Source of the DNA: Pseudomonas phage HPP-Temi
Direction: 5' to 3' (one strand)
Sequence record: PP968062.1
DNA: 64,000 nucleotides
Part shown: positions 1-64,000 of the stretch, piece after piece
Layout: the number at the start of each line of letters is the position of its first letter
How positions within the stretch are numbered: position 1 is the stretch's first letter
Notes under the pieces: generated by a model
The model's input: the letters and a program-made list of their open reading frames with translations, nothing else
Database searches by the model: none
Told to the model about the DNA's origin: nothing
Translations under genes and position numbers: made by a program

Positions 1-62
1 CAGACCCGTGTCAAGAAGGTCAGGCTATGTTGGCTAACTATCTCGAAGAACGTAAGACCTAA
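1..62 (+). CDS. 3' end of an upstream plus-strand gene (partial; ...LANYLEERKT stop)
   Basis: Open frame 3 runs from the window edge to TAA at 60-62, followed by hairpin 69-84. Confidence 0.3.
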   Translation, partial: DPCQEGQAMLANYLEERKT

Positions 63-63
63 C

Positions 64-95
64 ATACTGCTCCCTACGGGGAGCTTTATGTCGTC
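64..95 (+). terminator. GC hairpin (gctccc-tacg-gggagc) plus TTTATGTCGTC flank; terminator / putative late-promoter composite 24 nt before the gene at 119
   Basis: Stem-loop 69-84 followed by the tttatgtcgtc motif shared with at least 20 other intergenic sites. Confidence 0.5.
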
Positions 96-118
96 ACAAT
101 CTTATAACACTAATTAAC

Positions 119-1135
119 ATGGAATTCATCATGTTCGGACAAGACGAAAATAATATCTGGTTAGAATACCCTAGTACTGGCTTTGAAGATATCGAAAACG
201 CGCGTAAAGTCGCTAACAGTTTGGATAGCCTGGCATTTAAGGTACGCAGTGCCCCTGTAGCGTCGCTGGAAGCATTTTGTATTGCTTTTAATGCCATCGT
301 AGGCGAAGACTTCAAACCCTCTAGAACGGTCTCTTTGGAGGGCTTTAGTGGGGCTCCGTCTCCTATGCATCATCTGGCTACTCGTATTACCCAACATAGT
401 AACAACATGCACGGAGCAATTAACCTTGCTTTAGAAGATTTCAACAAAGATGCTCTAGCTAAGTTTAAAGAAATCGTTGATGGTTATCGGAAAGCCCGTG
501 CTCAATTGGATCATGTGAAGACAGATCTTGAGCCTACTGATAGCGTCGTTAAGATCAATCACGAGCGCGTCTGGAAACTGTTTAACAAGAATAACAAATT
601 CGTTAAACCCGAATCCATTAAAGAAGATGTGATGGATGTTGGTAAGATCGTAGGTACTATCAAAGATGCAGCTGTTAGACTTAGCTCTGGTCGCCCTGTT
701 CAACTAGATCCCGCTAAGTACGAACTGATGATGAACACTTTCGTTGTGATTAAGGATAACTCCATTACGTTCGAGTCTCCTGAACCTCCGAAACCCAAAG
801 ACGAATACAGTGCTGGTGACATCGCTTGGATCGTTGGTTGGAGTGTCATGTTTAACGTTGTTGGTCTTATCGGTTCTCTGATTTTCAAGAAGAAGACTGC
901 TTCTGAAGCTGATCGGAAACGTGGCGTTAATGAAATGCTTGCTTTCATCAATACGATCAAAGGTTTCGATCGGAGTATCACTGAGATTGAAAGTGCAATC
1001 AAAGCACTACAGCAAACTGAAGAGAACAAAGAGATGTCAGCTATGCTGATCAATAGTGCTATCAAGCTTACCAAACATATCACAGACGTCACTTACGGTG
1101 CTGCTGTGTTGTTCACTAAGATTTCTAAGAGTTAA
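119..1135 (+). CDS. hypothetical protein, 338 aa, one predicted TM helix (IAWIVGWSVMFNVVGLIGSLIF)
   Basis: Long ORF, ATG start, followed by an intrinsic terminator. Confidence 0.6.
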   Translation: MEFIMFGQDENNIWLEYPSTGFEDIENARKVANSLDSLAFKVRSAPVASLEAFCIAFNAIVGEDFKPSRTVSLEGFSGAPSPMHHLATRITQHSNNMHGAINLALEDFNKDALAKFKEIVDGYRKARAQLDHVKTDLEPTDSVVKINHERVWKLFNKNNKFVKPESIKEDVMDVGKIVGTIKDAAVRLSSGRPVQLDPAKYELMMNTFVVIKDNSITFESPEPPKPKDEYSAGDIAWIVGWSVMFNVVGLIGSLIFKKKTASEADRKRGVNEMLAFINTIKGFDRSITEIESAIKALQQTEENKEMSAMLINSAIKLTKHITDVTYGAAVLFTKISKS

Positions 1136-1144
1136 AATATTAAT

Positions 1145-1175
1145 GGCGAGGTTTGGGCCTCGCCTTATTATTTCG
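1145..1175 (+). terminator. rho-independent terminator (ggcgagg...cctcgcc then TTATTATTT)
   Basis: Perfect 7-bp GC stem plus T-run directly after the stop at 1135. Confidence 0.7.
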
Positions 1176-1334
1176 TCATAGACTCTAAAGCAGGAATAAG
1201 GATTAAAGAGGTTTATAATTAGAATAAGGAAATACCTTCGGTATTGTTTATTACTAAATAAAACCCCCCTCCTCCGGAGGTACCTTTTCCTCGCTCTACA
1301 GATTTATTAAACACCCTAGTAAAACTTCTAAATC

Positions 1335-1385
1335 GATAAAAAAAAAATAAACTAAGTAAAGCCCTCTCCACAAGGAAGAGGGCAA
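1335..1385 (-). terminator. rho-independent terminator for gene 1392..1676 (gccctctcc-acaaggaa-gagagggc followed by a U10 run on the minus strand)
   Basis: Hairpin 1361-1383 with a long A-run on plus (U-run on minus), immediately after the stop. Confidence 0.7.
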
Positions 1386-1391
1386 TTGAGG

Positions 1392-1676
1392 TTAAGCTGC
1401 TCTAGTAAACAAAAGATTACTAGAGTTAGATTTAATATGATAGTTCGATGATCCATCAATCCATTTAGCTTCGGAAAGCTCGTTCACAAGTCTCCCATTG
1501 CCAATGTAACCTAGGAACATCTTACCATCGTATACAGCAACTTTGATTTGCTCATTTCGTCCGTAGACTAGTGGCTTACCATTGAATGCTGTTACCTCTA
1601 GACCTGTTAGATATCCACGGTTGGGATCAGGTCTGGACCTTGTTTCAAAGACTTTCATTAGAAGTCTCCTCTGCAA
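1392..1676 (-). CDS. hypothetical protein, 94 aa
   Basis: ORF with flanking terminator; long 5' UTR containing the TATATGTCGTC hairpin motif. Confidence 0.5.
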   Translation of the reverse strand: MQRRLLMKVFETRSRPDPNRGYLTGLEVTAFNGKPLVYGRNEQIKVAVYDGKMFLGYIGNGRLVNELSEAKWIDGSSNYHIKSNSSNLLFTRAA

Positions 1677-1712
1677 GAAAGCCCACTTGGGCGAAAAGTC
1701 AAGCTTAAACTT

Positions 1713-1752
1713 GACGACATATAGCCCTCCTGTGCAACCAGGAGGGCTAATC
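1713..1752 (-). terminator. hairpin (agccctcc...ggagggct) plus TATATGTCGTC on minus; terminator / late-promoter-like composite
   Basis: Same motif family; lies in the 5' leader of gene 1392..1676. Confidence 0.45.
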
Positions 1753-1877
1753 TTTTCAGAACGTACGGTGTTGTTATAATACTGCTAGCGAAAATGCCCA
1801 CGAGGGGTAAGTAGCTAATCCGCAGTTCTCTTGGACGACACCTACTGACAGTGTAGTCGCGAATGCACTGTTTGGAG

Positions 1878-1920
1878 CCCCATTGGTTTAGCGGCCAATG
1901 GGGATTTCCTTTTTATGCCG
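1878..1920 (-). terminator. hairpin (ccccattgg...ccaatgggg) with a GGCATAAAAAG flank on minus; terminator after gene 1931..2350
   Basis: 9-bp stem immediately downstream of the stop at 1931; flank matches the family. Confidence 0.5.
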
Positions 1921-1930
1921 CTTCGGACTT

Positions 1931-2350
1931 CTATTTAATAGGTTTCTTGTACTTCCATTTGTACAGTTGGTGCAGGATGAAACTCAGAACACCTAAAGCC
2001 AGTACACCTGCAATAGCCGTACCGACGATCTCTTGGGGAGTGATTGCATTGAACTCGGTACCGAAAACAACCCGAGTAATGATAATGAGCATCAAACCGA
2101 TCAGAGTGGTGACCCAGAGACGCGGGTGCAAGGAACGACTCAGACGAAGACCTGGAACAGAAACACGTTCCATCCGAGTGGACCAGGTGTGGTTACGGTA
2201 GTACATCATGTCAGTGAAGTAATCACTGTAGATGTGCAGTAGTTCCCCACGCTGATCGCCGGTACCATGAGCCAAGCCATGGTAGTAGTAAATACCACCA
2301 TCTTCTTTGTGGGTGTAAAGTTCAGCGTTGTCTTTGGTATACATCGACAT
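1931..2350 (-). CDS. membrane protein, 139 aa (C-terminal TM helices)
   Basis: ORF; hydrophobic stretches LIGLMLIIITRVVF and IAGVLALGVLSFIL. Confidence 0.55.
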   Translation of the reverse strand: MSMYTKDNAELYTHKEDGGIYYYHGLAHGTGDQRGELLHIYSDYFTDMMYYRNHTWSTRMERVSVPGLRLSRSLHPRLWVTTLIGLMLIIITRVVFGTEFNAITPQEIVGTAIAGVLALGVLSFILHQLYKWKYKKPIK

Positions 2351-2355
2351 TTTTA

Positions 2356-2622
2356 TTACTCCGGCATTCCAGTGTGCACAAGAGAATTGAAACGAACATC
2401 GAACGTGTCGTACATGTCGGCAGTCAGTTCTTCGAAGACTGGACTATCCATGAAGGATTCAAGTGCACGACGAGCCGCAAGACGCTTATCACCTTCACCA
2501 TTAGCTCCGGGATAAACCGAATTACCCTCACCTGGCTTAGCAAAGCCATCAAAAACATGTGACTCACCTTCACGGTCAGTCACAGTTGCTTTAACGGAAT
2601 AGCCTGCGTAACGGAGTCCCAT
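2356..2622 (-). CDS. hypothetical protein, 88 aa
   Basis: ORF in a translationally coupled operon (TAATG overlap at 2622). Confidence 0.5.
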   Translation of the reverse strand: MGLRYAGYSVKATVTDREGESHVFDGFAKPGEGNSVYPGANGEGDKRLAARRALESFMDSPVFEELTADMYDTFDVRFNSLVHTGMPE

Positions 2623-2864
2623 TAGTCATCCCATCCTTTTACTTCGTACCATAGACAGGCACGATTGTATTCAACAATGTAACCGTCTTTACGGAGAATT
2701 TCCGCTTGACGATCATTCATCTTCCCTTCAACAGGCGTGTTCTCGTTGCTGTAATCGAAGTTTACCTCTGAGTCGCCAGCGAGCGCCCGTTGCTTAATTT
2801 TAGCATGGATAGATTCCATACCGGCTTCTTTATAAAGAAGTTCACGCAGTTCTTGTAATGTCAT
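2622..2864 (-). CDS. hypothetical protein, about 80 aa (start moved to the internal ATG that forms an ATGA overlap with the upstream stop)
   Basis: ATGA stop/start overlap at 2861-2864. Confidence 0.4.
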   Translation of the reverse strand: MTLQELRELLYKEAGMESIHAKIKQRALAGDSEVNFDYSNENTPVEGKMNDRQAEILRKDGYIVEYNRACLWYEVKGWDD

Positions 2865-3070
2865 GTAACTACCCCTACAATAAAGACTCGACTGATTTCG
2901 TTGAGATAAGCGAGTACTAGAAGAATACCTGACCAGATAGCGATATTCATTGTAGTACGCTTTTCTTCCAATCCAGGACAAGTGGAATTAACTATTCGAT
3001 GACAGAAAGCACCGAATAGACCAAGTCCCATCGCGACAAAGATGATGGTAAACCAACCAAGATAGATCAT
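2861..3070 (-). CDS. small membrane protein, 69 aa (2 TM)
   Basis: ORF; ATGA coupling at both ends; hydrophobic. Confidence 0.5.
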   Translation of the reverse strand: MIYLGWFTIIFVAMGLGLFGAFCHRIVNSTCPGLEEKRTTMNIAIWSGILLVLAYLNEISRVFIVGVVT

Positions 3071-3621
3071 TGCTGTTGTACCGGTGTCAGTTGTTTGAGA
3101 GCATTGATGATACGGTGAACAGTATCACGTGCCAGTTCTCGGGTATGGAAGTTATTGGATATTTGGTAACGCAGTTCGACTTCCCCAGTTTCAGAGTTAC
3201 GGTCGAAATCTTTTACGATGTATTCACTATCCAGAATAGCTTCCACCATTTCTTTGTTGAGGTCGAACTCAGCGATAGTTGGTGAAACCAAACGACCCTG
3301 GAGATTTCTGATTACCTCATTGCGGAATGCAATGGCGCCTTCGGCAATCTCCAGTCGCTCTTCGATGGCGATAAACGGATTCTTCCAGAGTTCGGTTTCC
3401 ATGGTAGGACGAACAGAGGCTTTCTCCCATGCAATGCACCAGTAGTACCAACGTTCTTGGATTTCTTCGTTGGCTTTATCGAATGCAGCTATCGCGTTTT
3501 TATTACGATGGCAATCCAGAGGACGAGTATCCTTCGGAAGCCAGGTGTCAGTCTTCTCGTGGTAAACGAAACGATCAACACCGGGAGTTACGGCTTGGAA
3601 TTCCTTCAATTTTTTATCCAT
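3067..3621 (-). CDS. hypothetical protein, 184 aa
   Basis: ORF; first gene of the coupled operon 3621 to 2356. Confidence 0.6.
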   Translation of the reverse strand: MDKKLKEFQAVTPGVDRFVYHEKTDTWLPKDTRPLDCHRNKNAIAAFDKANEEIQERWYYWCIAWEKASVRPTMETELWKNPFIAIEERLEIAEGAIAFRNEVIRNLQGRLVSPTIAEFDLNKEMVEAILDSEYIVKDFDRNSETGEVELRYQISNNFHTRELARDTVHRIINALKQLTPVQQQ

Positions 3622-3747
3622 GTGAAATAATACCTATTGGTTGATAGTATGTAAGAAGATTACGCGTTATTTCTTATTCCTACTGCTGGGTGTTTGCCCG
3701 AAACGCGCAATGCTTGAGACGAACTCTTGGGCGAAAAGAGATGGTAT

Positions 3748-3786
3748 TTAGCCCCTACCTTCGGGTAGGGGCTTTATGCCGTTAAC
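3748..3786 (-). terminator. hairpin (gcccctacc-ttcg-ggtaggggc) with CATAAAG / CTTTATGCCGTT flanks
   Basis: Immediately after the stop of gene 3782..4066 (the stop lies inside the flank); family member. Confidence 0.55.
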
Positions 3787-4066
3787 CGACAATAAGACCC
3801 TCAAGCATTAGGGTTTCGGTGTCGGACGCAGGTTGAGTCAGACGAGTTACACGAATGTAGTTCGTCCAGTCACTCCTGTCATAACAACAGCTGCAACCAC
3901 GGACCTTGATGTTGACAGCTTCGATTTCGAAATCATCGAGCTTGATTTCTTTACCGAAGTGATCGACCATGCGTTGGAACAACTTACCGAAGGAGAACGT
4001 TTCGTACTCGCAATCGATGTGGAGGACATCGACAGTGTCCACCGGGGGATTGTAACTACTGCTCAT
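3782..4066 (-). CDS. hypothetical protein, 94 aa (start at the internal ATG with a strong SD, TAAGGAGATGGCTAATG)
   Basis: ORF; excellent RBS; overlaps the upstream stop by TAATGA. Confidence 0.5.
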   Translation of the reverse strand: MSSSYNPPVDTVDVLHIDCEYETFSFGKLFQRMVDHFGKEIKLDDFEIEAVNIKVRGCSCCYDRSDWTNYIRVTRLTQPASDTETLMLEGLIVG

Positions 4067-4394
4067 TAGCCATCTCCTTACGTTTGTTTTTGGCCCAGTT
4101 CTTTTCATACTTCGAACTGATGAATTTCGCAGCGCCTGCGTTCAGCCAGTAGCGTTCGCCTTTGAGATAGCGTTCACGTTTGGCACGGGTCAGGCGAAGA
4201 GGGTCGAACATGTCCTGCTGGTCACACATGTATCGATTCCGCAGGAAGCAGTTGTCGTTCAGAATGCGAACGCTGTACAACTGACCGAGTCGGCAATTCG
4301 CAAGAATTGCTTTCTCAGTACGCAGACGACGTTCGTATTCCTGGGCATCTGCTTTACGAGAACGAGGATGCTTTCTTCCGAGTTTCTGAGACAT
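4056..4394 (-). CDS. basic (K/R-rich) small protein, 112 aa
   Basis: ORF. Confidence 0.5.
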   Translation of the reverse strand: MSQKLGRKHPRSRKADAQEYERRLRTEKAILANCRLGQLYSVRILNDNCFLRNRYMCDQQDMFDPLRLTRAKRERYLKGERYWLNAGAAKFISSKYEKNWAKNKRKEMANEQ

Positions 4395-4405
4395 TGTGGT
4401 TTTTC

Positions 4406-4711
4406 CTATTCCGTTGGTTTACGAAAAATCTTATCATGGAAAGTCATCGCTAACACGACACCTACGGAGCCACCTAGTCCACTGGATATAATAGCGGGAA
4501 GACCCACTATTACAAATAGACCAATGGTGGTTAGCTCAAGGGTACTGATACCCCACGAGGTGAAGAAAGCTGCTTTTTTGTATCCATGAAAGATGTTTCT
4601 TTGTTGAAAGGTTTTTACAAAGGCGTAGATGAACGACGTGGCCGTACTTAACAGTAGTAATACCCAGACAGGTAGATCATGATTAATGTTAATCACTTCT
4701 CTTGTTCCCAC
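4406..4711 (-). CDS. membrane protein, 101 aa (about 3 TM)
   Basis: ORF; hydrophobic. Confidence 0.5.
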   Translation of the reverse strand: MGTREVININHDLPVWVLLLLSTATSFIYAFVKTFQQRNIFHGYKKAAFFTSWGISTLELTTIGLFVIVGLPAIISSGLGGSVGVVLAMTFHDKIFRKPTE

Positions 4712-5721
4712 TTGGTAGGTTCACGTTTACTACGTTGGACTTTATGGATACCTTCCAATTGGTAACCACGGCCAGTTGCTTTGTAGCTGTGTTCCTGATC
4801 CACACGTGCATGGAAAGCCAGGAGGGCTTCGATCGGAGCTTCCACCGGGAAGTACTCGGTGTTGTTGCAGTCCCAACCGAATTCCCACACACCTTCGCGA
4901 ACTTCGTAGCTGTTATCGGTGAGGTAGGTGATGTTGATCGTGTGTGTAGTAGCATTGGCACCGTTGAAGAAAAACGAACCTTCGGTAGCACGAACATCAA
5001 TGCGACCATCATCGATGGTATCCTGATAGTAGAAGCCACGCTTGAAGAAGAACTGAAGCATTGCATTGAAGTAACTGTTCAATACAGCCACTGCGTTAGC
5101 ATCTTCGACTACCCATTTACCATCAACAATCTTGTTCAGATAGTCGCGGTCATGTTGGATACCGAAGTCATTCACGATATCGGCATACAGCTTGTGGTGT
5201 TGAGCAACTTCATACAGACGCTCCAGGGTAGCCCAACGGAGCACACCAGTGGGATGGAGACCCAGCATGATGCGACCGATGTTCCACATGCCAGCACCGT
5301 TGGCTTTGTAGCTCTCGTCCAGGTAGCCTTTGACTTGGGCACCGGGAGAGAGTTCGTCAGCCGGGAAACCAGATGCAGTACGAATGCGGATAACGTTCAG
5401 TACCGCTTCGGGTTCTTTCATGTCCAGCAGGTCAACGCCGAAGGTAGTCCAGCTACCACGGATCTTGTGCTGATACGCAACGCGAACGGTCCCACCGAAC
5501 GGAGTAACGAACCAACGGGCGTCTTCATTGATGACCATGTGGACACCACAGTTCCACAGCGCAGCCAGAGGATCAGTGGATGCCAGGATACGCTTGGTAT
5601 CGTTCTCTTCGCTTTCGGTAGCTTCAGGGCTGGCGCGGAGATGAGTCAAGAGGAACAGGATGGCGGAGTCGTTGGTTTGGGTATTGAGCATTGCACGAGT
5701 CAGGGATGCATTGATGATCAT
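4693..5721 (-). CDS. hypothetical protein, 342 aa
   Basis: Long ORF; no motif recognised. Confidence 0.65.
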   Translation of the reverse strand: MIINASLTRAMLNTQTNDSAILFLLTHLRASPEATESEENDTKRILASTDPLAALWNCGVHMVINEDARWFVTPFGGTVRVAYQHKIRGSWTTFGVDLLDMKEPEAVLNVIRIRTASGFPADELSPGAQVKGYLDESYKANGAGMWNIGRIMLGLHPTGVLRWATLERLYEVAQHHKLYADIVNDFGIQHDRDYLNKIVDGKWVVEDANAVAVLNSYFNAMLQFFFKRGFYYQDTIDDGRIDVRATEGSFFFNGANATTHTINITYLTDNSYEVREGVWEFGWDCNNTEYFPVEAPIEALLAFHARVDQEHSYKATGRGYQLEGIHKVQRSKREPTKWEQEK

Positions 5722-5736
5722 TTCGTAATTTCCTTT

Positions 5737-5937
5737 TTACAGAGTGTTGAGGGTGATGAAGGTATACTGTCCCAGGGCGAAAGCACCGAAGAGGCAGAAT
5801 CCGAATTGGGCTATATCCCGACCACCATTTTTCTCATTGGAACTGAGATAGGTGAGGACCCCGCAGCAGAAGCAGAGGATACCAAGGATGACGAACAGGG
5901 CATAATGGAAAATTCCTACAGTTTCACACATTTTCAA
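5737..5937 (-). CDS. small membrane protein, 66 aa
   Basis: ORF; 2 TM; RBS aaaggaaa. Confidence 0.5.
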   Translation of the reverse strand: MKMCETVGIFHYALFVILGILCFCCGVLTYLSSNEKNGGRDIAQFGFCLFGAFALGQYTFITLNTL

Positions 5938-5964
5938 TTTCCTTTTTGCGTTATAAAAGAGACA

Positions 5965-6003
5965 CGGTATAAAAATAAAAAAGGGGACCCGAAGGTCCCC
6001 TGG
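5965..6003 (-). terminator. rho-independent terminator (ggggacc-cgaa-ggtcccc plus a U-run on minus)
   Basis: Hairpin followed by TTTTTTTATTTTTAT on minus, directly after the stop of gene 6006..6638. Confidence 0.7.
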
Positions 6004-6005
6004 TG

Positions 6006-6638
6006 TTACGCGGCTACCTGAGTGTAGGCCAAAGCATTACACTTCGGCTTACTCGGAGAGACCTCACTGAAGAACATCACGCGATCGTTGATGTACTCGC
6101 GGGCCAGTTCTTCAGATTCGAAGAACATACCCATGGACAGTTTATCTTTCGCATCTTCCATTGCAACCGGCGTACCACGTGCTTCGATCACCACAGACCA
6201 GACACGACCACCGGTATCCATTACGGTTACCAGATGGAAGAAGATCTTGGTCGGATTAGGTAGAGCAGCGGTAGCGGGTTTGGACCACTCCGTTACAGTA
6301 CCCAGGGCCTGGACGGTCATGTCAGCAGTATTGCGCTGATGCATCCAACCTTCCACAGTCGGTACACCGTTTTTCAGGACGATGATATCATACCAGCTCG
6401 CGTTGTTACGTACGACACATCGTTCGTATTTACCACCGGCATTGACGTTACCCATGATCAACACATCGTGAAGCGGAACTTCGATGTGAGTGATCTTGGA
6501 GGTGTAATCAGGAATCAGACGATCATCGACTTTCACCCAGTTAGCTGCACGAGGATGCGCCAGTGTAGCACGAACAACGCCTTTGACAGCTTGTTCTTTG
6601 AGAGCAGCCATTACCAGAACTGCTTGAACGACGTCCAT
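6006..6638 (-). CDS. hypothetical protein, 210 aa
   Basis: ORF; perfect SD, TAAGGAGTAATTATG. Confidence 0.6.
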   Translation of the reverse strand: MDVVQAVLVMAALKEQAVKGVVRATLAHPRAANWVKVDDRLIPDYTSKITHIEVPLHDVLIMGNVNAGGKYERCVVRNNASWYDIIVLKNGVPTVEGWMHQRNTADMTVQALGTVTEWSKPATAALPNPTKIFFHLVTVMDTGGRVWSVVIEARGTPVAMEDAKDKLSMGMFFESEELAREYINDRVMFFSEVSPSKPKCNALAYTQVAA

Positions 6639-6647
6639 AATTACTCC

Positions 6648-6787
6648 TTAATGCATGTTTTCTATTTTGACAATATCCCACTGTGACAATTCAGTGTCAC
6701 GGTAGAACATTTGAAGTGCATCATCGATTCCCATTTGAGAGGGAGCCTCCCAGACGGTACCATTGTAACACGTGATTTTCCAGAGCA
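6648..6787 (-). CDS. small protein, about 46 aa (MLWKITCYNGTVWEAPSQMGIDDALQMFYRDTELSQWDIVKIENMH), not in the ORF track
   Basis: Hand-translated; GGAG 7 nt upstream; its stop overlaps the SD of the next gene. Confidence 0.35.
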
Positions 6788-6822
6788 TGACTACTCCATG
6801 TTAAAAGTTCTTAGGGGGCGAA

Positions 6823-8004
6823 TTATTTGATAACAACCGCTTCCGAGAGAGTTTCCATACTACCGATAACCAGTTTGGATTTCTCTTCATCGGGTTCTTC
6901 CATTGCTTCACGCAGGAGTTCACCGATAGTTTTGGGTTGAACGTCATCGCTGATTTCACGAGAACATGCCGAGTCTTCGAACATGTCGGTCATCCCGAAG
7001 TCGTCATCAAAACCAGAGTCGTAGTACGAGTCTTCCATGGAGTAACTCGATTCATCGGAAGAGTCCGAAGACTCACCGTACATCTCGTCGAAGTCATGTT
7101 CCATTTCTTTCTCGTACATCTCGCTCATCGCTTTGTTATCTTCTTCCTGTGCTTTACGACGAGAAGTCTTGTAGAACGGCAGCAGGCGTTGCAGGACTTT
7201 ATGGAACTTCTTCTTGTTGATCAACCAGCTACTGGAATAACGAGACAGTTTTACTTCAGCTGCCTTGATAGTCGGATCAGCATACATCGCTGCTATCAAT
7301 TTCTCCAGATCGTACAGATGATCCTTCGAAGGGTTGGTATACGCGGGATGCTCTTGGAGAGCGAACATCACGAACGTACGCATGTCAGTGATGAAGTACT
7401 GGTTGTGGTGCTTGTTGATCTCGACGTAGACCGGATCGGTATGACGATGGTAGTCGAACTCTTCAGCCCATGTCAGGTTGCGAACCTTAGTGGGACGAGG
7501 ACCTTCTACCCAACGAACAGTCGGATGTTTCTCACGGATGTTCCAACCATGCATGCGGTCGTATTCAGTCGGTTCTTCTTTGAACCAGGTGAAGTTACCT
7601 TCGCCACGTTCGAGGATCTTTTTACACCAGCTAATGTTGATGCTGTACTTGCGTCCTTCGATCAAGTTGCAGGGTTTATCCAGAACAGCGACATAGCTGT
7701 CATGACCATTGGCCACGATACCAAGAACGGTAGCTTCGAAGGTTTCATAACGCTGACCGGGATACACGCGTTCATTTTCGTCCAGGAAACGGAGAGAACA
7801 GGACTCGAAGATTGCACGGGTACCAGCAGGGAAATGAGCGCGGCCGAAGGGGCTCTCGGCTTTACGTTCCTTGCGACGTTCGATAACCCATTCCAGTTTT
7901 TCTTTGGTCAGACGGGTGGTGGGTTCGCGATATTGTTTCATGGTAATTTCCTTTTTACATTTGGGTTTAGTTGAGTACATCTCAATGCATCCTTTCCAAG
8001 ACAC
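6823..8004 (-). CDS. hypothetical protein, about 385-393 aa, with a D/E/S/Y-rich acidic C-terminal tail
   Basis: Long ORF; start probably ATG at about 7980. Confidence 0.6.
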   Translation of the reverse strand: MSWKGCIEMYSTKPKCKKEITMKQYREPTTRLTKEKLEWVIERRKERKAESPFGRAHFPAGTRAIFESCSLRFLDENERVYPGQRYETFEATVLGIVANGHDSYVAVLDKPCNLIEGRKYSINISWCKKILERGEGNFTWFKEEPTEYDRMHGWNIREKHPTVRWVEGPRPTKVRNLTWAEEFDYHRHTDPVYVEINKHHNQYFITDMRTFVMFALQEHPAYTNPSKDHLYDLEKLIAAMYADPTIKAAEVKLSRYSSSWLINKKKFHKVLQRLLPFYKTSRRKAQEEDNKAMSEMYEKEMEHDFDEMYGESSDSSDESSYSMEDSYYDSGFDDDFGMTDMFEDSACSREISDDVQPKTIGELLREAMEEPDEEKSKLVIGSMETLSEAVVIK

Positions 8005-8009
8005 ATTGA

Positions 8010-8036
8010 GATGGGGTCTCCGAAGAGACCCATCTA
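8010..8036 (-). terminator. hairpin (gatggggtctc-cgaa-gagacccatc) between co-directional genes
   Basis: 11-bp stem right after the stop at 8037. Confidence 0.55.
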
Positions 8037-8639
8037 TTATTCCTGGGTCAGTTCCCCAAGACGACCTTCAGCTTTCATACGGCGGATCTCCGAAATGGAC
8101 TTACCGTATTTTGCAGCCAGTTCCTTTACGGTGCCTTCAGGGGCAGGTTTACTCATGTTGCGAAAGTTTTGCTTGGCGATGTTGTAGTTTTGAGCCTGAA
8201 GAGTTCTCAGCTCAGAACGAACCAAAGCATTGCCAATGCACTGAGAGGTGAAAGTGACCATGAAAGACTTCAGCTTATCACGGTACGTATTGACCCATGC
8301 ACAGGATTCATCCACGTGCGTGCACATGTACTCGGCGGCTTTGGCATATTCCAACAAGCCGACTGCATCTGGTCCAACATCCTGGTAAACCATTTTGTTG
8401 AAAAGGCCCAGTGCGATATCAGATGCACGTTCAGCTGTAATGAAATCGATTGCATCATTAATGATCAACGTTTCCAGATCTTTGAACTTAACCGCATCGT
8501 TTTTGATCAACGCCAGCATAGCGTCAACCTTTACGGTCAACATCATGTCTTCATTACGACGATTGACCAGTTCATTGGTCTGCTCTTGGGTGAACACATG
8601 GTCCACGTTTTGGAAGACTTTCGACAGACGACTATCCAT
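8037..8639 (-). CDS. hypothetical protein, 200 aa, with a C-terminal helix-turn-helix resembling sigma-70 region 4 (TVKELAAKYGKSISEIRRMKAEGRL)
   Basis: ORF; the C-terminal motif matches the T-x-x-E-L-A-x-x-x-G-x-S-x-x-x-I-R pattern of sigma region 4.2. Confidence 0.5.
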   Translation of the reverse strand: MDSRLSKVFQNVDHVFTQEQTNELVNRRNEDMMLTVKVDAMLALIKNDAVKFKDLETLIINDAIDFITAERASDIALGLFNKMVYQDVGPDAVGLLEYAKAAEYMCTHVDESCAWVNTYRDKLKSFMVTFTSQCIGNALVRSELRTLQAQNYNIAKQNFRNMSKPAPEGTVKELAAKYGKSISEIRRMKAEGRLGELTQE

Positions 8640-8640
8640 T

Positions 8641-8816
8641 TATTTATCCTCATTTACAGTGAATGCAAACATAGTACATTTCGGTTTAGCCGGATGTTGA
8701 CACCATTCCTTCGAAACCTTACCATCGGGTTTGGTCAGTTCATAATAGAACTCACCGCAAGCAGCAGCGAGTCCCATCAGAACTGCAAGAAAACCTACAC
8801 CTATTTTGGTTTTCAC
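8641..8816 (-). CDS. possible small lipoprotein, about 57 aa (GTG start; signal peptide with LAAAC lipobox), not in the ORF track
   Basis: Hand-translated ORF fills a 170-bp gap; GTGA overlap with the upstream stop; weak SD. Confidence 0.3.
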
Positions 8817-9199
8817 TTAGCGATGATCCGTTGTACGAAATGTTGGAGATTTGCAACCAGCCGATCGAACTCTTCCTCGGTCAGCTGATCACGATGAGAT
8901 TCCAGAAGTACTTCTACCTCCGGAAGAACGTTCAGAGCGATGTCCAGCTGGATACGCGAAATGAACTCTGCGACATCCAGTTCACGATCACGCCTGAGCC
9001 GATTCACCAACTTGCGATGTTGATCACTATTACGGTAGGCCGAGATCTTATCGATCAGGATGTCCGATATACTGCTTTCGATCTGCTGTACTTCGGTCGG
9101 ACCTTCTTCCTTGTAGGCTGCTTTTACCGCCAGAACAGCTGCTACTGCGGTAGAGGCAACAGCGACTGCAATGAGACCATACTTGATGTAGTTTTCCAT
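8813..9199 (-). CDS. membrane protein, 128 aa (N-terminal TM)
   Basis: ORF; hydrophobic N-terminus. Confidence 0.55.
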   Translation of the reverse strand: MENYIKYGLIAVAVASTAVAAVLAVKAAYKEEGPTEVQQIESSISDILIDKISAYRNSDQHRKLVNRLRRDRELDVAEFISRIQLDIALNVLPEVEVLLESHRDQLTEEEFDRLVANLQHFVQRIIAK

Positions 9200-9204
9200 G
9201 ATAT

Positions 9205-9531
9205 TTACTCCCAGCCCATTTCGGCTTTGAATTCATCAACGCGGGTATCAACGATGGCTTTATATTCGCCATCGCTATCACGCATCTCTAGTGCCATCTT
9301 GATACGAAGGCCCAGCAGGCGTCGTGAGAAATCCCTGCGCACCTTGAACTCTTGTTCACTTTCAGCGTTGATGCGAGTAATTTCGAAGAGAGCCTCCAGC
9401 TTCTTCGAGAACTCGTTGAAGTAGATCTTGTCCGTGACTTTCTGAGCCAGGATATCTACACCGATCATGATACCAGCTACGGCGAAACCAATGCCAACAC
9501 CGATCGCTACTTCTTTGAGAGTCTGGTTCAT
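9205..9531 (-). CDS. membrane protein, about 109 aa (start at the internal ATG with SD AGGAAAA)
   Basis: ORF; TM VAIGVGIGFAVAGIMIGVDILA. Confidence 0.5.
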   Translation of the reverse strand: MNQTLKEVAIGVGIGFAVAGIMIGVDILAQKVTDKIYFNEFSKKLEALFEITRINAESEQEFKVRRDFSRRLLGLRIKMALEMRDSDGEYKAIVDTRVDEFKAEMGWE

Positions 9532-9568
9532 TTTATATTTTCCTATTTTCGAATTTGGGGGATATTGC

Positions 9569-9721
9569 TTAACGCAGTTCAGCTTTGGGCTTTGCAGCTT
9601 CTTCCTTAGCTTTACGACGTTCTTCCAGCCAGTTGTTGTGGTACATGGCAACGCCAGCGAAGCCAACAACGGCGACGGCGATAAGGCCAAGTTCCAATGC
9701 GTTTTCTTTAATGAAGCTCAT
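9569..9721 (-). CDS. small TM protein, about 50 aa (MSFIKENALELGLIAVAVVGFAGVAMYHNNWLEERRKAKEEAAKPKAELR), not in the ORF track
   Basis: Hand-translated; tightly packed between neighbours. Confidence 0.4.
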   Translation of the reverse strand: MSFIKENALELGLIAVAVVGFAGVAMYHNNWLEERRKAKEEAAKPKAELR

Positions 9722-9726
9722 GGTGA

Positions 9727-10068
9727 TTATCCCTTCAGAGTGCTGTCGGCATTGAAGACATCGGGACCAACCGAGAGACTTCCCAGAAGATCCGGCGCGA
9801 GGTATACGGAGTTGAGAGTTTCGTAAACACCGGCAACGGCATCTACTTTGACCAGACTAGAACTACGCAGGGAAACCCACTCACCGTTGCGATAGGTTTC
9901 ACCGACCAGTACACGAACGTCATCGACGTCGTTACGGTGTGGCCACAGTACCTTGCCTTCCACCACTTCTACGTTACGTGCATGGTAGACCAGTTTACCG
10001 TTCATGCGCGCAACGATGTTCGGACGCTGAAGATCATCGATAACTTTAACAGCGACTGCCTTTTCCAT
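9727..10068 (-). CDS. hypothetical protein, 113 aa
   Basis: ORF. Confidence 0.5.
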   Translation of the reverse strand: MEKAVAVKVIDDLQRPNIVARMNGKLVYHARNVEVVEGKVLWPHRNDVDDVRVLVGETYRNGEWVSLRSSSLVKVDAVAGVYETLNSVYLAPDLLGSLSVGPDVFNADSTLKG

Positions 10069-10079
10069 TTTGTATCTCC

Positions 10080-10235
10080 TTATTTAGTTACAAGCATTTC
10101 TTGGCCATTCGGCCCGATACGATGACCGAGGATAACCTCGGATTCTTTTTCAACTTTCGGAGCTTCATAGGAACCACCGTAAACAACAGCAGCACCCAGA
10201 ACCATACCAACCAGAATCATTACGATAGCTTTCAT
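10080..10235 (-). CDS. small secreted/membrane peptide, 51 aa (MKAIVMILVGMVLGAAVVYGGSYEAPKVEKESEVILGHRIGPNGQEMLVTK), not in the ORF track
   Basis: Hand-translated and verified codon by codon; SD AAGGA; early-promoter-like motif 25 nt upstream. Confidence 0.45.
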   Translation of the reverse strand: MKAIVMILVGMVLGAAVVYGGSYEAPKVEKESEVILGHRIGPNGQEMLVTK

Positions 10236-10263
10236 GTTGAGTTTCCTTCTCAGAATAGGGGTT

Positions 10264-10295
10264 TATCACATTTGTAATATACGTTTCAAATGGAT
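10264..10295 (-). promoter_or_regulatory. putative phage early promoter, TTTGAAAcgTATATTACAAatg (minus strand)
   Basis: One of 4 near-identical copies of TTTAAA-N3-TATATTACAA, about 30-40 nt upstream of the first small gene of an operon. Confidence 0.5.
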
Positions 10296-10319
10296 TAAAA
10301 TGTACATTCGAATGAGATA

Positions 10320-10346
10320 AAGGAAAGGGCTCCTAAGAGCCCATCC
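10320..10346 (-). terminator. rho-independent terminator (gggctc-ctaa-gagccc plus a U-rich tail on minus)
   Basis: After the stop of gene 10349..10630. Confidence 0.55.
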
Positions 10347-10348
10347 AG

Positions 10349-10630
10349 TTACAGCTTGTTGAGGAACTTGCGGATCTCTTCACGCAGCTCGCGCAGAGTT
10401 GCGGTCATGAGGATCTTTTCTTCTGCATCGCTGATCAGCCTTTCAGCCAGCCCTTCCAGTTCGATCTTGCGTTCGTCACTGGTGTAATGAGTCGGCAGAC
10501 GATCGTTTGCATCGCGCAGTTGTTGCAGAATTTCTTCCGCGGTGTTTTCGTCGGTCCAGGTGATAGCGATCATAGAGAGAACGCCACCGATGAGAACGCA
10601 GCCGAGACCTTTAGCGATATTGGAAAACAT
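10349..10630 (-). CDS. membrane protein, 93 aa
   Basis: ORF; N-terminal TM. Confidence 0.5.
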   Translation of the reverse strand: MFSNIAKGLGCVLIGGVLSMIAITWTDENTAEEILQQLRDANDRLPTHYTSDERKIELEGLAERLISDAEEKILMTATLRELREEIRKFLNKL

Positions 10631-10658
10631 GGTAAATCCTTACAGTTGGAAGTATATG

Positions 10659-10859
10659 TTAAGAGGTTGCTTCTTCGGGAGTAGCTTCGGTCGGTTCCGA
10701 TTCCGGAGTAGCGGGCGCTTCGGTTTCAGCCTCGGGTTCTGTGGCGGGGGTTTCAGCTTCCACCGGTTCCGCAGACAGGGTATCATACAACTTGTAAGCA
10801 GCGGTACCCAGAGCGAGGACAGCTGCAACAGCACCAGAGGCGATCAGAATCTTTTTCAT
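10659..10859 (-). CDS. small protein, 66 aa, with an N-terminal signal/TM segment and a P/E/A/T-rich acidic tail
   Basis: ORF. Confidence 0.5.
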   Translation of the reverse strand: MKKILIASGAVAAVLALGTAAYKLYDTLSAEPVEAETPATEPEAETEAPATPESEPTEATPEEATS

Positions 10860-10873
10860 GGGCGGTTTTCCTT

Positions 10874-11203
10874 TTAAGGCAGGTCTTTGTATATGACCTG
10901 TTTGATGTAATGGTCGATCCGCGGTTCAGCGGTCTTCCTGATTGGTTCGTATTCCTTGGAGAGGATTACGGTTACTTCCTCCCAACAAGCATCACGTAAT
11001 AACTCGTAACGCTTCTCGGGAGTTCCAACAAGGTACTGGCTCCTACGGAGCAAGACACAGTGATAGCTATCAATAATCTTACCAGCATCATTAACAACCT
11101 TGTTCACCATGTCGATATGGCGCTGCATCAGATAGGCAGTTCCAGCACAACAGGCTACAACCACGCCAGTCACTACAGCGCCGATGACGTAGACGGTTCT
11201 CAC
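10874..11203 (-). CDS. membrane protein, 109 aa (GTG start)
   Basis: ORF; N-terminal TM; GTGA coupling. Confidence 0.5.
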   Translation of the reverse strand: MRTVYVIGAVVTGVVVACCAGTAYLMQRHIDMVNKVVNDAGKIIDSYHCVLLRRSQYLVGTPEKRYELLRDACWEEVTVILSKEYEPIRKTAEPRIDHYIKQVIYKDLP

Positions 11204-11295
11204 GAACCTACTACTTCGTCGTAGATGGCACCTGCAATGTTCATTGCCATGATACCAACGGTTACCACGAAGACGGTCTTGAAGAGAGTGTTCAT
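11200..11295 (-). CDS. tiny hydrophobic peptide, about 31 aa (MNTLFKTVFVVTVGIMAMNIAGAIYDEVVGS), not in the ORF track
   Basis: Hand-translated; ATGA-coupled to its neighbours. Confidence 0.3.
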   Translation of the reverse strand: MNTLFKTVFVVTVGIMAMNIAGAIYDEVVGS

Positions 11296-11402
11296 ACTTG
11301 TTCTCCTTGAGCAGCGTTGAAGACTTCGTCTACAGCCCAGCAGGCAGCGTTGACGACGATGATGCAAGCAGCGAGTTTAACACAGAAACGTGCAAGGTCC
11401 AT
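11292..11402 (-). CDS. tiny hydrophobic peptide, about 36 aa (MDLARFCVKLAACIIVVNAACWAVDEVFNAAQGEQV), not in the ORF track
   Basis: Hand-translated; SD AAGGAG; first gene after an early-promoter-like motif. Confidence 0.3.
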   Translation of the reverse strand: MDLARFCVKLAACIIVVNAACWAVDEVFNAAQGEQV

Positions 11403-11429
11403 GGTGAATCTCCTTGATTTGATTGGCTA

Positions 11430-11460
11430 TTATCACACTTGTAATATAGCCTTTAAATTG
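11430..11460 (-). promoter_or_regulatory. putative early promoter, TTTAAAggcTATATTACAAgtg (minus)
   Basis: Second copy of the motif. Confidence 0.5.
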
Positions 11461-11476
11461 GTTTGAATGTAATCGG

Positions 11477-11911
11477 TTAAACTACCGACTTGCGGGTAAT
11501 GCGTTCGATCAGGTTCTGATCAGTGATGAAGTGACCCAGTACACGACCGATGATATCATCGGCCATGTGTTCGTTGTGGATGTTCACATCAGTGCACAGG
11601 TTGTTGATCAGGCCAGCTTGGCGCTGAAGACCTTGAGTGTTAGCGATGGACTTCTTGCGATATTCCTTGATCACTTCAACGAACTGACGTTCACCGGTAA
11701 TGAAGCGACTGTTCAGACTGGAATAACGCAGGATGTTTTCCATCTTGCCGATCATGTTGTCCATGGTCGACATGTGCCACTTCCAGATATCGGACTTGAT
11801 ATCCTTGGCCAGTTCACGTTGATGGTTCATGTAGATGGCATAAGACATGTAAGCGATGAAGGCGATTACACTCAGGGCTACGATTACGTTGATTGCGATA
11901 TTCATTTTCAA
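11477..11911 (-). CDS. membrane protein, 144 aa (N-terminal TM)
   Basis: ORF; preceded by a hairpin plus TTTATGTCGCT. Confidence 0.55.
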   Translation of the reverse strand: MKMNIAINVIVALSVIAFIAYMSYAIYMNHQRELAKDIKSDIWKWHMSTMDNMIGKMENILRYSSLNSRFITGERQFVEVIKEYRKKSIANTQGLQRQAGLINNLCTDVNIHNEHMADDIIGRVLGHFITDQNLIERITRKSVV

Positions 11912-11934
11912 TTTCCTTTTGGGTTGGAGTGAAG

Positions 11935-11972
11935 CGACATAAAGCCCTGATCGGAATGACCAGGACTTTTAA
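11935..11972 (-). terminator. imperfect hairpin with a CATAAAG ... CTTTATGTCGCT flank, downstream of the macro-domain gene
   Basis: Motif family member; weaker stem. Confidence 0.35.
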
Positions 11973-11978
11973 GTTTGG

Positions 11979-12452
11979 TTAAGCAAGGGCCGCCATCCAG
12001 GGCGGTACAACGACCACCATCTCGTTTGGGATATGACCGCTGAATAGTTCTAATGCTTGTTTCACATCAGGCCATTTCAACATGCCGTTTCCGCAACCGA
12101 GCGGGGGTACAACGATCTTCCACTTAGGGTCGATCCCATCTTCTACATCAATGTTGTCGACGATCCATTGAAGACCGTCATTGATGTAGCTTAACTGTGA
12201 ATCATCTTGCCACCGATCTTTAGTCGGGAACATCATGTAACGTTTACCATCATCACCTAGATAGATGGCTGGGTTACCGATTGTGATGATACGGTACTTG
12301 CAGTCATGCTTGTACTTCTGATACAGCTCGGGGAACTTATCGCGAAACCTCTCGGCTAGACCAGTTCCCATTACGCCTCGGGTGTTAACAGTGATAAGGT
12401 AAAGATCCCCAGGCTCTTTAAAGATGTCTTTACCTATTACGAATTCAGCCAT
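11979..12452 (-). CDS. macro-domain protein (ADP-ribose binding/processing fold), 157 aa
   Basis: ITVNTRGVMGTGLAERF matches the macro motif N-x-x-N-x-x-L-x-GGGV, and VVPPLGCGNGML matches the second glycine-rich macro motif. Confidence 0.55.
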   Translation of the reverse strand: MAEFVIGKDIFKEPGDLYLITVNTRGVMGTGLAERFRDKFPELYQKYKHDCKYRIITIGNPAIYLGDDGKRYMMFPTKDRWQDDSQLSYINDGLQWIVDNIDVEDGIDPKWKIVVPPLGCGNGMLKWPDVKQALELFSGHIPNEMVVVVPPWMAALA

Positions 12453-12521
12453 AGTGAATGGCTCCTTTGCCCTACAAAAATCTAATGGTCATGAGACCAC
12501 AACTCATCAGATTGTGCAAGA

Positions 12522-12686
12522 TTAGGCGAACTCGTTTACCGCCTTTTTTACTGCTATAGTTAGGGTAATTGCAGCGGTTATCATCGCGAGTCCAGCGGTT
12601 GCATATTGGAGCAGTTCACGGTTGTGCGCATACTCGCGTCTGGATTTCTCGTTGTCTTCGTGGGACTTTTTGTGATCGTAGAACAT
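12522..12686 (-). CDS. small TM protein, 54 aa (MFYDHKKSHEDNEKSRREYAHNRELLQYATAGLAMITAAITLTIAVKKAVNEFA), not in the ORF track
   Basis: Hand-translated and verified; SD AAGGA. Confidence 0.45.
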   Translation of the reverse strand: MFYDHKKSHEDNEKSRREYAHNRELLQYATAGLAMITAAITLTIAVKKAVNEFA

Positions 12687-12695
12687 GATGTATCC

Positions 12696-12838
12696 TTAGA
12701 GACCGTTAAAGATCAAAGTGAGAATCAAAGCAACTGCAAAGGTAGCGATTACGCCTTCGAGTGTAATCCAGCTCGGAGGTGTGTTGGGGTCATTACGCTT
12801 TTCACGGGGGAACATTTCTTCCTTAGCTTGTTCTTGCA
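12696..12838 (-). pseudogene. small ORF (29 aa) that may be a frameshifted small TM protein
   Basis: ATG with an AGGTG SD right after an early-promoter-like motif. The frame stops after 29 codons, but the +2 frame continues into a clean TM segment (SWITLEGVIATFAVALILTLIFNGL) that has no start of its own. Confidence 0.25.
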
Positions 12839-12846
12839 TAAAGCAC

Positions 12847-13278
12847 CTAATAGAACTGGTTTATTCCCTCTTGTGATATAGGGTTTAAAATGCTTTGAAT
12901 GCAAGGTGGACATTCACGCAGTTCTATAATCAACGCTTCTATGTTACCTTCTTCATTACAATACGTTTGTACATTAGTTATTTCCCCATTTAGACTATTG
13001 AATGCTAGCCTGTGGTGATGATACAGATCTCTGAAGTGCCCTTCAAAGTAACTAGCCGATACCGGATAACGCTGGAGTTCCATTAGGATGTATTGATAAC
13101 CCTTATTGAACTCTTGGGCATTATGGTTGTAAATGAAGTTGTGTTGCAGTTTGATGTATTCAGTTGCCAAAGAGTACAGATGGTTTATTACATCCATGTT
13201 GAGGTCAATGAACCCCTTTAAAGATCCAATATAGTTGTATGACCATACGTGGTCAATACGAAAGAGCACGTTCTGCAT
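12847..13278 (-). CDS. hypothetical protein, 143 aa
   Basis: ORF; overlaps the promoter-like motif region at its 3' end. Confidence 0.5.
   Translation of the reverse strand: MQNVLFRIDHVWSYNYIGSLKGFIDLNMDVINHLYSLATEYIKLQHNFIYNHNAQEFNKGYQYILMELQRYPVSASYFEGHFRDLYHHHRLAFNSLNGEITNVQTYCNEEGNIEALIIELRECPPCIQSILNPISQEGINQFY
12862..12892 (-). promoter_or_regulatory. putative early promoter variant, TTTAAAcccTATATCACAAgag (minus)
   Basis: Third copy, with one mismatch. Confidence 0.45.
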
Positions 13279-13287
13279 ATGGTCCTA

Positions 13288-13322
13288 CCTAAATAAAAAC
13301 CCACCCCAATTAAGGGGTGGGA
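13288..13322 (-). terminator. rho-independent terminator (cccacccc-aattaa-ggggtggg plus UUUUUAUUU on minus)
   Basis: Classic intrinsic terminator ending the 4-gene operon 18368 to 13310. Confidence 0.75.
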
Positions 13323-14695
13323 TCTATACCGTCTTCTGTTACTTCGAAACGGTTAATGAAAACGCCCAGCGTTACAATACCGACGTGGCGATTGACTGTG
13401 GCCCCAGCGTCAGCACTCTTACGTTGTTCGTTTACACCTAATAACACACCGTGGTATGTTTTAACCTTGTTATCAGAGATCGTCTGAAATTTGACAGGCA
13501 TCCCAGGATACAGAAGATCCGGATTACCATAAGTCCATTCGAGTTTAATCTCTTGTCCCTGTTTCCTAGCCATATCGCTGTATTGCTTGAACGGGTTAGA
13601 AGTCAACCGATCCTTAGCCCAGCGTACATTATTGAAACCGGTATCCAGATCCTTCATCTTGACTTCAAATAAGTTAGTAGCCCGATCAACGAGCATCTTA
13701 TTATCTTTATCAATAGCAAAGTCCTGGAAAATTTTACGTGCATCACCAAAGCGGAACGAGTTACCGTTCTGAATCTGCTCTGCAAGGCCACTATCAAGCG
13801 AACTAGCGTCACCCGTGGCCAAGACAGTAATGTGTCGCATCGTGTTTCTAAACGTCTTTTCGGCGCCTTTATAGCGGTCGTTAGGAACGTTGATCAGGTT
13901 GAGTACTTTCGTATTCTTACCGTATCGAGTTGTATCGTAAAGAGGATAGAAATAGATGATCTGGTTCTGGATATATCGACCCATTCCAGTTGCATAGATT
14001 CCACCTTCTTTATCTTGAAGGAACCTGTGAACATCCTTCAGAGGCATCCCATCGGGAATGATAATTTGGTTACGTTCTTCTTGGCTATAACCATCGGCTA
14101 CATCCATAGCAATTAAACGTTGATCATCTGCCCCACCTACCAATTGACCAAACTGAGTCCAGATAGACTGCAAGGCATTCATGGTAGTTGTAATGCGATA
14201 CGTGGTACCGCAGGTAACCATCATCATTTTGTACGTCAGTTCATCTACTAACTGCATCTGAACTTTAATCATACCGATTTGGTTCATCGCCTCACGAGAT
14301 TTCAGGTTAGAGTGTTTACCGGATAGTGCCGGGTTATCATCACCACTAACAGAAATAAATCCACGATAACGCTTTGTAACAGCCTTACGTTCAACATCAC
14401 GTGTAGAGATAGTATCGAGCAGAGGAAGCTCGGACAAATCCACCTGTAGATTATCACGGTAAGGAACGATGTCATGAACGTAGTCACCATAACCGATCAG
14501 AAATTGCACTTCACGAAAATCACCTAACTGGCCACTCCCATAGTCCCTCTGTAAATACAGAAAATCGAGACGGATGGGAGTAATCCATTTTTTGTTAGCG
14601 AGGATCTTAATCTCATTACGGAAGTTAGCGTAGCTTTCGCCGATCTCAGTTACCTGCTCTACTTCACGCATTAATAGCGTGCTATCGACAGACAT
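13310..14695 (-). CDS. hypothetical protein, 461 aa (probable late/virion protein)
   Basis: Long ORF; last gene of the late operon. Confidence 0.65.
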   Translation of the reverse strand: MSVDSTLLMREVEQVTEIGESYANFRNEIKILANKKWITPIRLDFLYLQRDYGSGQLGDFREVQFLIGYGDYVHDIVPYRDNLQVDLSELPLLDTISTRDVERKAVTKRYRGFISVSGDDNPALSGKHSNLKSREAMNQIGMIKVQMQLVDELTYKMMMVTCGTTYRITTTMNALQSIWTQFGQLVGGADDQRLIAMDVADGYSQEERNQIIIPDGMPLKDVHRFLQDKEGGIYATGMGRYIQNQIIYFYPLYDTTRYGKNTKVLNLINVPNDRYKGAEKTFRNTMRHITVLATGDASSLDSGLAEQIQNGNSFRFGDARKIFQDFAIDKDNKMLVDRATNLFEVKMKDLDTGFNNVRWAKDRLTSNPFKQYSDMARKQGQEIKLEWTYGNPDLLYPGMPVKFQTISDNKVKTYHGVLLGVNEQRKSADAGATVNRHVGIVTLGVFINRFEVTEDGIDPTP

Positions 14696-15267
14696 TATTC
14701 GGCCTCCACAACGTAACGCTCAATCTGATCAACGATAGATACGTAAGGTTTCAACTTACCATCAACTTCAGCACGACCTTGCAACCACTTGTTAGTAGAT
14801 GCCAGGTTCCGACGACGGTTCATTGCTACCAGAGAGTCAAAGATTTGACTACGTACGTCTTCACGCGGTTCCAGCTTCTTAGCCAGTTCGTATACCTCAA
14901 TTGCCAAAGCTTCGAATAAACGAAGATCTTCAATTGGAGGGAATCCATCTGGATGTGCATGGAATAGAGTTTGTTCACGCCAGTCACCCAGATGCTTCTG
15001 AATATCAGAATAGATCTGAGCGCAGTCTTTATAGTTAACCAGGCCAACCGTGTAACCTTCACCTAGTAACATTGCCATGCCAGCCGCAGTCTGTTGACCG
15101 CGGGACATGTGCATTGCCCGTTCCCGGTCGACTTGTTTGTCGCCAGTTACGTTGATGTGGTTATTACGGAGGTAGTTGGTACTATAAGCTGCAAGGTCTG
15201 GGACAACAACTTCATAGCGGAGATGGAACAAACGCCATGCCGCAGTGTATCGTTCACAGAGTTGCAT
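14695..15267 (-). CDS. hypothetical protein, 190 aa
   Basis: ORF; stop/start overlap. Confidence 0.6.
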   Translation of the reverse strand: MQLCERYTAAWRLFHLRYEVVVPDLAAYSTNYLRNNHINVTGDKQVDRERAMHMSRGQQTAAGMAMLLGEGYTVGLVNYKDCAQIYSDIQKHLGDWREQTLFHAHPDGFPPIEDLRLFEALAIEVYELAKKLEPREDVRSQIFDSLVAMNRRRNLASTNKWLQGRAEVDGKLKPYVSIVDQIERYVVEAE

Positions 15268-15273
15268 TGGAGA

Positions 15274-16680
15274 TTACCTCGTTGCGTATTTAAGTAGAGC
15301 AATCAGGACAGGGTGATAATAGAAGCGTTCCAAGTTATCCCAAGAGAGGCAGCACTTAGTAACTTTCCTCAACTGGTTCATGTCCATCGGTTTGCGGTTG
15401 ATCATTTGCCAAGCTAGCATTTCCAACTTTGTTTGTAGCTTAGCGTCTTCGGTGTAGAATGCTTCGGTGAATACGTAGAAGTTATCACGTACTACTGGAG
15501 CGATATCAGCTGGTCGATCCCAAGCACTATCTTGTTTGATAGTGTTCGGGTCAGCACGCTTGAACCATTCAAGATCTCGTTCTTCCTGAGTCTTGTATGG
15601 CGTCTGTGGACGACGGGGTTGTCCTTCATGGAAAGGAATACCTTCCGGACGAGCACGGTCTTCACCATCGTACTGGGAGTCTACATCAGTAGGAGCATCC
15701 ATCGGGAATACGAAACGTGGGATACCGGTATAACCGATAGCTTGAAGTTCAGGACGCCAGCGAGAGATTCGTGTAGCTACAAGATGAGCGCGCTCAGTAG
15801 AACCACACAGACGTGTAGCGTCTTGCCGGAGAATAGCATCCCACACAGTAGGCTGTTTCATTACCGGTTCAGACATCACGTTCAGAAGCTTAACGTTCAT
15901 CATCCGACGGTCAGCTTTCATATCAACCATCATTATCATTGCTTTAGTAACGAAGTGGTCGTATGTCTTCATCAGCTGATCCGGTACAAGGAACGTACTG
16001 TGCTCAACAGAGAAGAAGTCACTGATATAACGACGGATGATTTCTTTACGGAGAGCAACGAAGTCTTTCTGATCTTGTTGTTCTTGTTCCGTAACGAAAG
16101 GACCGCAACCACTGGTCAGAGAACTGGCCGAGTAGTAATAGGTCAGAATGGTTTTGCGTTCAAGGTCAGCAATCTGTTGTTCAGTCAGTTTGCTAACCAT
16201 CTTCCATTCAATGGCGTAAGTCGAATCACGCAGGAAGGTTTCACGACGAGCAGCCGTGATAGTAAACAGACCCAGTACGCCGTCACCGATGTTACCGATG
16301 AACATGTCTCCGACGTTAGGTACTAGGAACGGATACGTGTGACCAGCACCAGTTACCGAGAACGTACGAATGCGTTCATCCTGAGAGATATCCAGAGACT
16401 GGTTTACTTTCAGGTCCATTCCTTTAATGCAGCGATACTGCTGATAAGGAGGCTGACGGTGCAGGGCTAGCGGAGTCGGTTCTTGAGTCGTGTCCAGAAC
16501 CTGAGAGAAGTACGTGACGTTCCAGTTAGAGCCGTTGATCCATGCAAGCATAGAACTCTTCGGTACGAACTTGGTGTCAATGGCAATACCCCTATAAACA
16601 TCGGGACGTGCTTTAACTTCGATCGGGTTAACTTCTGGACTCTGAGGAGCGACTTCTTCCTCGTCTACAAAAAGAGACAT
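15274..16680 (-). CDS. hypothetical protein, 468 aa
   Basis: Long ORF. Confidence 0.65.
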
Positions 16681-16682
16681 CG

Positions 16683-18368
16683 TTAACTCCTAATGTCGGA
16701 AATGATGTGTGCAAACAATACGTTCAATGGACCGACTTTATGTTGATCTATATAACCACCACCTGGTCCAACTTCTGCAATGATCTTGTCTTGCTCTTCA
16801 CGAGCTTTAGCAATATCACCCCATTTCACGATACCACGTTTAAACGTATTAGGTAATTCAGACGTGATAGGTGTAGTACCTTCACCTGGAGCTTCTGGGT
16901 TTTCTGGACGAGGGCCACTTAGGCCCAGTAGTTTCATCTTCTCGATCGGGTTACGACCAATACTAACACGGAACAACCGGAACAGACTCCAACAAGTAGT
17001 TGGATAACGGCGAATCATCTCCCAGTACTTATCATGGATACCATAGAAGTTCTTAGAGAGACTGATTTGGATGTGGTAATACTTCAGCGGATCTAATGGG
17101 AATGTTGTTCTCAGAAGAGTAGTTCCAGGATCAATCGTCATCGGTACACGTAACCGTTCGTTATTTTGGTACAGACGGATTTCAAAGAAAGAACCATCTG
17201 CAATTGCAGCTGTTCCTAATGTCTTAATAAACTCAAGCCAATACGGGTTGAATGTAAACCGACCTAGGTTCTTGAAGTCCATCAGAGATGTCAGGTCATC
17301 CTTACTCAAACACAGCAGTCCGTTAAAGAACGTGAAGCGGTGAATAGGAATCTGATCGGTATGCCAATCATCGACATCTGGATGTTGAATGTAGGGCAGC
17401 CCCATGTCACGCATCAGAAGGAACTGATGGTCAAGGGTACCACGCAGAGAAGTTGTCTTACGATCAACAGCCTGATAGTTCTGATAACGATATTCAGGAC
17501 GGAAGATCTTCGGGATCACACACTGGTTCATCAGCATCGGGTAAGATACCCGCATGTGAGTTGGCCGCTCGTAACGACAGAGATAACTGAAGTTAACAGT
17601 GTAGCCACCAGCATTGTCAGAAGACTTCTGTGGAGTATCAGGAGACGAACTGAAATCGAACCAACCTACCACGTCAACTTGTCGTTCGTAGATAGTCAGC
17701 GTCGGATGGGTATCGATAAGAGTAGCCATCTCAGTCTGCGGTTGGCACCAATGAGCTTCCATCCATTCTTGGAAGGATTGATCACTTGGCCAATTAGACT
17801 TCTGCATCGTATCGTACAGACCTTTCATAAGGCCCAGTAGAGACGGAGGAACGTTGTAGTGATAAGTCAACGACATAGTCATCTCAGCACCACCAGCAGA
17901 ACAACGAATACGTTGATCGTCTAACCAGCGTTGAGCCAGTACTACGTTAGGTGCCTGATACTCGATGTCAATCCTGAAATCAACAAAGCGTCGAATAGGA
18001 CGAATTGTAATATCGTGAGTCTCGTCTACAAATAGAGGGAAGTTCTCGTTATTGTAAACAGAGGTGGAAAGAGTAAAGTTCTCTTCCGCTATTTCTTCAT
18101 AGGACACTACAATCCTTTCTTCTGGATCGAAGTGTACTGCGTCAGCTGCATCACAGCAGTTACCGAACATACCGTCGTTCATTGGAACTGTATCGATACG
18201 ACCTGGGAGTAGAACTCTGGTTGCACCGGGTAACTGCATCATGGTAGCAATCTGTCGAACAGCATCAACAGACACCTTCCGCATTACGGTTTCGTATACG
18301 TCTGGCAAGGGGATAGTTGCATGGGGCATGGTAACCACCTCATGGTTTAAGATCATAAGATCCGGCAT
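16683..18368 (-). CDS. hypothetical protein, 561 aa
   Basis: Long ORF; preceded by a hairpin plus TTTATGCCGG. Confidence 0.65.
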
Positions 18369-18400
18369 AAAGCCCTGCCTTTTTGGGCAGGGCGATATGT
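18363..18400 (-). terminator. hairpin (gccctgcc-tttttg-ggcagggc) with GGCATAAAG / CGATATG flanks
   Basis: Motif family member, right after the stop at 18407. Confidence 0.55.
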
Positions 18401-18406
18401 TGTTAC

Positions 18407-20983
18407 TTACAGAGCTTTGCGAACAGCGCCAACGATACCATCAGCCATGTCGAGTGCGTGTTGAGTTGTGAACTTGTACGCATCAACGTGAGCGTGGGAT
18501 ACCTTCAGCATTGCAGAAGCCAGATCGTCGAGATCAGCTTGCTCGTTCCAACCCGATGCACGAGAAGTAGTATCGAATTCACTGGAACCCGTACTCAGAG
18601 CACGGTTACGAGTAACATCAAGATTAATGATGTCATCGATCGCTTTGGAACCAACCGAGTCAGCGAGTTTATCAGCCAGAGCAACGTAAGCCTTAGCCAT
18701 CTTCAGCATGTTAGCCAGATCAGCTTTTGTTACATCGAAGGAAGTAACACGATCAGCTACTTTGACTTTCTTGAACACAGGAACAAGAGTGTAGCCAATA
18801 GCTTCGATACCACTGTCACGACCACGTGCACCTTTCTCGTACTCAATAGCCCAACCACCCATGAGGGCGTTAGCCATGTTTTCCGGATACTTGGCAGGTT
18901 TGATGTTCAGAGCAGTCTTAACCAGCGGACCAGTCTTCTCGTAACCACCTTCGGTAACAGCCTTGTTGATTACACCTACTACTTCTTGCAGAGCACGTTC
19001 AGAGTCTTTGATACCCTTAACAGCGATCTCGGAAGTAACACGCAGGTCTTTAGCAACAGCCTGTACCAGGTTACCATCTTTGGTAGCCAGATCAGCGGAG
19101 ATACCTTTAATGGTTTCACGACCGATGTTGGATTGACTGAGTTTGGTCAGGGCCAGGTCTACATCTTTGTTAAGAGCGTTCGCACGTTTCTTAACTTTAG
19201 TGACCAGAGGACCTTCCCACCATTTGATCAACTTCTCGTTCAGAGCACGCTTCAGGCCAGTAATACGACTAAGGAAACCACGGAAGGATTCCAGCGAGGC
19301 ATTGTAGTACTTGTCGAGATCGTCTTTACCATAGTTTTCCATGGAAGGAATGGCAGGAGCTGCATTACCGAATGCCTTAGCGAGTTCATCCAGTTTAGAC
19401 TGAGTCAGAACCAAAGTCTGAACACTGTAGCTTTCGTTAGACAGACCATACTTCAGGATCTCCATGAAGCCTTCAACAGACTCTTTCTCTCTCTGAAGAT
19501 CTTCGATGGTACGAGAAGCATCAACGGCTTCTTCTTCATCAGCGTTAGCATCTTCTTCAGCTTCGTCTGCTTCTTTTGTGGCTTCGGCTACATCGTCCTC
19601 AGTGACATCAGTGTCAACGTCTTCGATATCCAGTTCACCTTCGTCAAAGTCAGCTTCGCCATCTGCGTCGATTTCTCCATCGGGAGCGTCTTCTTCGATT
19701 TCTTGGAGGACGGGCTCTTCTTCGGTGGATTCACTCTCAGACTCATTTGGAGTCTCATCGGTAGACTCGGGTTCTTCAGCTGGTGCATCTTCAACCTCCG
19801 TCTCAGTTTCGGCAGGAGTCTCTTCTTCGATAACAGGTTCGTCCGCAGGTGTCTCTTCGACTTCTTCAGTCTCAGTAGCACTGGGTTCTTCCAGTTCAAC
19901 CGGCGGTTCTTCCGCAGTAGACTCCTCAACAGGAGTTTCGCTTTCTTCTACAACGGGCTCTTCGAGTTCAGCTTCAGTCTCTGGGACTTGTTCTTCAACC
20001 GGAGTTTCCTCAGCAGGAATATCGGTGCCAGTATCTTCCGCAACTTCCTCAGTGGTCTCTTCAGTCTCAACTACGTCGGCAGCAACTTCTTCCTCGGTAG
20101 TTTCCGCAATTGATTCCTCTACCTGAGGTTCAGATACTTCGCCAGCTTCTTCTTCCAGTTCAGGAGTAGATACACCGTCTACGGGAGCATTAGCGTCGTC
20201 AGTAGCCTCGGGTTCCAGTTCCGGCATTTCTTCCTCTTCGCCACCTAGAGTCTCACCACCTTCAACAGCAGCAGGTTCTTCATTGGTAGCTTCAGGAGCA
20301 GCGTCACCAACATCGCCTACTTCAGACAGATCTGCCGAGGAGGTTTCATCGGTAGCTTCAACCGGAGCCTCAGGAGCTTCACCTATAGTTTCAGCTTCAG
20401 CGGTTTCACCAGCGTCATCAACTGTAGTTTCAGTATTCAAGGATTCGATGTCACCAGTCTGTTCGGAAGCACCGGTTTCACCGGAGTTCTCGATATCAAC
20501 ACCGGAATCACCTTGTTCGTCAGTAGCCGGAGTATTACCGTTTACATCGACATCACCGGACTCGATAGCTTGGGCATCGGAAGCAGCTGCATCAACAGTT
20601 TCTTGTTGAGTGGCTTGGATCTGCTCAGCTTGTTCGGTGAGTTGCTGTACTTCAGCAGCCTGAGCTTGTTCAGCTTGGCTAGCCGCAGCTTCAGCAGCGG
20701 TTTCGTTAGTAGTAGCCATCGGTTCAGGAATGCCAGTAGACTCATCGTTGGTCTCGCCAACGACAGGTTCTTCTACTACTTCCAGATCGCCATCAGGTTT
20801 TACTTCTTCGGTAGGGGTAGCTTGAGCCAGTTCATCACCAGCTTCAACCACATCATTTTCCGGAGTTGCAGATGCTTCTACGTTAGTAGCATCTACAGTT
20901 TCAACAGTCTCGGGCTTGTCTTCGGTGGAGCTCTCATCGAAGTCTTCGAGACTGGTGATATATTTGTGGATGTTCTTCAACAT
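18407..20983 (-). CDS. paralog-family protein, 858 aa, with an about 480-aa hyper-acidic E/T/P/V/A-rich N-terminal region and a conserved C-terminal core
   Basis: The core shares the motif block SMENY...L.KL with 5-6 neighbouring proteins; the N-terminus MLKNIHKYITSLEDF is shared with gene 22249..23676. Confidence 0.7.
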   Translation of the reverse strand: MLKNIHKYITSLEDFDESSTEDKPETVETVDATNVEASATPENDVVEAGDELAQATPTEEVKPDGDLEVVEEPVVGETNDESTGIPEPMATTNETAAEAAASQAEQAQAAEVQQLTEQAEQIQATQQETVDAAASDAQAIESGDVDVNGNTPATDEQGDSGVDIENSGETGASEQTGDIESLNTETTVDDAGETAEAETIGEAPEAPVEATDETSSADLSEVGDVGDAAPEATNEEPAAVEGGETLGGEEEEMPELEPEATDDANAPVDGVSTPELEEEAGEVSEPQVEESIAETTEEEVAADVVETEETTEEVAEDTGTDIPAEETPVEEQVPETEAELEEPVVEESETPVEESTAEEPPVELEEPSATETEEVEETPADEPVIEEETPAETETEVEDAPAEEPESTDETPNESESESTEEEPVLQEIEEDAPDGEIDADGEADFDEGELDIEDVDTDVTEDDVAEATKEADEAEEDANADEEEAVDASRTIEDLQREKESVEGFMEILKYGLSNESYSVQTLVLTQSKLDELAKAFGNAAPAIPSMENYGKDDLDKYYNASLESFRGFLSRITGLKRALNEKLIKWWEGPLVTKVKKRANALNKDVDLALTKLSQSNIGRETIKGISADLATKDGNLVQAVAKDLRVTSEIAVKGIKDSERALQEVVGVINKAVTEGGYEKTGPLVKTALNIKPAKYPENMANALMGGWAIEYEKGARGRDSGIEAIGYTLVPVFKKVKVADRVTSFDVTKADLANMLKMAKAYVALADKLADSVGSKAIDDIINLDVTRNRALSTGSSEFDTTSRASGWNEQADLDDLASAMLKVSHAHVDAYKFTTQHALDMADGIVGAVRKAL

Positions 20984-21007
20984 GTTGTTTACCTTTCTGT
21001 ACAGAAT

Positions 21008-21040
21008 ACGAGTAGCGCTGTTCGTCCTAAACGCTACTCA
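21008..21040 (-). terminator. hairpin (gagtagcg...cgctactc)
   Basis: 8-bp stem after the stop of gene 21079..22200. Confidence 0.45.
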
Positions 21041-21078
21041 TGGACGAAACACTGTTTCAGATTATTGAACGCCATGGC

Positions 21079-22200
21079 TTACTTAATGTTGGCACTGCAT
21101 ACATTAAGAGTAGCGTTAAGATTACGCCCGGCAAGAGCCAAGACACCCAAATAAGGATTAGCAAGCCAATCAATGTAGCGCTCAAGCACTTCAACAAACT
21201 GACGTAGAACTGTTTCATCTACTCCCTCGATTTGGTCATTGGCAACCTGATTACGGATTCCTTTAACAATTGCAAGCATTGCACGGATCCGTTCCTTACG
21301 ACGATGACGAATGTTCATGCCACTAGCACGTCCAAACATTTCAGCCATCTTCTCTACTTGGCGCAATACAGAGATCTGTACAGGACCGCCAAAATGTTGG
21401 AACTTGATCACACTAGGAATCGGAAGCGGGTCACGCTCGGAGTTATCTAGCTTAACGCTGATACCCATCATTCGTTCGTAACCAGTAGCCTCTGGTGCCT
21501 TATCAAGGACGACCATTTGGTAATTACCCATTAGGTGTAGAGACTCATGGCGGTAACCGCGATGGTTGTACAGCGGATTGGATGCAACCATCTTAACAGG
21601 GTTATTCAACATGATGGTTTCAATGAGCTTCTTCAGTTCCTCAGTCGACTTGATAGTGGTAGGGATATGGAATGCAGCTCGAATGAGTTCTTCGTTGTTA
21701 TAGTCAAAGAACTGTTTACCGATTTGTTCTAGGTTCTTTAGGTTTGCAATTAAAGCCTGAACTTCGTTAATAGCCTTATACCGAACACACAGGTTCTGGA
21801 TACGTGTAGCTACTTCGAAGGTAGGTTCCTTAGAACGACGTGCAGTAGTACGAGTGAGCGTACTTAGTTCTTCTACACGGAGAAGGATCTTATCGAAGGC
21901 AAGAGACAATGCAAGACTACCATCAAACATGTCTTCCATGATTCGAGTAAGGAAAGCAATGATCTTATCCAGAATACCGACTACGGTACCTTTAAAGTCT
22001 TCACAACCTAGATCCAGTAGATGAGCTTCTCTTTGGAAAACGGGATAGTTCTCAAATCCACCAATGAGATCGAGAATCCGATTAGCAGTTGCTTCATCTT
22101 TTTCCAGTAGTGCACTAAGAGCCGCAGGAGAATCATCGAATACTACGGTTTCCTCTTGCGGTGGGATTTCCACTTCGAGAGGGATAGTTTGTGTTTCCAT
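21079..22200 (-). CDS. hypothetical protein, 373 aa, possibly a divergent member of the paralog family (FENY...DKIIAFLTRIMEDM)
   Basis: ORF; weak motif resemblance. Confidence 0.6.
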   Translation of the reverse strand: METQTIPLEVEIPPQEETVVFDDSPAALSALLEKDEATANRILDLIGGFENYPVFQREAHLLDLGCEDFKGTVVGILDKIIAFLTRIMEDMFDGSLALSLAFDKILLRVEELSTLTRTTARRSKEPTFEVATRIQNLCVRYKAINEVQALIANLKNLEQIGKQFFDYNNEELIRAAFHIPTTIKSTEELKKLIETIMLNNPVKMVASNPLYNHRGYRHESLHLMGNYQMVVLDKAPEATGYERMMGISVKLDNSERDPLPIPSVIKFQHFGGPVQISVLRQVEKMAEMFGRASGMNIRHRRKERIRAMLAIVKGIRNQVANDQIEGVDETVLRQFVEVLERYIDWLANPYLGVLALAGRNLNATLNVCSANIK

Positions 22201-22213
22201 ATTAACTCCTGAA

Positions 22214-22250
22214 CATAAGACGGGACTCCGAAGAGCCCCGTCGATGTCTT
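22214..22250 (-). terminator. hairpin (gacgggactc-cgaa-gagccccgtc) plus CTTATG
   Basis: Family member between co-directional genes. Confidence 0.55.
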
Positions 22251-23676
22251 AGTCTTTTGCCGGCGCTTTATGCATGGCGACTTCTTGCATGTAGACAGAA
22301 GCGTAGGCTGCAACAGTGCGGGTAACGTACCGAATGATTTCACGAGAACGCGGGTTGGATTCGCGAATCATTTCCAGAGCGGTTTGAGTTACTTTGCGAG
22401 CAGCTGCTTTAGAAGCTTCGTCCAGATCAGCGGAGGTCAGTTGACCTTCGATCTTCTCAACGGCTTTCTTAATAGCTTCGGCACCTTCTTTGATCTTACC
22501 GTGTTCGTCACGAGCCTTCTTCAGGATCTCGATAACGTTACGCAGATTCTTGGTGTTCTTACGCAGAGTGCTCGGATCAGATACCTTCACTTCGAATTCA
22601 GCTGGAGCTTCTTTCGCAGAAGCAGCTGGACCGATACCGTAGACGATACCATCAGCATGCAGTTCTACACGCATATTGCCAGGGAACACATCGTGGTTAG
22701 CACCATAGATATCATCCAGCGGAGCGATAGCGTGACGGAGTTTATCCGACATTTCATCGCCATCACCTTTGACAACACTGTAGCTGTTCAGCAGCTTAGC
22801 CAGGTTCTCGTAATACTTCTTAACTGCGCTCGGATAAACGTAAGCAGAGAAGTGAGCCAGACCCGAGAGAGCTTTGGTATCGTTCAGTTTGGATTTACCG
22901 TTAGCAAACACAGGACCCGGATTACTCAGGATAAAGGTCTTACCGGTACCACTCCAAACATTACCACCCGCTTCAAGAGCTTCTTCTACTTTAGCAACAG
23001 CGTTATCTGCTTTGGTGATACCAGTCATCAGATTCTCAACGCCATCAAGGATAGCGGTAACAATCTTAGCGATGATCTCTTTCAGTTTCTCGAACGCCTT
23101 GTTAGCGTACTCTTTGATATCTTCAACAGAGATCTCAGCACGCAGGATAGCAGAACGATCACCGGCATCATACGATTCGAGACCAGTGGAAATTTTATTG
23201 GTACCCAGGACACGTTCAACTTGTTTGATACCTACACGGAGGAAGGCAGCAGTTTGTTGAGAGATATCACCACGAGCTTGACGCAGGAGACCAGTATAAG
23301 CTTCCAGAGCGTGTTGTGTTTCGATCAGTTCGTCAGCACGTTGTTCCAAGATCTCTTTCTCAACATGAGCATGAGAAACAGCATCGAGAACGCCAGCGGC
23401 TTCAGTTACATCGATAGGACCTTCAACCGGAACGATCTCGACAGGGACTTCAGTCGGAACAGGTTCAACAACATCTGCACCTACGGCACCGATTTCAGGA
23501 ACCGGAGTAGGAACAGGGAGTTCTTCAGGAACAGTGGTACCAACCACCGGAGTCTCTACGACTTCAACGGGTTGGGTTTCGATAGGAGCTTCTGCAACGG
23601 CAGCAACTTCTGGAGTAACCGGAGCTTCTTGGAACTCTTCCAGGCTACTGGTATACTTATGGATGGATCGTAGCAT
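22249..23676 (-). CDS. paralog-family protein, 475 aa (P/V/E-rich N-terminal extension)
   Basis: Motif ALEAYTGLLRQARGDISQQTAAFLRVGIKQVERVLG...GLESYD is shared with the other paralogs. Confidence 0.7.
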   Translation of the reverse strand: MLRSIHKYTSSLEEFQEAPVTPEVAAVAEAPIETQPVEVVETPVVGTTVPEELPVPTPVPEIGAVGADVVEPVPTEVPVEIVPVEGPIDVTEAAGVLDAVSHAHVEKEILEQRADELIETQHALEAYTGLLRQARGDISQQTAAFLRVGIKQVERVLGTNKISTGLESYDAGDRSAILRAEISVEDIKEYANKAFEKLKEIIAKIVTAILDGVENLMTGITKADNAVAKVEEALEAGGNVWSGTGKTFILSNPGPVFANGKSKLNDTKALSGLAHFSAYVYPSAVKKYYENLAKLLNSYSVVKGDGDEMSDKLRHAIAPLDDIYGANHDVFPGNMRVELHADGIVYGIGPAASAKEAPAEFEVKVSDPSTLRKNTKNLRNVIEILKKARDEHGKIKEGAEAIKKAVEKIEGQLTSADLDEASKAAARKVTQTALEMIRESNPRSREIIRYVTRTVAAYASVYMQEVAMHKAPAKD

Positions 23677-23736
23677 TACATTTTCCTCAGAGGAGAATCA
23701 TCGCGCGATGATGATTGTTGATAACCATAGAATTGG

Positions 23737-24897
23737 TTAAGATGCGGCACTGAGCTCCATCTCACAGACCTTGTTACGGATGTCTGTAATCGAGTTGATG
23801 CGTGCAACAATAGGACCGTAGCTAGGACGGAGTTTAGGGATGAAGTCCATCACGATGCTGGATACCTGATCCAGAGCTTCACGAGACTTCTTCCAAACGG
23901 TTTCCCCACGGCGATCTTCAAGCTTGATAAGATCCTGAGTCAGACACTTCATCTGGTCATAAATCTTAGCCTCTTCCTTAAACAGCTCACCCAGATTGTT
24001 AGTAACCTGCAAGTTGTGTTTAAGAGTGCGTTCAATTTCAAGACGGCTACGTACGTGATGTTCGTACTCATGTGGACCTTCAGTCATCTCATCGTCATGT
24101 ATAACGTAAGGACCTAGGGAGTCATGGCGGAAACGAATCAGGTAGTTACCAGGAAGGACAATGTCTTTCATGGGGTAGACGATACTGGTATGCTTACCAA
24201 TGAACTCTGAGTTTGCTTCAAAGGTCGTAATGTCACCAGTTTCTACATCATAGCTCTTGAGCGATTTGCATAGGCGATTGATGTTATCAATGACGTACTT
24301 CGGATACGTTTGCACGAAGAACTTCATTACAGCGGTTTCAGCTTTGAAATCGTCCAGGCAGAACTCAGAGCCTGCAAAAAGTTTTGTTGCTCCACTGATA
24401 GTGATCGTAGTGTCACCATTGTGGAATTCCATGCTCGTCTTCCGAGAAGGAGATTGACGAGTCAGTTTCAAGAGTTCTTCTGTTTTCTTTTCAGTACGAG
24501 TAAGACCGCTCGTTACTCGTTGAGCAAGTTGCTTAGCTTCTTCGATGATCTTTTCGATCAACTCAAGAATCTTCTTACCGATTTCTTTTAACTTATCAAC
24601 AAGAGACTCTTGCGATACAGTCGGATCAGTTAACAGGGCTTCAAGCGATACACGTTCTTTCTTACCCAGTACGTGATCAATGTGTTCAAGGCCAACAGCC
24701 ATGAACTTACGGGTTTGTAAACTAAGACCATCTCGACCAGCATCAGTCAGTTGGTCGAGATAGTTTTCAACAGCAATGTGCGCTTCAAACAGTTCTCGGA
24801 ATTCATGTTCGTGATCATTGATGATCATGTCAGGATATTCTTCTTGGGGACTGTCTTTCAACTGAGGGCGGTTAGCCGGGTTTTGACGGGTGTCCAT
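23737..24897 (-). CDS. paralog-family protein, 386 aa
   Basis: Motif AVENYLDQLTDAGRDGLSLQTRKFMAVGLEHIDHVLG...SLEAL. Confidence 0.65.
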   Translation of the reverse strand: MDTRQNPANRPQLKDSPQEEYPDMIINDHEHEFRELFEAHIAVENYLDQLTDAGRDGLSLQTRKFMAVGLEHIDHVLGKKERVSLEALLTDPTVSQESLVDKLKEIGKKILELIEKIIEEAKQLAQRVTSGLTRTEKKTEELLKLTRQSPSRKTSMEFHNGDTTITISGATKLFAGSEFCLDDFKAETAVMKFFVQTYPKYVIDNINRLCKSLKSYDVETGDITTFEANSEFIGKHTSIVYPMKDIVLPGNYLIRFRHDSLGPYVIHDDEMTEGPHEYEHHVRSRLEIERTLKHNLQVTNNLGELFKEEAKIYDQMKCLTQDLIKLEDRRGETVWKKSREALDQVSSIVMDFIPKLRPSYGPIVARINSITDIRNKVCEMELSAAS

Positions 24898-24939
24898 TGT
24901 ACGGTCTCATTGAGTTAAACATAGAATTTGGCAAGACAG

Positions 24940-24973
24940 TCATAAAGCCCTCCTTCGGGAGGGCTTTTATGTT
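24940..24973 (-). terminator. hairpin (gccctcc-ttcg-ggagggc) with CATAAAG / CTTTTATG flanks
   Basis: Family member. Confidence 0.55.
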
Positions 24974-26234
24974 AGTACTTAGTAAGCTCGTGTTTAGCGA
25001 TAGTCAGCTTGGCGTAAACAGAGGTTACGATCTGACGTTCAACTTGAGCGATTACATCCAGCGAACGGATCTTAGTGATCAGATTGGAGATAGCACCGAA
25101 TACAGCAGGATCATCCAGTTCAACGGTCAACTTAGCGCCGAGGTCATTGGATAGTTGTTGCAGTTCAGCATTGTGGCGATTCACAGCTGCATCATCAGTC
25201 ATGATACTCAGAACGCTTTCGCATTCTTGAGCAAACTTGGTGATAGCACTGGCAGGACGCAGTTCAACTTCGATAGGACCTTCAGCATCTGTACCTTTGA
25301 TGATCTTGAAGCCGAGGTTATCCATATCCCAGGACAGACGAATACTACCCGGAAGGAAGTCTTGACCAACAGAAGCTTGAGTGACGTTAGTCATCTCAGT
25401 GTGGGTATGATCCAGAACACTTTCGATGTATTCTTGAGCACTACCTTTACCAACGTTGTTAGTAGCGAATTTCATTACCGACATCAGAGCTTTCGGTAGA
25501 CGATCGTACAGGAATACAACATAAGCTTTCTCGTTAGCAATCGTATCATAGGTGTTCTCACCATCGGCTACGATGTTACGGGTATCTTCGATCTTGACTT
25601 TGGTAGACTCTTCATCAACATCGCCCTTACGAGCTTGAATCTCTTCAGCTTTCTTACGTAGATCTTCCGAAACATTGTCCGGTACTGAACCACGCATCTT
25701 ACCGCCAGGATAAGCGGGGAATGCACGAGAAGCCAACATAAGTTGTTGAGCAGCTTGTTTGGTTTTAGCCTTAGGACCAGCCAGTTTCTGATAAACAGCC
25801 TTAGCACGTTCGATCAGTTTAGCAATGAACTCCATGATACGCTTGCCAAGGGCCTGTACACGCTCTTTAACGTCCTCAATCGACACAGTGGTAGTCTGCA
25901 AGCCGTCACGCAGAGAACACGTCTTAAACGCTTCCAGAGACAGTGCTTCGCGCTGGATACCAAGACTAGCATCGATCTGTTTCATACCAATCCGCATCAT
26001 GGCAGCGGACTGTTTGGTGATACCTTTATCACCAGCTTGTTTCAGGAGTTGAGAATATGCTTCGAGGGATTCAGCGACACCTTCGAGTTCTTCGGATTCA
26101 ACTACTTCTTGTTCTGCAACTTCATTTTGGAAGTCGGATACGTCTTCAATCTCGACCTGGATATCCTCAGCAGGTTCGATGATCGTGTCAGCGGGTTCTG
26201 TATTTACGTTACAGGGCATTTCGGTGTCTAACAT
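24972..26234 (-). CDS. paralog-family protein, 420 aa
   Basis: Motif SLEAYSQLLKQAGDKGITKQSAAMMRIGMKQIDASLG...SLEAF. Confidence 0.7.
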   Translation of the reverse strand: MLDTEMPCNVNTEPADTIIEPAEDIQVEIEDVSDFQNEVAEQEVVESEELEGVAESLEAYSQLLKQAGDKGITKQSAAMMRIGMKQIDASLGIQREALSLEAFKTCSLRDGLQTTTVSIEDVKERVQALGKRIMEFIAKLIERAKAVYQKLAGPKAKTKQAAQQLMLASRAFPAYPGGKMRGSVPDNVSEDLRKKAEEIQARKGDVDEESTKVKIEDTRNIVADGENTYDTIANEKAYVVFLYDRLPKALMSVMKFATNNVGKGSAQEYIESVLDHTHTEMTNVTQASVGQDFLPGSIRLSWDMDNLGFKIIKGTDAEGPIEVELRPASAITKFAQECESVLSIMTDDAAVNRHNAELQQLSNDLGAKLTVELDDPAVFGAISNLITKIRSLDVIAQVERQIVTSVYAKLTIAKHELTKY

Positions 26235-26261
26235 GATTGCCTCGAAAAGGGAGTTGGATTA

Positions 26262-26298
26262 CATAGCATAAAGGGAGCCGAAGCTCCCCATGCTTTTA
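26262..26298 (-). terminator. hairpin (gggagc-cgaa-gctccc) with CATAGCATAAAG flank; on minus, CCCTTTATGCTATG
   Basis: Family member. Confidence 0.55.
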
Positions 26299-28983
26299 AC
26301 GAGTGGATGCATCCATCCAGTTCATCAGACCACGGATGTAAGTGAAGTAGAACTCCCACTGCCCACCACCGGCCTTGAAGAATGTAGCTTCGCCATCGTT
26401 ACCAAACTCGGCAATCTTACTTGCCAGTTTGACACACCATTTCTGAGTGTCATCTTTGGTATACTGAGCGATGTTACGGATGACATCAGTGTACTTACCA
26501 GTGCCAGCCATGTGAGCAGGAACGAAACGACTAAACAGACCGTGTTCGTTTACGACGTTGAAGGTTTCCCACCAAGTCTTACCCATAGAAGCTTCCCAAT
26601 AACCTTCTACGTAATCGATAGCTTTAATGATTTCAGCAGCAGCTTCAGCAACCTGTTCTTGGGTCATTGCAGGGAGAGTAACTTCAGCGTAAGAGTGAGC
26701 CATACCGGAGTTGTACTTAACCGGTTTGAACTTCTCAGCATCGAAGCTCGGCATTGCGTCGTACATCTTCTGCGCTTTCTCAGGATGGGTGCGATACTCC
26801 ATCTTGATCAGATAGTCGGTATACGGTTTAACAGATGCCGCTGCACGAGTGAATACAGATGCGTTACCACGAAGGGTTTGATTCAGGTGGCCAACCGCTT
26901 TAGCAATAACCTGTTTGAAATTATCATCCAGAGACGGGTCACCTTTGAACTTAACCTCACCTTCTACGAAGCGACGATTCTTCAGCCAGTTCGGATCAGC
27001 AAAAGTCTTAGCGATCTTTTCTTTGGCGGCAAGGTAACGTTCAGGTTGTAAATCTTCTTTGCGACCATGAATCATCGCATTGAAGAAATGACCTACTTCG
27101 TCGAAGAAACCTTCGTTAGAGAATACCAGGGGGTCATGGGACTCCATACCGGCACCTTTAACTTTCAGGTTGTTCAGGCATGCTTCCAGATACATCGCTT
27201 TACCGGACGAAGTATAGGTGACAAGAGTTGTAACCATTTGCAGGTTCATTTCTTGGATCATCTTAGTGATAGTACTAACGTACAGTTGTTGCAGTTCTTG
27301 AGTGTAACGTTCATCACCACCAGTACGGGCAGCTTTGATAGCTTCCTGAGACTTCTTCTGAGCGGAATCAACAATGCGAGTAATACGATCAGACTTACCA
27401 GCATTCTGATAGAACTTCTGGAGTGCCTTCAATTGAGTTTCAATCTGACCACGTTCAAGAGCATCGAGTTCTTCGCCAACGCGATCATCAGTAGCACGCT
27501 CAAGAATCAGTGCATGCCCTTCACGGATAATCTTACCACCACCAGGCAGAGCTTTCTCAACTTTGTCTTTGTTGGATTCGAGGCGTTGTTCAATGATAGC
27601 TTTGAACTCAGCTACGCCTTCACTCGAAGCTTCCATCTTAGCCAGTTGCTGACCAAGGAAGACAACGTTGGATTGCATAGCCATCGCGGCAGATACAGCC
27701 AGATCGATTACAGCTACTTCAGCAGAGGTATCAGTACCTACGAACTTACCGTCGGCATAGAAAAAGCGAGCTTTAGAAACTTTGATCTTCTCGTTTTCGG
27801 CGTAAGCGTTACGAGGCGTCTCAGCGATTGCGGTCAATGCCTTCTGTACACGGTCTTCAGCGCGGCTACGTTCGAAATCGAAGTTCTTCAGGTACTCAAC
27901 GAGCTTAGCCCAAAGTTCTTGGATCTTCTTGTAAATAGCACCACCGATTTGTTTCATACGACCAGTGATGGTATCTTCATTGACGTCTACCGATTCCATA
28001 GCGGAACGAGGAGTAGTGTCGAAAGATTCCAGACCAGTTGCTTTAGTCTTCAGACCAAATGTACGATCGATGTGCATCAGACTCGAATGCAGTACAGCAG
28101 CCGATTGCTTGGAGATACGACCGGACTTAACGATATCGTGATAAGCTTCTAGTGCAGTCTGTGCATCATGGAGCGAATCAATACTGGAAGATACTTGTTC
28201 GATACGATCGTGCGCCAGTTGAGTGGATTCATCCATTTCAACATCAGCAGCAGTCATCGGTTCAGCAGGAGCAATTTCTTCGATCGGATGAGCTAGAGGT
28301 TCGCCTTCAATGTTTTCATTCGAGGGCTTCTCTTCTTCCGAGGTTTCGCTTTCTTGAATTTCTTCACTGGCAGCTGCTTCATGGGCTTCTACCTGCTCAT
28401 GAGCTGTGGGTTCTTCAGCAGGAGTCTCGGACTCTACTTCAGATTCAGCTTCTGTTTCAGAAACGGGGGTTTCCATTTGAGTGCTGGGAGCAGCGGGATT
28501 CTCAATTGGCTCAGGAAGAGCATTCTCTTCAACCACTTCGGTGTCCGTGGATTCTTCGCTAACTTCCTCACTAGGAGTTTCGTTAACAGCGGGTTCAGTA
28601 GCCGCACCAACATCTTCAGGAGTAATAGCAGGTTCATCGCTGTTCTCGCGTACTACTTCAGACTCGGAACGTTGAGCTTCGATATTCGGCTTCTCACCGG
28701 TACCGTCCCATAGGGGTTCATGAGCATCACCGAAGTCTTCATGACCATAGATGCCTTGACGAGTAACCCACTCACCTTTAACGAATACCCAGTCAACACC
28801 GTTAACGTGGTATACCGCACCTTCTTCCGGATTCTCGGGAAGGTCTTTGGTAGTGGTCAGTGCTTTTACAGACGTCTCTACGGATTCAACCGGAACATCA
28901 TGGGCGACACCGTCGCCAATCGATTCGTTAGAAAGAGTGGCTTTACCACCACCCAGGTGCTTTTGCAGATTATGAATAGACAT
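26296..28983 (-). CDS. paralog-family protein, 895 aa (about 250-aa acidic N-terminal region)
   Basis: Motif ALEAYHDIVKSGRISKQSAAVLHSSLMHIDRTFG...GLESFD. Confidence 0.7.
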   Translation of the reverse strand: MSIHNLQKHLGGGKATLSNESIGDGVAHDVPVESVETSVKALTTTKDLPENPEEGAVYHVNGVDWVFVKGEWVTRQGIYGHEDFGDAHEPLWDGTGEKPNIEAQRSESEVVRENSDEPAITPEDVGAATEPAVNETPSEEVSEESTDTEVVEENALPEPIENPAAPSTQMETPVSETEAESEVESETPAEEPTAHEQVEAHEAAASEEIQESETSEEEKPSNENIEGEPLAHPIEEIAPAEPMTAADVEMDESTQLAHDRIEQVSSSIDSLHDAQTALEAYHDIVKSGRISKQSAAVLHSSLMHIDRTFGLKTKATGLESFDTTPRSAMESVDVNEDTITGRMKQIGGAIYKKIQELWAKLVEYLKNFDFERSRAEDRVQKALTAIAETPRNAYAENEKIKVSKARFFYADGKFVGTDTSAEVAVIDLAVSAAMAMQSNVVFLGQQLAKMEASSEGVAEFKAIIEQRLESNKDKVEKALPGGGKIIREGHALILERATDDRVGEELDALERGQIETQLKALQKFYQNAGKSDRITRIVDSAQKKSQEAIKAARTGGDERYTQELQQLYVSTITKMIQEMNLQMVTTLVTYTSSGKAMYLEACLNNLKVKGAGMESHDPLVFSNEGFFDEVGHFFNAMIHGRKEDLQPERYLAAKEKIAKTFADPNWLKNRRFVEGEVKFKGDPSLDDNFKQVIAKAVGHLNQTLRGNASVFTRAAASVKPYTDYLIKMEYRTHPEKAQKMYDAMPSFDAEKFKPVKYNSGMAHSYAEVTLPAMTQEQVAEAAAEIIKAIDYVEGYWEASMGKTWWETFNVVNEHGLFSRFVPAHMAGTGKYTDVIRNIAQYTKDDTQKWCVKLASKIAEFGNDGEATFFKAGGGQWEFYFTYIRGLMNWMDASTR

Positions 28984-29011
28984 ATCGATTCTCTGACTTG
29001 TGAATTGGATA

Positions 29012-29052
29012 ACATAGCATAAAGGGGAACCGCGTGGTTCCCCGATATGACG
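29012..29052 (-). terminator. hairpin (ggggaacc-gcgt-ggttcccc) with CATAGCATAAAG flank; on minus, CCCCTTTATGCTATG
   Basis: Family member, nearly identical in its flanks to the 26262 copy. Confidence 0.55.
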
Positions 29053-30351
29053 TCAACGCAGACGCTTCTGTTCTTCTTCCGTAGGTTTACGAAGAGGAGC
29101 TTGATAAGCCTTAAGTTCCAAGTCAGCTACAAGAGCAAGACTTGCGATCAGGCGAATCATTCCAGCGAGTGTGTTGTTATAGTCGATGATCATCCGCATG
29201 ACGTTATTGAGAATCATGGTTAGATCGTTAACAACGTTGGATACGGCTGGGCGAGCTTCATCACGCTCCTCTTCACCCGGTTTCTTACGACCTTGGCTCT
29301 GGCGGAGTTGGCCAGCTTTAACACGGATCTTCTCGGCAGATTGTTCCAGCTTCCGTAGTTGCACGGAGATCTTCTGGTCATAACCTTTACGGGATTGGAG
29401 ACGCTTAGCCAGTCCAAGCAATACACCTAGACGTTGACGGATAGCGTTTACAGGAGATACCTGAATAACATTATCACCATCGTTCATTGGCTTCTGTTCA
29501 GGGACCGTGTAATACTTAAAACGGAAGTCACGGATAGAGTTAACCATGAACTGCCAGTCTTTAAGTTTCTCGGTTTTGGTCTCGCTAGGTCCAGAGAAAT
29601 AAATGGCCTTGTTACCCTGAGTAAGTCCAGAACGGAATAACGTTGCATTAACCCGGAATCGGTCGTCTTGTTCTACTTCAATAGCACCCTTCATCCAGCG
29701 CTTGGCGTTGAAGATCTCAAACCGGATGGTAGAGTCATCAGTCCACTCTTCGTCTAGAGTAAGTGTATTGAAGGTCTTATCAATTGCAACAAGATAAGGA
29801 ATAAAGACTTTGTCATAGAAGTCGATGGTGTTCTGGGTTTGTTCCAGAGCAGGACGAATCTCTGTCGGAGAGAACTCGCCATTGATATTGAACTTCTTCG
29901 CTTTCCTCAGTTCGATCTCAGGTTTGAATGGTTTCGTCTCATTCAAGTTAGAGGCCATTTCGTAAAGCATATTGATGCGCTCTACGGTTCGATCGATACC
30001 AGCCATCAGTACTTTAGCATAGCCGTATAGATCACTGTTCGCTCTTTTAATTTCTACTTTTGTGCGTTCCCAAACCTGCCTGCTAGAATCACTAATATCC
30101 TCGGTAGAAATAACATTAGTGAAGCCGAATTTATCAACTGCATAAGCAAGCATCTCAGGGCTAGTGGTCTCGTAGTTATTCTGAATAAAAGTATCCAGAC
30201 GTTCTAGAGATTCCATCCCAGTGAAAAGCTTATCCAGTTTTTCTGCGCAAACATCGAACTCGTTGAAGTCAGCTTCAATCGAGACGGACAGATCGACGGG
30301 TGTTACCCCGTCGACTGCGTTAGGTTGGGAATGGTCAACTGAGTCAACCAT
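29053..30351 (-). CDS. hypothetical protein, 432 aa (probable late/virion protein)
   Basis: Long ORF. Confidence 0.65.
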   Translation of the reverse strand: MVDSVDHSQPNAVDGVTPVDLSVSIEADFNEFDVCAEKLDKLFTGMESLERLDTFIQNNYETTSPEMLAYAVDKFGFTNVISTEDISDSSRQVWERTKVEIKRANSDLYGYAKVLMAGIDRTVERINMLYEMASNLNETKPFKPEIELRKAKKFNINGEFSPTEIRPALEQTQNTIDFYDKVFIPYLVAIDKTFNTLTLDEEWTDDSTIRFEIFNAKRWMKGAIEVEQDDRFRVNATLFRSGLTQGNKAIYFSGPSETKTEKLKDWQFMVNSIRDFRFKYYTVPEQKPMNDGDNVIQVSPVNAIRQRLGVLLGLAKRLQSRKGYDQKISVQLRKLEQSAEKIRVKAGQLRQSQGRKKPGEEERDEARPAVSNVVNDLTMILNNVMRMIIDYNNTLAGMIRLIASLALVADLELKAYQAPLRKPTEEEQKRLR

Positions 30352-30361
30352 GGACCCCTCC

Positions 30362-30901
30362 TCAGTTATTTATCTTTTCAGGGACACTACCAAACAACAT
30401 GTTCAGTGTGTACATGAGATCGTCAAAGCCACCTTTCCGTTTCAGCCATGCTTGAAGCATTGCATCTACATCCGGAGACAGACCGTAGCTCAGGAACAGC
30501 TCAGCGATATCACGACGGTCTTCGATCAGTTGAAGACCAGCCGGCGGCTCAGCAGTAAGAAGCATCGGCCAGGAATGAATGCTCATCCGACGTGTACCAG
30601 TTGCAATGAAGCGAACGGTATCTTTCAGGAAAGCGTAGTTGTGATCAGCGATCAGTGCGTTGTTGTCTTGACGGATGAACCAGTTATAGTTACCATCAAA
30701 CTTAACACGTGCTAGGTCGATTACACGCTTACGGAATTCCCAATAGACGGTACGACGAGGGAAGTTGGTATACTCGATCATCAGCTCAACTACCCGAGGA
30801 TCACCTTGACGCATGGTGAAACGTTGAGTAGCTTTAGCTTGACCACCGGAATACTCACGGCTAGCATCGAAAGGTTTGACTGCATTAGTAGGCATGGTCA
30901 A
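30362..30901 (-). CDS. hypothetical protein, 179 aa
   Basis: ORF. Confidence 0.6.
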   Translation of the reverse strand: MTMPTNAVKPFDASREYSGGQAKATQRFTMRQGDPRVVELMIEYTNFPRRTVYWEFRKRVIDLARVKFDGNYNWFIRQDNNALIADHNYAFLKDTVRFIATGTRRMSIHSWPMLLTAEPPAGLQLIEDRRDIAELFLSYGLSPDVDAMLQAWLKRKGGFDDLMYTLNMLFGSVPEKINN

Positions 30902-30905
30902 CTCC

Positions 30906-31799
30906 TTAGTTTACGCCGGCACGTTCTTCGATCTTAGCGATCTCGTATTCGTAGGCGGAGATACGACGCTCGTAAGCTTCGATTTGTTTCTGAAGTACAG
31001 GGCTGGTCGGTTCTTTAGCCAGAAGAGCACGCAGTTCTTCCAGACGAAGCTGGAGACCGTAGTATTCTTCTTGAGCTACGTTGTAACGTTCAGCTTGCAT
31101 TTCAGCAATCAGCTTGCCGATAATCAGGAACGGGTTTTGACGAGGCGAGAAGCCAGCCATACCCAGCGGGTCAGTCTTAGTCAGACCGAGGTTCTGTTGA
31201 GCGACTTGGAAAGTAGCTTCGTCAACAGTAGCATTAGAAGCAGCATTCAGCTTAGACTTCAGAGCTTGAGGTTGCAGAACCATTGCCGGGTACAGAGCAG
31301 CAAACTGCTCCATGTTGGTTTCGATCCAATCGGATTCCGCCGAGGTCCAAGCGGCACGGGTAGCTTTACCATGAAGGGCAGCTTCTTGGGCAACAAGGAA
31401 CAGAAGGTACTTACGACCGAAGCGAATGTAGAAAGCCAGACCTTCAATGAACTTGAGCATGTTAGCCCGGTCGAAGGTCAGGTTGGTGTTGGTGAACTGG
31501 ATAGAGAACAAGCTACGGATTTCTTTACGGATAACTTCGAAGTTACCACGGATGTTGTCCAGAGAACCGAGCATCAGATCGATAGCCGGAGAGTTAAAGT
31601 TAATCCCACGGCGCAGTACCATTTCCATCCGCTTAGCGAGATTGGATTTCAGGGGAATACCCTGGAAGGCCTCCCGAACGTCTGCAACGATCGGGGCCAG
31701 TGTATCGTCATATTCAGTCTGGAGTTGATCCAGAACGTTCAGCAGTTGACGACGCTCCATTACAGGTGCAAGCTGCTGGACATAGTTAAGAATACTCAT
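30906..31799 (-). CDS. hypothetical protein, 297 aa
   Basis: ORF. Confidence 0.6.
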   Translation of the reverse strand: MSILNYVQQLAPVMERRQLLNVLDQLQTEYDDTLAPIVADVREAFQGIPLKSNLAKRMEMVLRRGINFNSPAIDLMLGSLDNIRGNFEVIRKEIRSLFSIQFTNTNLTFDRANMLKFIEGLAFYIRFGRKYLLFLVAQEAALHGKATRAAWTSAESDWIETNMEQFAALYPAMVLQPQALKSKLNAASNATVDEATFQVAQQNLGLTKTDPLGMAGFSPRQNPFLIIGKLIAEMQAERYNVAQEEYYGLQLRLEELRALLAKEPTSPVLQKQIEAYERRISAYEYEIAKIEERAGVN

Positions 31800-31814
31800 C
31801 TGTCATGTCCTTAG

Positions 31815-32993
31815 TTAAATGTTGGTTTGCATCTGTTTGCTGAACATCTTGAAGATTTCAGTGATGTCCTGACCTTTGGATTTCTCGGCCATCTTGATTT
31901 CGTCGATACGGAAGCTCGAAGAGATATCCACACCACGATGATAGATGGTCACACGCTGCCAGCGCTCGTCAACAACGATCAGCATCAACAGGTAGCTGTT
32001 GTCGAATATTTTGCGACGGGTATTAGCGTCTTCCAGCTTGCCATACAGAGCGTTAGCAGTTTCTTTCATAGTCGAAGCGGAAACTACAGCAATGTTGGAT
32101 GCATCAGCCATGGATACACGGCCAGTCTGAACAGACTTGCTCAGGTTGTTACGACGGCGATCAGTGATTTCCTTGTAGACACCAGACTTGTCACTTACCA
32201 GAGCAGCGAAGTGAGCATCGATCATATCCTGACCGAGAACGAAGTCGCGCCAGAAACGAATCTGACCAGTCTTAACCAGGAAGAGGCGATGACCCCAAGT
32301 ATCACGTCCGCCGGCACTAAAGATATGAGTAAGAGTCTGCGACGGAACTGCTGCCGGAATCAGACGAATGAGCACAGGTAGTTTTGCCTTGGCGTCACCA
32401 TCGGTGATTTCAACGTTCAGCAGCTTACCAACAGCGAGGTTCTCAGTTTCGTATACTTTCTGGGTATCGCCCGAAGACATACGAGGAGAAGCTTCTTTCT
32501 TATCACCTTTCTTACGATCATCGTCTTTCGATTGTTCGAATGCTTCTTGCGAGTATTCGGCAATCAGTTCAGGACGGATCTTTTGGTTGAACGATTCCAG
32601 AGACGGGAAACCGTTCTGGTAGTTCTCTTTGGAGAACACAGCGCCACTAACATCAGCACCGATCGAACGGTACGGGTTCAGGCTGTCGAATACTTTGAGA
32701 GTATCGATCTTACCAACACCAAGTACCATGTTAACAGCTTGCAGATAATATCCAGCGAACTGGCTCAGTGCCATCTTCAGGATATCTTGCATGTACGGTT
32801 GGTCGACCAGAACGCTATCAATGATAGCGAGAGGCTCAACCCGACACGGGCGAGTCAAATCGGCAAGAGAGTTGATCTCCATGCTATTTTTGGTCGCATT
32901 AAGGACTGTGGTCATAAGACCTTTAAAAGCTTGGCTACCGGCAGCAGCACCCGCTGCGCCAGCCATAGCACCAGCTACGATTGGTAGTGGCAT
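31815..32993 (-). CDS. hypothetical protein, 392 aa (G/A-rich N-terminus)
   Basis: ORF. Confidence 0.65.
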   Translation of the reverse strand: MPLPIVAGAMAGAAGAAAGSQAFKGLMTTVLNATKNSMEINSLADLTRPCRVEPLAIIDSVLVDQPYMQDILKMALSQFAGYYLQAVNMVLGVGKIDTLKVFDSLNPYRSIGADVSGAVFSKENYQNGFPSLESFNQKIRPELIAEYSQEAFEQSKDDDRKKGDKKEASPRMSSGDTQKVYETENLAVGKLLNVEITDGDAKAKLPVLIRLIPAAVPSQTLTHIFSAGGRDTWGHRLFLVKTGQIRFWRDFVLGQDMIDAHFAALVSDKSGVYKEITDRRRNNLSKSVQTGRVSMADASNIAVVSASTMKETANALYGKLEDANTRRKIFDNSYLLMLIVVDERWQRVTIYHRGVDISSSFRIDEIKMAEKSKGQDITEIFKMFSKQMQTNI

Positions 32994-33034
32994 CGTTCTC
33001 TTCCTTCATTGGTTCGCAGAGATTTGAAAAAATG

Positions 33035-34075
33035 GCATTAAGTGATTATCTAACGCAAATTACACAGAACATTGGGATGTCGCCGCGCGATCGTTCCATT
33101 GAAGATTCCTTCAAAGGCCTGAACATCACAGGTCGTAACAATGCGATTTCGTTAAATACAGAAAACCATGGTTATACTTTCTTTACCCGCCCATTGCTGA
33201 ACTTGGCTGAGGATAACTGCATGGTGGACAGACGTCTGTCCATGATCCTGAATCCTAACCCACAAAGTATCGAGCGTATGGTTAGGGCATATTTGGATCC
33301 ACGAGCTCATAGTGAGGGTGGCACAACATGGTGCGCTGGAGTAGATCCTCTTAACCCTTTCATCCCTTTGCTCAGTAACAACTTGATTAGTCTTACTGGC
33401 TGGGAAGATTTCACTATCAACTTGGGAACCACAACTCCCGGTGTGTACCGTGACGTAATGTCCTACGTGGACGACGTGCCATATCAGTACAACACCTACG
33501 ATTTACAGGCGACGTTCCGCAATATTGCTGGAGATCCTATAACATGGATGTTCAAGATCTGGCTAGTCTATATGGGTCTCAATCGTGAGGGTCGTATCCT
33601 ACCTTATCCAGATTTGCTGATGTTAAACGAATACGATGCGAACACTCGTATCTATCGCTTAGTGATGGACTCTACTAAGACGTTTGTTACCCGAATTGCA
33701 GCTTGTGGTGCAGCGCTTCCAATGAACGCTCCTACAGGTCAGATCATCAACTTTACAGGCGATGGCGCAGAGACTCCGTTCCAAACTGCTAGTGATCAAC
33801 TCAACTTTAGTTTCCGTTGTATGGGAATGACAATTTACGATCATATCTTGATCTATGAGTTTAATGATCTTGTTGAAACATTTAACCCGCTAATGCGTGA
33901 CAACAATAGGGGTCGTCTGACTCAGAAGTTGAAACAGCATGAAAAGAAATGGTTTAACTTCCAAGCCTATCCATATATCAACGGTACTACCATGGAACTC
34001 GAATGGCATGTACCGAAATCTATCTACGAACAGTTGGCTGGTGGGAACCTGACCCGCGGATTCAATCCAAGTTGA
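33035..34075 (+). CDS. hypothetical protein, about 346 aa (ATG MALSDYL preferred over the track's TTG at 32981)
   Basis: The track ORF starts at TTG 32981, inside a divergent overlap; the first ATG is at 33035. Confidence 0.55.
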   Translation, partial: ALSDYLTQITQNIGMSPRDRSIEDSFKGLNITGRNNAISLNTENHGYTFFTRPLLNLAEDNCMVDRRLSMILNPNPQSIERMVRAYLDPRAHSEGGTTWCAGVDPLNPFIPLLSNNLISLTGWEDFTINLGTTTPGVYRDVMSYVDDVPYQYNTYDLQATFRNIAGDPITWMFKIWLVYMGLNREGRILPYPDLLMLNEYDANTRIYRLVMDSTKTFVTRIAACGAALPMNAPTGQIINFTGDGAETPFQTASDQLNFSFRCMGMTIYDHILIYEFNDLVETFNPLMRDNNRGRLTQKLKQHEKKWFNFQAYPYINGTTMELEWHVPKSIYEQLAGGNLTRGFNPS

Positions 34076-34085
34076 GGAAATTTTA

Positions 34086-37001
34086 ATGAGTCAGTTTAAA
34101 GAACGGATGTATAGTGCACGACGCAACCCCGCGTTGATGCAGACCATCGCTCTTAATGAACTGGATGCGCAAATAAACGGCTCTGGTAACGGAGCCGTTG
34201 TTGCAGATATTCCAGATGCTTCCATTCCGTTCGTATTCTCTCTTGAATGCGGATCGATGGAAACCGCCATGGCTATCAGCGAGATGGAAGCTCTTGGTCG
34301 TCAGCTATATCCTCGTCTGTCCCTGAACAACGAAGAAATCTACAAGCACATGTCCGATGACGATTACATTGGACGTTTCGCTTCTCCGGCTAAGACACCG
34401 TTTAACTTCTTGATCGCTTATGATGAAATTATCGCTAAAGCCGTCCCCGTCGGTAACACCGGTATCCGTAAACTTATTATCCCTCGTCTGACCGAGTTCG
34501 ATGCTGCTGGTATTAAGTTCACTATGCAGTACCCGATTGAAATTCGTGTAATGCGTCATGGTGGCATCACGATTGAATATGTACTCGATAAGACTTCTCC
34601 CGTTGAGACCCTTTCTACTAACATTGTCCCTTGGACCATGTTGGTTATCGATCGTCGTAAAGTCGTGTCACTCCAGATTCCGGTTTATCAGTTTGCAGTT
34701 AAGACCCATACTGAATCCCTGAACCCATCGAGCTTGTTCCAACAGTCTTATCCATTCACTGATAAGTTCTTCTATGCTCGGGCTTATATTAGCCGTGCAG
34801 AGAATGATCAATGGGAGGAAGTTAAGACTACCCACTCCGATCTCGTTTATGACCCGATGAATCTGACCGTAGTGTTTAAGGTAGTGGGTAATAAACTCCA
34901 GGTGAGTATCCCGACTATCTACACCAATACACGGATGGCTCAAGGCGATATTCGAATCGACATCTATACCACTCAAGGTAAGATGGATCGTGATCTGGGT
35001 TCGTACAAAGCTAACCAGTTTAAATTCTGGCTGAATGACATCGATGATGATCGCACCTTTGTATCCCCTCTTACTACCTTTAACTTGATTCAAGCTTTGG
35101 CTCGTGGTCGTGTAGAGGGTGGCGCAGATTCGGTAGACTTCAACGTACTCCGTAACCAAGTTATCAATAACACCCTGGGTGCTAACCAGGTACCAATCAC
35201 TAACGTACAGATCGAAGATGCTGTTCAACGTCGTGGTTATACCTTAGTATCCAACATCGATAACATTACCAATCGTCAGTTCCTCGCCTCAAGACGTCTA
35301 GGAGAGCCTAGAGCGCTCGATGTTATTTCTGGTGCTGGCGTTGCTATGTCTCAGCTAAAGGTTGATATGGAGTCCCTAGCGGGCTCTGTACACGTGTTTG
35401 ACAATGGTGATCGTCTCACTATCAAACCGAGCATGCTTTATACGTTCAACAAAGGACGTGTGAACACTGTAGCCGATGCTGAGATTACTCGACTGACTGG
35501 CAGCACTGCCGAACAGATCGCTCGTGAAGTAAACAACGGTCGTTACGTATATTCTCCTTTCCACAACGTACTCGATGCATCGCGTGAGAACTTTGAGGTT
35601 CGTCCTTATTACTTGGATAACCCGACTATCACTGAGAAGATCTTCGTTGGCGAGAACGATACAGCTAACCTACAAGCAGCTATCGATGTATTCAATATCG
35701 AGAAGACTGAAGATGGTTATCGGATTACTGTTCGTTTGGAATCCGGAGAGCAGTTCAAGAAACTGGCCGATGAGCAGATCGTATTGCAAATTGGTTATCA
35801 ACCTCCAGGTGAGAATCGTTGGGCTTCCGTTAACGGTAAGTTCATCGGCATTGAAGATGAAGAACGCGTATTCGCTTTCGATATCAAGACAAGGCATGAC
35901 ATCAACTCGAAGAATGAACTGTATACGACTAACATGTCGATGTTCTCTGACGTACAGAACAACTTCGCTACTCCGTTGAACACTCTGCTTGACGTTACCA
36001 TCATGGTAGTCAATACTACAACTCCAGGTTATCAACCTAACGTGATCGATGAGATGGTTCAGGTTCACCTGCTCCCTCAGCAATTCATGGTTGTAAACCG
36101 TGAACGCCTCGTAACTGTATTGGGTTACGACATGACCAAGATGTGGCGGCGTAGCCGTACTGTTCTGGGTGATGAATCGTATCAACATTGGGACCACGAT
36201 GTAATGTGGTTCTATGAGGAGAATGAGTATCAGCGTGACGAACAAGGTAACATTATTGTTGAGATTCTTCCTAACGGTCAACTCGACTACAAGATCCTCC
36301 ACAAGAAAGGAGATCCTGTTCTGGATGCCAATGACGTTCAAGTTAAGAAGCATCAACGTGGTGATGTTATTCTAGACACTAATGGTCGACCTGTATTGGT
36401 TGCTCCTCGTAAGCGTCTTCGTGAAATCACTCTGATGATGGTCGATGGTTTGTTCTACTTCGCTAACGAGAAATCCGCTCTTGACTACAAAATCGAGATT
36501 CCGATGGAGTTCGTTACTTGGCTGGCAAACGACATCTCTATTCTTGATGCACAACTTCTTGAGATGTGCGAGATGTATCTCTATCCGACTACTACTTACG
36601 GTGACACTACTGTTACTGTTCGTGAAGGTCAGAAGGCTACCATCTCCGTAGACCAAGCGTTCACTCTTAGCTTCTATTTGAAGCCTGCTGAATACACCAA
36701 CACTACAATCCGTCCGAGCCTGATGTCTAATGGTAAGTCGGTATTAAACGAGTATATCAGTCGTAAGACTGTGTCGATGTCCGAGACAGTTGCACAACTG
36801 GAAGCTACCTCGGGTGATGGCGTACAAGCACTTGAAGTGTTCGGTCTGGGTGGCACTGACAACTACGCAATCCTTACAGTAGAAGACGATGCAGTTCGTT
36901 TGGCTATTCGTAAGAAGCTGGTTGTACTGGCTAACCAAGAACTGACTGTGGAGGATGACGTGCAGTTCAACTTCCTCAAACATGAAGTGCTTTCGAACTA
37001 A
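34086..37001 (+). CDS. large hypothetical protein, 971 aa (candidate major structural protein)
   Basis: Longest ORF in the window; ends at a bidirectional hairpin. Confidence 0.7.
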   Translation: MSQFKERMYSARRNPALMQTIALNELDAQINGSGNGAVVADIPDASIPFVFSLECGSMETAMAISEMEALGRQLYPRLSLNNEEIYKHMSDDDYIGRFASPAKTPFNFLIAYDEIIAKAVPVGNTGIRKLIIPRLTEFDAAGIKFTMQYPIEIRVMRHGGITIEYVLDKTSPVETLSTNIVPWTMLVIDRRKVVSLQIPVYQFAVKTHTESLNPSSLFQQSYPFTDKFFYARAYISRAENDQWEEVKTTHSDLVYDPMNLTVVFKVVGNKLQVSIPTIYTNTRMAQGDIRIDIYTTQGKMDRDLGSYKANQFKFWLNDIDDDRTFVSPLTTFNLIQALARGRVEGGADSVDFNVLRNQVINNTLGANQVPITNVQIEDAVQRRGYTLVSNIDNITNRQFLASRRLGEPRALDVISGAGVAMSQLKVDMESLAGSVHVFDNGDRLTIKPSMLYTFNKGRVNTVADAEITRLTGSTAEQIAREVNNGRYVYSPFHNVLDASRENFEVRPYYLDNPTITEKIFVGENDTANLQAAIDVFNIEKTEDGYRITVRLESGEQFKKLADEQIVLQIGYQPPGENRWASVNGKFIGIEDEERVFAFDIKTRHDINSKNELYTTNMSMFSDVQNNFATPLNTLLDVTIMVVNTTTPGYQPNVIDEMVQVHLLPQQFMVVNRERLVTVLGYDMTKMWRRSRTVLGDESYQHWDHDVMWFYEENEYQRDEQGNIIVEILPNGQLDYKILHKKGDPVLDANDVQVKKHQRGDVILDTNGRPVLVAPRKRLREITLMMVDGLFYFANEKSALDYKIEIPMEFVTWLANDISILDAQLLEMCEMYLYPTTTYGDTTVTVREGQKATISVDQAFTLSFYLKPAEYTNTTIRPSLMSNGKSVLNEYISRKTVSMSETVAQLEATSGDGVQALEVFGLGGTDNYAILTVEDDAVRLAIRKKLVVLANQELTVEDDVQFNFLKHEVLSN

Positions 37002-37002
37002 G

Positions 37003-37040
37003 CGGCATAAAGCCCGGCCTTGAGCCGGGCAATATGTCGT
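37003..37040. terminator. bidirectional hairpin (gcccggcc-ttga-gccgggc) with CATAAAG / CAATATGTCGTT flanks between convergent genes
   Basis: Family member at a convergence point. Confidence 0.6.
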
Positions 37041-38278
37041 TAAACACCGAGTTCGCGTTTGATCTCTTCAAACTTCTTATTCAGTGCTTCCCAGCCCGCG
37101 TCAGCTACATCGCTAACAACGTGTGCGTAGAAGTCTTCACGAACGATATCGTGAGCCTTGATGAAGAAGTTAGCGTAGGTCGCACCGGCTTTGTACTGAT
37201 ACAACGGCAGCTTATGGAAGATGTTAACCATGTCATTCAATGCTTCGATGCCAGTATTGATACTCTCAACAGTGGCTTGTAGCTGTGACATAGGTACAAC
37301 CGATTCTTCGAAATCATAACGACGGATCTTGCGAAGTTCATCTGCACACTGACCGTAGATATCGTAGATGAAACGGTACGAGAAAGCTTCACGCTTCAGC
37401 ATACGCTTAGAATCTTCGAAGAAACGAACACCAACACGTTTGTGCTTGATGTAGAAGTTAGGATCGTCAGATTGAGTATCCATGTTCTTCAGAGTTTCAG
37501 CCAAAGACTTAAGACGCGGACCAACGTGAGAATCGAAACCAAGTTCCAGACGGGAACGGTCCATTACCTGACGTACTTGACGGACTTGTTCAAGTAGCTG
37601 AGCGCCATACTTCTGAGCTTCTTGTTGGAGGTTACGTACACGACGAAGATCGTCATCTACACCAAAAGCCAGAAGACCCAGATCAGAACGAGGGAGCTTA
37701 GGATCAAGCAGAACAACTTCAGCAGCTTCGTAGTACTTACGATCTAGATTACGAGTACCAAGCTTGTTCATGGCTTGCATCGCTTTCCAGTTCGATTCCA
37801 GTTTGACGATCTGGCCGTTGATGCTATCAATACGACCTTGGATGAGTTCATCAGTCATCGTGAGAGACTTAACCCAACGCCAGGCTTTAGCTACGAAGTC
37901 AATCAGAGCACGGAACCATTCCTTGATAGTAGCAAGGATAGCTGCACCGATAGCTTCATTAGAAACTTTCATGTTAAGGCTGGTACGCGTCGGAGTGAAC
38001 AGTGAGTTATAGTTCTCAAGGGAAGGATATACCGGAACATTCAGACCGATCGATTCCATGGAACTATGGATGTTACGAAGAGCAGTGATGTCGTGCGAGG
38101 ATACACCTTCTGCTTTGATAGTAGCACGCAGCTCAGTCAGAGTAGTTAGATGCTCCAGTGCAGCGTGTACTTTGGTTTGCAGTTCGGGGTCAAGTTGAAC
38201 ACCGGCTACGGGTTCTGCTTCAACCTCTCGATCAAGCAGTCGTTGTTCTTCAAAAAGAACATCTTCATGTTCATGCAT
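37040..38278 (-). CDS. paralog-family protein, about 412 aa (start moved to the ATG with an AAGGT SD)
   Basis: Motif SLENYNSLFTPTRTSLNMKVSNEAIGAAILATIKEWFRALIDFV parallels the GLESYD block. Confidence 0.65.
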   Translation of the reverse strand: MHEHEDVLFEEQRLLDREVEAEPVAGVQLDPELQTKVHAALEHLTTLTELRATIKAEGVSSHDITALRNIHSSMESIGLNVPVYPSLENYNSLFTPTRTSLNMKVSNEAIGAAILATIKEWFRALIDFVAKAWRWVKSLTMTDELIQGRIDSINGQIVKLESNWKAMQAMNKLGTRNLDRKYYEAAEVVLLDPKLPRSDLGLLAFGVDDDLRRVRNLQQEAQKYGAQLLEQVRQVRQVMDRSRLELGFDSHVGPRLKSLAETLKNMDTQSDDPNFYIKHKRVGVRFFEDSKRMLKREAFSYRFIYDIYGQCADELRKIRRYDFEESVVPMSQLQATVESINTGIEALNDMVNIFHKLPLYQYKAGATYANFFIKAHDIVREDFYAHVVSDVADAGWEALNKKFEEIKRELGV

Positions 38279-38573
38279 TTTCATTACCTTTAGAATGCTC
38301 GTGGAGCTTGTCACGTAGGAGGTACAACTCTAAACGAATAATCTCCTCAATCGCCTTACGTCGTGCAACAATAACACCACGCTTAGAATCGAAGGCAGTT
38401 TTATTCGCAACAATTGCATCGGTGACTATCCGATGTCCATTACTTAGTTTAGTAATGCAGACAGTCACCAACATTTCAGGGTCAGAGATGATCTTCTCTT
38501 TAACAATTAACGACTTGGCGTATGCTTTAGTAATCCTAGGATGCACCAAATCGTCATGGGTATGGTCGACCAT
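38271..38573 (-). CDS. hypothetical protein, 100 aa
   Basis: ORF. Confidence 0.5.
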   Translation of the reverse strand: MVDHTHDDLVHPRITKAYAKSLIVKEKIISDPEMLVTVCITKLSNGHRIVTDAIVANKTAFDSKRGVIVARRKAIEEIIRLELYLLRDKLHEHSKGNENA

Positions 38574-38590
38574 GACGACCCCTCCCTGAC

Positions 38591-39031
38591 TTAGCCTTCT
38601 ACTTCAAGCTGGCGCAGAACGTTAGTCACTTCGTTTTGGCACTTGGCGAATTCGTAGCGGCTAGCGAGCATTTGTGCGGTAGCGGTTTCATCGCTGGTCT
38701 GATATTCTTCAGCGGTAACAGATTTCATCGCAGCTTCAACGATAGCCGGATCAGTTACACAGTTAATCAGTTCCAGACGAATACGGACGATCTGCTTGAA
38801 CAGTTCAGTAGCAAGTTTCAGATCGAGAGCAATGTTCTCGTTAACCTGACCAGCTACTTTACGGAGCATGGGCATATGCGCATCGATCAGCTCTTCACAG
38901 GAAAGGCTCGGATCGAGTTGAACATAGAAACCAACAGCGTTAGCTACGAACATAGCGCGAGCTTGACGATCATTGTTGGTCGGAGATTTGATTTCTTTCA
39001 GGATGCGGGCAATTTCAAAACCAGTACGCAT
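38591..39031 (-). CDS. hypothetical protein, 146 aa
   Basis: ORF. Confidence 0.55.
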   Translation of the reverse strand: MRTGFEIARILKEIKSPTNNDRQARAMFVANAVGFYVQLDPSLSCEELIDAHMPMLRKVAGQVNENIALDLKLATELFKQIVRIRLELINCVTDPAIVEAAMKSVTAEEYQTSDETATAQMLASRYEFAKCQNEVTNVLRQLEVEG

Positions 39032-39046
39032 TTCGGTCTACCTTGT

Positions 39047-40294
39047 TTATTGAGTTAAGCGGAAAGCTTGTAAGAACAAATCATTGTTCAGCAATGTCTC
39101 TAGATTCTCTTCTGCTTGCTTGTGATGTAACTCACGCCGGCGTGCAGGGCGGAAGAATTCTAAGACAGAATCAAACATACCACGATTGTTCGAGAAATCT
39201 TTAATGATGTCATCAATAGCTTTTATGTCGTCACTCATAGCAGCTTTATCTTTAGCTGTATCAGAACGGCGAAGCTGAGCGATAAGATCACGACGCACTT
39301 TCATAATGCGTTCACGGGGATCATCGTAACGGGCAGAGAAGTTAAACTCGTCTACTTCGGCATTTATTATGATCACAAGCATAACTAGTGGGGAGAACCA
39401 CAACATAGCTAGTGCGTGGATAATCATCATGAAGTAACCGGTTTCCCGATGTTCGAGTCCGTAGTACTTATCAAACTTATGCAAACATGTGGCGAGGTCA
39501 CGACTATAACCCAAACGACTGGCAAACATATCTGCCATTTGTTCTTCACGACGCATTGCCGTAACGGGGTTATTCATCAGGTGGTGTCGTGGGGCTTTCT
39601 TATAAGCAGAAAGGATGGCACGACGCACATTGCCAACATCTGAACGATCGTTGATATAGGCTTCGTATTCTTCTGGCTTCAGGTTATCTTTGAGCCATTT
39701 GTCGGTGAAGATCTCCAACTTGAATACGTTCTGTTTCTTACCTTGCAGGATCTCGATCCCGTCAGTCAGGTAATAGTTGAGCCAAACGTAATCACCCATG
39801 TACATGAAGACGTTGAAGGTGTGACCGATTTCGTGAATCAGTGCAGCTGCTACTTCACGAATTGTAAAGCCCAGTTTCTCACTAATGAATCCCAGGGAGA
39901 TATAGACTTTAAATTTGAGTTCGTCAGCAAGACCACCTTTAACATGGACGTTCTTTACATCGATAACTGTTTCCAGTTTACGAGGGTCGTTATAGCTGTT
40001 CTCAGCGCGAAGCCGTTTGTGAGCATTATACCAAGTACCGCTGTGACCCAAGGCCATCATTTCAATACTGACGCCAGCATCCAGACCAGTATCGCCAGAA
40101 ATGGTGAAGTCGTAATTGATACCAGTTTCAGCTTTCAGTTCCGCTGTAAAATCTGTAAGGAGTTTGACCGGAATGATTTTGTCTTTTGCGTATGCTTCCC
40201 GAATCAGAGTAATGTATTTCTCCGTGATCGGGCCAATGTTGGACTTAGCTCCAACAGCTAGCATCTCTTGAGAGATAGTGAATCGGTTATACAT
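39047..40294 (-). CDS. putative membrane-anchored zinc metallopeptidase (HEIGH motif), 415 aa
   Basis: VAAALIHEIGHTFNV HExxH motif plus a TM segment, FMMIIHALAMLWFSPLVMLVIIINA. Confidence 0.5.
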   Translation of the reverse strand: MYNRFTISQEMLAVGAKSNIGPITEKYITLIREAYAKDKIIPVKLLTDFTAELKAETGINYDFTISGDTGLDAGVSIEMMALGHSGTWYNAHKRLRAENSYNDPRKLETVIDVKNVHVKGGLADELKFKVYISLGFISEKLGFTIREVAAALIHEIGHTFNVFMYMGDYVWLNYYLTDGIEILQGKKQNVFKLEIFTDKWLKDNLKPEEYEAYINDRSDVGNVRRAILSAYKKAPRHHLMNNPVTAMRREEQMADMFASRLGYSRDLATCLHKFDKYYGLEHRETGYFMMIIHALAMLWFSPLVMLVIIINAEVDEFNFSARYDDPRERIMKVRRDLIAQLRRSDTAKDKAAMSDDIKAIDDIIKDFSNNRGMFDSVLEFFRPARRRELHHKQAEENLETLLNNDLFLQAFRLTQ

Positions 40295-40354
40295 GAGAGT
40301 GGCCTACTCGTCAGTTTTATTAATCATAAAGTAAAGCTCGAATGAGAGATTACT

Positions 40355-40400
40355 GGGGTGATTAATACTACGTGTTTTAAGATTTAAAAAGGAACTCGAA
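40355..40400 (+). promoter_or_regulatory. possible early-type promoter variant (TTAATACTAC) in the divergent intergenic region
   Basis: AT-rich; about 30 nt before the ATG at 40401; one-off from TATATTAC. Confidence 0.3.
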
Positions 40401-42113
40401 ATGAGTGATGATATTTCTTTTAGTAAAGAAGATGTAGTTGGTATCGAAGCTAAACATATTACTTACGTTACCGACCGTAACCATCGCAAGCATGACTTGC
40501 ACGTTGTTAAAGAGGTCATCCATCTTAAGGACAAGCGTCGGATTCCTCGTCTCCGTTTTATTGAGGATTATGAACGTCCTTGGTGGTTGGACCCTGAGGC
40601 CAACAAGAAAGAAGGGCAACGTTCTTACACTGAGAAGAAAGACTACGAATATGAGAAGAAACTCCTCAAACGTAAGTCTACTCAAATTAACATGCCGCAC
40701 GCTATCGCTAAAGCTCTTGGTGATTACAGCATGGGTCCTAACCCACGGATGCGTCAACTGAGTCGTAGTCCTTATCTGTACGGTTCTGACGTTAGCTCTG
40801 TTTGCTATCTGAAGAACGACTATCGAATGGCTGCTCCTGATCTGATCTCTCGTAACACTGTCGCTGGTGGCGACATTGAGACCAACGTTTACGAAGATGG
40901 TAAAGATGGTGAGATCATCTGCATGTCCGTATCGTTTAAAGATAAAGTCTATCTGGCTTATCTGAAACGTTGGGTAAGTGACCTCAAAGATCCTATACAA
41001 GAAACCTTTGATGAACTGGAACGTATCCCTGAGTTGGTTGCTCTTCGTAAGGGACGTAATCTGAACATCGAGATCGAAGTAGTTGATCAACCGGTTCACA
41101 TCGTAATTAACTGCATAAAGCGTCTCCACAAATGGAAGCCTGACTTCTTCTCCTTCTGGAACATCAGCTTCGACATGAGTCGAATCCTGAAAACTCTGGA
41201 AGACGCTGGTGTTGATCCGGCGGTTGTATTTAGTGATCCGTCTGTACCGGCTAACTACAAGTACTTCCACTTCCGTCAAGATCAAGCGATGACCACTACG
41301 GCATCGGGTGTAACCAAGTCTAAAGGTCCAGAAGACCAATGGCACTGGATTACTTGCCCTGCATCTTTCCAACCGATCGATGCGATGTCTACTTACCGTG
41401 TAACTCGTCTGGCTAAAGGTAAGGAACCGTCTTACGCGCTTGATTACATTCTGAAGAAAGAACTCAACGTCGATGAAGATGCTGAGATTCTGGGTGAAGG
41501 TGATCTGGTTAAGTTCCAGAAAGGTCTCGACAAACTGTTAGCTGAACGTCCGGGTAGTTATCCTTATCTGTTCGTTAACTACAGCGGTAAAGAAGATGAC
41601 TGGACTCCGGTTGAACACTTCACTTGGGGTGACACTGTAAACCTGGGTAACCATGTTCGTTACACCATGAACTTTGGTAAGCTTAAGTTCCCTGAAACTG
41701 ATCACCTCGGAGGGATCGAATGGCACATTGAGATGCAGAAGAACCACAAGGTTCGTTATGGTCTTTACAACATCATCGACTCCATTCGTCTGGAGCAACT
41801 CGATGAGAAGATCAATGACCTTGCCAGTTCTATTACTCTGTTCTCGAAGTCTTCCGACTATAAGAACTTTAGCTCTAACCCGAAGCGTCTTTGTGACGAC
41901 ATGCACTTCTGGTATCTGAACCGTCCTGAGCCGTGTGTCATTGGTACTAGCTCTGACCAAATGGTTCACGAGCTCGATCAGTACGTAGTGGGTCACGATA
42001 GCTGGATTGTTACACTGCCTTCTTACATGGCTGGTCCGAACGGATTGAAGTGTGTTAAGGACTTACCTGATTACAAGACTTTGATCTTTAGCCACGTAGC
42101 TGATTTGGATTAA
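40401..42113 (+). CDS. DEDDy 3'-5' exonuclease-domain protein of the family-B DNA polymerase type, 570 aa
   Basis: Exo I GGDIETN, Exo II FWNISFDMSRIL and Exo III SYALDYIL at T4-like spacing. Downstream SYPYLF and WGDT weakly resemble pol motifs A and C, but the protein is too short for a full polymerase. Confidence 0.6.
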   Translation: MSDDISFSKEDVVGIEAKHITYVTDRNHRKHDLHVVKEVIHLKDKRRIPRLRFIEDYERPWWLDPEANKKEGQRSYTEKKDYEYEKKLLKRKSTQINMPHAIAKALGDYSMGPNPRMRQLSRSPYLYGSDVSSVCYLKNDYRMAAPDLISRNTVAGGDIETNVYEDGKDGEIICMSVSFKDKVYLAYLKRWVSDLKDPIQETFDELERIPELVALRKGRNLNIEIEVVDQPVHIVINCIKRLHKWKPDFFSFWNISFDMSRILKTLEDAGVDPAVVFSDPSVPANYKYFHFRQDQAMTTTASGVTKSKGPEDQWHWITCPASFQPIDAMSTYRVTRLAKGKEPSYALDYILKKELNVDEDAEILGEGDLVKFQKGLDKLLAERPGSYPYLFVNYSGKEDDWTPVEHFTWGDTVNLGNHVRYTMNFGKLKFPETDHLGGIEWHIEMQKNHKVRYGLYNIIDSIRLEQLDEKINDLASSITLFSKSSDYKNFSSNPKRLCDDMHFWYLNRPEPCVIGTSSDQMVHELDQYVVGHDSWIVTLPSYMAGPNGLKCVKDLPDYKTLIFSHVADLD

Positions 42114-42141
42114 ATATACGTAAAGATGATATTTCCTGTTA

Positions 42142-43497
42142 TTGTATACAGGAGATATTAACATGATAAATAATGACATGCGTTACTTACCTCACTCTGG
42201 TCGACGGTATATGGTCAGTCGTTGTGGTAAGGTGTATGATACGAGTGGTATTGAGATAAAGCCTAATGGTGGTAACGTCAGATTAACTTGGTTAAATGGC
42301 GACGATAGTTATTCGGTGGGCATGTTAGTAATTGTAACATACCAGCCTATATACCTACCTGATCACCTTTGGATAAAAATCGAACCTCTTCATCTAGATT
42401 GTGACCCTAACAATAATCATGTCGATAATTTGCGGTATCGTTTCGTAAATGGTAAATTGGAGTATGAAGCAATTCCAGGCTTCTACTATATTCCACATTA
42501 CACCAAATATGTAATCGATATTTACGGAAATATGCTCACTGCTGAAAATGGCAGAGATAAGACTTGGGGTTATGTAAAGTCAGATCTAGAACGTAATTCG
42601 AAAGGTGGATACAGATTTACACGAGTCGTTAATGAACCCGGTGTTAATTCTGTGCTACTTAGACATAGAGCGTTGTGTTTTGTGTTTAAACCAGTTGAGC
42701 GTGCAAGTGATTATGACTTGCTCGTAAACCACATTGATGGCGTACCAGGTAACGATAACTTAGACAATTTGGAATGGGCGACGTATGCAGAGAATAACAA
42801 GCATGCTCACGCCAACGGTCTAAGTGGTGGTAAAGCTAAAGGTGTACTGATGCGTAATATTGAAACCGGTGAACTGAGTAAATTCGCAACCACTAAAGAG
42901 GCGGCGAAAAGTCTTGGGCATGGTTCCAATGCACAAATACGACATCGCTTAAGACATGGTCAAACCATCCACTATCTCGATAATTTACAATTCAAATGGG
43001 ATGATGGTACCGACTGGCTGGATGTGGATATAACCACACCTGCTATTGAATGTAAAATCGGTACAATGATGGCTTCTCGAAATGTCTTAACTGGTGAAGT
43101 CAGAACTTTCGGATCATTTGAAGAAGGTGAGAAATTAACTGGTATTGACAAACAGACGATTGCAATTCATATTCGTGATAATCAGATTGTTCCTTTCCAA
43201 GGTTTTAATTTTGGTTGGTACAAAGAAGGCATGGAATGGCCTATTCATTCTGATATTAACATGAAGGCCTACAAGAAATATCCGACACGTACGCCTGACC
43301 CAATTATTGTGGAAGACATGATACTTGGGGATAAAGTAATCGTGGAAAGTAGGAATGAATTAGCTACTCTTCTTAAGATCAGTCCCAGTTATGCTACTCA
43401 ACTTGTGTCAAACGCAATGATTTATCAGGATAGGTACAAAATGACCTATCATCGTTTACGTGACAACATTTTAGTCCCATCAAGTTGGAATACTTGA
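42142..43497 (+). mobile_element. HNH homing-endonuclease-like gene, 451 aa
   Basis: LLVNHIDGVPGNDNLDNLEWATYAENNKHAHANG is a canonical HNH motif, and a second HNH-like block, LHLDCDPNNNHVDNLRY, is present. The gene sits free-standing right after the exonuclease/polymerase-like gene. Confidence 0.65.
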
Positions 43498-43712
43498 TGC
43501 AAACTTCTTTAATTGCCGGGGAAATCCTTAGAGACATGTACACCAAATCCATGTAGTGATACATGGACGGCCAGATTAACTACCTGGGTATGGTAAAAGA
43601 GACATGTATTGGGTGATCCGCAGCGAAGCTTCTCTCTGAGAAGAACGTTCAACGACTATCGAAACCACTGCGCAAGCAGACAAGGGAGTAGAGTAGGATC
43701 AAGTGATCCGAA

Positions 43713-44066
43713 ATGGGAAGCATCCGATCCTCGCAAGAGAAGGATGGTGATATAGTCTCCACATCCAGGGAAAGCCTGGAGCAGCACGTTATAGTGCGGA
43801 TAGAGCGTAACGAACTCTATCGAAGATACTGGATTGTCAGTACTTATCCGAACGTTAGCCAGATTCTCAACATTGCTCGGGAAACAACTGTCATGGAATT
43901 CTCCATGATGAAAGATATCTCTGAGCATCATCGTCGAGAAGTAGGGGTGAACTTAACTGGTGGTCGTGTCAACGCTATTGAGATCTGCCAGAAGATCATG
44001 AAAGCTCCGAAGTTGGATGAGATGTTGAAGCTCTACATGGAGAAGAAGGCTAACTCCCCAAAGTAA
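43713..44066 (+). CDS. hypothetical protein, 117 aa
   Basis: ORF after a 215-bp non-coding stretch. Confidence 0.4.
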   Translation: MGSIRSSQEKDGDIVSTSRESLEQHVIVRIERNELYRRYWIVSTYPNVSQILNIARETTVMEFSMMKDISEHHRREVGVNLTGGRVNAIEICQKIMKAPKLDEMLKLYMEKKANSPK

Positions 44067-44143
44067 CATATCGATGGAAACGCCGCGGAGGATACGAATG
44101 TTCCTCCGTTGGTGATAAGCGGTTCTCTGCTCTTAATGCTCAA

Positions 44144-44431
44144 ATGCCAGATGGTCGTACAATCGAGATGCACTATCAATGTGACATCAAAGGTTATGAA
44201 CCAGGTGGTACTAATTGGAAGCTTGGTAAAGGTAAACCTCCATTAGCTTCTATAAACTCCTGGGAGGCCTATTACGGGCTTTGGGAGACTTGGGCTAAGG
44301 CAAACCCTGACTTGATGAAAGAACTTCGTATAGGAGCCGATAAGAACGAAGGATATCTTTCTGATGTCTTTGCATCGACTAGTATTTCACAGGCTCGTGC
44401 TCTAGCAGAACTTTTGAACAAAGGCTATTGA
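44144..44431 (+). CDS. hypothetical protein, 95 aa
   Basis: ORF ending at a bidirectional hairpin. Confidence 0.45.
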   Translation: MPDGRTIEMHYQCDIKGYEPGGTNWKLGKGKPPLASINSWEAYYGLWETWAKANPDLMKELRIGADKNEGYLSDVFASTSISQARALAELLNKGY

Positions 44432-44469
44432 CAACATATTGCCCGGCTTAAGGCCGGGCTTTATGTCGT
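44432..44469. terminator. bidirectional hairpin (gcccggc-ttaa-ggccgggc) with CATATTG / CTTTATGTCGTT flanks
   Basis: Mirror image of the 37003 copy; at a convergence point. Confidence 0.6.
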
Positions 44470-45122
44470 TAAGCTTTACCAATCAAATCTAGAACAGGTC
44501 GCCAACCATAGTTAGCCATACCTGAATCAGCTATTTCGGTCGTGGTACCGATTAGCTGGTTATACCCGCGTGCGCGGTGAAACTGTGGATCAGCAGCGGA
44601 TTCTTCTTGGACCCAGCAAGCACTTCCTACTACAGAGGGAGCACACCCCAATTCAACATTCGTGAAACTAGCTAATACTGGATTATAGTTAGCTGACCTA
44701 CCCACGCCTAGTGGATACATCCAACGCTCCCACTCGCCACCCCAACTTATCGTGTTAGATACAACATTCTTAGTTGTACCGGTCATAACTCGAACACGAA
44801 ACTGATGTCTACCGATTTGGATGATCTTACCAAAGATAAGATCTTTCGCATTTAGTTCAGTCCATCGAATGTTGTTTCTCAATTGCTGTTTAGCAATGTA
44901 GATAAGTTTCCCGTTTTCCACCATTTTTAACCAACCGCCCGCGGTTGCAATAGGCGTACCTTCGGTGATACCAACGAGGTTAGCAAAAGCCAAAGGTCCA
45001 GGTAAGCCTTCTACAAACTCACCATAAAAGCCATGGAGAGAACTACCAGAGATAAGTTCTTGCGGGCCAGGTGGTAATGTGTCATCGTACATCTTAAGTA
45101 CGGAAAGCAATGACTCGAACAT
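44469..45122 (-). CDS. hypothetical protein, 217 aa
   Basis: ORF. Confidence 0.55.
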   Translation of the reverse strand: MFESLLSVLKMYDDTLPPGPQELISGSSLHGFYGEFVEGLPGPLAFANLVGITEGTPIATAGGWLKMVENGKLIYIAKQQLRNNIRWTELNAKDLIFGKIIQIGRHQFRVRVMTGTTKNVVSNTISWGGEWERWMYPLGVGRSANYNPVLASFTNVELGCAPSVVGSACWVQEESAADPQFHRARGYNQLIGTTTEIADSGMANYGWRPVLDLIGKA

Positions 45123-45156
45123 ATGTAATCCTGCTCTTCTAAAAACCTATACCGTT

Positions 45157-45193
45157 GACGGCATAAGCCCTCCCCGAAGGGAGGGCGTTATGT
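45157..45193 (-). terminator. hairpin (gccctcccc-gaa-gggagggc) with GGCATAAG / GTTATG flanks
   Basis: Family member. Confidence 0.55.
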
Positions 45194-46639
45194 TTATTGT
45201 ACTTGTTGGAAGTACTGGAGCAGCAGAGGCTGGCGCTTGGTCGGGAATAGGGATACCAGACTCGGAACGTCGTACTGGGTACGAGCTTCTTTGTTCTCAT
45301 CAGCGAAGATGAAGAACAGAGTCAGAATCTGGATATGGGATTCCTGCACACCACCTTGTACGCTAAGGCCGTCGGTGAAACGGAAAGCGTGGCTGTCATC
45401 AAACAGACCAGGAGATTGGCGGTTCTCGGTAATGAACTTACGAACGATCTCCATGCCATTCTTGAAGCCAATCGGATCTTCAAGGTTGATAACATAACGA
45501 ATAACGTTGTCGAGTTGCTTCTGGGCCATGACACCAGTTTGGGGAGTCAAGGGTTTGCCAGGAGCACAGATCTCTTTGTATTTCTTGAGAGTTTCTTCGA
45601 TGTAGGATTGGTTCACTTCGGTAAGTCCTTCGTAGGAGAGTTGGATACGAACAGCTTCGACGTCTACTTTCGGAGCAGCCGCAGTCGGAATAGCACCGGT
45701 CAGATGAATGGTTTCAGTGGTTTGACCAGTTTGAGCTTTGTAAGCCAGGATAACGTCTTCAGGAGCATTGCTCTTGCTAACCAGAATCAGACGCTCTTTC
45801 AGTTCAACTGCAAGAGACGGTTCACTGGTAGCACCTTCAGGCCGGATCTCACCAAGAGCCCAGCTTTCGAGTTCTTGAGTAGTCCACTGAGTTGCCTTAC
45901 GAGCAAAACGAGTGATGTCAGATTTCCAAGCACCTTTAGAAGTTTTGTCGGGAACAATACCGCTAACAAGGAACTCTTTGCACTGCTGTGGATTCCAAGC
46001 GAGGTCGAGAGTAGCTTCACGGCGTTGATGTTCAACAATAACTTCTTTCAGAACATTGTAACGAACATCTTCAACAAGCTCACCTTTGATATACTGTTCG
46101 AGTTCTTCTTTAGTCCAACCCGATACCGGAGTATCAACTAGAGGTTTGACTTCCTCAACTACCTCTGGTTCAGAAATAGCTGTGGTAGCTTCTTCTCGAA
46201 GAAGATCGACTAGAGCAGGAGTAGGTTCTGGATCAGCCAGCTCTTCTTCTGTTTCACCTTCGGGAGGAAAATCAGTAGTCTCTTCGAGATCACTTTCTTC
46301 TTCGCCTTTGGGATCATCGCCATCTTCGGCTTCAAGACGAGCTAGCTCCATCTCGGATTCCGTGTCGGTATCGAACTTATCAACAACTTCACTGCAAGTC
46401 AACATCCGACCGTCGTCATCATAGAACGCCTCACGGTGGAGTGCAGCTAGAACAGGAGCTACGACCGCTGCTACTTCGTTGTCATCATGATCTTCGAAGG
46501 CAGCTTGTAGATCTTCAAAAGAAAGGGGACCGTATTCAGCCGGAGGCTCTTGGGGAGTTTCCGGAATAACGGAGGTAACAGGCTCTACAGGTTTAGTAAC
46601 GGTAGGGATAGAGAAACCACGATTGCGATTTTTAGCCAT
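45194..46639 (-). CDS. acidic hypothetical protein, 481 aa (D/E-rich N-terminal half)
   Basis: Long ORF. Confidence 0.6.
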   Translation of the reverse strand: MAKNRNRGFSIPTVTKPVEPVTSVIPETPQEPPAEYGPLSFEDLQAAFEDHDDNEVAAVVAPVLAALHREAFYDDDGRMLTCSEVVDKFDTDTESEMELARLEAEDGDDPKGEEESDLEETTDFPPEGETEEELADPEPTPALVDLLREEATTAISEPEVVEEVKPLVDTPVSGWTKEELEQYIKGELVEDVRYNVLKEVIVEHQRREATLDLAWNPQQCKEFLVSGIVPDKTSKGAWKSDITRFARKATQWTTQELESWALGEIRPEGATSEPSLAVELKERLILVSKSNAPEDVILAYKAQTGQTTETIHLTGAIPTAAAPKVDVEAVRIQLSYEGLTEVNQSYIEETLKKYKEICAPGKPLTPQTGVMAQKQLDNVIRYVINLEDPIGFKNGMEIVRKFITENRQSPGLFDDSHAFRFTDGLSVQGGVQESHIQILTLFFIFADENKEARTQYDVPSLVSLFPTKRQPLLLQYFQQVQ

Positions 46640-46659
46640 GGGTATTTCCTAGTTTGTGA

Positions 46660-46700
46660 ATAGTCAAAGAATTAGGGGAATTGGTAAGATTCCCCTTAGT
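46660..46700 (-). terminator. rho-independent terminator (aggggaat...attcccct plus a U-rich tail on minus)
   Basis: After the stop of gene 46702..48045. Confidence 0.55.
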
Positions 46701-46701
46701 C

Positions 46702-48045
46702 TTAAGAGAGTCGGCGGACAGGGTCCCATTTAACAGTCTTCAGGGTAGCACTGTGCATCTTCTTCAGAAAGATACTCAGGAAGCGACCACCCACCCCAGC
46801 GGCAGCTGCGGGAATACCGTTTGGGTTCTCAGCAAGAGCTTTACCTGCACAAGTAGCACAGATGTTTTTGTCTCGACCAAGAATACCTTTCTCAACGTCG
46901 CGACCGGTCTTACAAGTCATTGGCCCACGAACATCGATAATATCCCCCATCAGTCCATCAATGTTTTCAGATGTAATCAGAATGGATTCCCCATTCTTAA
47001 CCATCGTGTAACCGACAAGTTCTTTTGCATTGAACTTATCAACACGGGTCGGAACACCGATATGAGTTTTGCAGTCCGGTTCGATAATCCGTACAGTACC
47101 AACCATTCGATAAATCGTCTTAGTCGATTCACCACCCAGAGCAGTCTGAGCACCACGGCTATAGGAACCATAACGCAGAGAGTTGTTCATTACAGGCATG
47201 TGGTCTGTATCGATACCTTCTTCGAGAGATTTAGAGATCAACTCAACAGAAGTACCATCAGAGAACGGAGATTCACCACCAAATAAATAGTGAACTTTCT
47301 TACGGACACCACCGAAGAGCTTAGCGTGTTTAGCATCGTAGAATTCATACGACTCGTCATCAGCCAAATACCCTTCATCCAGCTTGATCAGTTCGTTACC
47401 GATCTTAGCCACGATGGCTGGATCAGTAAGCTGGTCTTTATACTGTTCCAGAAGAGCAGCACGGACCTTATCGCGATCAGGGTGGGCAGTCATCGACTTA
47501 CGAGTTACCGACGTCACAAGGCTGTCTGCATACGCAGGAATAGCCAAGCAATGGTCAGCGAACATTAGATACTGCCAAACATAGATCTTACCGTCAGGAG
47601 CACGTTCAGTAACGTTACCATCCTCACGGTCATCGATCATTCGGTCCAGGAGTTCGTTCTCAATCTTGGACGGACTGAAATAGCCAGTCTGGAATGGGAA
47701 GATATCTCCGAAAGGAATTACCAAGCAAAGGTAGTTAACGAATACGTTACCATAGGTAGTGCGTACAGGCTCGGTACCTTTATAGTTCTCGATTTCACCC
47801 GGTTGAAGGATGAATTCATCGCGGAAGTGCAGAGGTGCACGTCCTTCAATGTAATCTTCGATGTAGATCTTTTCATCGCCATTAGGCATGTAGAACCACA
47901 TCCGCCCTTCACCGAAGTGGGGCTTGTACGGCATGTCGGGAACGTCGTCATTATTAAGAACAACGTTGAACAAACTGTTCATCCAAGCACGCTTCTTACA
48001 GAGACCAGCTTTGATCCCTAAAAGGAAATAGTCACGCAGTTTCAT
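46702..48045 (-). CDS. RNA polymerase beta-prime-like fragment (bridge-helix to trigger-loop region), 447 aa
   Basis: [20 protein letters not shown] resembles the RpoC bridge helix [31 protein letters not shown] resembles [41 protein letters not shown]...AAAGVGGRF resembles [21 protein letters not shown]...[11 protein letters not shown]. Confidence 0.65.
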   Translation of the reverse strand: [447 protein letters not shown]

Positions 48046-48916
48046 TTAGCTGCCCCATTTTGATTTCGATCTCACGGATCTCACGTTCCATAATCATTCG
48101 TTCCATGTCGTTCTCAGTGTATTCATCGAGAGACATCTTGACAGTACGGAAGATACCATCCAGGGGAAGATCGGAGAAGAATGCCAGGCCAACCATTTCA
48201 TAGGCTGCTGCTTGAGCACCTTTATTATCGAGTGAGTCCATGCTACTGGTCAGGAGTTCTAGCCAAGGACGACCGATACGCATACCTGCATTAGAGAGTT
48301 CCAGAACCATACTGAACTTATCACGACCCAGAGTAGATAGGAGACGGTTCAGTACACGGATACGAGATACAGGTGCGGTATATTCATCGACATGACCACG
48401 AGTCATCATTGTATCCTGAACGAGTCCTTTCAAAGCCTCAACAAACGATACAGATACTTCTTGAATCAATGGCCACATCTCATCAAAAGATTGACGTTCA
48501 AACATTGGTACAAGATGAGCAAGGATCTCTTCATTATCGAAGTCTCCTTGTAGGATCAATTCAATCTGATCCGGAAGAATATAGTGAGGTATGCCCAAGA
48601 TGGTACGAACTACAGCAAGACGTTGTTCTTGAGTAGCTTCATCCGATACCTTAATTTCATGGGCAGCCAGGACTTGATCATGTGCCACACGAATGATGTC
48701 GTCGATACGACCGAGTAACATCATTGTGTCAGCATAGTCATCCGCAATCGAACAGACTGTATGCAGTTCATCCAGAGCTGCCGAGTAATCCATTTCCTCT
48801 AGGGAAGCTACACAGTCGAGCATGATTTCTTTACGTTCTTCCATCACCAGAGGAGTGAGGATACTATCAAGCATTTCTTTCATTGGAATTATCCTGTATA
48901 AATGAATATCTAACAT
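48032..48916 (-). CDS. possible RNA polymerase beta-prime fragment carrying a degenerate catalytic-loop motif (GDFDNEEILAHLVP, against NADFDGDQMAVHVP), 294 aa
   Basis: Directly upstream of, and overlapping, the beta-prime fragment; only a short motif match. Confidence 0.4.
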   Translation of the reverse strand: MLDIHLYRIIPMKEMLDSILTPLVMEERKEIMLDCVASLEEMDYSAALDELHTVCSIADDYADTMMLLGRIDDIIRVAHDQVLAAHEIKVSDEATQEQRLAVVRTILGIPHYILPDQIELILQGDFDNEEILAHLVPMFERQSFDEMWPLIQEVSVSFVEALKGLVQDTMMTRGHVDEYTAPVSRIRVLNRLLSTLGRDKFSMVLELSNAGMRIGRPWLELLTSSMDSLDNKGAQAAAYEMVGLAFFSDLPLDGIFRTVKMSLDEYTENDMERMIMEREIREIEIKMGQLNETA

Positions 48917-48969
48917 ACGGTTAGGTTGCTGGTATTCTTTATAAACCGTGAAAAGTTACGTTTCCTGTT

Positions 48970-49007
48970 ACATCTATGTTACTACACTATTTCCCAATGG
49001 AGCTTCA
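48970..49007 (+). promoter_or_regulatory. possible early-type promoter variant (TATGTTACTAC), 35 nt before the gene at 49008
   Basis: One mismatch to TATATTAC; divergent AT-rich intergenic region. Confidence 0.3.
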
Positions 49008-49604
49008 ATGACTAAGTTTAGTGAAATGCCGTTTAATCTGATGGACACTGCACATCATCCAAAGCCTACTCCTGAAGATGAAGCGAGACTCTCTGAAGCC
49101 CTTGATAAAATCTTTTCCCGTAATCCGCAAATGGAGCACAATCAAATGACCGCACTAACCCCGAAAGAACAACTGGACCAAGCAGTAGAAGCCTCCGCAG
49201 TTGCTGCTCAACAACTGATAAAAGAAGATGGCTGGGCTATCCTTCGTGAACTGTATCGCGAGACGGCTATTGCCCTCAACGCTACCTCTATTGTTGTTCT
49301 CCCGGCTTTGGACCGTCGTGAAGAAATCCTGGGCAAACTCAGTGATCCTGAAGGCTTCTCGAAAGACCTGCAAAACTGCATGGCTGACGTTGAGCAGATG
49401 ATCAACGCCCTGGGAGCTCTTCGTGTTCTTCATGTAGACAAAACTGGTATTCCGGAACTGGCTGATCTCGATCTGATCGGTAAGCTAACTCTGGGCTATG
49501 CAAATCTCCAACACAAGATCGAAACAGGTGTTCAGCCTCTGCTGCTGGCTCTGGTCGCCAAAATGCAAGAAGCTGGTGTAGACACTGTTTCCTTCGTGAA
49601 ATAA
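49008..49604 (+). CDS. hypothetical protein, about 198 aa (ATG at 49008 preferred over the track start at 48948)
   Basis: SD GGAG; the track start lies inside the divergent promoter region. Confidence 0.55.
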   Translation: MTKFSEMPFNLMDTAHHPKPTPEDEARLSEALDKIFSRNPQMEHNQMTALTPKEQLDQAVEASAVAAQQLIKEDGWAILRELYRETAIALNATSIVVLPALDRREEILGKLSDPEGFSKDLQNCMADVEQMINALGALRVLHVDKTGIPELADLDLIGKLTLGYANLQHKIETGVQPLLLALVAKMQEAGVDTVSFVK

Positions 49605-49615
49605 GGTAATACAAA

Positions 49616-51217
49616 ATGCAAGAGCTTGATATGGATAAAGAAGACAATTACCCAGCTGAGGGTAATTGGGAACAACAAGCTGGTGCAGCAGAACAGGGAC
49701 CTACGGGTCCCACTCTGCCAGATGCCCCTGCTTCGGAAGAAGTAGCCTCTACTCCTCCTCCGGAACTTCCTCCTCTGGATATCGATCAGAAGGAAGTAAG
49801 TTTTACTGAATCTCGTAAGTGCTTCAGTGAGGCAATTCCTGGTTCCGCCTCTCTGATGAGTTTCATCCTTGAAAATCCCATCACCTTCAACAAAGTTCTG
49901 GAACGCCACAGTGCTCTCCTGAACGGAATGCAACAAGGTGATCTTACCACTACTAATAGCGATCGCGATTGGCTGATCTCTCTGGTGTCTGGTATGAACC
50001 ACACCAACCTTGACCCGACTCCTATCGGCGGCACTGAACGTCAAGGTTCTCACTGGCAACAAGGTATCTCGGCTCACGATGGTGACAATCTGATTCGTCC
50101 GGGTCGTCCTTCTCAGAAGATCGATCGTAATAAACGTCACAGCAAAGAAGAGCTCCTGGCTTACCTAGCTAAGAAGTCTGGTCTGGGTGCTACCTACGAA
50201 GCATTTATGCCTCGTTCTGGTATCTGGCTGCGCCTGCGTGCTCCGACTCTCTCTGAAGTCGTAGCTCTGCAAACCGAGATGCAACAAGTTAAACTGCGTC
50301 TGGGTATGCAAACCAAAGGCATGTCGTTCTCGAACGCTGGTTCCGTAATGATGGACGCAATGACTAACCTGGCTCTGTCCTGTGTTATTGCTTCTAACAA
50401 GTCTTACGTAACTCCGTCTGACCTGGAACACGAACTGTCGATCTTCGACGAAGCACTGTTGCACCACGCACTAGCTTCTACCATGTACATCGATGGTTTC
50501 AACTACGACGTACCGTGTATCGCTGATCCGGATAACTGTACCGCTCGCATCACTGCTAAGCTGAACATGTCTTCGATCGTTTGGTTCGATAACACTGTAT
50601 TCAGTACTGAACAACGTAAGTTCATCGCTAAGAAATTTGCACCTGCTACTGATGAAGACTTCAAAGCTTATCGTGAAGGCTTTGGTATCGGTGGTAAGCG
50701 AGTGTTCTGGTTCGGTGACATCGGTGTTCGTCTGGCTATCCCGACCATCGCTCAACGTAAGATGGCTGCTTCCCAGTGGTCTCAGACTCTGATCGAAATG
50801 TCTCAAGGTACTTTCAACGAGCCACCTCATGGCATACAGCGTTCTGCTTACATTGATAAGCTGAGCAAAGCTACCATCGCTATGCAATACGCTCACTGGG
50901 TCGATGCTATCTACGAGAAAGACGATGAAGTAGAAGACTTTGACGACCAACTGATTTCCGATGATGAAGAGATCATTAGTGACTATCTGGCGAATACCTT
51001 GAGTGACCCTCAGTACTCCGATGACTTCTTTGAATCGGTTCATGAATACACTAACTCCTGTGTACTCGCAATCGTTGCTCTGCCTTCGCATAACTGCAAG
51101 CAGTGCAAAGGTCCTCAAGGCCAGGCATTCAACGAACGATTCCCGCACCTTGTACCGCTCGATCTGATGGCAATATTTTTCACGTTGGCGGGCCAGAAAG
51201 CCAAGCACCTGGAGTAA
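49616..51217 (+). CDS. hypothetical protein, 533 aa (P/E-rich N-terminus, acidic C-terminal segment, C-terminal CKQCKG)
   Basis: Long ORF with an AAGGTAA SD. Confidence 0.65.
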   Translation: MQELDMDKEDNYPAEGNWEQQAGAAEQGPTGPTLPDAPASEEVASTPPPELPPLDIDQKEVSFTESRKCFSEAIPGSASLMSFILENPITFNKVLERHSALLNGMQQGDLTTTNSDRDWLISLVSGMNHTNLDPTPIGGTERQGSHWQQGISAHDGDNLIRPGRPSQKIDRNKRHSKEELLAYLAKKSGLGATYEAFMPRSGIWLRLRAPTLSEVVALQTEMQQVKLRLGMQTKGMSFSNAGSVMMDAMTNLALSCVIASNKSYVTPSDLEHELSIFDEALLHHALASTMYIDGFNYDVPCIADPDNCTARITAKLNMSSIVWFDNTVFSTEQRKFIAKKFAPATDEDFKAYREGFGIGGKRVFWFGDIGVRLAIPTIAQRKMAASQWSQTLIEMSQGTFNEPPHGIQRSAYIDKLSKATIAMQYAHWVDAIYEKDDEVEDFDDQLISDDEEIISDYLANTLSDPQYSDDFFESVHEYTNSCVLAIVALPSHNCKQCKGPQGQAFNERFPHLVPLDLMAIFFTLAGQKAKHLE

Positions 51218-51282
51218 TCAACGAGGACCCCCGTCATAGTCGTCTGACAATTAACTTGGATGACTATAACGGGCACGTCACA

Positions 51283-51678
51283 ATGAACTCTTTCGGTCGT
51301 AGGACATCTAACGGTAAGAGTGCATTCGATGAACTCGTGCGGACGCTAGGAGCCGTAAGGCCAGTTATCGCTGAGATGATGACGCGCAAGGCTTATCATA
51401 AAGACTATGGTATTTTCGATCACGATTCAGATGAAGCAGATCCTTTGGACTTGGTTCGCCTGCATCCTAAAGAAAACATCATTGAAGGTGGACCTGAGCG
51501 TACTTGGATTCGTAAATTCGTTAACTACAAGATCAATGAGATCTACGGAGTGTCGTTATTAGACTTCTTCGAGATTCCATTTAACCATTGCCTGTTTATG
51601 GTTGAACTCGCTGAGTCAAAAGCTCTGCAAGGTAGTATTCAGGCTAGACAGCTTGAGAAAGATCTTGGACTGAAATAA
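51283..51678 (+). CDS. hypothetical protein, about 131 aa (start uncertain)
   Basis: The track ORF 51103..51678 overlaps the previous gene; the first ATG after its stop is at 51283, with a weak SD. Confidence 0.4.
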   Translation: MNSFGRRTSNGKSAFDELVRTLGAVRPVIAEMMTRKAYHKDYGIFDHDSDEADPLDLVRLHPKENIIEGGPERTWIRKFVNYKINEIYGVSLLDFFEIPFNHCLFMVELAESKALQGSIQARQLEKDLGLK

Positions 51679-51731
51679 AAAAAAAATAAGGCATACGCCC
51701 TCTCCCGAAGGAGAGGGCTATATGTCGTCTT
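51676..51731. terminator. A10 run plus hairpin (gccctctcc-cgaa-ggagagggc) plus TATATGTCGTC; bidirectional terminator at a convergence point
   Basis: Family member; shares the aaaaaaaaaataa-gccctctcc architecture with the 1335-1385 element. Confidence 0.6.
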
Positions 51732-51969
51732 ACACTTGCGCTTCGATCATCATGAAAAGACCACCCAAGAAGAGGGTTAACAACGCAACGATTGCAGCGC
51801 CCCACATGAGGACAGTGCAGATTGTGTTGATACGGTCCAACATGATTCGATCTTTCTTGGGTAGACGAGTACGACGGATATCGTCATCGTCTTTCACCAG
51901 TTTGGCTACAAACAAAGAGCCTGCAATAACTGCAAGCGCGATCCACCAGACGAGCATGATGGCTTCCAT
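51730..51969 (-). CDS. small membrane protein, 79 aa
   Basis: ORF; 2 TM. Confidence 0.5.
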   Translation of the reverse strand: MEAIMLVWWIALAVIAGSLFVAKLVKDDDDIRRTRLPKKDRIMLDRINTICTVLMWGAAIVALLTLFLGGLFMMIEAQV

Positions 51970-51982
51970 GATGAACTCCTTG

Positions 51983-52243
51983 TTACTTCATAAACATCCA
52001 GGGTGGCATCTGTAGCGTCGTGTAGACACTAACCAAAGCCGTGAGGAGAAGCACTAGGTAAATAGCAAAGCTAATAGCCCAGCTAACACAGAGGAACATA
52101 CAGAAGTACTTCCAATTGGGAAGCCACTTGCATACGCCCATTACGAACAGCCATGACACGATATAACCAATCAGGAACATCAGTCCTGGGAAGCTAATCG
52201 TAGCGTAGATAAAGGCAATTGGGTTGGTGAACATCAGATCCAT
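51983..52243 (-). CDS. small membrane protein, 86 aa
   Basis: ORF; 3 TM. Confidence 0.5.
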   Translation of the reverse strand: MDLMFTNPIAFIYATISFPGLMFLIGYIVSWLFVMGVCKWLPNWKYFCMFLCVSWAISFAIYLVLLLTALVSVYTTLQMPPWMFMK

Positions 52244-52251
52244 GTTGGTCC

Positions 52252-52440
52252 CTATTTAGGAAGCATGTCAAAGAGATGGTATCCTGCGTAGCCTGTAACA
52301 GCGATTATGACCATTCCAATAAGAACCGTTACGATTCTATCCGACGGGGTCTTACCGCTTGCTACAAGCCCGTAGAACGTCGTTAAGCCTCCTATCAACA
52401 ACAGGGTGAAGAAGGCAAAGACTATTACGGTCCAACTCAT
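52252..52440 (-). CDS. small membrane protein, 62 aa
   Basis: ORF; 2 TM. Confidence 0.5.
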   Translation of the reverse strand: MSWTVIVFAFFTLLLIGGLTTFYGLVASGKTPSDRIVTVLIGMVIIAVTGYAGYHLFDMLPK

Positions 52441-52443
52441 AGG

Positions 52444-52644
52444 TCAACTCAGGAAGATGATGTAGAAGGCAGCGATCACCAGCAAGATTACCGCCAGGAT
52501 TGCCGCCAGTGGACCGGAGATATTGAAAGCTTTCGCCAACTCGATCGGCATGTGGGATGTTTTAACACCCAATGCGTGCTTCAGGCAATACACGGCGAAC
52601 AGGATAATGATCAGAAAGCAGAAAACGTTAGACAGAAATGCCAT
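52444..52644 (-). CDS. small membrane protein, 66 aa
   Basis: ORF; 2 TM; SD AAAGGAG; early-promoter-like motif upstream. Confidence 0.5.
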   Translation of the reverse strand: MAFLSNVFCFLIIILFAVYCLKHALGVKTSHMPIELAKAFNISGPLAAILAVILLVIAAFYIIFLS

Positions 52645-52669
52645 GGTATTACTCCTTTAGAGGGGCTAT

Positions 52670-52698
52670 ATTCATTGTTGTAATATAGGCTTTAAACC
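52670..52698 (-). promoter_or_regulatory. putative early promoter, TTTAAAgccTATATTACAAcaa (minus)
   Basis: Fourth copy of the motif. Confidence 0.5.
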
Positions 52699-53021
52699 AG
52701 TTTAAGTACATACGACAGGTTAGCCATAGCAAACAGGGCTACTGTAAAGAACCCAAACCAACCGATGAAGTAGTAACGATAATCACGCCACCACTTGGGA
52801 GTATCATAACCATTCGGATTGATTACAGCATTACCGATACCCAATACACAGGTCCAGATAGCTGCAACACCAGTAAGGATACTCAGCGTAGTGAACGGTA
52901 GATAAATATACGCTGCGATAGGGATAGCAATAACCGCAACAAGAATGCAGAACATCAGGTTGGGGAAAGGAAGAGCACCGTGGGGAGCGTTTTCATAAGC
53001 GTGTTGAGAGAAAGTAGTCAT
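52692..53021 (-). CDS. membrane protein, about 109 aa (start at the ATG with an AAGGAAAA SD)
   Basis: ORF; 3-4 TM. Confidence 0.5.
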   Translation of the reverse strand: MTTFSQHAYENAPHGALPFPNLMFCILVAVIAIPIAAYIYLPFTTLSILTGVAAIWTCVLGIGNAVINPNGYDTPKWWRDYRYYFIGWFGFFTVALFAMANLSYVLKLV

Positions 53022-53031
53022 TTCATTTTCC

Positions 53032-53304
53032 TTAGATGTTGGTAACAGCAATTACAAACAGGATCAGCGTAAAGTAAGTTAATACCAGGTAACATTTCTT
53101 TACGAACGTATGGATCAATCGGGTCAACGCAATCTCAGAATACTCTATAGACTGCTTTATTAACGTCGGTTTGATGTTCTGTCCGGCTAAACGTAACATG
53201 TGTTTATAGTGCGCGGTTCTGTACTCCTCGCGGAGCTTCAGTTCCAATACATACATCATGACGGCTAATATCGGTGAAACAATAAGCAGGATCACAGGTG
53301 ACAT
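53032..53304 (-). CDS. membrane protein, about 90 aa (start at the internal ATG with a GAGGAAA SD)
   Basis: ORF; TM. Confidence 0.45.
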   Translation of the reverse strand: MSPVILLIVSPILAVMMYVLELKLREEYRTAHYKHMLRLAGQNIKPTLIKQSIEYSEIALTRLIHTFVKKCYLVLTYFTLILFVIAVTNI

Positions 53305-53323
53305 TTCTCTATTTCCTCTTCGT

Positions 53324-53358
53324 GGCATAAAGCCCACCCGGAGGTGGGCTATGTTTAG
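53324..53358 (-). terminator. hairpin (gcccacc-cgga-ggtgggc) with GGCATAAAG / TATG flanks
   Basis: Family member after the helicase gene stop. Confidence 0.55.
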
Positions 53359-54890
53359 TGCATGGATATACGCCGTAGCACCATCGACAATGTCTTCCCA
53401 GCGAAATGTTCTCCTTTATTACGTGCATATCTCACGTGATGCGGTATGTTCTCGCAGACCATGTAGGTCAAACGTGGGACTACGTCAAGGAAATCTTTCA
53501 GCTTACGGAGACGACCCAGAATTTGGATGTTGTCTTTCTTCGAGTCAGTTGCTTGGAGAAGCACTACCTCACGAAGGTTAGGAATGTCTACACCTGTACC
53601 GGATGACTTAATAGTAGACACCGTAATGTCGTTATTAAGTAGCTGATCGTAACTACACCCAGAGACATGTCCGTTAACAGTCAAGTCAGGGAACTTAGTC
53701 TTCAGGTATTTAACCAGCTTTTCAATGAAGGCTACAGTTGCACACAGGAGGAGTAGCTTCTGACCAGGTAAGCGGTCTTTCACATACACGCCTTCTGCAA
53801 TACGACCAACCATCTTGAAGTATTCATCCATCCGCTTAGGATCTTTCATCATTACTGTTTCGTAACGCGCATGGTTATACGTGTTCTTAAACGGAGTCAG
53901 ATAATCCTTAGGCTTGATCTTAGGTTCGGTGTAGAGTAACCCCATGCAGTTGATGTAGACGTCGTAGTTAGGCAACCGACACATCGTCTCGGCAGGCAAC
54001 ATCTTGTCAATCATCTTCGTCACGTAGGCATTCCCTGTGTAGGGAGTAGCCGACAGATATATCTGCTTATTAATGTTCGAGTAAATATCGATCCGGAAGG
54101 TTAGACCTGGATCCTCTTGAATCTCGTCATTGATTTGGCAGCCTGCTTGGATTGCTTCGTGGAACCGGGGCGGTGGTACATTATACCCGAGCTCATGGAG
54201 TCGGTTTCCGTACTTCTCGAAGTTATCAAGATATGCCCGGTAGGTAGTAGAAGAGATTACAATAACGTCAATCCCTTCAAGATCGTTTTCAACGCCACGA
54301 TCAATCAGTTTCTGAAGCTCGGCGGAACCAGAGATTGTGATGTATCTCTGAGCAATGTCTTTGTACGTGTTCTGGAGAGCCTCAATCCAAATACCGAAGT
54401 ACTTGGGAGGAACCATCACAACGCAACGACACATCATCGAGGCAAGGGATGCTAGACTTGTTAGGGTCTTTCCTTTACCTGTTTGTAGGTCAACTCGTGC
54501 AGAGTGTAACCAGTCCCGCAAAATGTCTTCACGGATGATTTCCTGATAATCCCGCAGTACGTATTTTTCGTACATCTCGTAGGTAGCTGCTGCTGCCTTT
54601 GGGACAGGGATATCCTCAATCTCGACTCGTTCTCTTGGGATACCTTTGTTCTCCAGATAACCGATCAGGTCTTCTAGTGAATTTCGGTGGATATAAGTCT
54701 CTGATAGATCTTCGAAACAACCATAGTACTTTTTCTTGAGTTCCATGATGATTCGATTACCAGGGATCTTCTTAGGTTCTTTCAAAGAAAGCCCTTCAAG
54801 AAACCCCTGCATTTTAGCGAACGTTTCCCGAGTATACCCAGATAGTCGGACACCATGCGTATAGCGCTCAGCCTTGAGTATCGGTACCAT
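53355..54890 (-). CDS. SF2 (DExx-box) helicase, 511 aa
   Basis: Walker A TGKGKTL, motif II DEIQED, motif III SAT, motif VI QILGRLRK. Confidence 0.7.
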   Translation of the reverse strand: MVPILKAERYTHGVRLSGYTRETFAKMQGFLEGLSLKEPKKIPGNRIIMELKKKYYGCFEDLSETYIHRNSLEDLIGYLENKGIPRERVEIEDIPVPKAAAATYEMYEKYVLRDYQEIIREDILRDWLHSARVDLQTGKGKTLTSLASLASMMCRCVVMVPPKYFGIWIEALQNTYKDIAQRYITISGSAELQKLIDRGVENDLEGIDVIVISSTTYRAYLDNFEKYGNRLHELGYNVPPPRFHEAIQAGCQINDEIQEDPGLTFRIDIYSNINKQIYLSATPYTGNAYVTKMIDKMLPAETMCRLPNYDVYINCMGLLYTEPKIKPKDYLTPFKNTYNHARYETVMMKDPKRMDEYFKMVGRIAEGVYVKDRLPGQKLLLLCATVAFIEKLVKYLKTKFPDLTVNGHVSGCSYDQLLNNDITVSTIKSSGTGVDIPNLREVVLLQATDSKKDNIQILGRLRKLKDFLDVVPRLTYMVCENIPHHVRYARNKGEHFAGKTLSMVLRRISMH

Positions 54891-54891
54891 A

Positions 54892-54930
54892 AAAAATCAA
54901 CGAGGGGAATGGGAGAGCCGAAGCTCTCCC
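54892..54930 (-). terminator. hairpin (gggagagc-cgaa-gctctccc) between the beta-prime and helicase genes
   Basis: 8-bp stem; on minus it is followed by ATTCCCCTCGTTGATTTTTT. Confidence 0.5.
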
Positions 54931-54946
54931 AACCTCGGCCTCCAGC

Positions 54947-56920
54947 TTAGAGCAGTTTGCCTCCCATGACCGCGAGATCGTAGGGATGGTCGTTCCTCAG
55001 TGTGTAGAGGAAACTGCCAGGATTGTTCAACGGCTCATGTTGCTTCTCGAACGACATCGCACCTGCCAACGAACGGGACATCATCAGTTTGTTGTATTTC
55101 TCAAACTGACCCGTTATACCCGGCTTAGGCAGACGGTAATCGCGATCAGCGATAGAGCGCACCATCATAGCATAAACCAGAACCTCACAGTGAATTGCGT
55201 TCAGAGAGAACTTCTCGTTCAGCAGAGCCACAGTAGCCGCCAATGCATCAACGGGGTCTTTGTAGTTCTTAAGATAAGTCTTGCTAGTAAAACCTACCTT
55301 ATCTGAACTCAGTTTCGAACCTTCGGTATCACTACCGGAGTGCAGGAACGACTGGATACGCTTCATCACTTCGTACATGTTTACGTGCTTGTTCGGCAGC
55401 GTCAGGAACGGCAGAGTAAAGTCAAACCCAGCCATATCGATCACGATGTTATCGCGAGCATCCAGTTCCCAACGTACACGTTTGATGTGTTGTAGCATTT
55501 CAGTCGACAGACTAGCTCGACGGTTATACAGCGATACCGTCAGAACGTCACCTTCATCCACCCCTTCCACAGTACGAACCAAACCGATGCGTGTCAGTTC
55601 AGAAGCACTAGGCGCTGGATATGCACTCAGGTCATCAATCATCAGAATGTCGGCGAGGTTTTGTGCCTCGTTACGACCAATCATCAGACGGAAGCCTTTA
55701 CCCGATAGTTCTTTCTTCAGGTACAGCGTTTCAGCAGCAGAGCCTGTACGCAGATACTTCGCTTCGATACCACCGATCTGATACTGTTCAACCGCGGAGG
55801 TTGCGTCAGTGTGTTTAGTCGACAATACCGCAGAGGTGATCTTGTCACCCATGGATACAGCAGACACCTGACCAATGACAGTTCCTTTCGGAATGGAGAA
55901 GCTCAGTCGACCATAGCAACGGGAACATACGCCCTGAGGATCCGGATGCATACAACCCAGGATGGAACGCATCTTGATCTTCTTACCGATCAGATGTTTC
56001 TCATCACCTTTCAGCCAATCCAGTTGCCCAGTCTGTTCATTCAGATAGTACTTACCACGCAGTGCTTTCAACGTACCCTGCATTACAGGGAAGTCGATCA
56101 GATGACCATTACAGTCACCAGTGTGCAGGTTCTGTACGTACTGAGCAATCAGCTGAGATTTCCGGTTGAAGTACTCGGTTACTCGCAGAAGCTCTTTGTT
56201 ATACAGCAGAGCTTTTGTACCGGAGCGGGATTCGATCATGTTTTCATACAGACCCCAGATACCGTCAATGTAACCAGTGGTACACGGTTCACTGAAGATG
56301 TCAGAGTTAATGTCTGTCGGAAAACCACGAGGACCATATGCCTGGAGCAGCTGTTCCATTTTCTGCGTACCCGAACGCAGGCCTTCGATGATGCTGTTAC
56401 CACGGAACTGAGTTTCGTCGTTGAATGCCTCCTTAATCATGCCATAGGAAATATTCTCGATACCATGGGTAGTAGGCTGAACGTTTTCGTTTGCCTTTCG
56501 TACGGCCGGGTGGTTGTACACTTCCATGATATCGAAGATCGACAGAGTTGCGATGTAGGCACTCAGTCGAGTAGTGGTTTCGTTATACAGCCAGTTTTTA
56601 CCTTCGATGGCCAGCTTAGCCAGAATCTCAGGATCAATCTGTTCACCACTCCAACCGTGAATACCCCAGATCACTTTGTTCAGATACTTCACCAGGGACT
56701 TAGAGGTAACCCGAGTGGACGCCAGGTGATAGTCTTTCAGAACTGGTGCATCGGGGAAAGCTTTCAGTGGATACCAGAGCAGAACCGATAGCTTGGTGAT
56801 CCGATCTTTTGCATAGAGTTTCTCTCCGTCATCAAAGACGATCTCATGCCATTCACTCGGAATGGACCACAGTTCGTCATAGCTCATGTTGAGAAGATCG
56901 CGTGCTTTATACTGCTTCAT
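54947..56920 (-). CDS. RNA polymerase beta-prime-like subunit fragment (trigger-loop region), 657 aa
   Basis: RSILGCMHPDPQGVCSRCYGRLSFSIPKGTVIGQVSAVSMGDKITSAVLSTKHTDATSA resembles E. coli RpoC [56 protein letters not shown]. Confidence 0.7.
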   Translation of the reverse strand: MKQYKARDLLNMSYDELWSIPSEWHEIVFDDGEKLYAKDRITKLSVLLWYPLKAFPDAPVLKDYHLASTRVTSKSLVKYLNKVIWGIHGWSGEQIDPEILAKLAIEGKNWLYNETTTRLSAYIATLSIFDIMEVYNHPAVRKANENVQPTTHGIENISYGMIKEAFNDETQFRGNSIIEGLRSGTQKMEQLLQAYGPRGFPTDINSDIFSEPCTTGYIDGIWGLYENMIESRSGTKALLYNKELLRVTEYFNRKSQLIAQYVQNLHTGDCNGHLIDFPVMQGTLKALRGKYYLNEQTGQLDWLKGDEKHLIGKKIKMRSILGCMHPDPQGVCSRCYGRLSFSIPKGTVIGQVSAVSMGDKITSAVLSTKHTDATSAVEQYQIGGIEAKYLRTGSAAETLYLKKELSGKGFRLMIGRNEAQNLADILMIDDLSAYPAPSASELTRIGLVRTVEGVDEGDVLTVSLYNRRASLSTEMLQHIKRVRWELDARDNIVIDMAGFDFTLPFLTLPNKHVNMYEVMKRIQSFLHSGSDTEGSKLSSDKVGFTSKTYLKNYKDPVDALAATVALLNEKFSLNAIHCEVLVYAMMVRSIADRDYRLPKPGITGQFEKYNKLMMSRSLAGAMSFEKQHEPLNNPGSFLYTLRNDHPYDLAVMGGKLL

Positions 56921-56946
56921 TATTTACCTCTTGGCCTACGGCCTGG

Positions 56947-64000: not shown

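Follow-up and report, generated by a model that had tools for sequence, protein, structure and literature searches.

Conserved genes for very small, predicted membrane or secreted proteins, most of them in three early-type operons, in the phiKZ-like phage HPP-Temi

Early genes of described phages and the HPP-Temi locus

T4 Imm, T4 Sp and T5 Llp are membrane proteins or lipoproteins that are made early and act in superinfection exclusion. We know of no exclusion phenotype for any gene of a phiKZ-like phage. The phiKZ gp010–014 orthologs of the genes considered here have transcripts that peak at 5 min and drop 4–7-fold: in an RNA-seq series taken at 5, 10, 15, 20 and 30 min, the values pass from 1142 to 286 for gp010, from 1955 to 461 for gp012, from 3464 to 482 for gp013 and from 5514 to 1345 for gp014 (PMC12571901 source data). 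In the same data, the PHIKZ103 transcript is sustained until 15–20 min, and PHIKZ104 climbs late, from 1019 to 11395, as a middle/late gene.

HPP-Temi belongs to the phiKZ-like jumbo phages of Pseudomonas (Chimalliviridae) and has about 84% identity to the Pawinskivirus phages PS119XW/PA1C. The window analysed is a stretch of 64,000 nucleotides (PP968062.1). Its minus strand carries 16 genes at 8640–12839, 14 of which encode proteins of 31–142 aa with a single strong hydrophobic segment (Table 1). The preliminary description had counted about 15 small membrane or secreted proteins with one or two transmembrane (TM) helices or a signal peptide; nearly all genes are indeed hydrophobic, but the number is 14, and two segments are never found in this cluster. 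All the ORFs it named are present on the minus strand, two of them with ends one base off (corrected, with stop codons, to 8640–8816 and 6648–6788). The expectation that they would be missed by standard annotation is true of six small genes of the region in the PhiPA3 RefSeq record and one in phiKZ, but PS119XW and PA1C annotate every ORF as a CDS.

Table 1. Features of the region and of the second cluster. KD, best Kyte–Doolittle window; dN/dS is relative to PS119XW; Z, score of the ortholog comparison; membrane and signal segments are predicted
Feature	Coordinates	Strand	Support
Second cluster: six consecutive genes, 62–109 aa, two hydrophobic segments apiece	51730..53304	−	Hydropathy
Early-type promoter P1	12861..12912	−	Core TATATCAC at 12880-12873; PWM 30.8 bits
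47-aa C-terminally anchored membrane protein, PHIKZ102.1 family	12696..12839	−	KD 2.31, residues 25–43; phrog_34982 E 3.5e-7; dN/dS 0.12; PhiPA3 (unannotated) Z 18.4; phiKZ 102.1 Z 16.3
54-aa protein, charged N-terminus, C-terminal TM segment	12522..12686	−	KD 1.76; dN/dS 0.064; PhiPA3 (unannotated) Z 25; 201phi2-1 gp166 Z 20
Macro-domain protein, PHIKZ104 homolog, no membrane protein	11979..12452	−	phrog_335 E 1.5e-36
phiKZ-type terminator hairpin, then CTTTATGTCG	11946..11964	−	Read in sequence
g11477, 142 aa, N-terminal TM anchor, helical domain	11477..11905	−	KD 2.34; dN/dS 0.08
Early promoter P2	11429..11480	−	Core TATATTAC at 11448-11441; PWM 48.8 bits
36-aa single-TM micro-protein	11292..11402	−	KD 2.14; PhiPA3 (unannotated) Z 14.9
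31-aa single-TM micro-protein	11200..11295	−	KD 1.86
109-aa protein, N-terminal TM anchor, GTG start	10874..11203	−	KD 2.13; dN/dS 0.12; PhiPA3 gp109 Z 11.6
66-aa protein, N-terminal TM/signal segment, Pro/Glu/Thr/Ala-rich acidic tail	10659..10859	−	KD 1.99; PhiPA3 (unannotated) Z 8.3
93-aa protein, N-terminal TM anchor	10349..10630	−	KD 2.08; dN/dS 0.10; phrog_25105 E 2.3e-6; PhiPA3 gp110 Z 18.8
Terminator hairpin closing P2 operon	10327..10342	−	Sequence
Early promoter P3	10262..10313	−	Core TATATTAC at 10281-10274; PWM 32.9 bits
51-aa PHIKZ010.1-family micro-protein	10080..10235	−	phrog_15989 E 4e-24; dN/dS 0.04
gp011 homolog, 113 aa, soluble, no membrane protein	9727..10068	−	phrog_23976; PHIKZ011 83% identity
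g9569, 50-aa TM protein	9569..9721	−	KD 2.19; phrog_27375 E 1.7e-5, residues 1–41; dN/dS 0.17
g9205, 108-aa protein, N-terminal TM anchor	9205..9531	−	KD 2.19; dN/dS 0.13; PhiPA3 gp112 Z 8.0
gp012 homolog, 128 aa, N-terminal TM helix, soluble four-helix domain	8813..9199	−	phrog_27375 E 1.5e-56
58-aa secreted/anchored peptide, signal-like N-terminus	8640..8816	−	Found in 49 phage records; PhiPA3 (unannotated) Z 15
gp013 homolog, 200 aa, soluble, last P3 operon gene	8037..8639	−	phrog_24977 E 3e-58
Hairpin 3' of gp013 homolog	8014-8031		Sequence

Coding status and early-type promoters

The 14 very small proteins are encoded by real, conserved genes, most of them within three early operons. Comparison with PS119XW, with dN/dS and substitutions counted by codon position, indicates purifying selection on the small ORFs that had been translated by hand (dN/dS 0.01–0.37, the weakest constraint being that of the 66-aa protein with the acidic tail) and a third-position bias in every small ORF diverged enough for testing. 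The counts by codon position are 0/1/15 for the 36-aa ORF (dN/dS 0.014) and 5/0/15 for the 31-aa ORF (dN/dS 0.06). Long antisense ORFs of the plus strand contain 1–7 stops in PS119XW where the DNA is diverged enough and the alignment spans the ORF. The translation signals agree with those described earlier: most start codons are preceded by a Shine–Dalgarno (SD) sequence of the AGGA/GGAG type, and there are three 4-base ATGA/GTGA overlaps (8813–8816, 11292–11295 and 11200–11203), so that the 31-aa gene is coupled by ATGA with the upstream gene and by GTGA with the downstream one.

It is extremely improbable that the smallest ORFs are untranslated chance frames in the spacer between real genes. 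PS119XW keeps their start, stop and length, PhiPA3 has orthologs in matching order with 22–55% identity, and the low dN/dS (0.01–0.17), strong third-position bias and translational coupling also argue for translation, even though lengths of 31–58 aa fall under the usual calling thresholds, two small ORFs have a weak SD and the hydrophobic segment of the 31-aa ORF is ordinary for its composition (452/2000 shuffles). The gene order recurs in PhiPA3, where 10 of the 14 small TM proteins have sequence-supported syntenic orthologs (Z 8–25); the counterpart of the 31-aa protein shares position and type only (Z 2.3).

A position weight matrix (PWM) of the promoter, trained on other phages only, was used to scan the 64 kb. 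Just four matches were found (12880, 11448, 10281 and 52687), scoring 27.7–48.8 bits where the null reached 4.1 bits at most, all on the coding strand with a start codon 34–39 nt downstream. The first three motifs each precede a small TM gene and are of the virion-RNA-polymerase early type. The core found here is identical to the published early promoter of phiKZ, TATATTAC, and fits the extended consensus of 201phi2-1 (PMC7058600 Table 2). P1, contained in the 3' end of the gp102 homolog, is followed after 34 nt by the 47-aa gene and scores 36.2 at the same position in PS119XW, 18.3 in PhiPA3 and 48.9 in phiKZ. P2 is followed after 39 nt by the 36-aa gene, and P3 after 39 nt by the gp010.1 homolog; the P3 motif likewise precedes PHIKZ010.1 and PhiPA3 gp111. 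All three positions are kept in PS119XW and PhiPA3, which fully retain motifs and gene order; phiKZ and 201phi2-1 do so partly, and the conservation spans several genera of Pseudomonas chimalliviruses. The published phiKZ terminator motif (PMC10914365) fits the hairpin and CTTTATGTCG at 11946–11964.

Early timing in HPP-Temi is thus supported by the motifs heading the runs of small genes and by the early expression of phiKZ gp010–014. The early assignment does not extend to the whole region, since the macro-domain ortholog is late and no early motif was found upstream of g11477: the timing of these two genes differs, or may differ, from that of the three early units. The P1 unit, too, is early only in part, given the sustained PHIKZ103 and late PHIKZ104 transcripts.

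Predicted membrane targeting and possible function

In a Kyte–Doolittle scan (19-residue window, threshold 1.6), the best windows of the 14 hydrophobic proteins reach 1.76–2.34; the gp011 homolog and the macro-domain protein are the two of the 16 that have no such segment. Assuming a background of 20–30%, the probability of at least 14 hydrophobic proteins among 16 is 1e-8 to 3e-6. Composition-preserving shuffles reproduced the segment in at most 2.3% of cases for 12 proteins, and in 5.8% and 23% for the tiny, near-entirely hydrophobic 36-aa and 31-aa ORFs. Hydropathy and charge are the basis of the predicted membrane insertion and topology, and the membrane targeting proposed earlier is borne out at this level. 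The second cluster of six TM proteins also stands; PS119XW annotates all six genes (dN/dS 0.04–0.35), and the core of the fourth promoter match (52687–52680) is internal to it. The 46-aa ORF at 6648–6788 is a real gene (PHIKZ016.1-like, phrog_29556; dN/dS 0.15) but not hydrophobic (maximum KD 0.02).

Several members can be described further. The PHIKZ010.1 family (12 diverged representatives of 49–60 aa) combines a variable hydrophobic N-terminal segment with an invariant C-terminal motif, VILGHRIGPxGQEMLV, and is the first gene behind the early promoter in four genera. The AlphaFold2 model of the gp012 homolog (pLDDT 70–89 over residues 40–128) has PhiPA3 gp113 as its sole credible structural match (TM 0.67); the family comprises phiKZ-like phage sequences only, with one partial match labelled Klebsiella. 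g9569 duplicates the N-terminal TM segment of gp012 and adds a basic tail. Just two homologs of g11477 were found among 5.8e9 proteins. phiKZ, fnug, T2P and 124.01 carry no annotation for the 58-aa ORF, and PA7 has opposite-strand calls in its place; the ORF is real and has a C-x7-C cysteine pair in every intact copy examined. Its description as lipoprotein-like fares less well: phiKZ, Bobae and Churi have Gly in place of the LAAAC cysteine, fnug has Val and PhiPA3 lacks the residue, and lipidation is therefore at most lineage-specific. Natural loss is seen in the 124.01 group, through a 32-nt deletion that shifts the frame of the ORF, and in T2P, through the removal of 12 aa in frame.

We propose that most of the region consists of three consecutive early units with the macro-domain gene and g11477, and that the 14 proteins are probably accessory early effectors directed at the host envelope. 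The injected virion RNA polymerase would start transcription of the three units at conserved TATAT(T/C)AC-type promoters in the first minutes of infection; these units and g11477 would yield 14 small bitopic or secreted proteins of 31–142 aa, interleaved with the soluble gp011, gp013 and macro-domain homologs. The small proteins would be inserted into the inner membrane via host Sec/YidC or exported to the periplasm, and would then act on envelope components: they might prevent secondary injection of DNA by the same phage or by competitors, silence envelope machines or weaken defences that act on membranes. Superinfection exclusion and host takeover, suggested before, are reasonable candidate roles. 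The genes have been gained, lost and duplicated and diverge fast in sequence, as fits an arms-race accessory module. Most phiKZ orthologs tolerate transposon insertion in published data and are dispensable on PAO1 (Tn-seq reads: gp011 2522, gp012 667, gp013 1425, gp102.1 1733 and gp103 2605; essential comparators: ChmA 13, terminase 54). The few reads of PHIKZ010.1 (43, or 8.6 per insertion) suggest that the most conserved member may matter beyond an accessory role. Sequence and profile comparison of these proteins gave no homology to characterised exclusion, holin, spanin, defence or anti-defence families, and no PDB or fold match was found for them.

A role of the 14 proteins as replication, nucleus or lysis machinery is unlikely. 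Their part in building the phage nucleus, one of the initial suggestions, is disfavoured by the absence of the genes from the Chimalliviridae core set and by the transposon tolerance of the phiKZ orthologs. Alternatively, translation beside the EPI vesicle might let the proteins insert into the vesicle membrane, or into the inner membrane close by, and help to move the genome into the chimallin shell as channels, tethers or release factors. Early transcription implies that they are presumably made while the lipid EPI vesicle still exists, and the gp010.1 family, with its invariant motif, its leading position behind the early promoter and its low Tn-seq counts, would suit such a pathway. However, the vesicle arises at injection, ahead of all phage gene expression (PMC13282480), most members are limited to Pseudomonas phiKZ-like phages and vary between genera, phiKZ gp011, 012, 013, 102.1 and 103 tolerate insertions, and none of the proteins appears in the text passages checked of the injected-protein (gp93) interactome preprint; a role in this pathway is quite improbable.

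It is doubtful as well that the proteins counter host immunity associated with the membrane (abortive-infection pore formers, and sensors of early infection, Juk-type or other) rather than competing phages. The neighbouring early gene PHIKZ014 is required only in a particular clinical isolate, and the authors of that study suggest that it circumvents a strain-specific defence system (PMC12571901); dispensability on PAO1 and fast, lineage-specific turnover point the same way, but comparison with known defence and anti-defence proteins found nothing similar. With ten queries, a gp012–JukA match (E 0.01, 13.5 bits) is no better than expected by chance.

Comparison with known systems

Like T4 Imm and Sp and T5 Llp, the proteins assigned here to accessory envelope effectors are small early products of a large lytic phage, predicted to be targeted to the inner membrane or periplasm; Llp, a small early lipoprotein, can be compared with the lipobox-bearing form of the 58-aa peptide. 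They differ in the lack of sequence or profile similarity to these three proteins and in the unconserved lipidation. The small bitopic form, in which an N-terminal anchor precedes a small soluble domain, also recalls T4 rI/rIII-type lysis-inhibition factors and class III holins. Lysis or lysis timing (holin, antiholin, spanin or rI-like sensor) is nevertheless a very remote reading, already disfavoured: in phiKZ, a cassette at another locus, gp142–144 and neighbours (PMC12894885, PMC12676376), holds the holin, endolysin, spanins and lysis regulator, which speaks against the lysis-timing role put forward initially, and the present genes stand behind early promoters, expression of the phiKZ orthologs falls after 10 min, matches to holin or spanin families were not found and the lipobox Cys varies. 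In its favour are the resemblance in form of the small bitopic proteins and the one lipobox-like peptide to holins, antiholins and o-spanins and the suggestion, in the phiKZ lysis study, that a lysis-inhibition system is still to be identified (PMC12894885).

The closest systems are those of related phages, and the small membrane genes are of interest as candidates but do not make up a new kind of system. HPP-Temi adds to the phiKZ gene set an entire early operon of five TM genes (11402–10349), g11477 and, within the gp010.1 operon, g9569 and g9205; none of these has a detectable phiKZ counterpart. At the PhiPA3 gp107–gp113 locus (Miltoncavirus), no counterparts of g11477, gp011, g9569 and gp013 were found; protein identity is 22–55% and DNA similarity is almost undetectable, yet gene order and three promoter positions are shared. 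The phiKZ operon PHIKZ010.1-011-012-(unannotated 57-aa ORF)-013 has direct orthologs here (identity 51% for gp010.1, 83% for gp011, 81% for gp012, 75% for the 58-aa ORF and 73% for gp013), as does the PHIKZ102.1-103-104 unit (45% for gp102.1 and 61% for gp104). The two units are about 100 kb apart in phiKZ and adjacent in HPP-Temi and PhiPA3, and the same early-promoter motif stands ahead of gp010.1 and gp102.1 in phiKZ.

Small hydrophobic genes and their early-type promoter motifs

The segment 8000–13400 has matches covering 97% of its length, with an identity of about 84%, in seven jumbo phages of Pseudomonas aeruginosa that belong to the PS119XW/PA1C/phiHQ/BRkr group. The match to phiKZ-like phages is confined to the first 1.2–2 kb. 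The adjoining 461-aa protein is a homolog of PHIKZ101 and occurs across chimalliviruses. All genes considered here are on the minus strand. In the preliminary description, early operons with about 15 tiny membrane or secreted peptides were proposed in this region; every ORF named there is present, and the ATGA/GTGA four-base overlaps and Shine–Dalgarno sequences are as it stated. A 19-residue hydropathy scan indicated one hydrophobic segment in each of 14 of the 16 genes (best windows 1.76–2.34), the exceptions being the gp011 homolog and the macro-domain gene, a PHIKZ104 homolog. The excess over the 20–30% background has a P of ~1e-8 to 3e-6. Ten of the 14 small proteins carry an anchor or signal-like segment at the N-terminus. 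In the 47-aa and 54-aa proteins, the N-terminus is charged and the TM segment is C-terminal, and the 36-aa and 31-aa proteins are barely more than a single TM helix with acidic ends. An all-against-all comparison revealed no paralogy among the TM proteins, save the similarity of the 50-aa g9569 product to the gp012 N-terminus. The 46-aa ORF, which had been listed among the small ORFs, is a real gene, but its product is hydrophilic. The second cluster was described correctly: it contains six genes with two hydrophobic segments in each.

Two further features of the window can be noted. A third group of small proteins (139, 69, and 96 aa, two hydrophobic segments each) is located near its start. 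Additionally, a Group I catalytic intron (RF00028, 59.2 bits, E 1.7e-12) lies between two plus-strand ORFs, where the local GC content falls to 0.41.

The intergenic gaps 11403–11476 and 10236–10348 have TATATTACAAnTGTGATAA in common. The published core of the phiKZ early promoter is TATATTAC, and the extended consensus of 201phi2-1 fits too (PMC7058600, Table 2). Across the 64 kb of the window, a 52-nt position weight matrix (PWM) trained on nine sites, from phiKZ, PhiPA3, and 201phi2-1 only, picked out four sites and no more, each of them on the minus strand; the maximum in 20 simulated sequences was 4.1. The distance from the end of each of the four cores to the start codon is 34–39 nt. The P1, P2, and P3 motifs recur in PS119XW and PhiPA3 at identical positions, and the corresponding motifs of phiKZ precede PHIKZ102.1 and PHIKZ010.1. 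Judged by sequence, the three transcription units are preceded by predicted promoters of the phiKZ early (virion RNAP) type, with the core tens of nucleotides upstream. A generic scan for sigma-70 promoters and terminators contributed only its hairpins; the promoter hits were set aside as uninformative, since transcription in this phage family depends on RNA polymerases of its own.

Coordinates of the features in the window and of the corresponding sites in related phages
Feature	Position	Strand	Details
P1 early-type promoter motif	12880	-	PWM 30.8 bits; core TATATCAC
P2 early-type promoter motif	11448	-	PWM 48.8 bits
P3 early-type promoter motif	10281	-	PWM 32.9 bits
Early-type promoter motif, second cluster	52687	-	PWM 27.7 bits
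Small-gene region	8640-12839	-	16 genes
Second cluster	51730-53304		6 genes
Macro-domain gene	11979-12452	-
Terminator hairpin, phiKZ-type	11946-11964
g11477	11477-11905	-	142 aa
gp011 homolog	9727-10068	-
g9569	9569-9721	-	50 aa
Gene between g9569 and gp012 homolog	9205-9531	-	108 aa
gp012 homolog	8813-9199	-
gp013 homolog	8037-8639		200 aa
Hairpin	8014-8031
PHIKZ014 homolog	6823-7941
Hydrophilic ORF	6648-6788		46 aa
Third small-protein group	1931-4696	-
Group I intron	43446-43781	+	RF00028
ORFs flanking the intron	42163-43497, 43713-44066	+
PhiPA3 NC_028999, unannotated ORFs (locus positions)	5937-6077, 5757-5927, 4967-5074, 4870-4974, 4364-4519, 2741-2923	- (of locus)	46, 56, 35, 34, 51, 60 aa
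phiKZ NC_004629, unannotated ORF	5472-5645		57 aa
PHIKZ010.1 (phiKZ record)	4570-4719		150 bp
PA7 NC_042060, FDI90_gp024/025	1878-2719	opposite
Phage 124.01, 58-aa ORF copy with deletion	2470-2520 (locus)
T2P, 58-aa ORF copy with deletion	2501-2647 (locus)

Coding status and reference annotations

Sequence comparison shows the small ORFs of the region to be genes. The dN/dS ratio relative to PS119XW is 0.014–0.17 in seven of the eight ORFs shorter than 60 aa, and third positions hold most of the substitutions: by codon position, these are 0/1/15 in the 36-aa ORF and 5/0/15 in the 31-aa ORF relative to PS119XW. The dN/dS of the 58-aa ORF is unusable because only two substitutions distinguish it from PS119XW; phiKZ was used for comparison, where the ORF is intact with an identity of 75%. 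The second cluster, with its six genes, gives dN/dS values of 0.04–0.35. Long antisense ORFs were rejected as genes, since they carry stops in PS119XW in all cases where the two sequences have diverged; a crude longest-ORF caller chose such ORFs in the small-gene region, and a curated gene list was used instead.

The expectation that standard annotation would miss these genes does not apply to this lineage: PS119XW and PA1C both have every one of the ORFs as an annotated CDS, so standard pipelines do detect them here. In the PhiPA3 RefSeq record, six counterparts with hydrophobic segments fall in unannotated gaps, and five of them show significant similarity to the small proteins of the window. 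The phiKZ genome contains an intact unannotated 57-aa ORF between PHIKZ012 and PHIKZ013, GTGA-coupled to PHIKZ012. It is absent from the reference annotation, so the Tn-seq and RNA-seq gene tables published on that basis leave it out. Annotation of the 58-aa ORF is likewise missing from fnug, T2P, and 124.01. In the PA7 RefSeq record, the opposite-strand FDI90_gp024/025 are called across the gp011/gp012/58-aa region; this is probably a misannotation because it is the other strand that is conserved. The reference annotations can be corrected by adding six small genes for PhiPA3 RefSeq and one for phiKZ; guide, antisense-oligomer, or Tn-seq-table screens based on these annotations currently overlook them.

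Synteny and individual protein families

PhiPA3 belongs to a different genus with DNA similarity near nil at this locus, and the gene order is kept. It begins with gp101, gp102, the P1 motif, 46-aa and 56-aa TM ORFs, and the macro-domain gene, continues with the P2 motif, 35-aa and 34-aa TM ORFs, gp109, a 51-aa ORF with an acidic tail, and gp110, and ends with the P3 motif, gp111 (= gp010.1), gp112, gp113 (= gp012), and a 60-aa ORF with a Cys pair. Shuffle-calibrated alignments support ten orthologous pairs (Z 8–25, 22–55% identity); the 31-aa ORF agrees in position and type only (Z 2.3). The 201phi2-1 phage retains gp166 (ortholog of the 54-aa protein, Z 20) and gp173 (= gp010.1, Z 11), as well as further small TM genes around the macro-domain gene and two early motifs. 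The phiKZ genome retains gp010.1, gp012, the 57-aa ORF, and gp102.1, and the P2 operon genes are absent from it. Loss of synteny in relatives had been named in advance as grounds for refutation; since the order is kept fully in PhiPA3 and partly in 201phi2-1 and phiKZ, the set passed this check. Recent inter-genus recombination within the early operon is suggested by the mosaic of dS values relative to PS119XW (~0–0.03 for the gp013 homolog and the 58-aa ORF, 1.2–2.5 for the genes at 10349–12839) and by the identity of the 8000–9180 block, which is 95% to Phikzvirus PA7/PA02 as well.

The 58-aa ORF was found in 49 phage records. In all intact copies examined, the signal-like start of the peptide, the core LTKPEGKVSKE, and a pair of Cys residues are kept. 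The peptide had been described as lipoprotein-like. A lipobox was defined as [LVI][ASTVI][GAS]-C after a basic n-region and a hydrophobic h-region, with the Cys conserved in orthologs. The window sequence MKTK...LMGLAAA-C, with Leu at -4 and Ala at -3, is a relaxed match only, and the Cys is replaced by Gly in phiKZ, Bobae, and Churi and by Val in fnug, and is missing in PhiPA3. The peptide is probably exported and, at most, lipidated only in this clade. Natural deletions of the ORF exist: in phage 124.01, a 32-nt frameshifting deletion destroys it, with the same truncated match in five further records, and in T2P, an in-frame 12-aa deletion shortens it, removing the end of the hydrophobic segment.

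The gp012 homolog belongs to the PHIKZ012 family phrog_27375 (E 1.5e-56), with an N-terminal TM segment and a helical domain. Its model consists of a TM helix and a four-helix bundle (soluble domain pLDDT 70–89); it has no match in the PDB and, among viral models, only one, to the ortholog PhiPA3 gp113. The single-sequence AlphaFold model of g11477, the 142-aa gene, has a pLDDT of 44.5. At its start, g9569 (MSFIKENALELGLIAVAV) closely reproduces the ancestral N-terminus of gp012, for which PHIKZ012 has MNFIKENALGLGLIALAV; in the gp012 homolog itself this end is shortened, and a 108-aa gene separates the two genes. This arrangement looks like an insertion with partial duplication. The gp013 homolog, which ends the P3 operon, has the same 200-aa length in PS119XW, PA7, fnug, and Churi, and is 135 aa long in phiKZ, T2P, and 124.01, where the C-terminal part runs on in another frame. 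Directly downstream of the operon, beyond a hairpin, there is a homolog of PHIKZ014 (80% identity to PHIKZ014, 96% to PS119XW); PHIKZ014 itself is an early ribosome-associated protein required in the clinical isolate PaLo44 (PMC12571901).

The 51-aa protein is a member of the PHIKZ010.1 family phrog_15989 (E 4.2e-24, residues 1–51). Twelve diverged representatives of 49–60 aa were found in 1.84 billion proteins; by cluster look-up, the relatives are mostly from metagenomic contigs. The 16-residue C-terminal motif V(I/V)LGHR(I/V)GPxGQEMLV is invariant, while the hydrophobic N-terminus varies; LGHR(I/V)GPxGxEMLV is shared unchanged by 13 sequences. In four genera, this gene is the first after the early promoter. 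In published phiKZ Tn-seq data, PHIKZ010.1 has 43 reads and five insertions, compared with 667–2522 reads and 7–10 insertions in its operon neighbours. This hints at a fitness cost of losing the most conserved micro-protein, with its dispensability ambiguous.

Expression timing and candidate roles

In the phiKZ RNA-seq control series (5, 10, 15, 20, and 30 min), transcripts of gp010–gp014 are maximal at 5 min and then drop 4–7-fold, gp103 is sustained with a maximum at 15 min, and gp104, the macro-domain gene, climbs from 1019 to 11395 in a ChmA-dependent manner (PMC12571901 source data). Judged from the motifs and these kinetics in phiKZ, the early timing predicted for this phage has good support in the case of the P2 and P3 operons. 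It is plausible for the two small P1 genes and does not extend to the macro-domain gene, as gp104 rises late. A phiKZ-type terminator hairpin precedes g11477.

PHROG matches of the small proteins are limited to families of unknown function, and searches of Pfam, PADLOC, NCBIfam, and PDB sequences yielded sub-threshold matches only; those to RNA_pol_Rpb4, JukA, type IV Cas5, Amuc_1100, and BamI were taken as chance. Among the roles suggested at the outset, one in lysis would imply clustering with the endolysin, late expression, and a family match. The phiKZ lysis cassette is located elsewhere, the promoters predicted here are of the early type, the kinetics of the orthologs are early, and no match to a holin- or spanin-type family was found, all of which argues against it. 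Participation in the core nucleus/EPI machinery (ChmA, PicA, Imp type) would imply conservation across Chimalliviridae and essentiality. The distribution of the set is limited to Pseudomonas phiKZ-like phages, and the phiKZ orthologs carry many transposon reads, with the ambiguous exception of gp010.1. In the published Tn-seq data, ChmA has 13 reads and the terminase 54, whereas gp011, 012, 013, 014, 102, 102.1, 103, and 104 have 667–5527 and are thus dispensable on PAO1.

For gp010.1, perhaps with several neighbours, a non-dispensable role as a conserved early effector at the early-vesicle membrane or the injection site can be imagined, because its gene is the first after the early promoter in four genera, its C-terminal motif is invariant while the N-terminus drifts, and it has far fewer phiKZ Tn-seq reads per insertion than its operon neighbours. 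Such an effector could block a second injection by sealing the inner membrane, or aid genome hand-over to the nascent nucleus. We consider this role improbable.

The data as a whole fit a set of accessory effectors, early and directed at the envelope, that evolves fast. Nucleus-forming jumbo phages are intensively studied, and phage-encoded membrane proteins are not mentioned in the recent reviews searched. The candidate set is now defined by three predicted early promoters and 14 small predicted membrane or secreted proteins, ten of them common to PhiPA3, and it opens superinfection exclusion, inter-phage competition, envelope remodelling, and counter-defence to testing. No homology to a characterised superinfection-exclusion family was found in PHROG, Pfam, NCBIfam, or PADLOC. 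Superinfection-exclusion proteins of other phages include T4 Imm and Sp, T5 Llp, and P22 Sie. Analogy with T4 Imm/Sp and T5 Llp would make superinfection exclusion, inter-phage competition, and counter-defence the likeliest roles of these putative effectors.

Follow-up and report, generated by a model that had tools for sequence, protein, structure and literature searches.

The early promoters of the giant phage phiKZ, as reportedly described by Ceyssens in 2014, are read by the virion RNA polymerase. In every jumbo phage with RNA polymerase genes of its own, the early operons are preceded by an AT-rich motif whose centre lies near -10 (PMC7598289). In phiKZ, 28-32 early promoters have been published (PMC8244752; PMC10914365), with a T-rich motif upstream of -19 (PMC8244752), and a "consensus early promoter" has been printed as tatattaaaaaaaatttaagatgtatattacaaatgtg (PMC12676376, supplementary file 1). 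The early consensus of phage AR9 is AAATATATATTAT-(6N)-G, in which the G is the start site (PMC5312081). Here, we analysed a 64-kb stretch of Pseudomonas phage HPP-Temi (hereafter, the window), which is 80-88% identical at the nucleotide level to PA1C and PS119XW, of the PhiPA3/phiKZ lineage. The signal described below is already well known in phiKZ-like giant phages; what is new is its occurrence in this relative of PA1C and PhiPA3. A literature search for promoter mapping in PhiPA3 found none.

The pattern TTTRAA-N3-TATATYACAA occurs four times in the window, each time on the minus strand (10272-10290, 11439-11457, 12871-12889 and 52678-52696; sites 1 to 4, Table 1). Searching the exact pattern TTTRAANNNTATATYACAA returned these 4 matches, against a mean of 0.00 in 100 dinucleotide-preserving shuffles, bearing out the four minus-strand copies of the original prediction. 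Three sites have the core octamer TATATTAC, whereas the third copy reads TATATCAC, a core also seen at phiKZ 4166 and PA1C 100520. At all four, TTTRAA lies 3 nt upstream of the octamer and a cATTyAAA block about 12 nt beyond, and TATATYAC-N6-G is retained. All four sites lie on the same strand as the genes, with 41-46 nt from the start of the octamer, and 31-36 nt from the end of the motif, to the first ATG, the latter within the 25-40 nt that had been predicted. The bare octamer TATATTAC is not enriched in the window (3 against 1.44 expected, a count of 3 being reached by 21 of 100 shuffles), stays near the composition expectation in the whole genomes of PA1C (24 against 18.8) and phiKZ (42 against 32.4), and was therefore rejected as evidence. 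An exact-pattern scan of IMG/VR gave, among the matches listed, scattered single matches in unrelated contigs, and a full-text literature search for the octamer yielded unrelated papers only. The signal is the extended tripartite motif of about 36 nt, together with its strand and its position, and not the octamer alone.

Table 1 Predicted promoters, leaders, transcription units and associated features in the window
Feature	Coordinates	Strand	Description
Early promoter site 1 (predicted)	10267..10302	-	CATTTTAA block, TTTGAA, N3, TATATTAC 10281-10274, AAATGT, +1 G 10267
Site 1 leader	32-nt 5'UTR to ATG 10235	-	First ORF PHIKZ010.1-like, 51 aa, 1 TM
Site-1 operon	5982..10235	-	PHIKZ010.1, 011, 012, 013 and 014 homologs and small TM proteins
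Terminator-like hairpin	10327..10342	-	GGGCTCTTAGGAGCCC then TTTCCTTTAT; just upstream of promoter site 1
Early promoter site 2 (predicted)	11434..11469	-	CATTCAAA, TTTAAA, N3, TATATTAC 11448-11441, AAGTGT, +1 G 11434
Site 2 leader	32-nt 5'UTR to ATG 11402	-	First ORF 36 aa, 1 TM
Site-2 operon	10349..11402	-	ORFs of 36, 31, 109, 66 and 93 aa; each with one predicted N-terminal TM helix
Early promoter site 3 (predicted)	12866..12901	-	CATTCAAA, TTTAAA, N3, TATATCAC 12880-12873, AAGAGG, +1 G 12866
Site 3 leader	27-nt 5'UTR to ATG 12839	-	First ORF PHIKZ102.1-like, 47 aa, 1 TM
Site-3 operon	11477..12839	-	TM proteins of 47 aa and 54 aa, macro-domain protein, 144-aa TM protein
PHIKZ080 homolog (virion RNA polymerase subunit)	46702..48045	-	tblastn 69% identity over 449 aa, phiKZ 75025-76371
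Terminator-like hairpin	51688..51701	-	AGGGCGTATGCCTT then ATTTTTTTTT; directly 3' of last site-4 operon gene
Early promoter site 4 (predicted)	52673..52708	-	TACTTAAA, TTTAAA, N3, TATATTAC 52687-52680, AACAAT, +1 G 52673
Site 4 leader	29-nt 5'UTR to ATG 52644	-	
Site-4 operon	51730..52644	-	Four small proteins of 66, 62, 86 and 79 aa; two predicted TM helices each
Variant promoter-like site before non-virion RNAP beta gene	59085..59120	-	CAAAAAAATAATTTTCACATC, TATATAAT 59099-59092, CATTCT, G 59085

The core named in the original prediction, TATATTAC, is indeed that of the phiKZ early consensus (PMC12676376 supplement). The printed consensus (…tttaagatgTATATTACaaatgtg) agrees with the window motif and, in the form tatattaaaaaaaatttaagatgTATATTACaaatgtg, has TTTAAR-N3-TATATTACAAATGTG in common with site 1. 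TATATYAC-N6-G has 31 occurrences in phiKZ (28 on the plus strand), in agreement with the published number of early promoters; they include the sites before PHIKZ054 and PHIKZ260, both of which are examples of transcription start sites (TSS) in PMC8244752; the phiKZ sites were equated with the published promoter list through their count, the printed consensus and these two named examples. A matrix trained on 24 phiKZ sites, none from the window, ranked the four sites as the top scores of the window, at 39.5, 41.3, 30.8 and 28.0 bits for sites 1 to 4 (range 28.0-41.3), against a maximum of 16.4 in a null of 100 window shuffles, with no other significant site in the rest of the 64 kb. With a matrix of the PA1C class-A sites defined below, the corresponding scores were 45.6, 53.5, 48.7 and 31.0 bits. 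The motif search that had been proposed thus returned 4 sites in the window and, with the phiKZ-only matrix, 28 in the complete genome of PA1C, 28/28 of them on the main gene strand.

All four sites have positional counterparts in PA1C, PhiPA3 and phiKZ: for site 1, PA1C 103113, PhiPA3 105894 and phiKZ 4516 (before PHIKZ010.1); for site 2, PA1C 101951, PhiPA3 104734 and the analogous phiKZ position 108063, just past the macro-domain gene; for site 3, PA1C 100520, PhiPA3 103735 and phiKZ 106875 (before PHIKZ102.1); for site 4, PA1C 61900, PhiPA3 60361 and phiKZ 70339 (before PHIKZ076). The motif columns are kept and the flanks are near random. Because these columns survive between phiKZ and HPP-Temi while the flanks are randomised, selection appears to act on the sequence itself. 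The same pattern bears on the idea that the similarity is copied DNA, a short cassette duplicated or recombined between small-gene modules in the manner of T4-type promoter/stem-loop cassettes, for which a promoter role would be unnecessary. The likeness ends at the motif edges, downstream leaders and proteins are unrelated, and the fixed distance to the start codon and the co-orientation (28/28 in PA1C) are what a promoter predicts, even though the sites border gene blocks whose arrangement differs from that in phiKZ (the gp102-104 and gp010.1-015 blocks are neighbours here and 100 kb apart in phiKZ), a terminator hairpin precedes site 1, and the flavour of the motif upstream goes together with its flavour downstream. 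Any part played in recombination would add to promoter function rather than replace it, and we regard copying as a highly improbable explanation.

The observed support for the promoter assignment comprises the sequence, the statistics, the strand and distance rules, the match to the phiKZ consensus and the positional conservation. As originally proposed, and well supported by comparison through the phiKZ-only matrix and the positional counterparts, the four motifs are very probably early promoters of the phiKZ family (Chimalliviridae) of jumbo phages, read by the virion-packaged multisubunit RNA polymerase, which is co-injected with the DNA. Each promoter would consist of three coding-strand blocks, cATTyAAA at about -30, TTTRAA at about -20 and TATATYAC from about -14 to -7, followed by AA, with initiation predicted at the conserved G seven nt past the octamer (Table 1). 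The predicted starts would give leaders of 27-32 nt with a Shine-Dalgarno sequence. The polymerase, the start site and the early timing are proposed by analogy with phiKZ, AR9 and 201phi2-1, and the putative reader is the PHIKZ080-containing virion RNA polymerase. The window encodes the PHIKZ080 homolog; in PA1C, the genes of the other virion RNA polymerase subunits are found at 182980-188996, a region that lies outside the window. The phiKZ late promoter, defined by TATG with a start at the G and an unconserved upstream region (PMC7598289), does not describe the four sites, whose upstream blocks are conserved and which have no TATG at the predicted start.

If these were sigma-70 promoters, bacterial RNA polymerase would read an AT-rich -10 (TATATT or GATAAT) and a TTTAAA-like -35, but the gap between TTTRAA and TATATT is 3 nt and not 17, leaving no -35 at the proper spacing. 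The resemblance to bacterial promoters lies in the AT-rich -10-like hexamer TATATT, one mismatch away from TATAAT, and in a leader with a Shine-Dalgarno sequence. Site 2 also fits TTTAAA-17-GATAAT with a TG before the -10 (9/12), yet it is the only one of the four to pass a sigma-70 scan, and loosely so, and sigma-70-like matches are not enriched in the regions (24 against 21.0 ± 4.3, and 9 against 19.7 ± 5.6, in shuffles). Moreover, the conserved columns (the octamer, its final C, the AA and the G at +7) exceed and differ from TATAAT and do not follow the sigma-70 consensus, and class-B relatives of the motif occur without any GATAAT. Together with reports that infection by phiKZ-family phages does not depend on the host polymerase and proceeds in the face of rifampicin (PMC13282480; PMC11512511), these results make recognition by the host enzyme very unlikely.

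The four transcription units placed under these early promoters would encode mostly small membrane proteins, as well as a macro-domain protein and homologs of phiKZ gp010.1-gp014. The extent of the site-1 operon is a predicted one, up to a hairpin at 6001-5982. It includes a PHIKZ014 homolog (6823-8004, 80% identity); PHIKZ014 is described as early-expressed in phiKZ (PMC11849849). The gene layout of the site-2 operon agrees with the PA1C annotation, and the hairpin at 10327..10342 would terminate this unit. The site 3 promoter sits within the 3' end of a PHIKZ102-like ORF (12847-13278), and the PHIKZ104-like macro-domain protein of its operon (11979-12452) matches Pfam Macro PF01661 (E = 3.5e-7) and is 61% identical to PHIKZ104. 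Pfam and PHROGs assigned no function to the small proteins searched, including the members of the site-4 operon that were searched, which had no match. Transmembrane (TM) helices were predicted by a Kyte-Doolittle scan. The predicted association with clusters of tiny membrane proteins holds at the four window sites, with one TM helix at sites 1-3 and two at site 4, but not as a general rule: in PA1C, class-A sites precede such clusters in 4/12 cases, and behind class-B sites TM helices are predicted in 2/11 first ORFs and in very few later ORFs. On these counts, the motif was rejected as a general mark of membrane-protein operons.

These two classes reflect a tentative grouping. All four window sites belong to class A, cATTyAAA-N4-TTTAAA-N3-TATATTAC-AA..GTGAtA, while class B reads (T)ACTAAAAAA..TTnAGATC-TATATTAC-N5-TG and often stands right behind a terminator. 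phiKZ and PA1C each have about as many sites of one class as of the other, and features upstream of the octamer are statistically coupled to those downstream (Fisher p = 2e-4 for PA1C, 2e-3 for phiKZ). It is possible, if doubtful, that the early promoters of this phage family form two distinct conserved flavours. If the flavours are functional, class A could mark units that are immediate-early only, with the injected genome as template, and class B lasting early-plus-middle units such as those of the shell protein gp054 and of gp068, a gene of the non-virion polymerase. The cited literature handles early promoters as a single class, and nothing relevant emerged from a literature search on phiKZ for membrane proteins or immediate-early classes.

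Three weaker variants had also been proposed, one of them bidirectional, and only the minus-strand site before the non-virion RNA polymerase beta gene scores. This site (caaaaaaataattttcacatcTATATAATcattctG), 41 nt before the ATG at 59058, reaches 23.0 bits with the PA1C class-B matrix (null maximum 20.1), while the phiKZ-only matrix gives it only 11.6. PA1C carries the identical site, and TATATCAT stands at the same place in PhiPA3 (53700) and phiKZ (63063). On the plus strand, 59060-59132 scores negative, so that bidirectionality at 59085-59125 was rejected, as were 40355-40400 and 49008 as weak early promoters, the best scores over 40300-40400 and 48920-49010 (plus strand) being negative. 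As a separate observation, the cTATGttac of the 49008 region is closer in appearance to the late TATG element of phiKZ. Whether the RNA polymerase beta site is of the early class is uncertain, given its core TATATAAT (TATATCAT in phiKZ and PhiPA3) and the middle promoter reported for 201phi2-1 gp129/gp130, homologs of the RNA polymerase genes next to it (PMC11512511).

That middle promoter and the degenerate core of the beta site raise the question of whether the non-virion polymerase also, or instead, uses the promoters described here, which would then be of middle or dual class and their operons not strictly early. A precedent exists in phiKZ, where the early motif at the primary TSS of PHIKZ054 is accompanied by a middle motif at a secondary TSS (PMC8244752). 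The four main sites, however, carry the full early consensus and lack what characterises middle or late promoters, namely an AT-rich or TACT motif near -22/-24 or TATG at the start (PMC7598289; PMC8244752), and score level with the best phiKZ-like sites, so we hold such dual use to be unlikely for them. The early/late map originally drawn for the window is only partly grounded, since two of the variants and the bidirectionality fail, the class of the beta site is uncertain and the membrane-protein link is local.

The early-promoter assignment leaves the known picture of transcription in these phages unchanged. It provides a usable annotation for a PA1C/PhiPA3-like Pseudomonas jumbo phage, with four predicted early units and starts predicted to the nucleotide, and the elements could serve as early promoters in phage engineering, as the phiKZ consensus already does (PMC12676376). 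It also marks the small membrane proteins and the macro-domain protein as likely first-wave products, a set that bears on the set-up of the early infection vesicle and on the countering of host defences.

Compared with described systems, the HPP-Temi sites share with AR9 a TATATTA-type box followed by six unspecified nt and a G start, and recognition of the AR9 promoters is likewise ascribed to a multisubunit polymerase that is packaged in the virion and works without newly made protein (PMC5312081); AR9 is, however, a Bacillus phage with uracil-containing DNA, its box ends in T and not C, and it has neither the TTTAAA nor the cATTyAAA block. In 201phi2-1, where only six sites were mapped experimentally and the comparison is with their description rather than their exact sequence, early promoters also have an AT-rich element about 10 bp upstream of the TSS and conserved -10, -20 and -30 regions, and lie before genes for hypothetical proteins (PMC11512511). 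The closest relatives are the phiKZ early promoters. phiKZ is another species, similar to HPP-Temi at the protein level only, the bases just before the octamer are gcC/ccC in HPP-Temi against cAG in phiKZ sites of the same flavour, and one HPP-Temi site has the TATATCAC core in place of the consensus TATATTAC. Both phages nonetheless share the core, TTTAAR 3 nt upstream, AT-richness to about -35, AAATGTG downstream, leaders of about 30-40 nt, the strand rule and the genomic positions (before gp010.1, gp076 and gp102.1, and after gp104), and the count per genome is similar, with 28 in PA1C against the 28-32 reported for phiKZ.

We propose that four minus-strand elements (sites 1 to 4, see table) are very probably early promoters of the virion RNA polymerase, a reading for which we infer timing, enzyme and start site. 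Read on the minus strand, they share an element of about 36 nt, longer than the octamer core TATATTAC. Site 2 reads cATTCAAAccaaTTTAAAggcTATATTACAAgtgtG, from which sites 1, 3 and 4 deviate at few positions, and site 3 carries TATATCAC. Exact matches of TTTRAANNNTATATYACAA occur four times in the window, all on the minus strand, against a mean of 0.00 in 100 dinucleotide-preserving shuffles. The bare octamer is not enriched in the window (3 matches vs 1.44 expected, with 21 of 100 shuffles reaching 3), and its count is near composition expectation in whole genomes too. The true signal is the extended motif, together with its strand and position. All four sites keep the G seven nt past the octamer, and the motif ends 31-36 nt ahead of an ATG that has a Shine-Dalgarno sequence in front of it. 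The sites are most unlikely to be host sigma-70 promoters: site 2 fits the sigma-70 pattern, loosely, but is the sole fit among the four, sigma-70-like matches are not enriched, and the phiKZ family is reported to transcribe without dependence on the host enzyme (PMC13282480).

The genome-wide motif search proposed with the original prediction was run in relatives, covering the complete PA1C and phiKZ genomes. The pattern TATATYAC-N6-G occurs 31 times in phiKZ, 28 of them on the plus strand, a count near the published promoter number; among the matches are those 5' of PHIKZ054 and PHIKZ260, which PMC8244752 gives as its two TSS examples. A matrix trained on 24 phiKZ sites only gave sites 1 to 4 as its top scores in the window (41.3, 39.5, 30.8 and 28.0 bits; maximum of 16.4 in 100 window shuffles), and found 28 sites scoring 15 bits or more in PA1C, all on the main gene strand. 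With a class-A matrix, trained on 12 PA1C sites that share the flavour of the window sites, the latter scored 31-53.5 bits and the rest of the window at most 8 bits.

Every site has positional counterparts in PA1C, PhiPA3 and phiKZ. In anchored comparisons with PhiPA3 and phiKZ, motif columns are 53-73% identical, and ungapped flanks 27-40%, near random. Judged by sequence comparison, a conserved motif between near-random flanks is the expected footprint of a selected signal. Pure cassette duplication, a highly improbable origin, leaves unexplained the strict orientation, the spacing, and why the motif survives while its flanks randomise. Site 3 lies inside the final ~15 codons of the gp102-like ORF, as in PA1C and PhiPA3; the phiKZ equivalent also overlaps the gp102 end, and the sequence is therefore under both coding and promoter constraint. 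In the window (about 10300-13300), PA1C and PhiPA3, the gp102-104-like and gp010.1-015-like blocks are direct neighbours; in phiKZ, the gp010.1-015 block (4.5 kb) and the gp102-104 block (106-108 kb) are about 100 kb apart. Block junctions in the window coincide with sites 2 and 1 plus a terminator, which hints that promoter/terminator modules mark rearrangement boundaries.

Positions of the predicted promoters, terminator-like hairpins and phiKZ homologs (tblastn vs phiKZ) in the window, with promoter counterparts in relatives
Feature	Window	Strand	Exact TTTRAANNNTATATYACAA match	ATG	PA1C	PhiPA3	phiKZ	Remark
Site 1	10267-10302	minus	10272-10290	10235	103113	105894	4516	phiKZ: 5' of PHIKZ010.1
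Site 2	11434-11469	minus	11439-11457	11402	101951	104734	about 108063	phiKZ: past macro gene
Site 3	12866-12901	minus	12871-12889	12839	100520	103735	106875	phiKZ: 5' of PHIKZ102.1
Site 4	52673-52708	minus	52678-52696	52644	61900	60361	70339	phiKZ: 5' of PHIKZ076
Hairpin	10342-10327							just upstream of site 1
Hairpin	51701-51688							just past site-4 operon
gp014 homolog	6823-8004	minus						80% identity
gp013 homolog	8037-8639	minus						
gp012 homolog	8813-9199	minus						
gp011 homolog	9727-10068	minus						
gp010.1 homolog	10080-10235	minus						
gp104 homolog	11979-12452	minus						
gp102.1 homolog	12696-12839	minus						
gp102 homolog	12847-13278	minus						
gp080 homolog	46702-48045	minus						virion RNA polymerase subunit; 69% identity
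gp075 homolog	53355-54890	minus						helicase
gp074 homolog	54947-56920	minus						non-virion RNA polymerase
gp071/073 homolog	56947-59058	minus						
gp068 homolog	62508-63959	minus						

Megablast assigns the window to a P. aeruginosa jumbo phage with 80-88% identity to PA1C, PS119XW, BRkr and HHBS36_1, and with PhiPA3 as a more distant match; since the searched collection yielded no closer record, the phage is an undescribed relative. The gp104 homolog contains a macro domain (Pfam Macro, E = 3.5e-7). A sub-threshold RNA_pol_Rpb4 match in the gp012-like TM protein (E = 0.0073, 17 bits vs a Pfam cut-off of 25.6) is probably noise. Positions 42001-44000 display a local GC of 0.41 vs about 0.46-0.48 and a strongly positive GC skew (+0.12), and may represent an insertion or a recent acquisition.

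By a Kyte-Doolittle scan, most ORFs behind sites 1-3 have a single predicted TM helix at the N-terminus and all four ORFs behind site 4 have two, so the original description of small membrane-protein clusters behind the motif holds inside the window. It fails as a general rule: in PA1C, such clusters follow 4 of 12 same-flavour sites, only those orthologous to the window sites. Pfam and PHROGs yielded no function for the small proteins. The tabulated hairpins, among others, bound plausible transcription units. Two ORFs of 36 and 31 aa with one TM helix each, immediately past site 2 (11295-11402, minus), are below usual ORF cut-offs; the PA1C annotation has both (34 and 31 aa). Upstream of site 4 and immediately past the gp075-like helicase gene (52692-53337, minus) are two further small proteins (about 90 and 109 aa), each predicted to span the membrane twice. 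This membrane-protein cluster therefore begins 5' of site 4 and would have to rely on read-through out of the RNAP/helicase operon.

Sites with the TATATTAC core in PA1C and phiKZ come in two flavours, class A (cATTyAAA..TTTAAA-N3-core-AA..GTGAtA), to which all four window sites belong, and class B ((T)ACTAAAAAA..TTnAGATC-core-N5-TG), often immediately past a GC hairpin plus CTTTATGT. At the sequence level, the two phages conserve both flavours, and what precedes the core is coupled to what follows it: the upstream flavour goes with 'AA' right past the octamer (Fisher p of 2e-4 for PA1C and 2e-3 for phiKZ). Homologs of gp054 (shell protein) and of gp068 (non-virion RNAP subunit) have class B in front of them. 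PA1C also carries tandem full class-A promoters at 261193 and 261243, spaced by 50 bp, 5' of a single gene. The two flavours are our sole mildly new observation, the promoters themselves adding one more case of a signal that is already well described.

Among the weaker variants originally proposed, the minus-strand 59099 site (element at 59085-59120), 41 nt 5' of the RNAP-beta ATG, was recovered. It reads caaaaaaataattttcacatcTATATAATcattctG; the PA1C class-B matrix gives it 23.0 bits, against a null maximum of 20.1, and the phiKZ-only matrix just 11.6 bits. The regions 40300-40400 and 48920-49010 gave negative best scores, as did the plus strand at 59085-59125, lending no support to the bidirectional reading. 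The 48920-49010 region contains cTATGttac, similar to the TATG element of phiKZ late promoters (PMC7598289). The 59099 site has the degenerate core TATATAAT and is identical in PA1C; PhiPA3 and phiKZ carry TATATCAT at the equivalent position. In all four phages, a class-B-like element with degenerate core lies 5' of the non-virion RNAP beta operon. Additional TATATCAT sites lie 5' of phiKZ gp043 and gp053. Degenerate-core sites could be a promoter subclass of their own, perhaps middle class. A middle promoter is reported for the homologous 201phi2-1 RNAP genes (PMC11512511), so the 59099 site may be either early or middle. Sites 1-4 lack the described middle or late promoter features, and their use by the non-virion polymerase is unlikely.

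As probable early promoters of the virion polymerase, sites 1-4 can be set beside well-described signals. The phiKZ 'consensus early promoter' is printed as tatattaaaaaaaatttaagatgtatattacaaatgtg (PMC12676376 supplement), confirming the originally proposed phiKZ early core, and shares TTTrAr-N3-TATATTACAAATGTG with site 1. In every jumbo phage with RNA polymerase genes of its own, early operons have a conserved AT-rich motif in front of them, with its centre near -10 (PMC7598289). The 28-32 early promoters of phiKZ have an extended -10 plus a T-rich stretch upstream of -19 (PMC8244752; PMC10914365), those of 201phi2-1 are conserved at -10, -20 and -30 (PMC11512511), and those of AR9 read AAATATATATTAT-(6N)-G, starting at the G (PMC5312081). 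The tripartite layout of sites 1-4 and their G at +7 past the octamer agree with these published descriptions.

What the first reader, a model, noticed from the sequence alone, without database searches (positions are those of the whole stretch)
11979..12452. Macro-domain protein embedded in an early small-protein operon (candidate anti-defence or ADP-ribose-processing factor)
Both macro-domain signature regions are present (VNTRGVMGTGLA and PPLGCGNGML). The gene lies in an operon driven by an early-promoter-like motif, between tiny membrane proteins. Phage macro domains can reverse ADP-ribosylation, for example from DarT-like or other host ADP-ribosyltransferases, or degrade NAD-derived signalling molecules. 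Early expression fits a counter-defence role.
Basis: partly seen in the sequence, partly recalled or inferred. Interest (0 to 1): 0.6.

Follow-up and report, generated by a model that had tools for sequence, protein, structure and literature searches.

The report
Phage AdfM anti-DarT macrodomain ortholog

Summary
The ORF at 11979-12452 (minus strand, 157 aa) is real and is a macrodomain: Pfam PF01661 scores 30.6 bits against a cut-off of 22. Its nearest solved relatives are DarG antitoxin macrodomains, by sequence (E 5.5e-22) and by fold (TM 0.82-0.86).

The window comes from a PhiPA3/PA1C-like Pseudomonas jumbo phage. The gene is the syntenic ortholog of PhiPA3 gp108 (68% identity) and PhiKZ gp104 (61%). 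Morgan et al. (Cell Rep 2026) characterised both as AdfM, a nucleus-imported, DarG2-like DNA ADP-ribosylglycohydrolase that protects these phages from DarTG2. The catalytic residues N23 and K78 and the ADP-ribose-binding loops are conserved. An ortholog of the import factor PicA lies in the same window.

So the anti-defence reading is supported, but it is already known.

The "early operon" part is unresolved:
- The perfect early-promoter motifs lie downstream of the gene.
- A one-mismatch copy at 12872-12889, conserved across phages, lies upstream of a 47-aa / 54-aa / adfM unit.
- A conserved hairpin sits just before adfM.
- PhiKZ AdfM is reported as a late gene.

The flanking small genes are predicted single-pass membrane proteins. 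Interest is low.

The parts
11979..12452 (-). adfM: 157-aa DarG2-like macrodomain (anti-DarT factor macro), ortholog of PhiKZ gp104 and PhiPA3 gp108. Catalytic N23 and K78. ADP-ribose loops GVMGTG (residues 26-31) and PPLGCGNG (116-123).
12462..12467 (-). Ribosome-binding site AAGGAG, 9 nt upstream of the adfM ATG. The block AAGGAGCCATT is identical in PA1C, PhiPA3 and phiKZ.
12472..12519 (-). Conserved stem-loop in the adfM 5' leader. The outer stem (AAUCUrAUGAG / CUCAUUAGA) is conserved in sequence. The inner stem differs between lineages but stays paired. Function unknown; it may act as an attenuator, terminator or processing site.
12522..12686 (-). 54-aa predicted single-pass membrane protein, immediately upstream and probably co-transcribed. 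A homologous unannotated ORF exists in PhiPA3.
12696..12839 (-). 47-aa predicted single-pass membrane protein (PHIKZ102.1-like, phrog_34982), the first gene of the putative unit.
12872..12889 (-). Degenerate phiKZ-type early-promoter-like element TTTAAACCCTATATCACA (core TATATTAC changed to TATATCAC), embedded in the 3' end of the gp102-like ORF. It is a conservation island: 87% identity to PhiPA3 against a 30-60% background.
13300..13321 (-). phiKZ-type intrinsic terminator (CCCACCCC-TTAATT-GGGGTGGG followed by TTTTTATTT). It closes the upstream virion-protein (gp101-like) gene and separates the structural operon from the gp102-like/adfM region.
   Evidence: consensus from PMC10914365
11941..11969 (-). 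12-bp hairpin followed by UUUAUGU, 10 nt after the adfM stop codon. It is the likely terminator of the adfM unit (-20 kcal/mol, z = -3.0).
60853..62487 (-). PicA ortholog (544 aa; 50% identity and 531 bits to PHIKZ069), the nuclear-shell import factor that imports AdfM in PhiKZ. Q291 matches PhiKZ Q297, whose mutation impairs gp104 import.
   Evidence: PMC11087766

Best explanation
The gene encodes AdfM, a stand-alone DarG2-type macrodomain of a nucleus-forming (chimallivirus) Pseudomonas jumbo phage. The proposed mechanism runs as follows. When the host's DarT2 toxin ADP-ribosylates thymidines in TNTC motifs of single-stranded phage DNA, AdfM binds the ADP-ribose in its macrodomain pocket. 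It then cleaves the thymidine-ribose bond using the catalytic lysine K78, with N23 positioning the substrate and W81 likely stacking on the thymine. This restores unmodified DNA, so replication and especially genome packaging can proceed. The protein is expected to be imported into the phage nucleus by the phage's own PicA pathway, through a folded surface patch around residues 77-95. It lacks the C-terminal DarT-binding domain of bacterial DarG, so it should act purely as an enzyme (an orphan antitoxin) and not by sequestering the toxin. Shown here: fold, family, catalytic residues, orthology, synteny, and the presence of PicA. Inferred from experiments on orthologs: substrate, nuclear import, and protection against DarTG2.
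For: Family and fold:
- Pfam Macro is above its cut-off.
- The best solved relatives by sequence are M. tuberculosis and T. aquaticus DarG macrodomains (E 5.5e-22 and 3.7e-21) and Thermosipho DarTG (3.8e-18), against E about 1 for TARG1.
- PADLOC DarG matches at 3.2e-36 and NCBIfam antitoxin_DarG at 1.3e-35, both over the macrodomain part only.
- The AlphaFold2 model has pLDDT 94.7 and pTM 0.90. Its top four Foldseek PDB hits are all DarG macrodomains, with TM 0.82-0.86.

Orthology:
- Identity is 95% to PA1C, 68% to PhiPA3 gp108 and 61% to PhiKZ gp104.
- The gene sits in the same position, after the gp98-gp102 equivalents.

Active site:
- N23 and K78 (T. aquaticus DarG N22 and K80) are invariant in 35 family members.
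- T21, T77, W81, G119, G121, N122 and G123 match the DarG ADP-ribose contacts (residue list from PMC5179494).

Context and published experiments:
- A PicA ortholog is present in the window.
- For PhiKZ and PhiPA3 AdfM, published work shows in vitro removal of T-linked ADP-ribose, reduced activity in N23A, rescue of DarT2 toxicity, nuclear localisation, and a 3-6 log titre loss of deletion mutants on DarTG2 hosts (PMC13309987).
Against: Nothing was measured for this particular protein. The import-recognition stretch (residues 77-95) is only 68% identical to PhiPA3 and 53% identical to PhiKZ. PhiKZ and PhiPA3 do not import each other's AdfM, so import here is an inference that rests on co-evolution with the phage's own PicA. 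T. aquaticus DarG K29, whose K29E mutation lowers activity, is T30 here. It is also A in the active PhiKZ enzyme, so this is probably tolerated. ChmA is not in the window.
Confidence: 0.9

Rival explanations
1. It is a generic macrodomain 'phosphatase' or protein de-MARylase: ADP-ribose-1''-phosphate phosphatase, O-acetyl-ADP-ribose deacetylase, or a TARG1-like protein glycohydrolase. It would act on metabolites or on ADP-ribosylated proteins, not on DNA.
For: PHROG 335 and many GenBank records label homologs 'phosphatase' or 'Appr-1-p processing'. TARG1 and Poa1p are the next structural neighbours, with TM 0.75-0.78. The catalytic lysine is shared with TARG1 (PMC5179494).
Against: Sequence similarity to TARG1 is not significant (E 1.1), against 5.5e-22 for DarG. 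Foldseek E-values differ by about six orders of magnitude. The DarG-specific tryptophan (W83 in T. aquaticus, A90 in TARG1) is present as W81. The orthologs were shown to act on T-ADP-ribosylated DNA and to be needed specifically against DarTG2.
Confidence: 0.05
2. It degrades or sequesters NAD-derived immune signals (for example Thoeris gcADPR) or otherwise counters NAD-depleting defences.
For: Macrodomains bind ADP-ribose-containing ligands. This is an argument from general knowledge only; no tool result here points to it.
Against: No similarity to known signal sponges or degraders was found. The only significant PADLOC hit is DarG. The orthologs concentrate inside the phage nucleus, away from cytoplasmic signalling. 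Deletion phenotypes tracked with DarTG2 hosts only.
Confidence: 0.02
3. It is a catalytically dead or binding-only macrodomain, an ADP-ribose reader kept for another role such as nucleus-associated DNA metabolism.
For: ASO knock-down of PhiKZ gp104 mildly reduced ChmA accumulation in a host without DarTG (PMC12571901). This hints at some role beyond DarTG2.
Against: All catalytic and ligand-binding residues are conserved. The PhiKZ enzyme is active.
Confidence: 0.03

Closest known systems
AdfM (anti-DarT factor macro): PhiKZ gp104, PhiPA3 gp108, Goslar gp83, Asesino gp217 (Morgan et al., Cell Rep 2026, PMC13309987)
   Same: Same fold, same size (157 aa against 160-162), 61-68% identity, same genomic position, same catalytic N23/K78, and the same type of host phage with PicA.
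   Different: The recognition surface (residues 77-95) and the 96-115 loop differ; the loop is 5 residues shorter than in PhiKZ. The core of the upstream promoter-like motif is TATATCAC here, as in PA1C and PhiPA3, against TATATTAC in phiKZ. The exact sequence is absent from public collections.
Bacterial DarG2 antitoxin of the DarTG2 toxin-antitoxin system (PDB 5M31, 5M3E, 5M3I, 7OMU)
   Same: Homologous macrodomain with 37-39% identity and TM 0.82-0.86. The catalytic Lys/Asn, the Trp and the Gly-rich loops are shared. It works the same way, as a DNA ADP-ribosylglycohydrolase.
   Different: No C-terminal DarT-binding domain: NCBIfam gives 123 bits against a 250-bit cut-off, with only profile positions 7-148 of 338 matched. 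There is no adjacent DarT gene. It is phage-encoded and nucleus-targeted, and it carries an extra acidic loop at residues 101-110.
AdfN (phage NADAR orphan antitoxin against DarTG1; PMC11825919)
   Same: Same strategy: the phage carries an orphan antitoxin-like enzyme that erases DarT's DNA ADP-ribosylation.
   Different: Unrelated fold (NADAR). It is specific for guanosine-ADPr made by DarT1 and does not counter DarTG2.
AdfA (RB69/T4) and AdfB (ICP1 gp145)
   Same: Phage anti-DarT factors.
   Different: Small non-enzymatic proteins thought to bind and block DarT, with no macrodomain.
TARG1 / OARD1 (human terminal ADP-ribose glycohydrolase)
   Same: Nearest non-DarG structural neighbour, with a shared catalytic lysine mechanism.
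   Different: Acts on protein glutamate-ADPr. Sequence similarity is not significant (E about 1), and it has Ala where DarG and AdfM have the Trp.

Membership tests
AdfM (chimallivirus anti-DarT factor macro) | Macrodomain fold / Pfam PF01661 | tested here: met
   Pfam scores 30.6 bits against a cut-off of 22. The AF2 model has pLDDT 94.7 and gives macrodomain hits.
AdfM (chimallivirus anti-DarT factor macro) | Closest to DarG2 macrodomains and not to other macrodomain classes | tested here: met
   By phmmer against the PDB, DarG scores 5.5e-22 and TARG1 scores 1.1. PADLOC DarG matches at 3.2e-36. The top four Foldseek hits are all DarG.
AdfM (chimallivirus anti-DarT factor macro) | Active-site Asn and Lys (PhiKZ N23/K78; T. 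aquaticus DarG N22/K80) | tested here: met
   N23 and K78 are present and are invariant in 6 of 6 and 35 of 35 aligned sequences.
AdfM (chimallivirus anti-DarT factor macro) | Orthology and synteny with PhiKZ gp104 / PhiPA3 gp108 | tested here: met
   Identity is 61% and 68%. The gene lies downstream of the gp98-gp102 equivalents, as in PA1C, PhiPA3, SL2 and phiKZ.
AdfM (chimallivirus anti-DarT factor macro) | Encoded by a nucleus-forming phage with the PicA import factor | tested here: met
   The PicA ortholog at 60853-62487 has 50% identity and 531 bits to PHIKZ069. ChmA is not inside the window and was not tested.
AdfM (chimallivirus anti-DarT factor macro) | Localises to the phage nucleus | not testable with these tools
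   Shown for the PhiKZ, PhiPA3 and Asesino proteins. The recognition region is only 53-68% identical here.
AdfM (chimallivirus anti-DarT factor macro) | Removes DarT2-made ADP-ribose from thymidine in ssDNA and protects the phage from DarTG2 | not testable with these tools
   Experimental for the orthologs only.
Bacterial DarG2 antitoxin (type II TA, NCBIfam NF048014) | N-terminal DarG-type macrodomain | tested here: met
   Profile positions 7-148 are matched at 1.3e-35.
Bacterial DarG2 antitoxin (type II TA, NCBIfam NF048014) | C-terminal DarT-binding domain (full-length equivalog score) | tested here: not met
   The protein is only 157 aa. It scores 123.3 bits against a cut-off of 250, and only 148 of 338 profile positions are covered. 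PADLOC covers positions 8-145 of 329.
Bacterial DarG2 antitoxin (type II TA, NCBIfam NF048014) | Adjacent darT toxin gene | tested here: not met
   None of the ten neighbouring ORFs hits DarT or any DarTG component in PADLOC.
TARG1/OARD1-type macrodomain | Significant sequence similarity to TARG1 | tested here: not met
   E = 1.1-1.5. Only fold-level similarity is seen, with TM 0.75-0.78 and 21% identity.
phiKZ-type early (virion RNAP) promoter upstream of the gene | AT-rich conserved element (TTTAAA-N3-TATATTACA in these phages) upstream, in the sense orientation | tested here: inconclusive
   A one-mismatch copy lies at 12872-12889. It is conserved in PA1C, PhiPA3, SL2 and phiKZ, with 87% identity over a 30-60% background. 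No TSS data are available, and PhiKZ gp104 is reported as late.

The most novel reading that the evidence does not exclude
The adfM unit may have an undescribed regulatory design. A conserved early-type (virion RNA polymerase) promoter would drive two tiny membrane-protein genes. A structurally conserved stem-loop immediately upstream of the adfM ribosome-binding site would then gate read-through or translation. AdfM output would therefore be controlled post-initiation, with early transcription but delayed or conditional expression. This would reconcile the early-like motif with the reported late class. It could also mean AdfM is available earlier, before the nucleus matures, than is currently assumed.
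Probability: 0.2. Interest if true: 0.35.

Novelty: already known. Interest (0 to 1): 0.15.

Why it matters
The finding confirms that a sequence-only reading correctly picked out a real counter-defence gene. The biology itself was published in 2026: a DarG2-like orphan antitoxin imported into the phage nucleus to erase DarT2 DNA ADP-ribosylation.

The practical value is in annotation. All ten features under the match, the ortholog among them, are labelled 'hypothetical protein' in the records of PA1C, PS119XW, phiHQ and HHBS36_1, and more distant homologs are often labelled 'phosphatase'. These could be renamed AdfM.

For phage therapy, carriage of AdfM predicts that the phage can infect DarTG2-positive P. 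aeruginosa isolates.

The only open points are the timing and regulation of the gene and the function of the co-transcribed small membrane proteins.

Tried and rejected
1. An exact-match search for TATATTAC, and for the 19-nt motif with up to 3 mismatches, suggested that no early-type motif lies upstream of the gene. A differently anchored degenerate pattern then found the one-mismatch copy at 12872-12889, so the first conclusion was withdrawn.
2. The DarT2 target motif TNTC looked 13% depleted against a first-order Markov null (z = -7.4). Under a second-order expectation it is not depleted (ratio 1.04, rank 45 of 64 comparable patterns). This lead was rejected.
3. The sigma-70 promoter scan gave no more sites than shuffled sequence (14 against 12.1). 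This is uninformative, as expected for a phage that is independent of host RNAP.
4. TATG late-promoter matches overlap the start codons of the gp102-like gene and of adfM. The motif is too short to carry any weight.
5. Rfam (E up to 1) found nothing in 9000-14000, and there are no tRNAs in the window.
6. RNAalifold on the 5' leader failed because of loop indels. Single-sequence folds were used instead.
7. The primary phiKZ transcriptome paper (Ceyssens 2014) and the TSS supplements of two later papers are not held. The 'late' class therefore rests on the citation in PMC13309987.
8. A weak PADLOC typeIV_Cas5 hit of the 142-aa neighbour (E 0.0014 among 10 proteins x 5027 models) was treated as chance.

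Full report
**Observation.** It is preceded by an AAGGAG ribosome-binding site 9 nt upstream of the ATG. The two quoted signature stretches are residues 22-33 and 116-125. Pfam PF01661 is matched over almost its whole length at 30.6 bits, against a curated cut-off of 22. PHROG 335 matches at 1.5e-36. This is far beyond chance.

**What kind of macrodomain.**
- Against all PDB sequences, the only significant hits are the macrodomains of M. tuberculosis DarG (5.5e-22), T. aquaticus DarG (3.7e-21) and the Thermosipho DarTG fusion (3.8e-18). TARG1/OARD1 and Poa1p score E about 1.
- The PADLOC DarG model (3.2e-36) and the NCBIfam antitoxin_DarG equivalog (1.3e-35) both match, but only over their N-terminal approximately 145 positions. 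The NCBIfam score of 123 bits is below the 250-bit full-length cut-off. The protein is therefore a DarG macrodomain without the C-terminal DarT-binding half.
- An AlphaFold2 model built on a 35-sequence alignment is confident, with pLDDT 94.7 and pTM 0.90.
- The model's four best Foldseek matches in the PDB are all DarG macrodomains (TM 0.82-0.86, 33-34% identity). TARG1 follows about six orders of magnitude weaker in E-value.

**Whose gene it is.**
- The window is about 81% identical in DNA to Pseudomonas jumbo phages PA1C, PS119XW, phiHQ, HHBS36_1 and BRkr.
- The protein is 95% identical to the PA1C homolog, 68% to PhiPA3 gp108 and 61% to PhiKZ gp104.
- It occupies the same position as those genes, directly after the gp98-gp102 equivalents, which include virion structural proteins.
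- The exact sequence is not in the 15-billion-protein collection. The phage itself therefore appears to be an uncatalogued relative of PA1C.

**What is already known.** Morgan et al. [quoted passage not shown] They report the following:
- The proteins localise to the phage nucleus.
- Purified PhiKZ AdfM removes ADP-ribose from a DarT2-modified TNTC oligonucleotide, and N23A reduces this activity.
- AdfM rescues DarT2 toxicity in E. coli.
- AdfM deletions in PhiKZ and PhiPA3 lose 3-6 logs of titre on DarTG2-expressing hosts.
- In the mutant, phage DNA becomes ADP-ribosylated and genome packaging fails.

Import depends on PicA (gp69) and on a folded surface that includes gp104 residues 77-95. 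PhiKZ and PhiPA3 do not import each other's protein (PMC11087766).

**Residue-level membership.**
- I mapped the T. aquaticus DarG ADP-ribose contacts and mutational hot spots listed by Jankevicius et al. (PMC5179494) onto the window protein.
- N22 corresponds to N23, K80 to K78, T20 to T21, T79 to T77 and W83 to W81. G117, G119, N120 and G121 correspond to G119, G121, N122 and G123.
- N23, K78, G119 and G123 are invariant in all 35 family members.
- The only notable difference is K29 to T30. The active PhiKZ enzyme has Ala at that position.
- The recognition stretch 77-95 (TKDRWQDDSQLSYINDGLQ) is identical to PA1C but only 68% identical to PhiPA3 and 53% to PhiKZ. The adjacent loop is 5 residues shorter than in PhiKZ. 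This fits lineage-specific import.
- The window also carries the PicA ortholog at 60853-62487, with 50% identity and 531 bits to PHIKZ069. A Gln aligns with PhiKZ Q297, the residue whose mutation lowers gp104 import.
- No neighbouring ORF resembles DarT or the DarG C-terminal domain.

**Mechanism.** The best explanation, at about 0.9 confidence, is that this is a functional AdfM. It would be an orphan, purely enzymatic antitoxin, imported into the phage nucleus, that hydrolyses thymidine-linked ADP-ribose placed on single-stranded phage DNA by host DarT2. This would keep replication and packaging going. Fold, family, catalytic residues, synteny and PicA are shown here. Substrate, localisation and protective effect are inferred from the two characterised orthologs.

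**The 'early operon' claim.**
- The extended AT-rich motif of these phages (TTTAAA-N3-TATATTACA, the phiKZ early-promoter type; PMC7598289 and PMC8244752) occurs perfectly or nearly so at 11440-11457, 10273-10290 and 52679-52696, all on the minus strand. The first two are downstream of adfM and precede runs of small membrane-protein genes. They cannot drive adfM.
- A one-mismatch copy, TTTAAACCCTATATCACA, lies at 12872-12889. It sits inside the 3' end of the gp102-like ORF, about 35 nt before the 47-aa gene and about 420 nt before adfM.
- The same element is present at the same place in PA1C and PhiPA3 (core TATATCAC) and in SL2 and phiKZ (core TATATTAC).
- In a window-versus-PhiPA3 comparison it is a conservation island: 87% identity against a 30-60% background. 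The upstream phiKZ-type terminator at 13300-13321 is the only comparable island.
- PhiPA3 also has unannotated 46-aa and 56-aa homologs of the two small membrane proteins. The layout of motif, small TM gene, small TM gene, then adfM is therefore conserved.
- Between the 54-aa gene and adfM lies a 14-15-bp stem-loop. Its outer stem is conserved in sequence, and its inner stem differs between lineages yet stays paired. Shuffle z-scores are -2.0 in the window and -4.0 to -4.5 in PA1C, PhiPA3 and phiKZ.
- A second hairpin with a UUUAU tail follows the adfM stop codon.
- Against early expression, Morgan et al. state that PhiKZ AdfM is expressed late, citing Ceyssens 2014. I could not obtain that paper or any TSS tables.
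- Timing in this phage is therefore unresolved. A conserved structure separates it from adfM, and the only published statement says the gene is late.

**Neighbours.** The 47-aa and 54-aa proteins upstream each have one hydrophobic segment above the classical Kyte-Doolittle threshold. So do the 142-aa protein and six of the next seven small proteins downstream. Only some of them fall in PHROGs, all of unknown function.

**Rivals.**
- A generic 'phosphatase' or TARG1-like protein de-MARylase (0.05) is disfavoured by the large gap between the DarG and TARG1 scores, by the DarG-specific Trp, and by the ortholog experiments.
- An anti-Thoeris or NAD-signal role (0.02) has no support and does not fit nuclear localisation.
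- A binding-only role (0.03) is contradicted by the intact active site.

**Verdict.** The feature is an ortholog of an experimentally characterised protein, so it is already known and of low interest (0.15). The residual novelty lies in the regulatory architecture of the unit and in the unexplained small membrane proteins.

Noticed in passing
window 12472-12519 (-); L001 about 5690-5740; L002 3945-3979; L007 1440-1475: A strong stem-loop lies immediately upstream of the adfM ribosome-binding site and is conserved in four phage lineages. The outer stem is conserved in sequence, and the inner stem shows compensatory differences. A U-run follows only in the window and PA1C. There is no Rfam match.
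   Followed up: partly
window 9569-11911 (-): A run of at least nine small genes (36-142 aa), nearly all with one predicted transmembrane segment, lies downstream of adfM. It is punctuated by two near-perfect early-promoter motifs (11430-11457 and 10263-10290) and a terminator-like hairpin at 10327-10342. All are of unknown function. It looks like an early-expressed battery of tiny membrane proteins.
   Followed up: partly
L002 (PhiPA3 HQ630627) 3612-3752 and 3762-3932, + strand: Two small ORFs (46 and 56 aa, each with one TM segment) are homologous to the window's 47-aa and 54-aa genes. They are not annotated in the PhiPA3 record, between gp107 and gp108.
   Followed up: yes
window 52679-52696 (-): A third perfect copy of the early-promoter-type motif (TTTAAAGCCTATATTACA) lies about 35 nt upstream of an ATG. 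It is far from the adfM region.
   Followed up: no
window 60853-62487 (-): The ortholog of the nuclear import factor PicA (PHIKZ069; 50% identity) is present. Q291 matches the PhiKZ Q297 position that affects AdfM import. nvRNAP subunit genes lie nearby, by synteny with PA1C.
   Followed up: yes
whole window: The phage is only about 81% identical in DNA to its nearest GenBank relatives (PA1C, PS119XW, phiHQ) over 10500-14000. Its AdfM sequence is absent from a 15-billion-protein collection. It is probably an undescribed species-level relative of PA1C.
   Followed up: partly
GenBank records (for example PQ015378 RVTF4, MW291021, OQ921725): Homologs of this macrodomain carry inconsistent annotations, including 'cysteine-type peptidase', 'ADP-ribosyltransferase', 'phosphatase' and 'hypothetical protein'. 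The ART and peptidase labels are likely mis-annotations.
   Followed up: no
window 13300-13321 (-): A textbook phiKZ-type intrinsic terminator (CCCACCCC/GGGGTGGG followed by TTTTTATTT) lies after the gp101-like virion gene. It is conserved at 77-80% with PhiPA3 while the flanks are 40-55% identical.
   Followed up: yes

Follow-up and report, generated by a model that had tools for sequence, protein, structure and literature searches.

A probable phiKZ-type internal-head gene cluster in Pseudomonas phage HPP-Temi

The minus strand of Pseudomonas phage HPP-Temi (record PP968062.1) carries a series of long open reading frames between positions 18,407 and 38,278 of the 64,000 nucleotides analysed here (the window). 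Are these frames paralogs, and do they encode the inner-body (IB) proteins of a phiKZ-like jumbo phage? A preliminary description, made from the sequence alone, had listed seven of them, one tentatively (21079), as a family of at least seven phiKZ-type inner-body or ejection proteins having an N-terminal tag in common and acidic propeptides that can be cleaved off. All seven were recovered on the minus strand at the coordinates given below and belong to one superfamily, the tentative one included, and an eighth gene absent from that list, G, was added. Homology and synteny support the central reading for all but one of them (L), and the eight genes very probably constitute the internal-head ('inner body') cluster of such a phage, matching phiKZ gp86 and gp92-gp97.

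The genes, all on the minus strand, were assigned as follows. A (18407..20983, 858 aa) is a homologue of phiKZ gp97 by synteny, phrog_27483 and hhalign, B (21079..22200, 373 aa) of gp96 by PF12699, phrog_12254 and hhalign, and C (22249..23676, 475 aa) of gp95 by tblastn, PF12699 and BLASTP. D (23737..24897, 386 aa; PF12699, AlphaFold2) is a paralog of the gp94/201phi2-1 gp156 type, and like E (24972..26234, 420 aa; PF12699, BLASTP) it is without the tag. F (26296..28983, 895 aa) is a composite paralog according to PF12699, phrogs and domain-wise tblastn, and G (29053..30351, 432 aa) is a gp92 homologue by PF12699, core HMM and hhalign. L (37040..38278, 412 aa from the ATG at 38278) is a homologue of gp86 by PF25617 and a distant member of the superfamily.

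An all-against-all comparison bore out the similarity of the proteins. Pairwise BLASTP among C, D, E and F gave E values from 1e-11 to 1e-17 (protein E matches D at 1e-16 and C at 9e-14), and A, B and L were connected by hhalign. The curated gathering threshold of PF12699 (phiKZ_IP), 27 bits, is passed by C (224.6 bits), G (197.2), D (169.9), E (147.9), F (108.0) and B (32.5) and missed by L (19.5 bits) and A (no Pfam match). A and L are joined to the superfamily only via profile-profile comparison, in which ortholog groups from seven phages were compared by hhalign. The gp93/94/95-type profile matched the G group with a P value of 4e-11, the A group with 2.2e-9, the B group with 2e-7 and the L group with 2.6e-7 (406 columns). 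Five neighbouring head-protein groups used as negative control gave P values of at least 0.03, and reversed or block-shuffled profiles used as decoys at least 9e-4.

A, B and L might nevertheless not be true paralogs of C to G, their likeness coming from a helical E/K/L-rich composition and from short protease-site motifs acquired independently. BLASTP of the three against C-F finds nothing significant outside the tag, and the core HMM, with an E value of 3e-10 for G, is weak or silent on them (L 0.024, B 0.21, A unscored). We regard this explanation as improbable, since the hhalign matches extend over 290-406 columns with the motifs in register, their P values beat the decoys and the neighbouring head-protein families by 3-6 orders of magnitude, and B lies above Pfam's curated cut-off. 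In addition, published AlphaFold comparisons place gp92-97 together (PMC11297242), and PF12699 has been reported on gp97 (bioRxiv 10.1101/2024.03.24.586471). A six-frame search of the window found no member beyond the eight.

The inner-body reading of the family is borne out by direct homology and synteny. The window shows approximately 78% nucleotide identity to PS119XW (Pawinskivirus), where the orthologues are annotated as internal head protein, and is that of a phiKZ-like jumbo phage. Its 15-40 kb part is gene-for-gene collinear with phiKZ gp84-gp99, and the locus also with phiPA3 gp086-104 and 201phi2-1 gp151-162. The order J(gp89)-I(gp90)-H(gp91)-G(gp92)-F/E/D/C(gp93-95 type)-B(gp96)-A(gp97)-O(gp98)-P(gp99) is identical in six reference phages, the gp92-gp97 orthologues keeping their order between the gp89-91 and gp98-99 homologues. 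Position and gene order are thereby those of the known inner-body loci (phiKZ gp92-gp97, phiPA3 gp095-102, 201phi2-1 gp154-159). The phiKZ proteins gp92-gp97 belong to the same Pfam family, PF12699, and share the layout, in which a leader ending in S-L-E is followed by the acidic, variable propeptide, the conserved block and about 300 aa of helical domain, in the same TATG late promoter context. The number of gp93/94/95-type copies differs, with four in the window, three in phiKZ and five in phiPA3. All eight genes fall in 'head and packaging' families in a PHROG search. Protein identity to the phiKZ-type counterparts is 25-45%, and the function proposed here is carried over, by analogy, from these orthologues (phiKZ, phiPA3) or from the remoter SPN3US.

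Long shadow frames are present on the opposite strand, e.g. 22270-23673 (+) and 18383-20113 (+), as might be expected if the frames were spurious in a compositionally biased region; they could also be non-structural late proteins. Both possibilities are effectively refuted by orthology, as the minus-strand frames have conserved orthologues of matching length in seven phages, and the annotation of those of 201phi2-1 (gp154-159) records their detection in virions by mass spectrometry.

The exception is L, for which the earlier assignment as an ejection protein had to be abandoned. L is an orthologue of the capsid vertex-binding phiKZ gp86 (PF25617; PDB 8Y6V chain G) and a distant relative of the family. 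It matches PF25617 (PhiKZ_gp86) with 498.5 bits, the match spanning positions 2-408 of the 408-position model (gathering threshold 26 bits), and PDB 8y6v_G with a phmmer E value of 3.7e-34. The start codon at 38278 is preceded by an AAGG Shine-Dalgarno sequence 8 nt upstream, and the gene is placed like phiKZ gp86, following the homologues of gp84 and gp85 and convergent with that of gp87. Block motifs are SLE-88 and SNE-108 (412-aa numbering). The phiKZ protein has been resolved on the inner face of the capsid (PMC11297242), and L would remain on the inside of the capsid vertices. A by-product of the analysis is that the gp86 vertex protein is linked at profile level to the inner-body family; gp86-type proteins may be an old offshoot of it, retained on the capsid wall.

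The N-termini of A and C, MLKNIHKYITSLEDF and MLRSIHKYTSSLEEF, are near-identical, as had been noticed before, and form a 13-residue tag (A residues 1-13, 20945-20983 (-); C residues 1-13, 23638-23676 (-)) ending in S-L-E at residue 13. The tag is a conserved feature of paralogs from seven phages and invariably ends in [S/A/G/T]-x-E. Between A and its PS119XW orthologue the tag is 100% identical and the adjoining linker 71%. Exactly this position, SLE-13, is the known cleavage site of phiKZ gp93 (PMC5694885), and the cryo-EM model of gp93 begins at Ser14 (PMC11297242). A comparable arrangement is found in the T4 internal proteins IPI, IPII and IPIII, where a leader of about 10 residues, the CTS, targets the prohead core and is removed by the prohead protease after glutamate, the mature protein being ejected with the DNA (PMC9026906). 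Unlike the window proteins, the T4 proteins are small and have no propeptide beyond the CTS; we compare the CTS and the tag as an analogy of working and claim no sequence homology.

The extensions ahead of the conserved block are 41-502 aa long and rich in E, D, T, P, V and A, in agreement with the variable acidic extensions of about 40 to about 480 residues described before. They had also been called full of S/A/G-x-E sites, which applies to A (25) and F (15) alone, with 2 in C, 1 in E and none in B, D and L. Neither of the two high numbers lies above that in composition-preserving shuffles (30.3 +/- 4.1 for A, 13.2 +/- 2.8 for F), so the richness is a by-product of composition.

The motif block itself was found in the family, reading A/S-L-E-x-Y/F ... 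G-x-[IL]-[ST]-x-Q-x-A ... G/S-L-E-x-Y/F ... S-x-E-D and followed by a long helix. It contains three [SAG]-x-E motifs that hardly vary, M1, M2 and M3. Among 54 family sequences, [SAG]xE is present at M1 in 33 of 34 aligned sequences, at M2 in 45 of 45 and at M3 in 39 of 51. The maturation sites mapped in SPN3US, AQE-125 of gp53 and ARE-137 of gp54, align to M3, and AQE-124 of gp54 aligns to M2 (PMC10052503). Because of this alignment the block is most likely the last part (promoter-distal end) of the propeptide and not the mature core. Of the proposed architecture, a conserved core with a cleavable acidic propeptide, the layout is therefore kept and the block as mature core is given up; the best-conserved block would sit in the part that is cut off. 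M3 was assigned as maturation site on the SPN3US sites alone. The SPN3US ejection proteins gp53 and gp54 ('paralog family A', PF12699) belong to the same family as the window proteins and have identical 15-residue N-terminal leaders with protease motifs, like the tag, and propeptides of 125-137 residues. They differ in being only two paralogs, in an A-x-E-only motif and in being without acidic linkers of several hundred residues.

Predicted propeptides have a net charge of -10 to -177 in all members, and predicted mature domains are of 31.5-40 kDa with a pI of 5.9-9.4. These maturation sites, testable predictions for eight proteins, are a modest by-product. In A (all features on the minus strand) the tag is followed by an acidic linker with a net charge of about -170 (residues 14-495, 19499-20944), the conserved block with SVE-504, SME-549 and SLE-565 (residues 496-565, 19289-19498) and a predicted mature domain of 31.6 kDa and pI 9.4 (residues 566-858, 18410-19288). 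B, a member of phrog_12254 ('internal head protein'), is without the tag and has a short acidic N-terminus, motifs GFE-50 and GCE-67, and a predicted mature domain at residues 68-373 (34.8 kDa, pI 9.2). The linker of C (residues 14-115) is rich in V/P/E/A, and the block motifs ALE-126, GLE-167 and SVE-185 precede a predicted mature domain of 31.5 kDa (residues 186-475); in the phiKZ genome C has three matching places, the best being gp95 (PHIKZ095; tblastn E 1e-20). E has a 56-aa acidic N-terminus, block motifs SLE-58, SLE-101 and SIE-120, and a predicted mature domain at residues 121-420. The predicted maturation site of G is STE-84.

For D, with block motifs AVE-44, SLE-86 and SQE-97 and a predicted mature domain at residues 98-386, an AlphaFold2 model (pLDDT 77.7, pTM 0.68) has a 53-residue helix from residue 96, at the SQE-97 site, and a drop in confidence at residues 81-90. 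The model matches 82 BFVD structures at E <= 1e-3, the best being 201phi2-1 B3FJ19 (TM 0.89); the named entries among the top 50 are all from jumbo phages, several bearing the annotation internal head protein or virion structural protein.

The composite paralog F begins with a degenerate tag, MSIHNLQKHLGGGKATLSNE (residues 1-20), followed by a small inserted domain (about 37-86, phrog_22140), an acidic linker (111-270), a block with ALE-279, GLE-319 and AME-330 (271-330) and an inner-body domain of 31.5 kDa (331-614). The M3 position reads V-N-E, and the predicted site was shifted to AME-330 by inspection; the PF12699 match (108 bits) covers residues 249-589. Beyond the joint, GME-614|SHD ... 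SNE-624|GFF, lies an extra C-terminal domain (about residues 615-895, 26299-27141 (-), phrog_28891), which is a stand-alone protein in phage Noxifer. By domain-wise tblastn, both the inserted N-terminal and the extra C-terminal domain are missing from the corresponding phiKZ, phiPA3 and 201phi2-1 loci. F may be a natural fusion, an inner-body paralog having absorbed a neighbouring tagged gene. As two protease motifs are left at the joint, a second cargo domain of 32 kDa would enter the head and be set free there, of possible interest for inner-body-based protein delivery into Pseudomonas. Together with this fusion and the gp86 offshoot, we tentatively suggest, as a reading more doubtful than probable, that the leader (hydrophobic-x-x-[Y/F/L]-x-x-S-[L/N]-E) and the block of about 70 residues are portable head-targeting and processing modules and do not belong to the functional protein proper.

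The window has 21 copies of a hairpin followed by TATG, where shuffled sequence has about 1. In phiKZ, TATG marks the late promoters, and transcription starts at its G (PMC4666361). The G-to-F element (28984..29052 (-)), a GC-rich hairpin followed by TTTATGCTATG, reads as a putative terminator with a late-promoter TATG. Hairpins followed by (T)TTATG stand after the stop codons of G, F, E, C and A and between the convergent K and L (37002-37039), and are thus found upstream of F, E (26235-26295), D (24898-24971), B (22201-22248, with one wobble pair in the stem) and O (18369-18406), and beside the 3' end of L. Upstream of A and C the TATG motif is missing or displaced: hairpins are present in the B-to-A and D-to-C gaps, but with no TATG next to them. 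G and L lie inside tightly packed operons without a promoter element of their own, G being the final gene of J-I-H-G (intergenic gaps of 4-15 nt). Each paralog had been described as an independent unit flanked by this element; the element is real, and only five of the eight genes have it directly upstream.

A working scheme can be drawn up from these data. Late transcription by the phage non-virion RNA polymerase would start at TATG promoters located directly behind the previous gene's terminator hairpin. The precursors would enter the prohead via their N-terminal parts, i.e. the leader of 13-20 residues (A, C, F), the variable acidic linker and the helical block of about 70 residues, on the model of phiKZ gp93, which is bound to the inner wall of the capsid through residues 14-84 (PMC11297242). 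A gp175-type protease would then cut after [S/A/G]-x-E at the leader end (SLE-13), inside the linker and at M1/M2/M3, where the motif is conserved and where mapped sites in phiKZ gp93 and SPN3US gp53 and gp54 point to cleavage. The gene for such a prohead protease was not found within the window and would be encoded outside it; gp175 cleaves at S/A-X-E (PMC9026906). The mature domains so released, mainly helical, of about 290-350 residues and neutral to basic judging from the predicted sites, would form the inner body with the DNA spooled around it.

Alternatively, the main function of most members could be to cement the capsid wall or to stand in for a scaffold during prohead assembly, with the acidic propeptides and the block supplying an assembly core that is apparently missing from phiKZ-like phages. 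In the capsid structure, gp86 and gp93 residues 14-84 are both seen on the inner face (PMC11297242), the family is best conserved within the predicted propeptide, and for giant phages, in which no T4 gp22-like scaffold protein has been identified, a scaffold role of long propeptides has been raised (PMC5694885). We consider this rather unlikely as the main role, as phiKZ gp92, gp93, gp95 and gp97 enter the cell along with the DNA (bioRxiv 10.1101/2024.03.24.586471); the two roles are moreover compatible, the published view being that cleavage splits the precursor into wall-bound and inner-body parts. An inner-body role of the mature domains is preferred.

That these PF12699 proteins occur as tandem paralogs with conserved N-termini and long propeptides cleavable at S/A/G-x-E protease motifs, and that late promoters carry TATG, is already published for phiKZ, 201phi2-1, phiPA3 and SPN3US. 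As a discovery this ordinary, already described gene family matters little.

Proteins without homology to the family also have the leader, namely phiKZ gp184 and gp162 and Noxifer gp219; the head proteins that carry it, not homologous to one another, are the inner-body paralogs, these two phiKZ proteins and the Noxifer gp218/gp219 family.

Between 18.4 and 38.3 kb the window carries a series of ORFs on the minus strand, labelled A to J and L, and their gene order is common to the window and to the annotated loci of phiKZ, phiPA3, Psa21, Phabio and 201phi2-1. Eight of these genes are treated here as phiKZ-type inner-body paralogs: A (18407-20983, counterpart of phiKZ gp97), B (21079-22200, gp96), C (22249-23676), D (23737-24897), E (24972-26234) and F (26296-28983), the last four being of the phiKZ gp93-95 type, G (29053-30351, gp92) and L (37040-38278, gp86). 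H, I and J (30362-32993; gp91, gp90 and gp89) are on the same strand. Q (32981-34075; gp88) and K (34086-37001; gp87) are on the plus strand between J and L, and the neighbouring genes N, M, O and P correspond to gp84, gp85, gp98 and gp99.

The most likely start of L is the ATG at 38278, as it has AAGG 8 nt upstream and agrees with the orthologue in phage PS119XW; the GTG at 38314, the start in the ORF list, is disfavoured. The L start is overlapped by a 100-codon minus-strand ORF (38271-38573, phrog_322) whose counterparts are phiPA3 gp088 and 201phi2-1 gp147. Because the orthologues belong to the minus-strand genes, two plus-strand ORFs antisense to A and C (18383-20113, 576 aa; 22270-23673, 467 aa) are most likely a by-product of skewed codon composition in the acidic and V/P/A-rich linkers.

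The preliminary description had listed A to F and L as at least seven paralogs, with B as a possible member. In an all-against-all BLASTP comparison the only links, at 1e-11 to 1e-17, were among C, D, E and F, apart from a pairing of the N-terminal 18 residues of A with those of C; outside this leader, A, B and L had no significant BLASTP similarity to C-F. PF12699 (phiKZ_IP) matched C, D, E, F, G and B above the curated threshold. L is PF25617 (PhiKZ_gp86, 498 bits), and its N-terminal 150 residues matched PF12699 at 19.5 bits, below threshold. For A no Pfam match was found. All eight proteins have the PHROG assignment 'head and packaging'.

The weak members were compared with a gp93/94/95-type profile by hhalign, using ortholog-group alignments from seven phages. 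The gp92 group (G) gave a P-value of 4e-11 (probability 97%), the gp97 group (A) 2e-9 (96%, C-terminal 400 columns), the gp96 group (B) 2e-7 (94%) and the gp86 group (L) 2.6e-7 (93%, 406 columns). The negative controls, the gp84, gp89, gp90, gp98 and gp99 groups, all had P-values of at least 0.03, and the four test alignments, reversed and block-shuffled as decoys, at least 9e-4. A conserved motif block of about 70 residues, which had been proposed as shared, is in register in all eight proteins in the profile alignments. Taken together, the BLASTP, Pfam, PHROG and hhalign results and the motif register place all seven listed ORFs in one superfamily, B included, with certainty falling from C-F through B and A to L. 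The eighth member, G, had been overlooked, and a six-frame HMM scan of the window found no further one. Of mild interest is that gp86-type vertex proteins are connected with the inner-body family at the profile level.

Three motifs lie within the block, M1 ([A/S]-[L/V]-E-x-[Y/F]), M2 ([G/S]-[L/M]-E-x-[Y/F]) and M3 ([I/V]-S-x-E-[D/S]). Among the aligned cases from 54 family sequences, the triplet [SAG]-x-E is present at M1 in 33 of 34, at M2 in 45 of 45 and at M3 in 39 of 51, and its significance in the block is position-specific, unlike the counts in the linkers. Maturation sites of phage SPN3US have been determined by mass spectrometry as AQE-125/GWKETLK in gp53 and ARE-137/SLWDDIK in gp54 (PMC10052503; the slash marks the cut here and below). 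When gp53 and gp54 were aligned to the family HMM, both sites landed on M3, and an extra gp54 site, AQE-124, landed on M2. In an AlphaFold2 model of D (7-sequence alignment, pLDDT 77.7, pTM 0.68) M3 (SQE-97) lies in the opening turn of a helix of 53 residues, and the ten residues before it have the lowest confidence in the folded part. The block had been described as a conserved core; the SPN3US sites and the position of M3 in the model suggest instead that it is the final propeptide segment and that the mature proteins would begin right after M3. It is of mild interest that the best-conserved block would thus sit in the propeptide.

On this basis the mature N-termini are predicted at residue 566 in A, 68 in B, 186 in C, 98 in D, 121 in E, 85 in G and 109 in L. 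The M3 of F reads V-N-E, and its site was therefore moved to AME-330, with a predicted mature N-terminus at 331. All eight predicted propeptides are acidic (net charge -10 to -177), and all eight predicted mature domains have 289-348 residues, 31.5-40 kDa and a pI of 5.9-9.4; this uniformity of propeptide charge and domain size supports the predicted cut positions. A prohead protease gene was not found in the window.

A short N-terminal leader ending in S-L-E or similar is found on A (MLKNIHKYITSLE/DF) and C (MLRSIHKYTSSLE/EF), in a looser form on F (MSIHNLQKHLGGGKATLSNE/S), and is absent from B, D, E, G and L. The proposal that two members share an N-terminus was correct for A and C, which are 61% identical over the first 18 residues (E 0.002). 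Between A and its PS119XW orthologue the leader is 100% identical, against 71% for the adjacent linker. Similar leaders are present on paralogs in each phage looked at, such as phiKZ gp93 (MSLLKMLDKLSLE/S), gp94 (MNLNKLLDSLE/G), gp95 (MTFKLNEYLDSLE/DY) and gp97 (MMVNIHKYVASLE/N) and phiPA3 gp102 (MLKSLHKYLASVE/EF); Psa21, Phabio and 201phi2-1 have several others. Cleavage of phiKZ gp93 at SLE-13 is given in PMC5694885, which cites Thomas & Black 2013 for it, and the cryo-EM model of gp93 starts at Ser14 (PMC11297242). A role like that of T4 capsid-targeting sequences has already been proposed for the conserved paralog N-termini of SPN3US gp53 and gp54 (PMC5694885).

Cleavage sites of phiKZ gp162 have been reported at E17 and E137, and its leader MAKKKTVPAMDFFASLE/R ends ASLE-17/R at the first of these; the leader of phiKZ gp184 is MSKPNLEWLASLE/S. 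This wider spread of the leader, on non-homologous head proteins, is of mild interest; the leader may mark processed head proteins in general. The gp162 and gp184 regions (5067-6635 and 38470-39162 of phiKZ locus L009) have leaders ending in A/S-S-L-E; gp184 is mostly beta-strand and outside PF12699.

The N-terminal extensions are acidic and variable as proposed, and the measured range before the block is 41-502 residues rather than about 40 to about 480. The longest is that of A (502 residues, 26% E, 10% D, net charge -172), followed by F with 277 and C with 123 residues; B, D, E, G and L have 41-56. They had also been called full of S/A/G-x-E sites. The counts are 25 in A, 15 in F, 2 in C, 1 in E and none in B, D and L, and composition-preserving shuffles gave 30.3 +/- 4.1 for A and 13.2 +/- 2.8 for F. 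As shuffles reach the same counts, the density of these triplets is no independent signal, and enrichment in the linkers was rejected. Tandem DNA repeats were likewise rejected as the origin of the linkers, with only one weak repeat (21-bp, 2.3 copies).

F is a composite protein, again of mild interest. Its last 281-285 or so residues (about 611-895; window 26299-27153) are phrog_28891, have neither a Pfam nor a PDB sequence match, and are missing from the phiKZ, phiPA3 and 201phi2-1 loci. The same domain forms the stand-alone proteins gp218 and gp219 of phage Noxifer, outside the head module (locus L008, 2931-4807). When the two are aligned, the Noxifer N-terminus MSENIQKFLDEN...VVSNE/GFF, with its leader, falls on the joint inside F, CLNNLKVKGAGME/SHDPLVFSNE/GFF, where the motifs are GME-614/SHD and SNE-624/GFF. 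From these homologues and this alignment, F looks like a gene fusion in which a leader and two protease motifs were retained at the joint. F also has an inserted small domain at residues 21-110 or so (window 28654-28923; AVYHVNGVDWVFVKGEWV..., phrog_22140), placed between the leader and a conserved EDF(G/A)DAHEP segment; in phiPA3 gp096, 201phi2-1 gp155 and Phabio gp139 this segment follows the leader directly, without the insert.

A deep alignment was not attainable, so that 7 sequences underlie the D model: the large-scale homologous-protein search gave only 2 matches for D, and the C-terminal 368 residues of A (18410-19510) had zero matches in a word-indexed search of 5.8 billion proteins. 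This look-up seems to overlook the A domain, notwithstanding orthologues in PS119XW and PA1C with about 91% identity over the predicted mature region (residues 566-858). The model shows a long bundle of helices into which a small beta element is inserted. It matched 82 predicted viral structures in BFVD at E <= 1e-3, best 201phi2-1 B3FJ19 (TM 0.89), and the named matches among the 50 best of the 82 belong to jumbo phages infecting Pseudomonas, Erwinia, Ralstonia, Klebsiella and Serratia. A Foldseek search of the PDB gave nothing at E <= 0.001, and gp86 was absent among the 50 matches listed. A helix-rich fold is common to AlphaFold models of phiKZ gp92-97, gp162 and gp163 (PMC11297242).

The proposed phiKZ inner-body/ejection identity is supported by the PF12699 homology and by the synteny with phiKZ gp84-gp99. 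The cluster is an already described family and not new. In phiKZ, gp93, gp95, gp97 and gp162 have been proposed as major inner-body components. The proteins gp92-95, gp97, gp162 and gp163 are described as PF12699 paralogs proteolysed during packaging, and fusions of gp90, gp93, gp95 and gp97, and also of gp92, are injected with the DNA (bioRxiv 10.1101/2024.03.24.586471). The number of PF12699 paralogs ranges from two in SPN3US to seven in phiPA3 (PMC5694885). By megablast, 22249-26234 matches only seven Pseudomonas jumbo phage records, all at about 78% identity (PS119XW (x2), PA1C, BRkr, phiLBG22, HHBS36_1 and phiHQ), where the matching genes are labelled 'internal head protein' or 'virion structural protein'. 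HPP-Temi (46.46% GC) has been put forward as a second Pawinskivirus species (PMC11591403); the GC content is about 46.5% in the window and 43.6% in PS119XW.

A GC-rich hairpin directly adjoining (T)TTATG follows the stops of G, F, E, C and A and is also found between the convergent K and L. A strict search found 21 hairpin-TATG sites in the window vs about 1 in shuffles. For the non-virion RNA polymerase of phiKZ, experiments have defined TATG as the late-promoter motif, with the transcription start at its G (PMC4666361); together with these sites this makes late expression of the cluster plausible. G starts 10 nt after H, L overlaps the 100-codon ORF, and in the D-to-C and B-to-A gaps there are hairpins without adjacent TATG. 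About five of the eight genes fit the suggestion that each paralog is an independent unit. Many sites are palindromic (CATA-hairpin-TATG), which puts a late-promoter motif after the hairpin whichever strand is read. The palindrome CATAAAG-stem-loop-stem-CTTTATG around terminator-like hairpins was seen at 66/87, 18369/18396, 24944/24968, 29021/29046, 37009/37033, 44438/44462, 45165/45189, 51695/51721 and 53329/53350.
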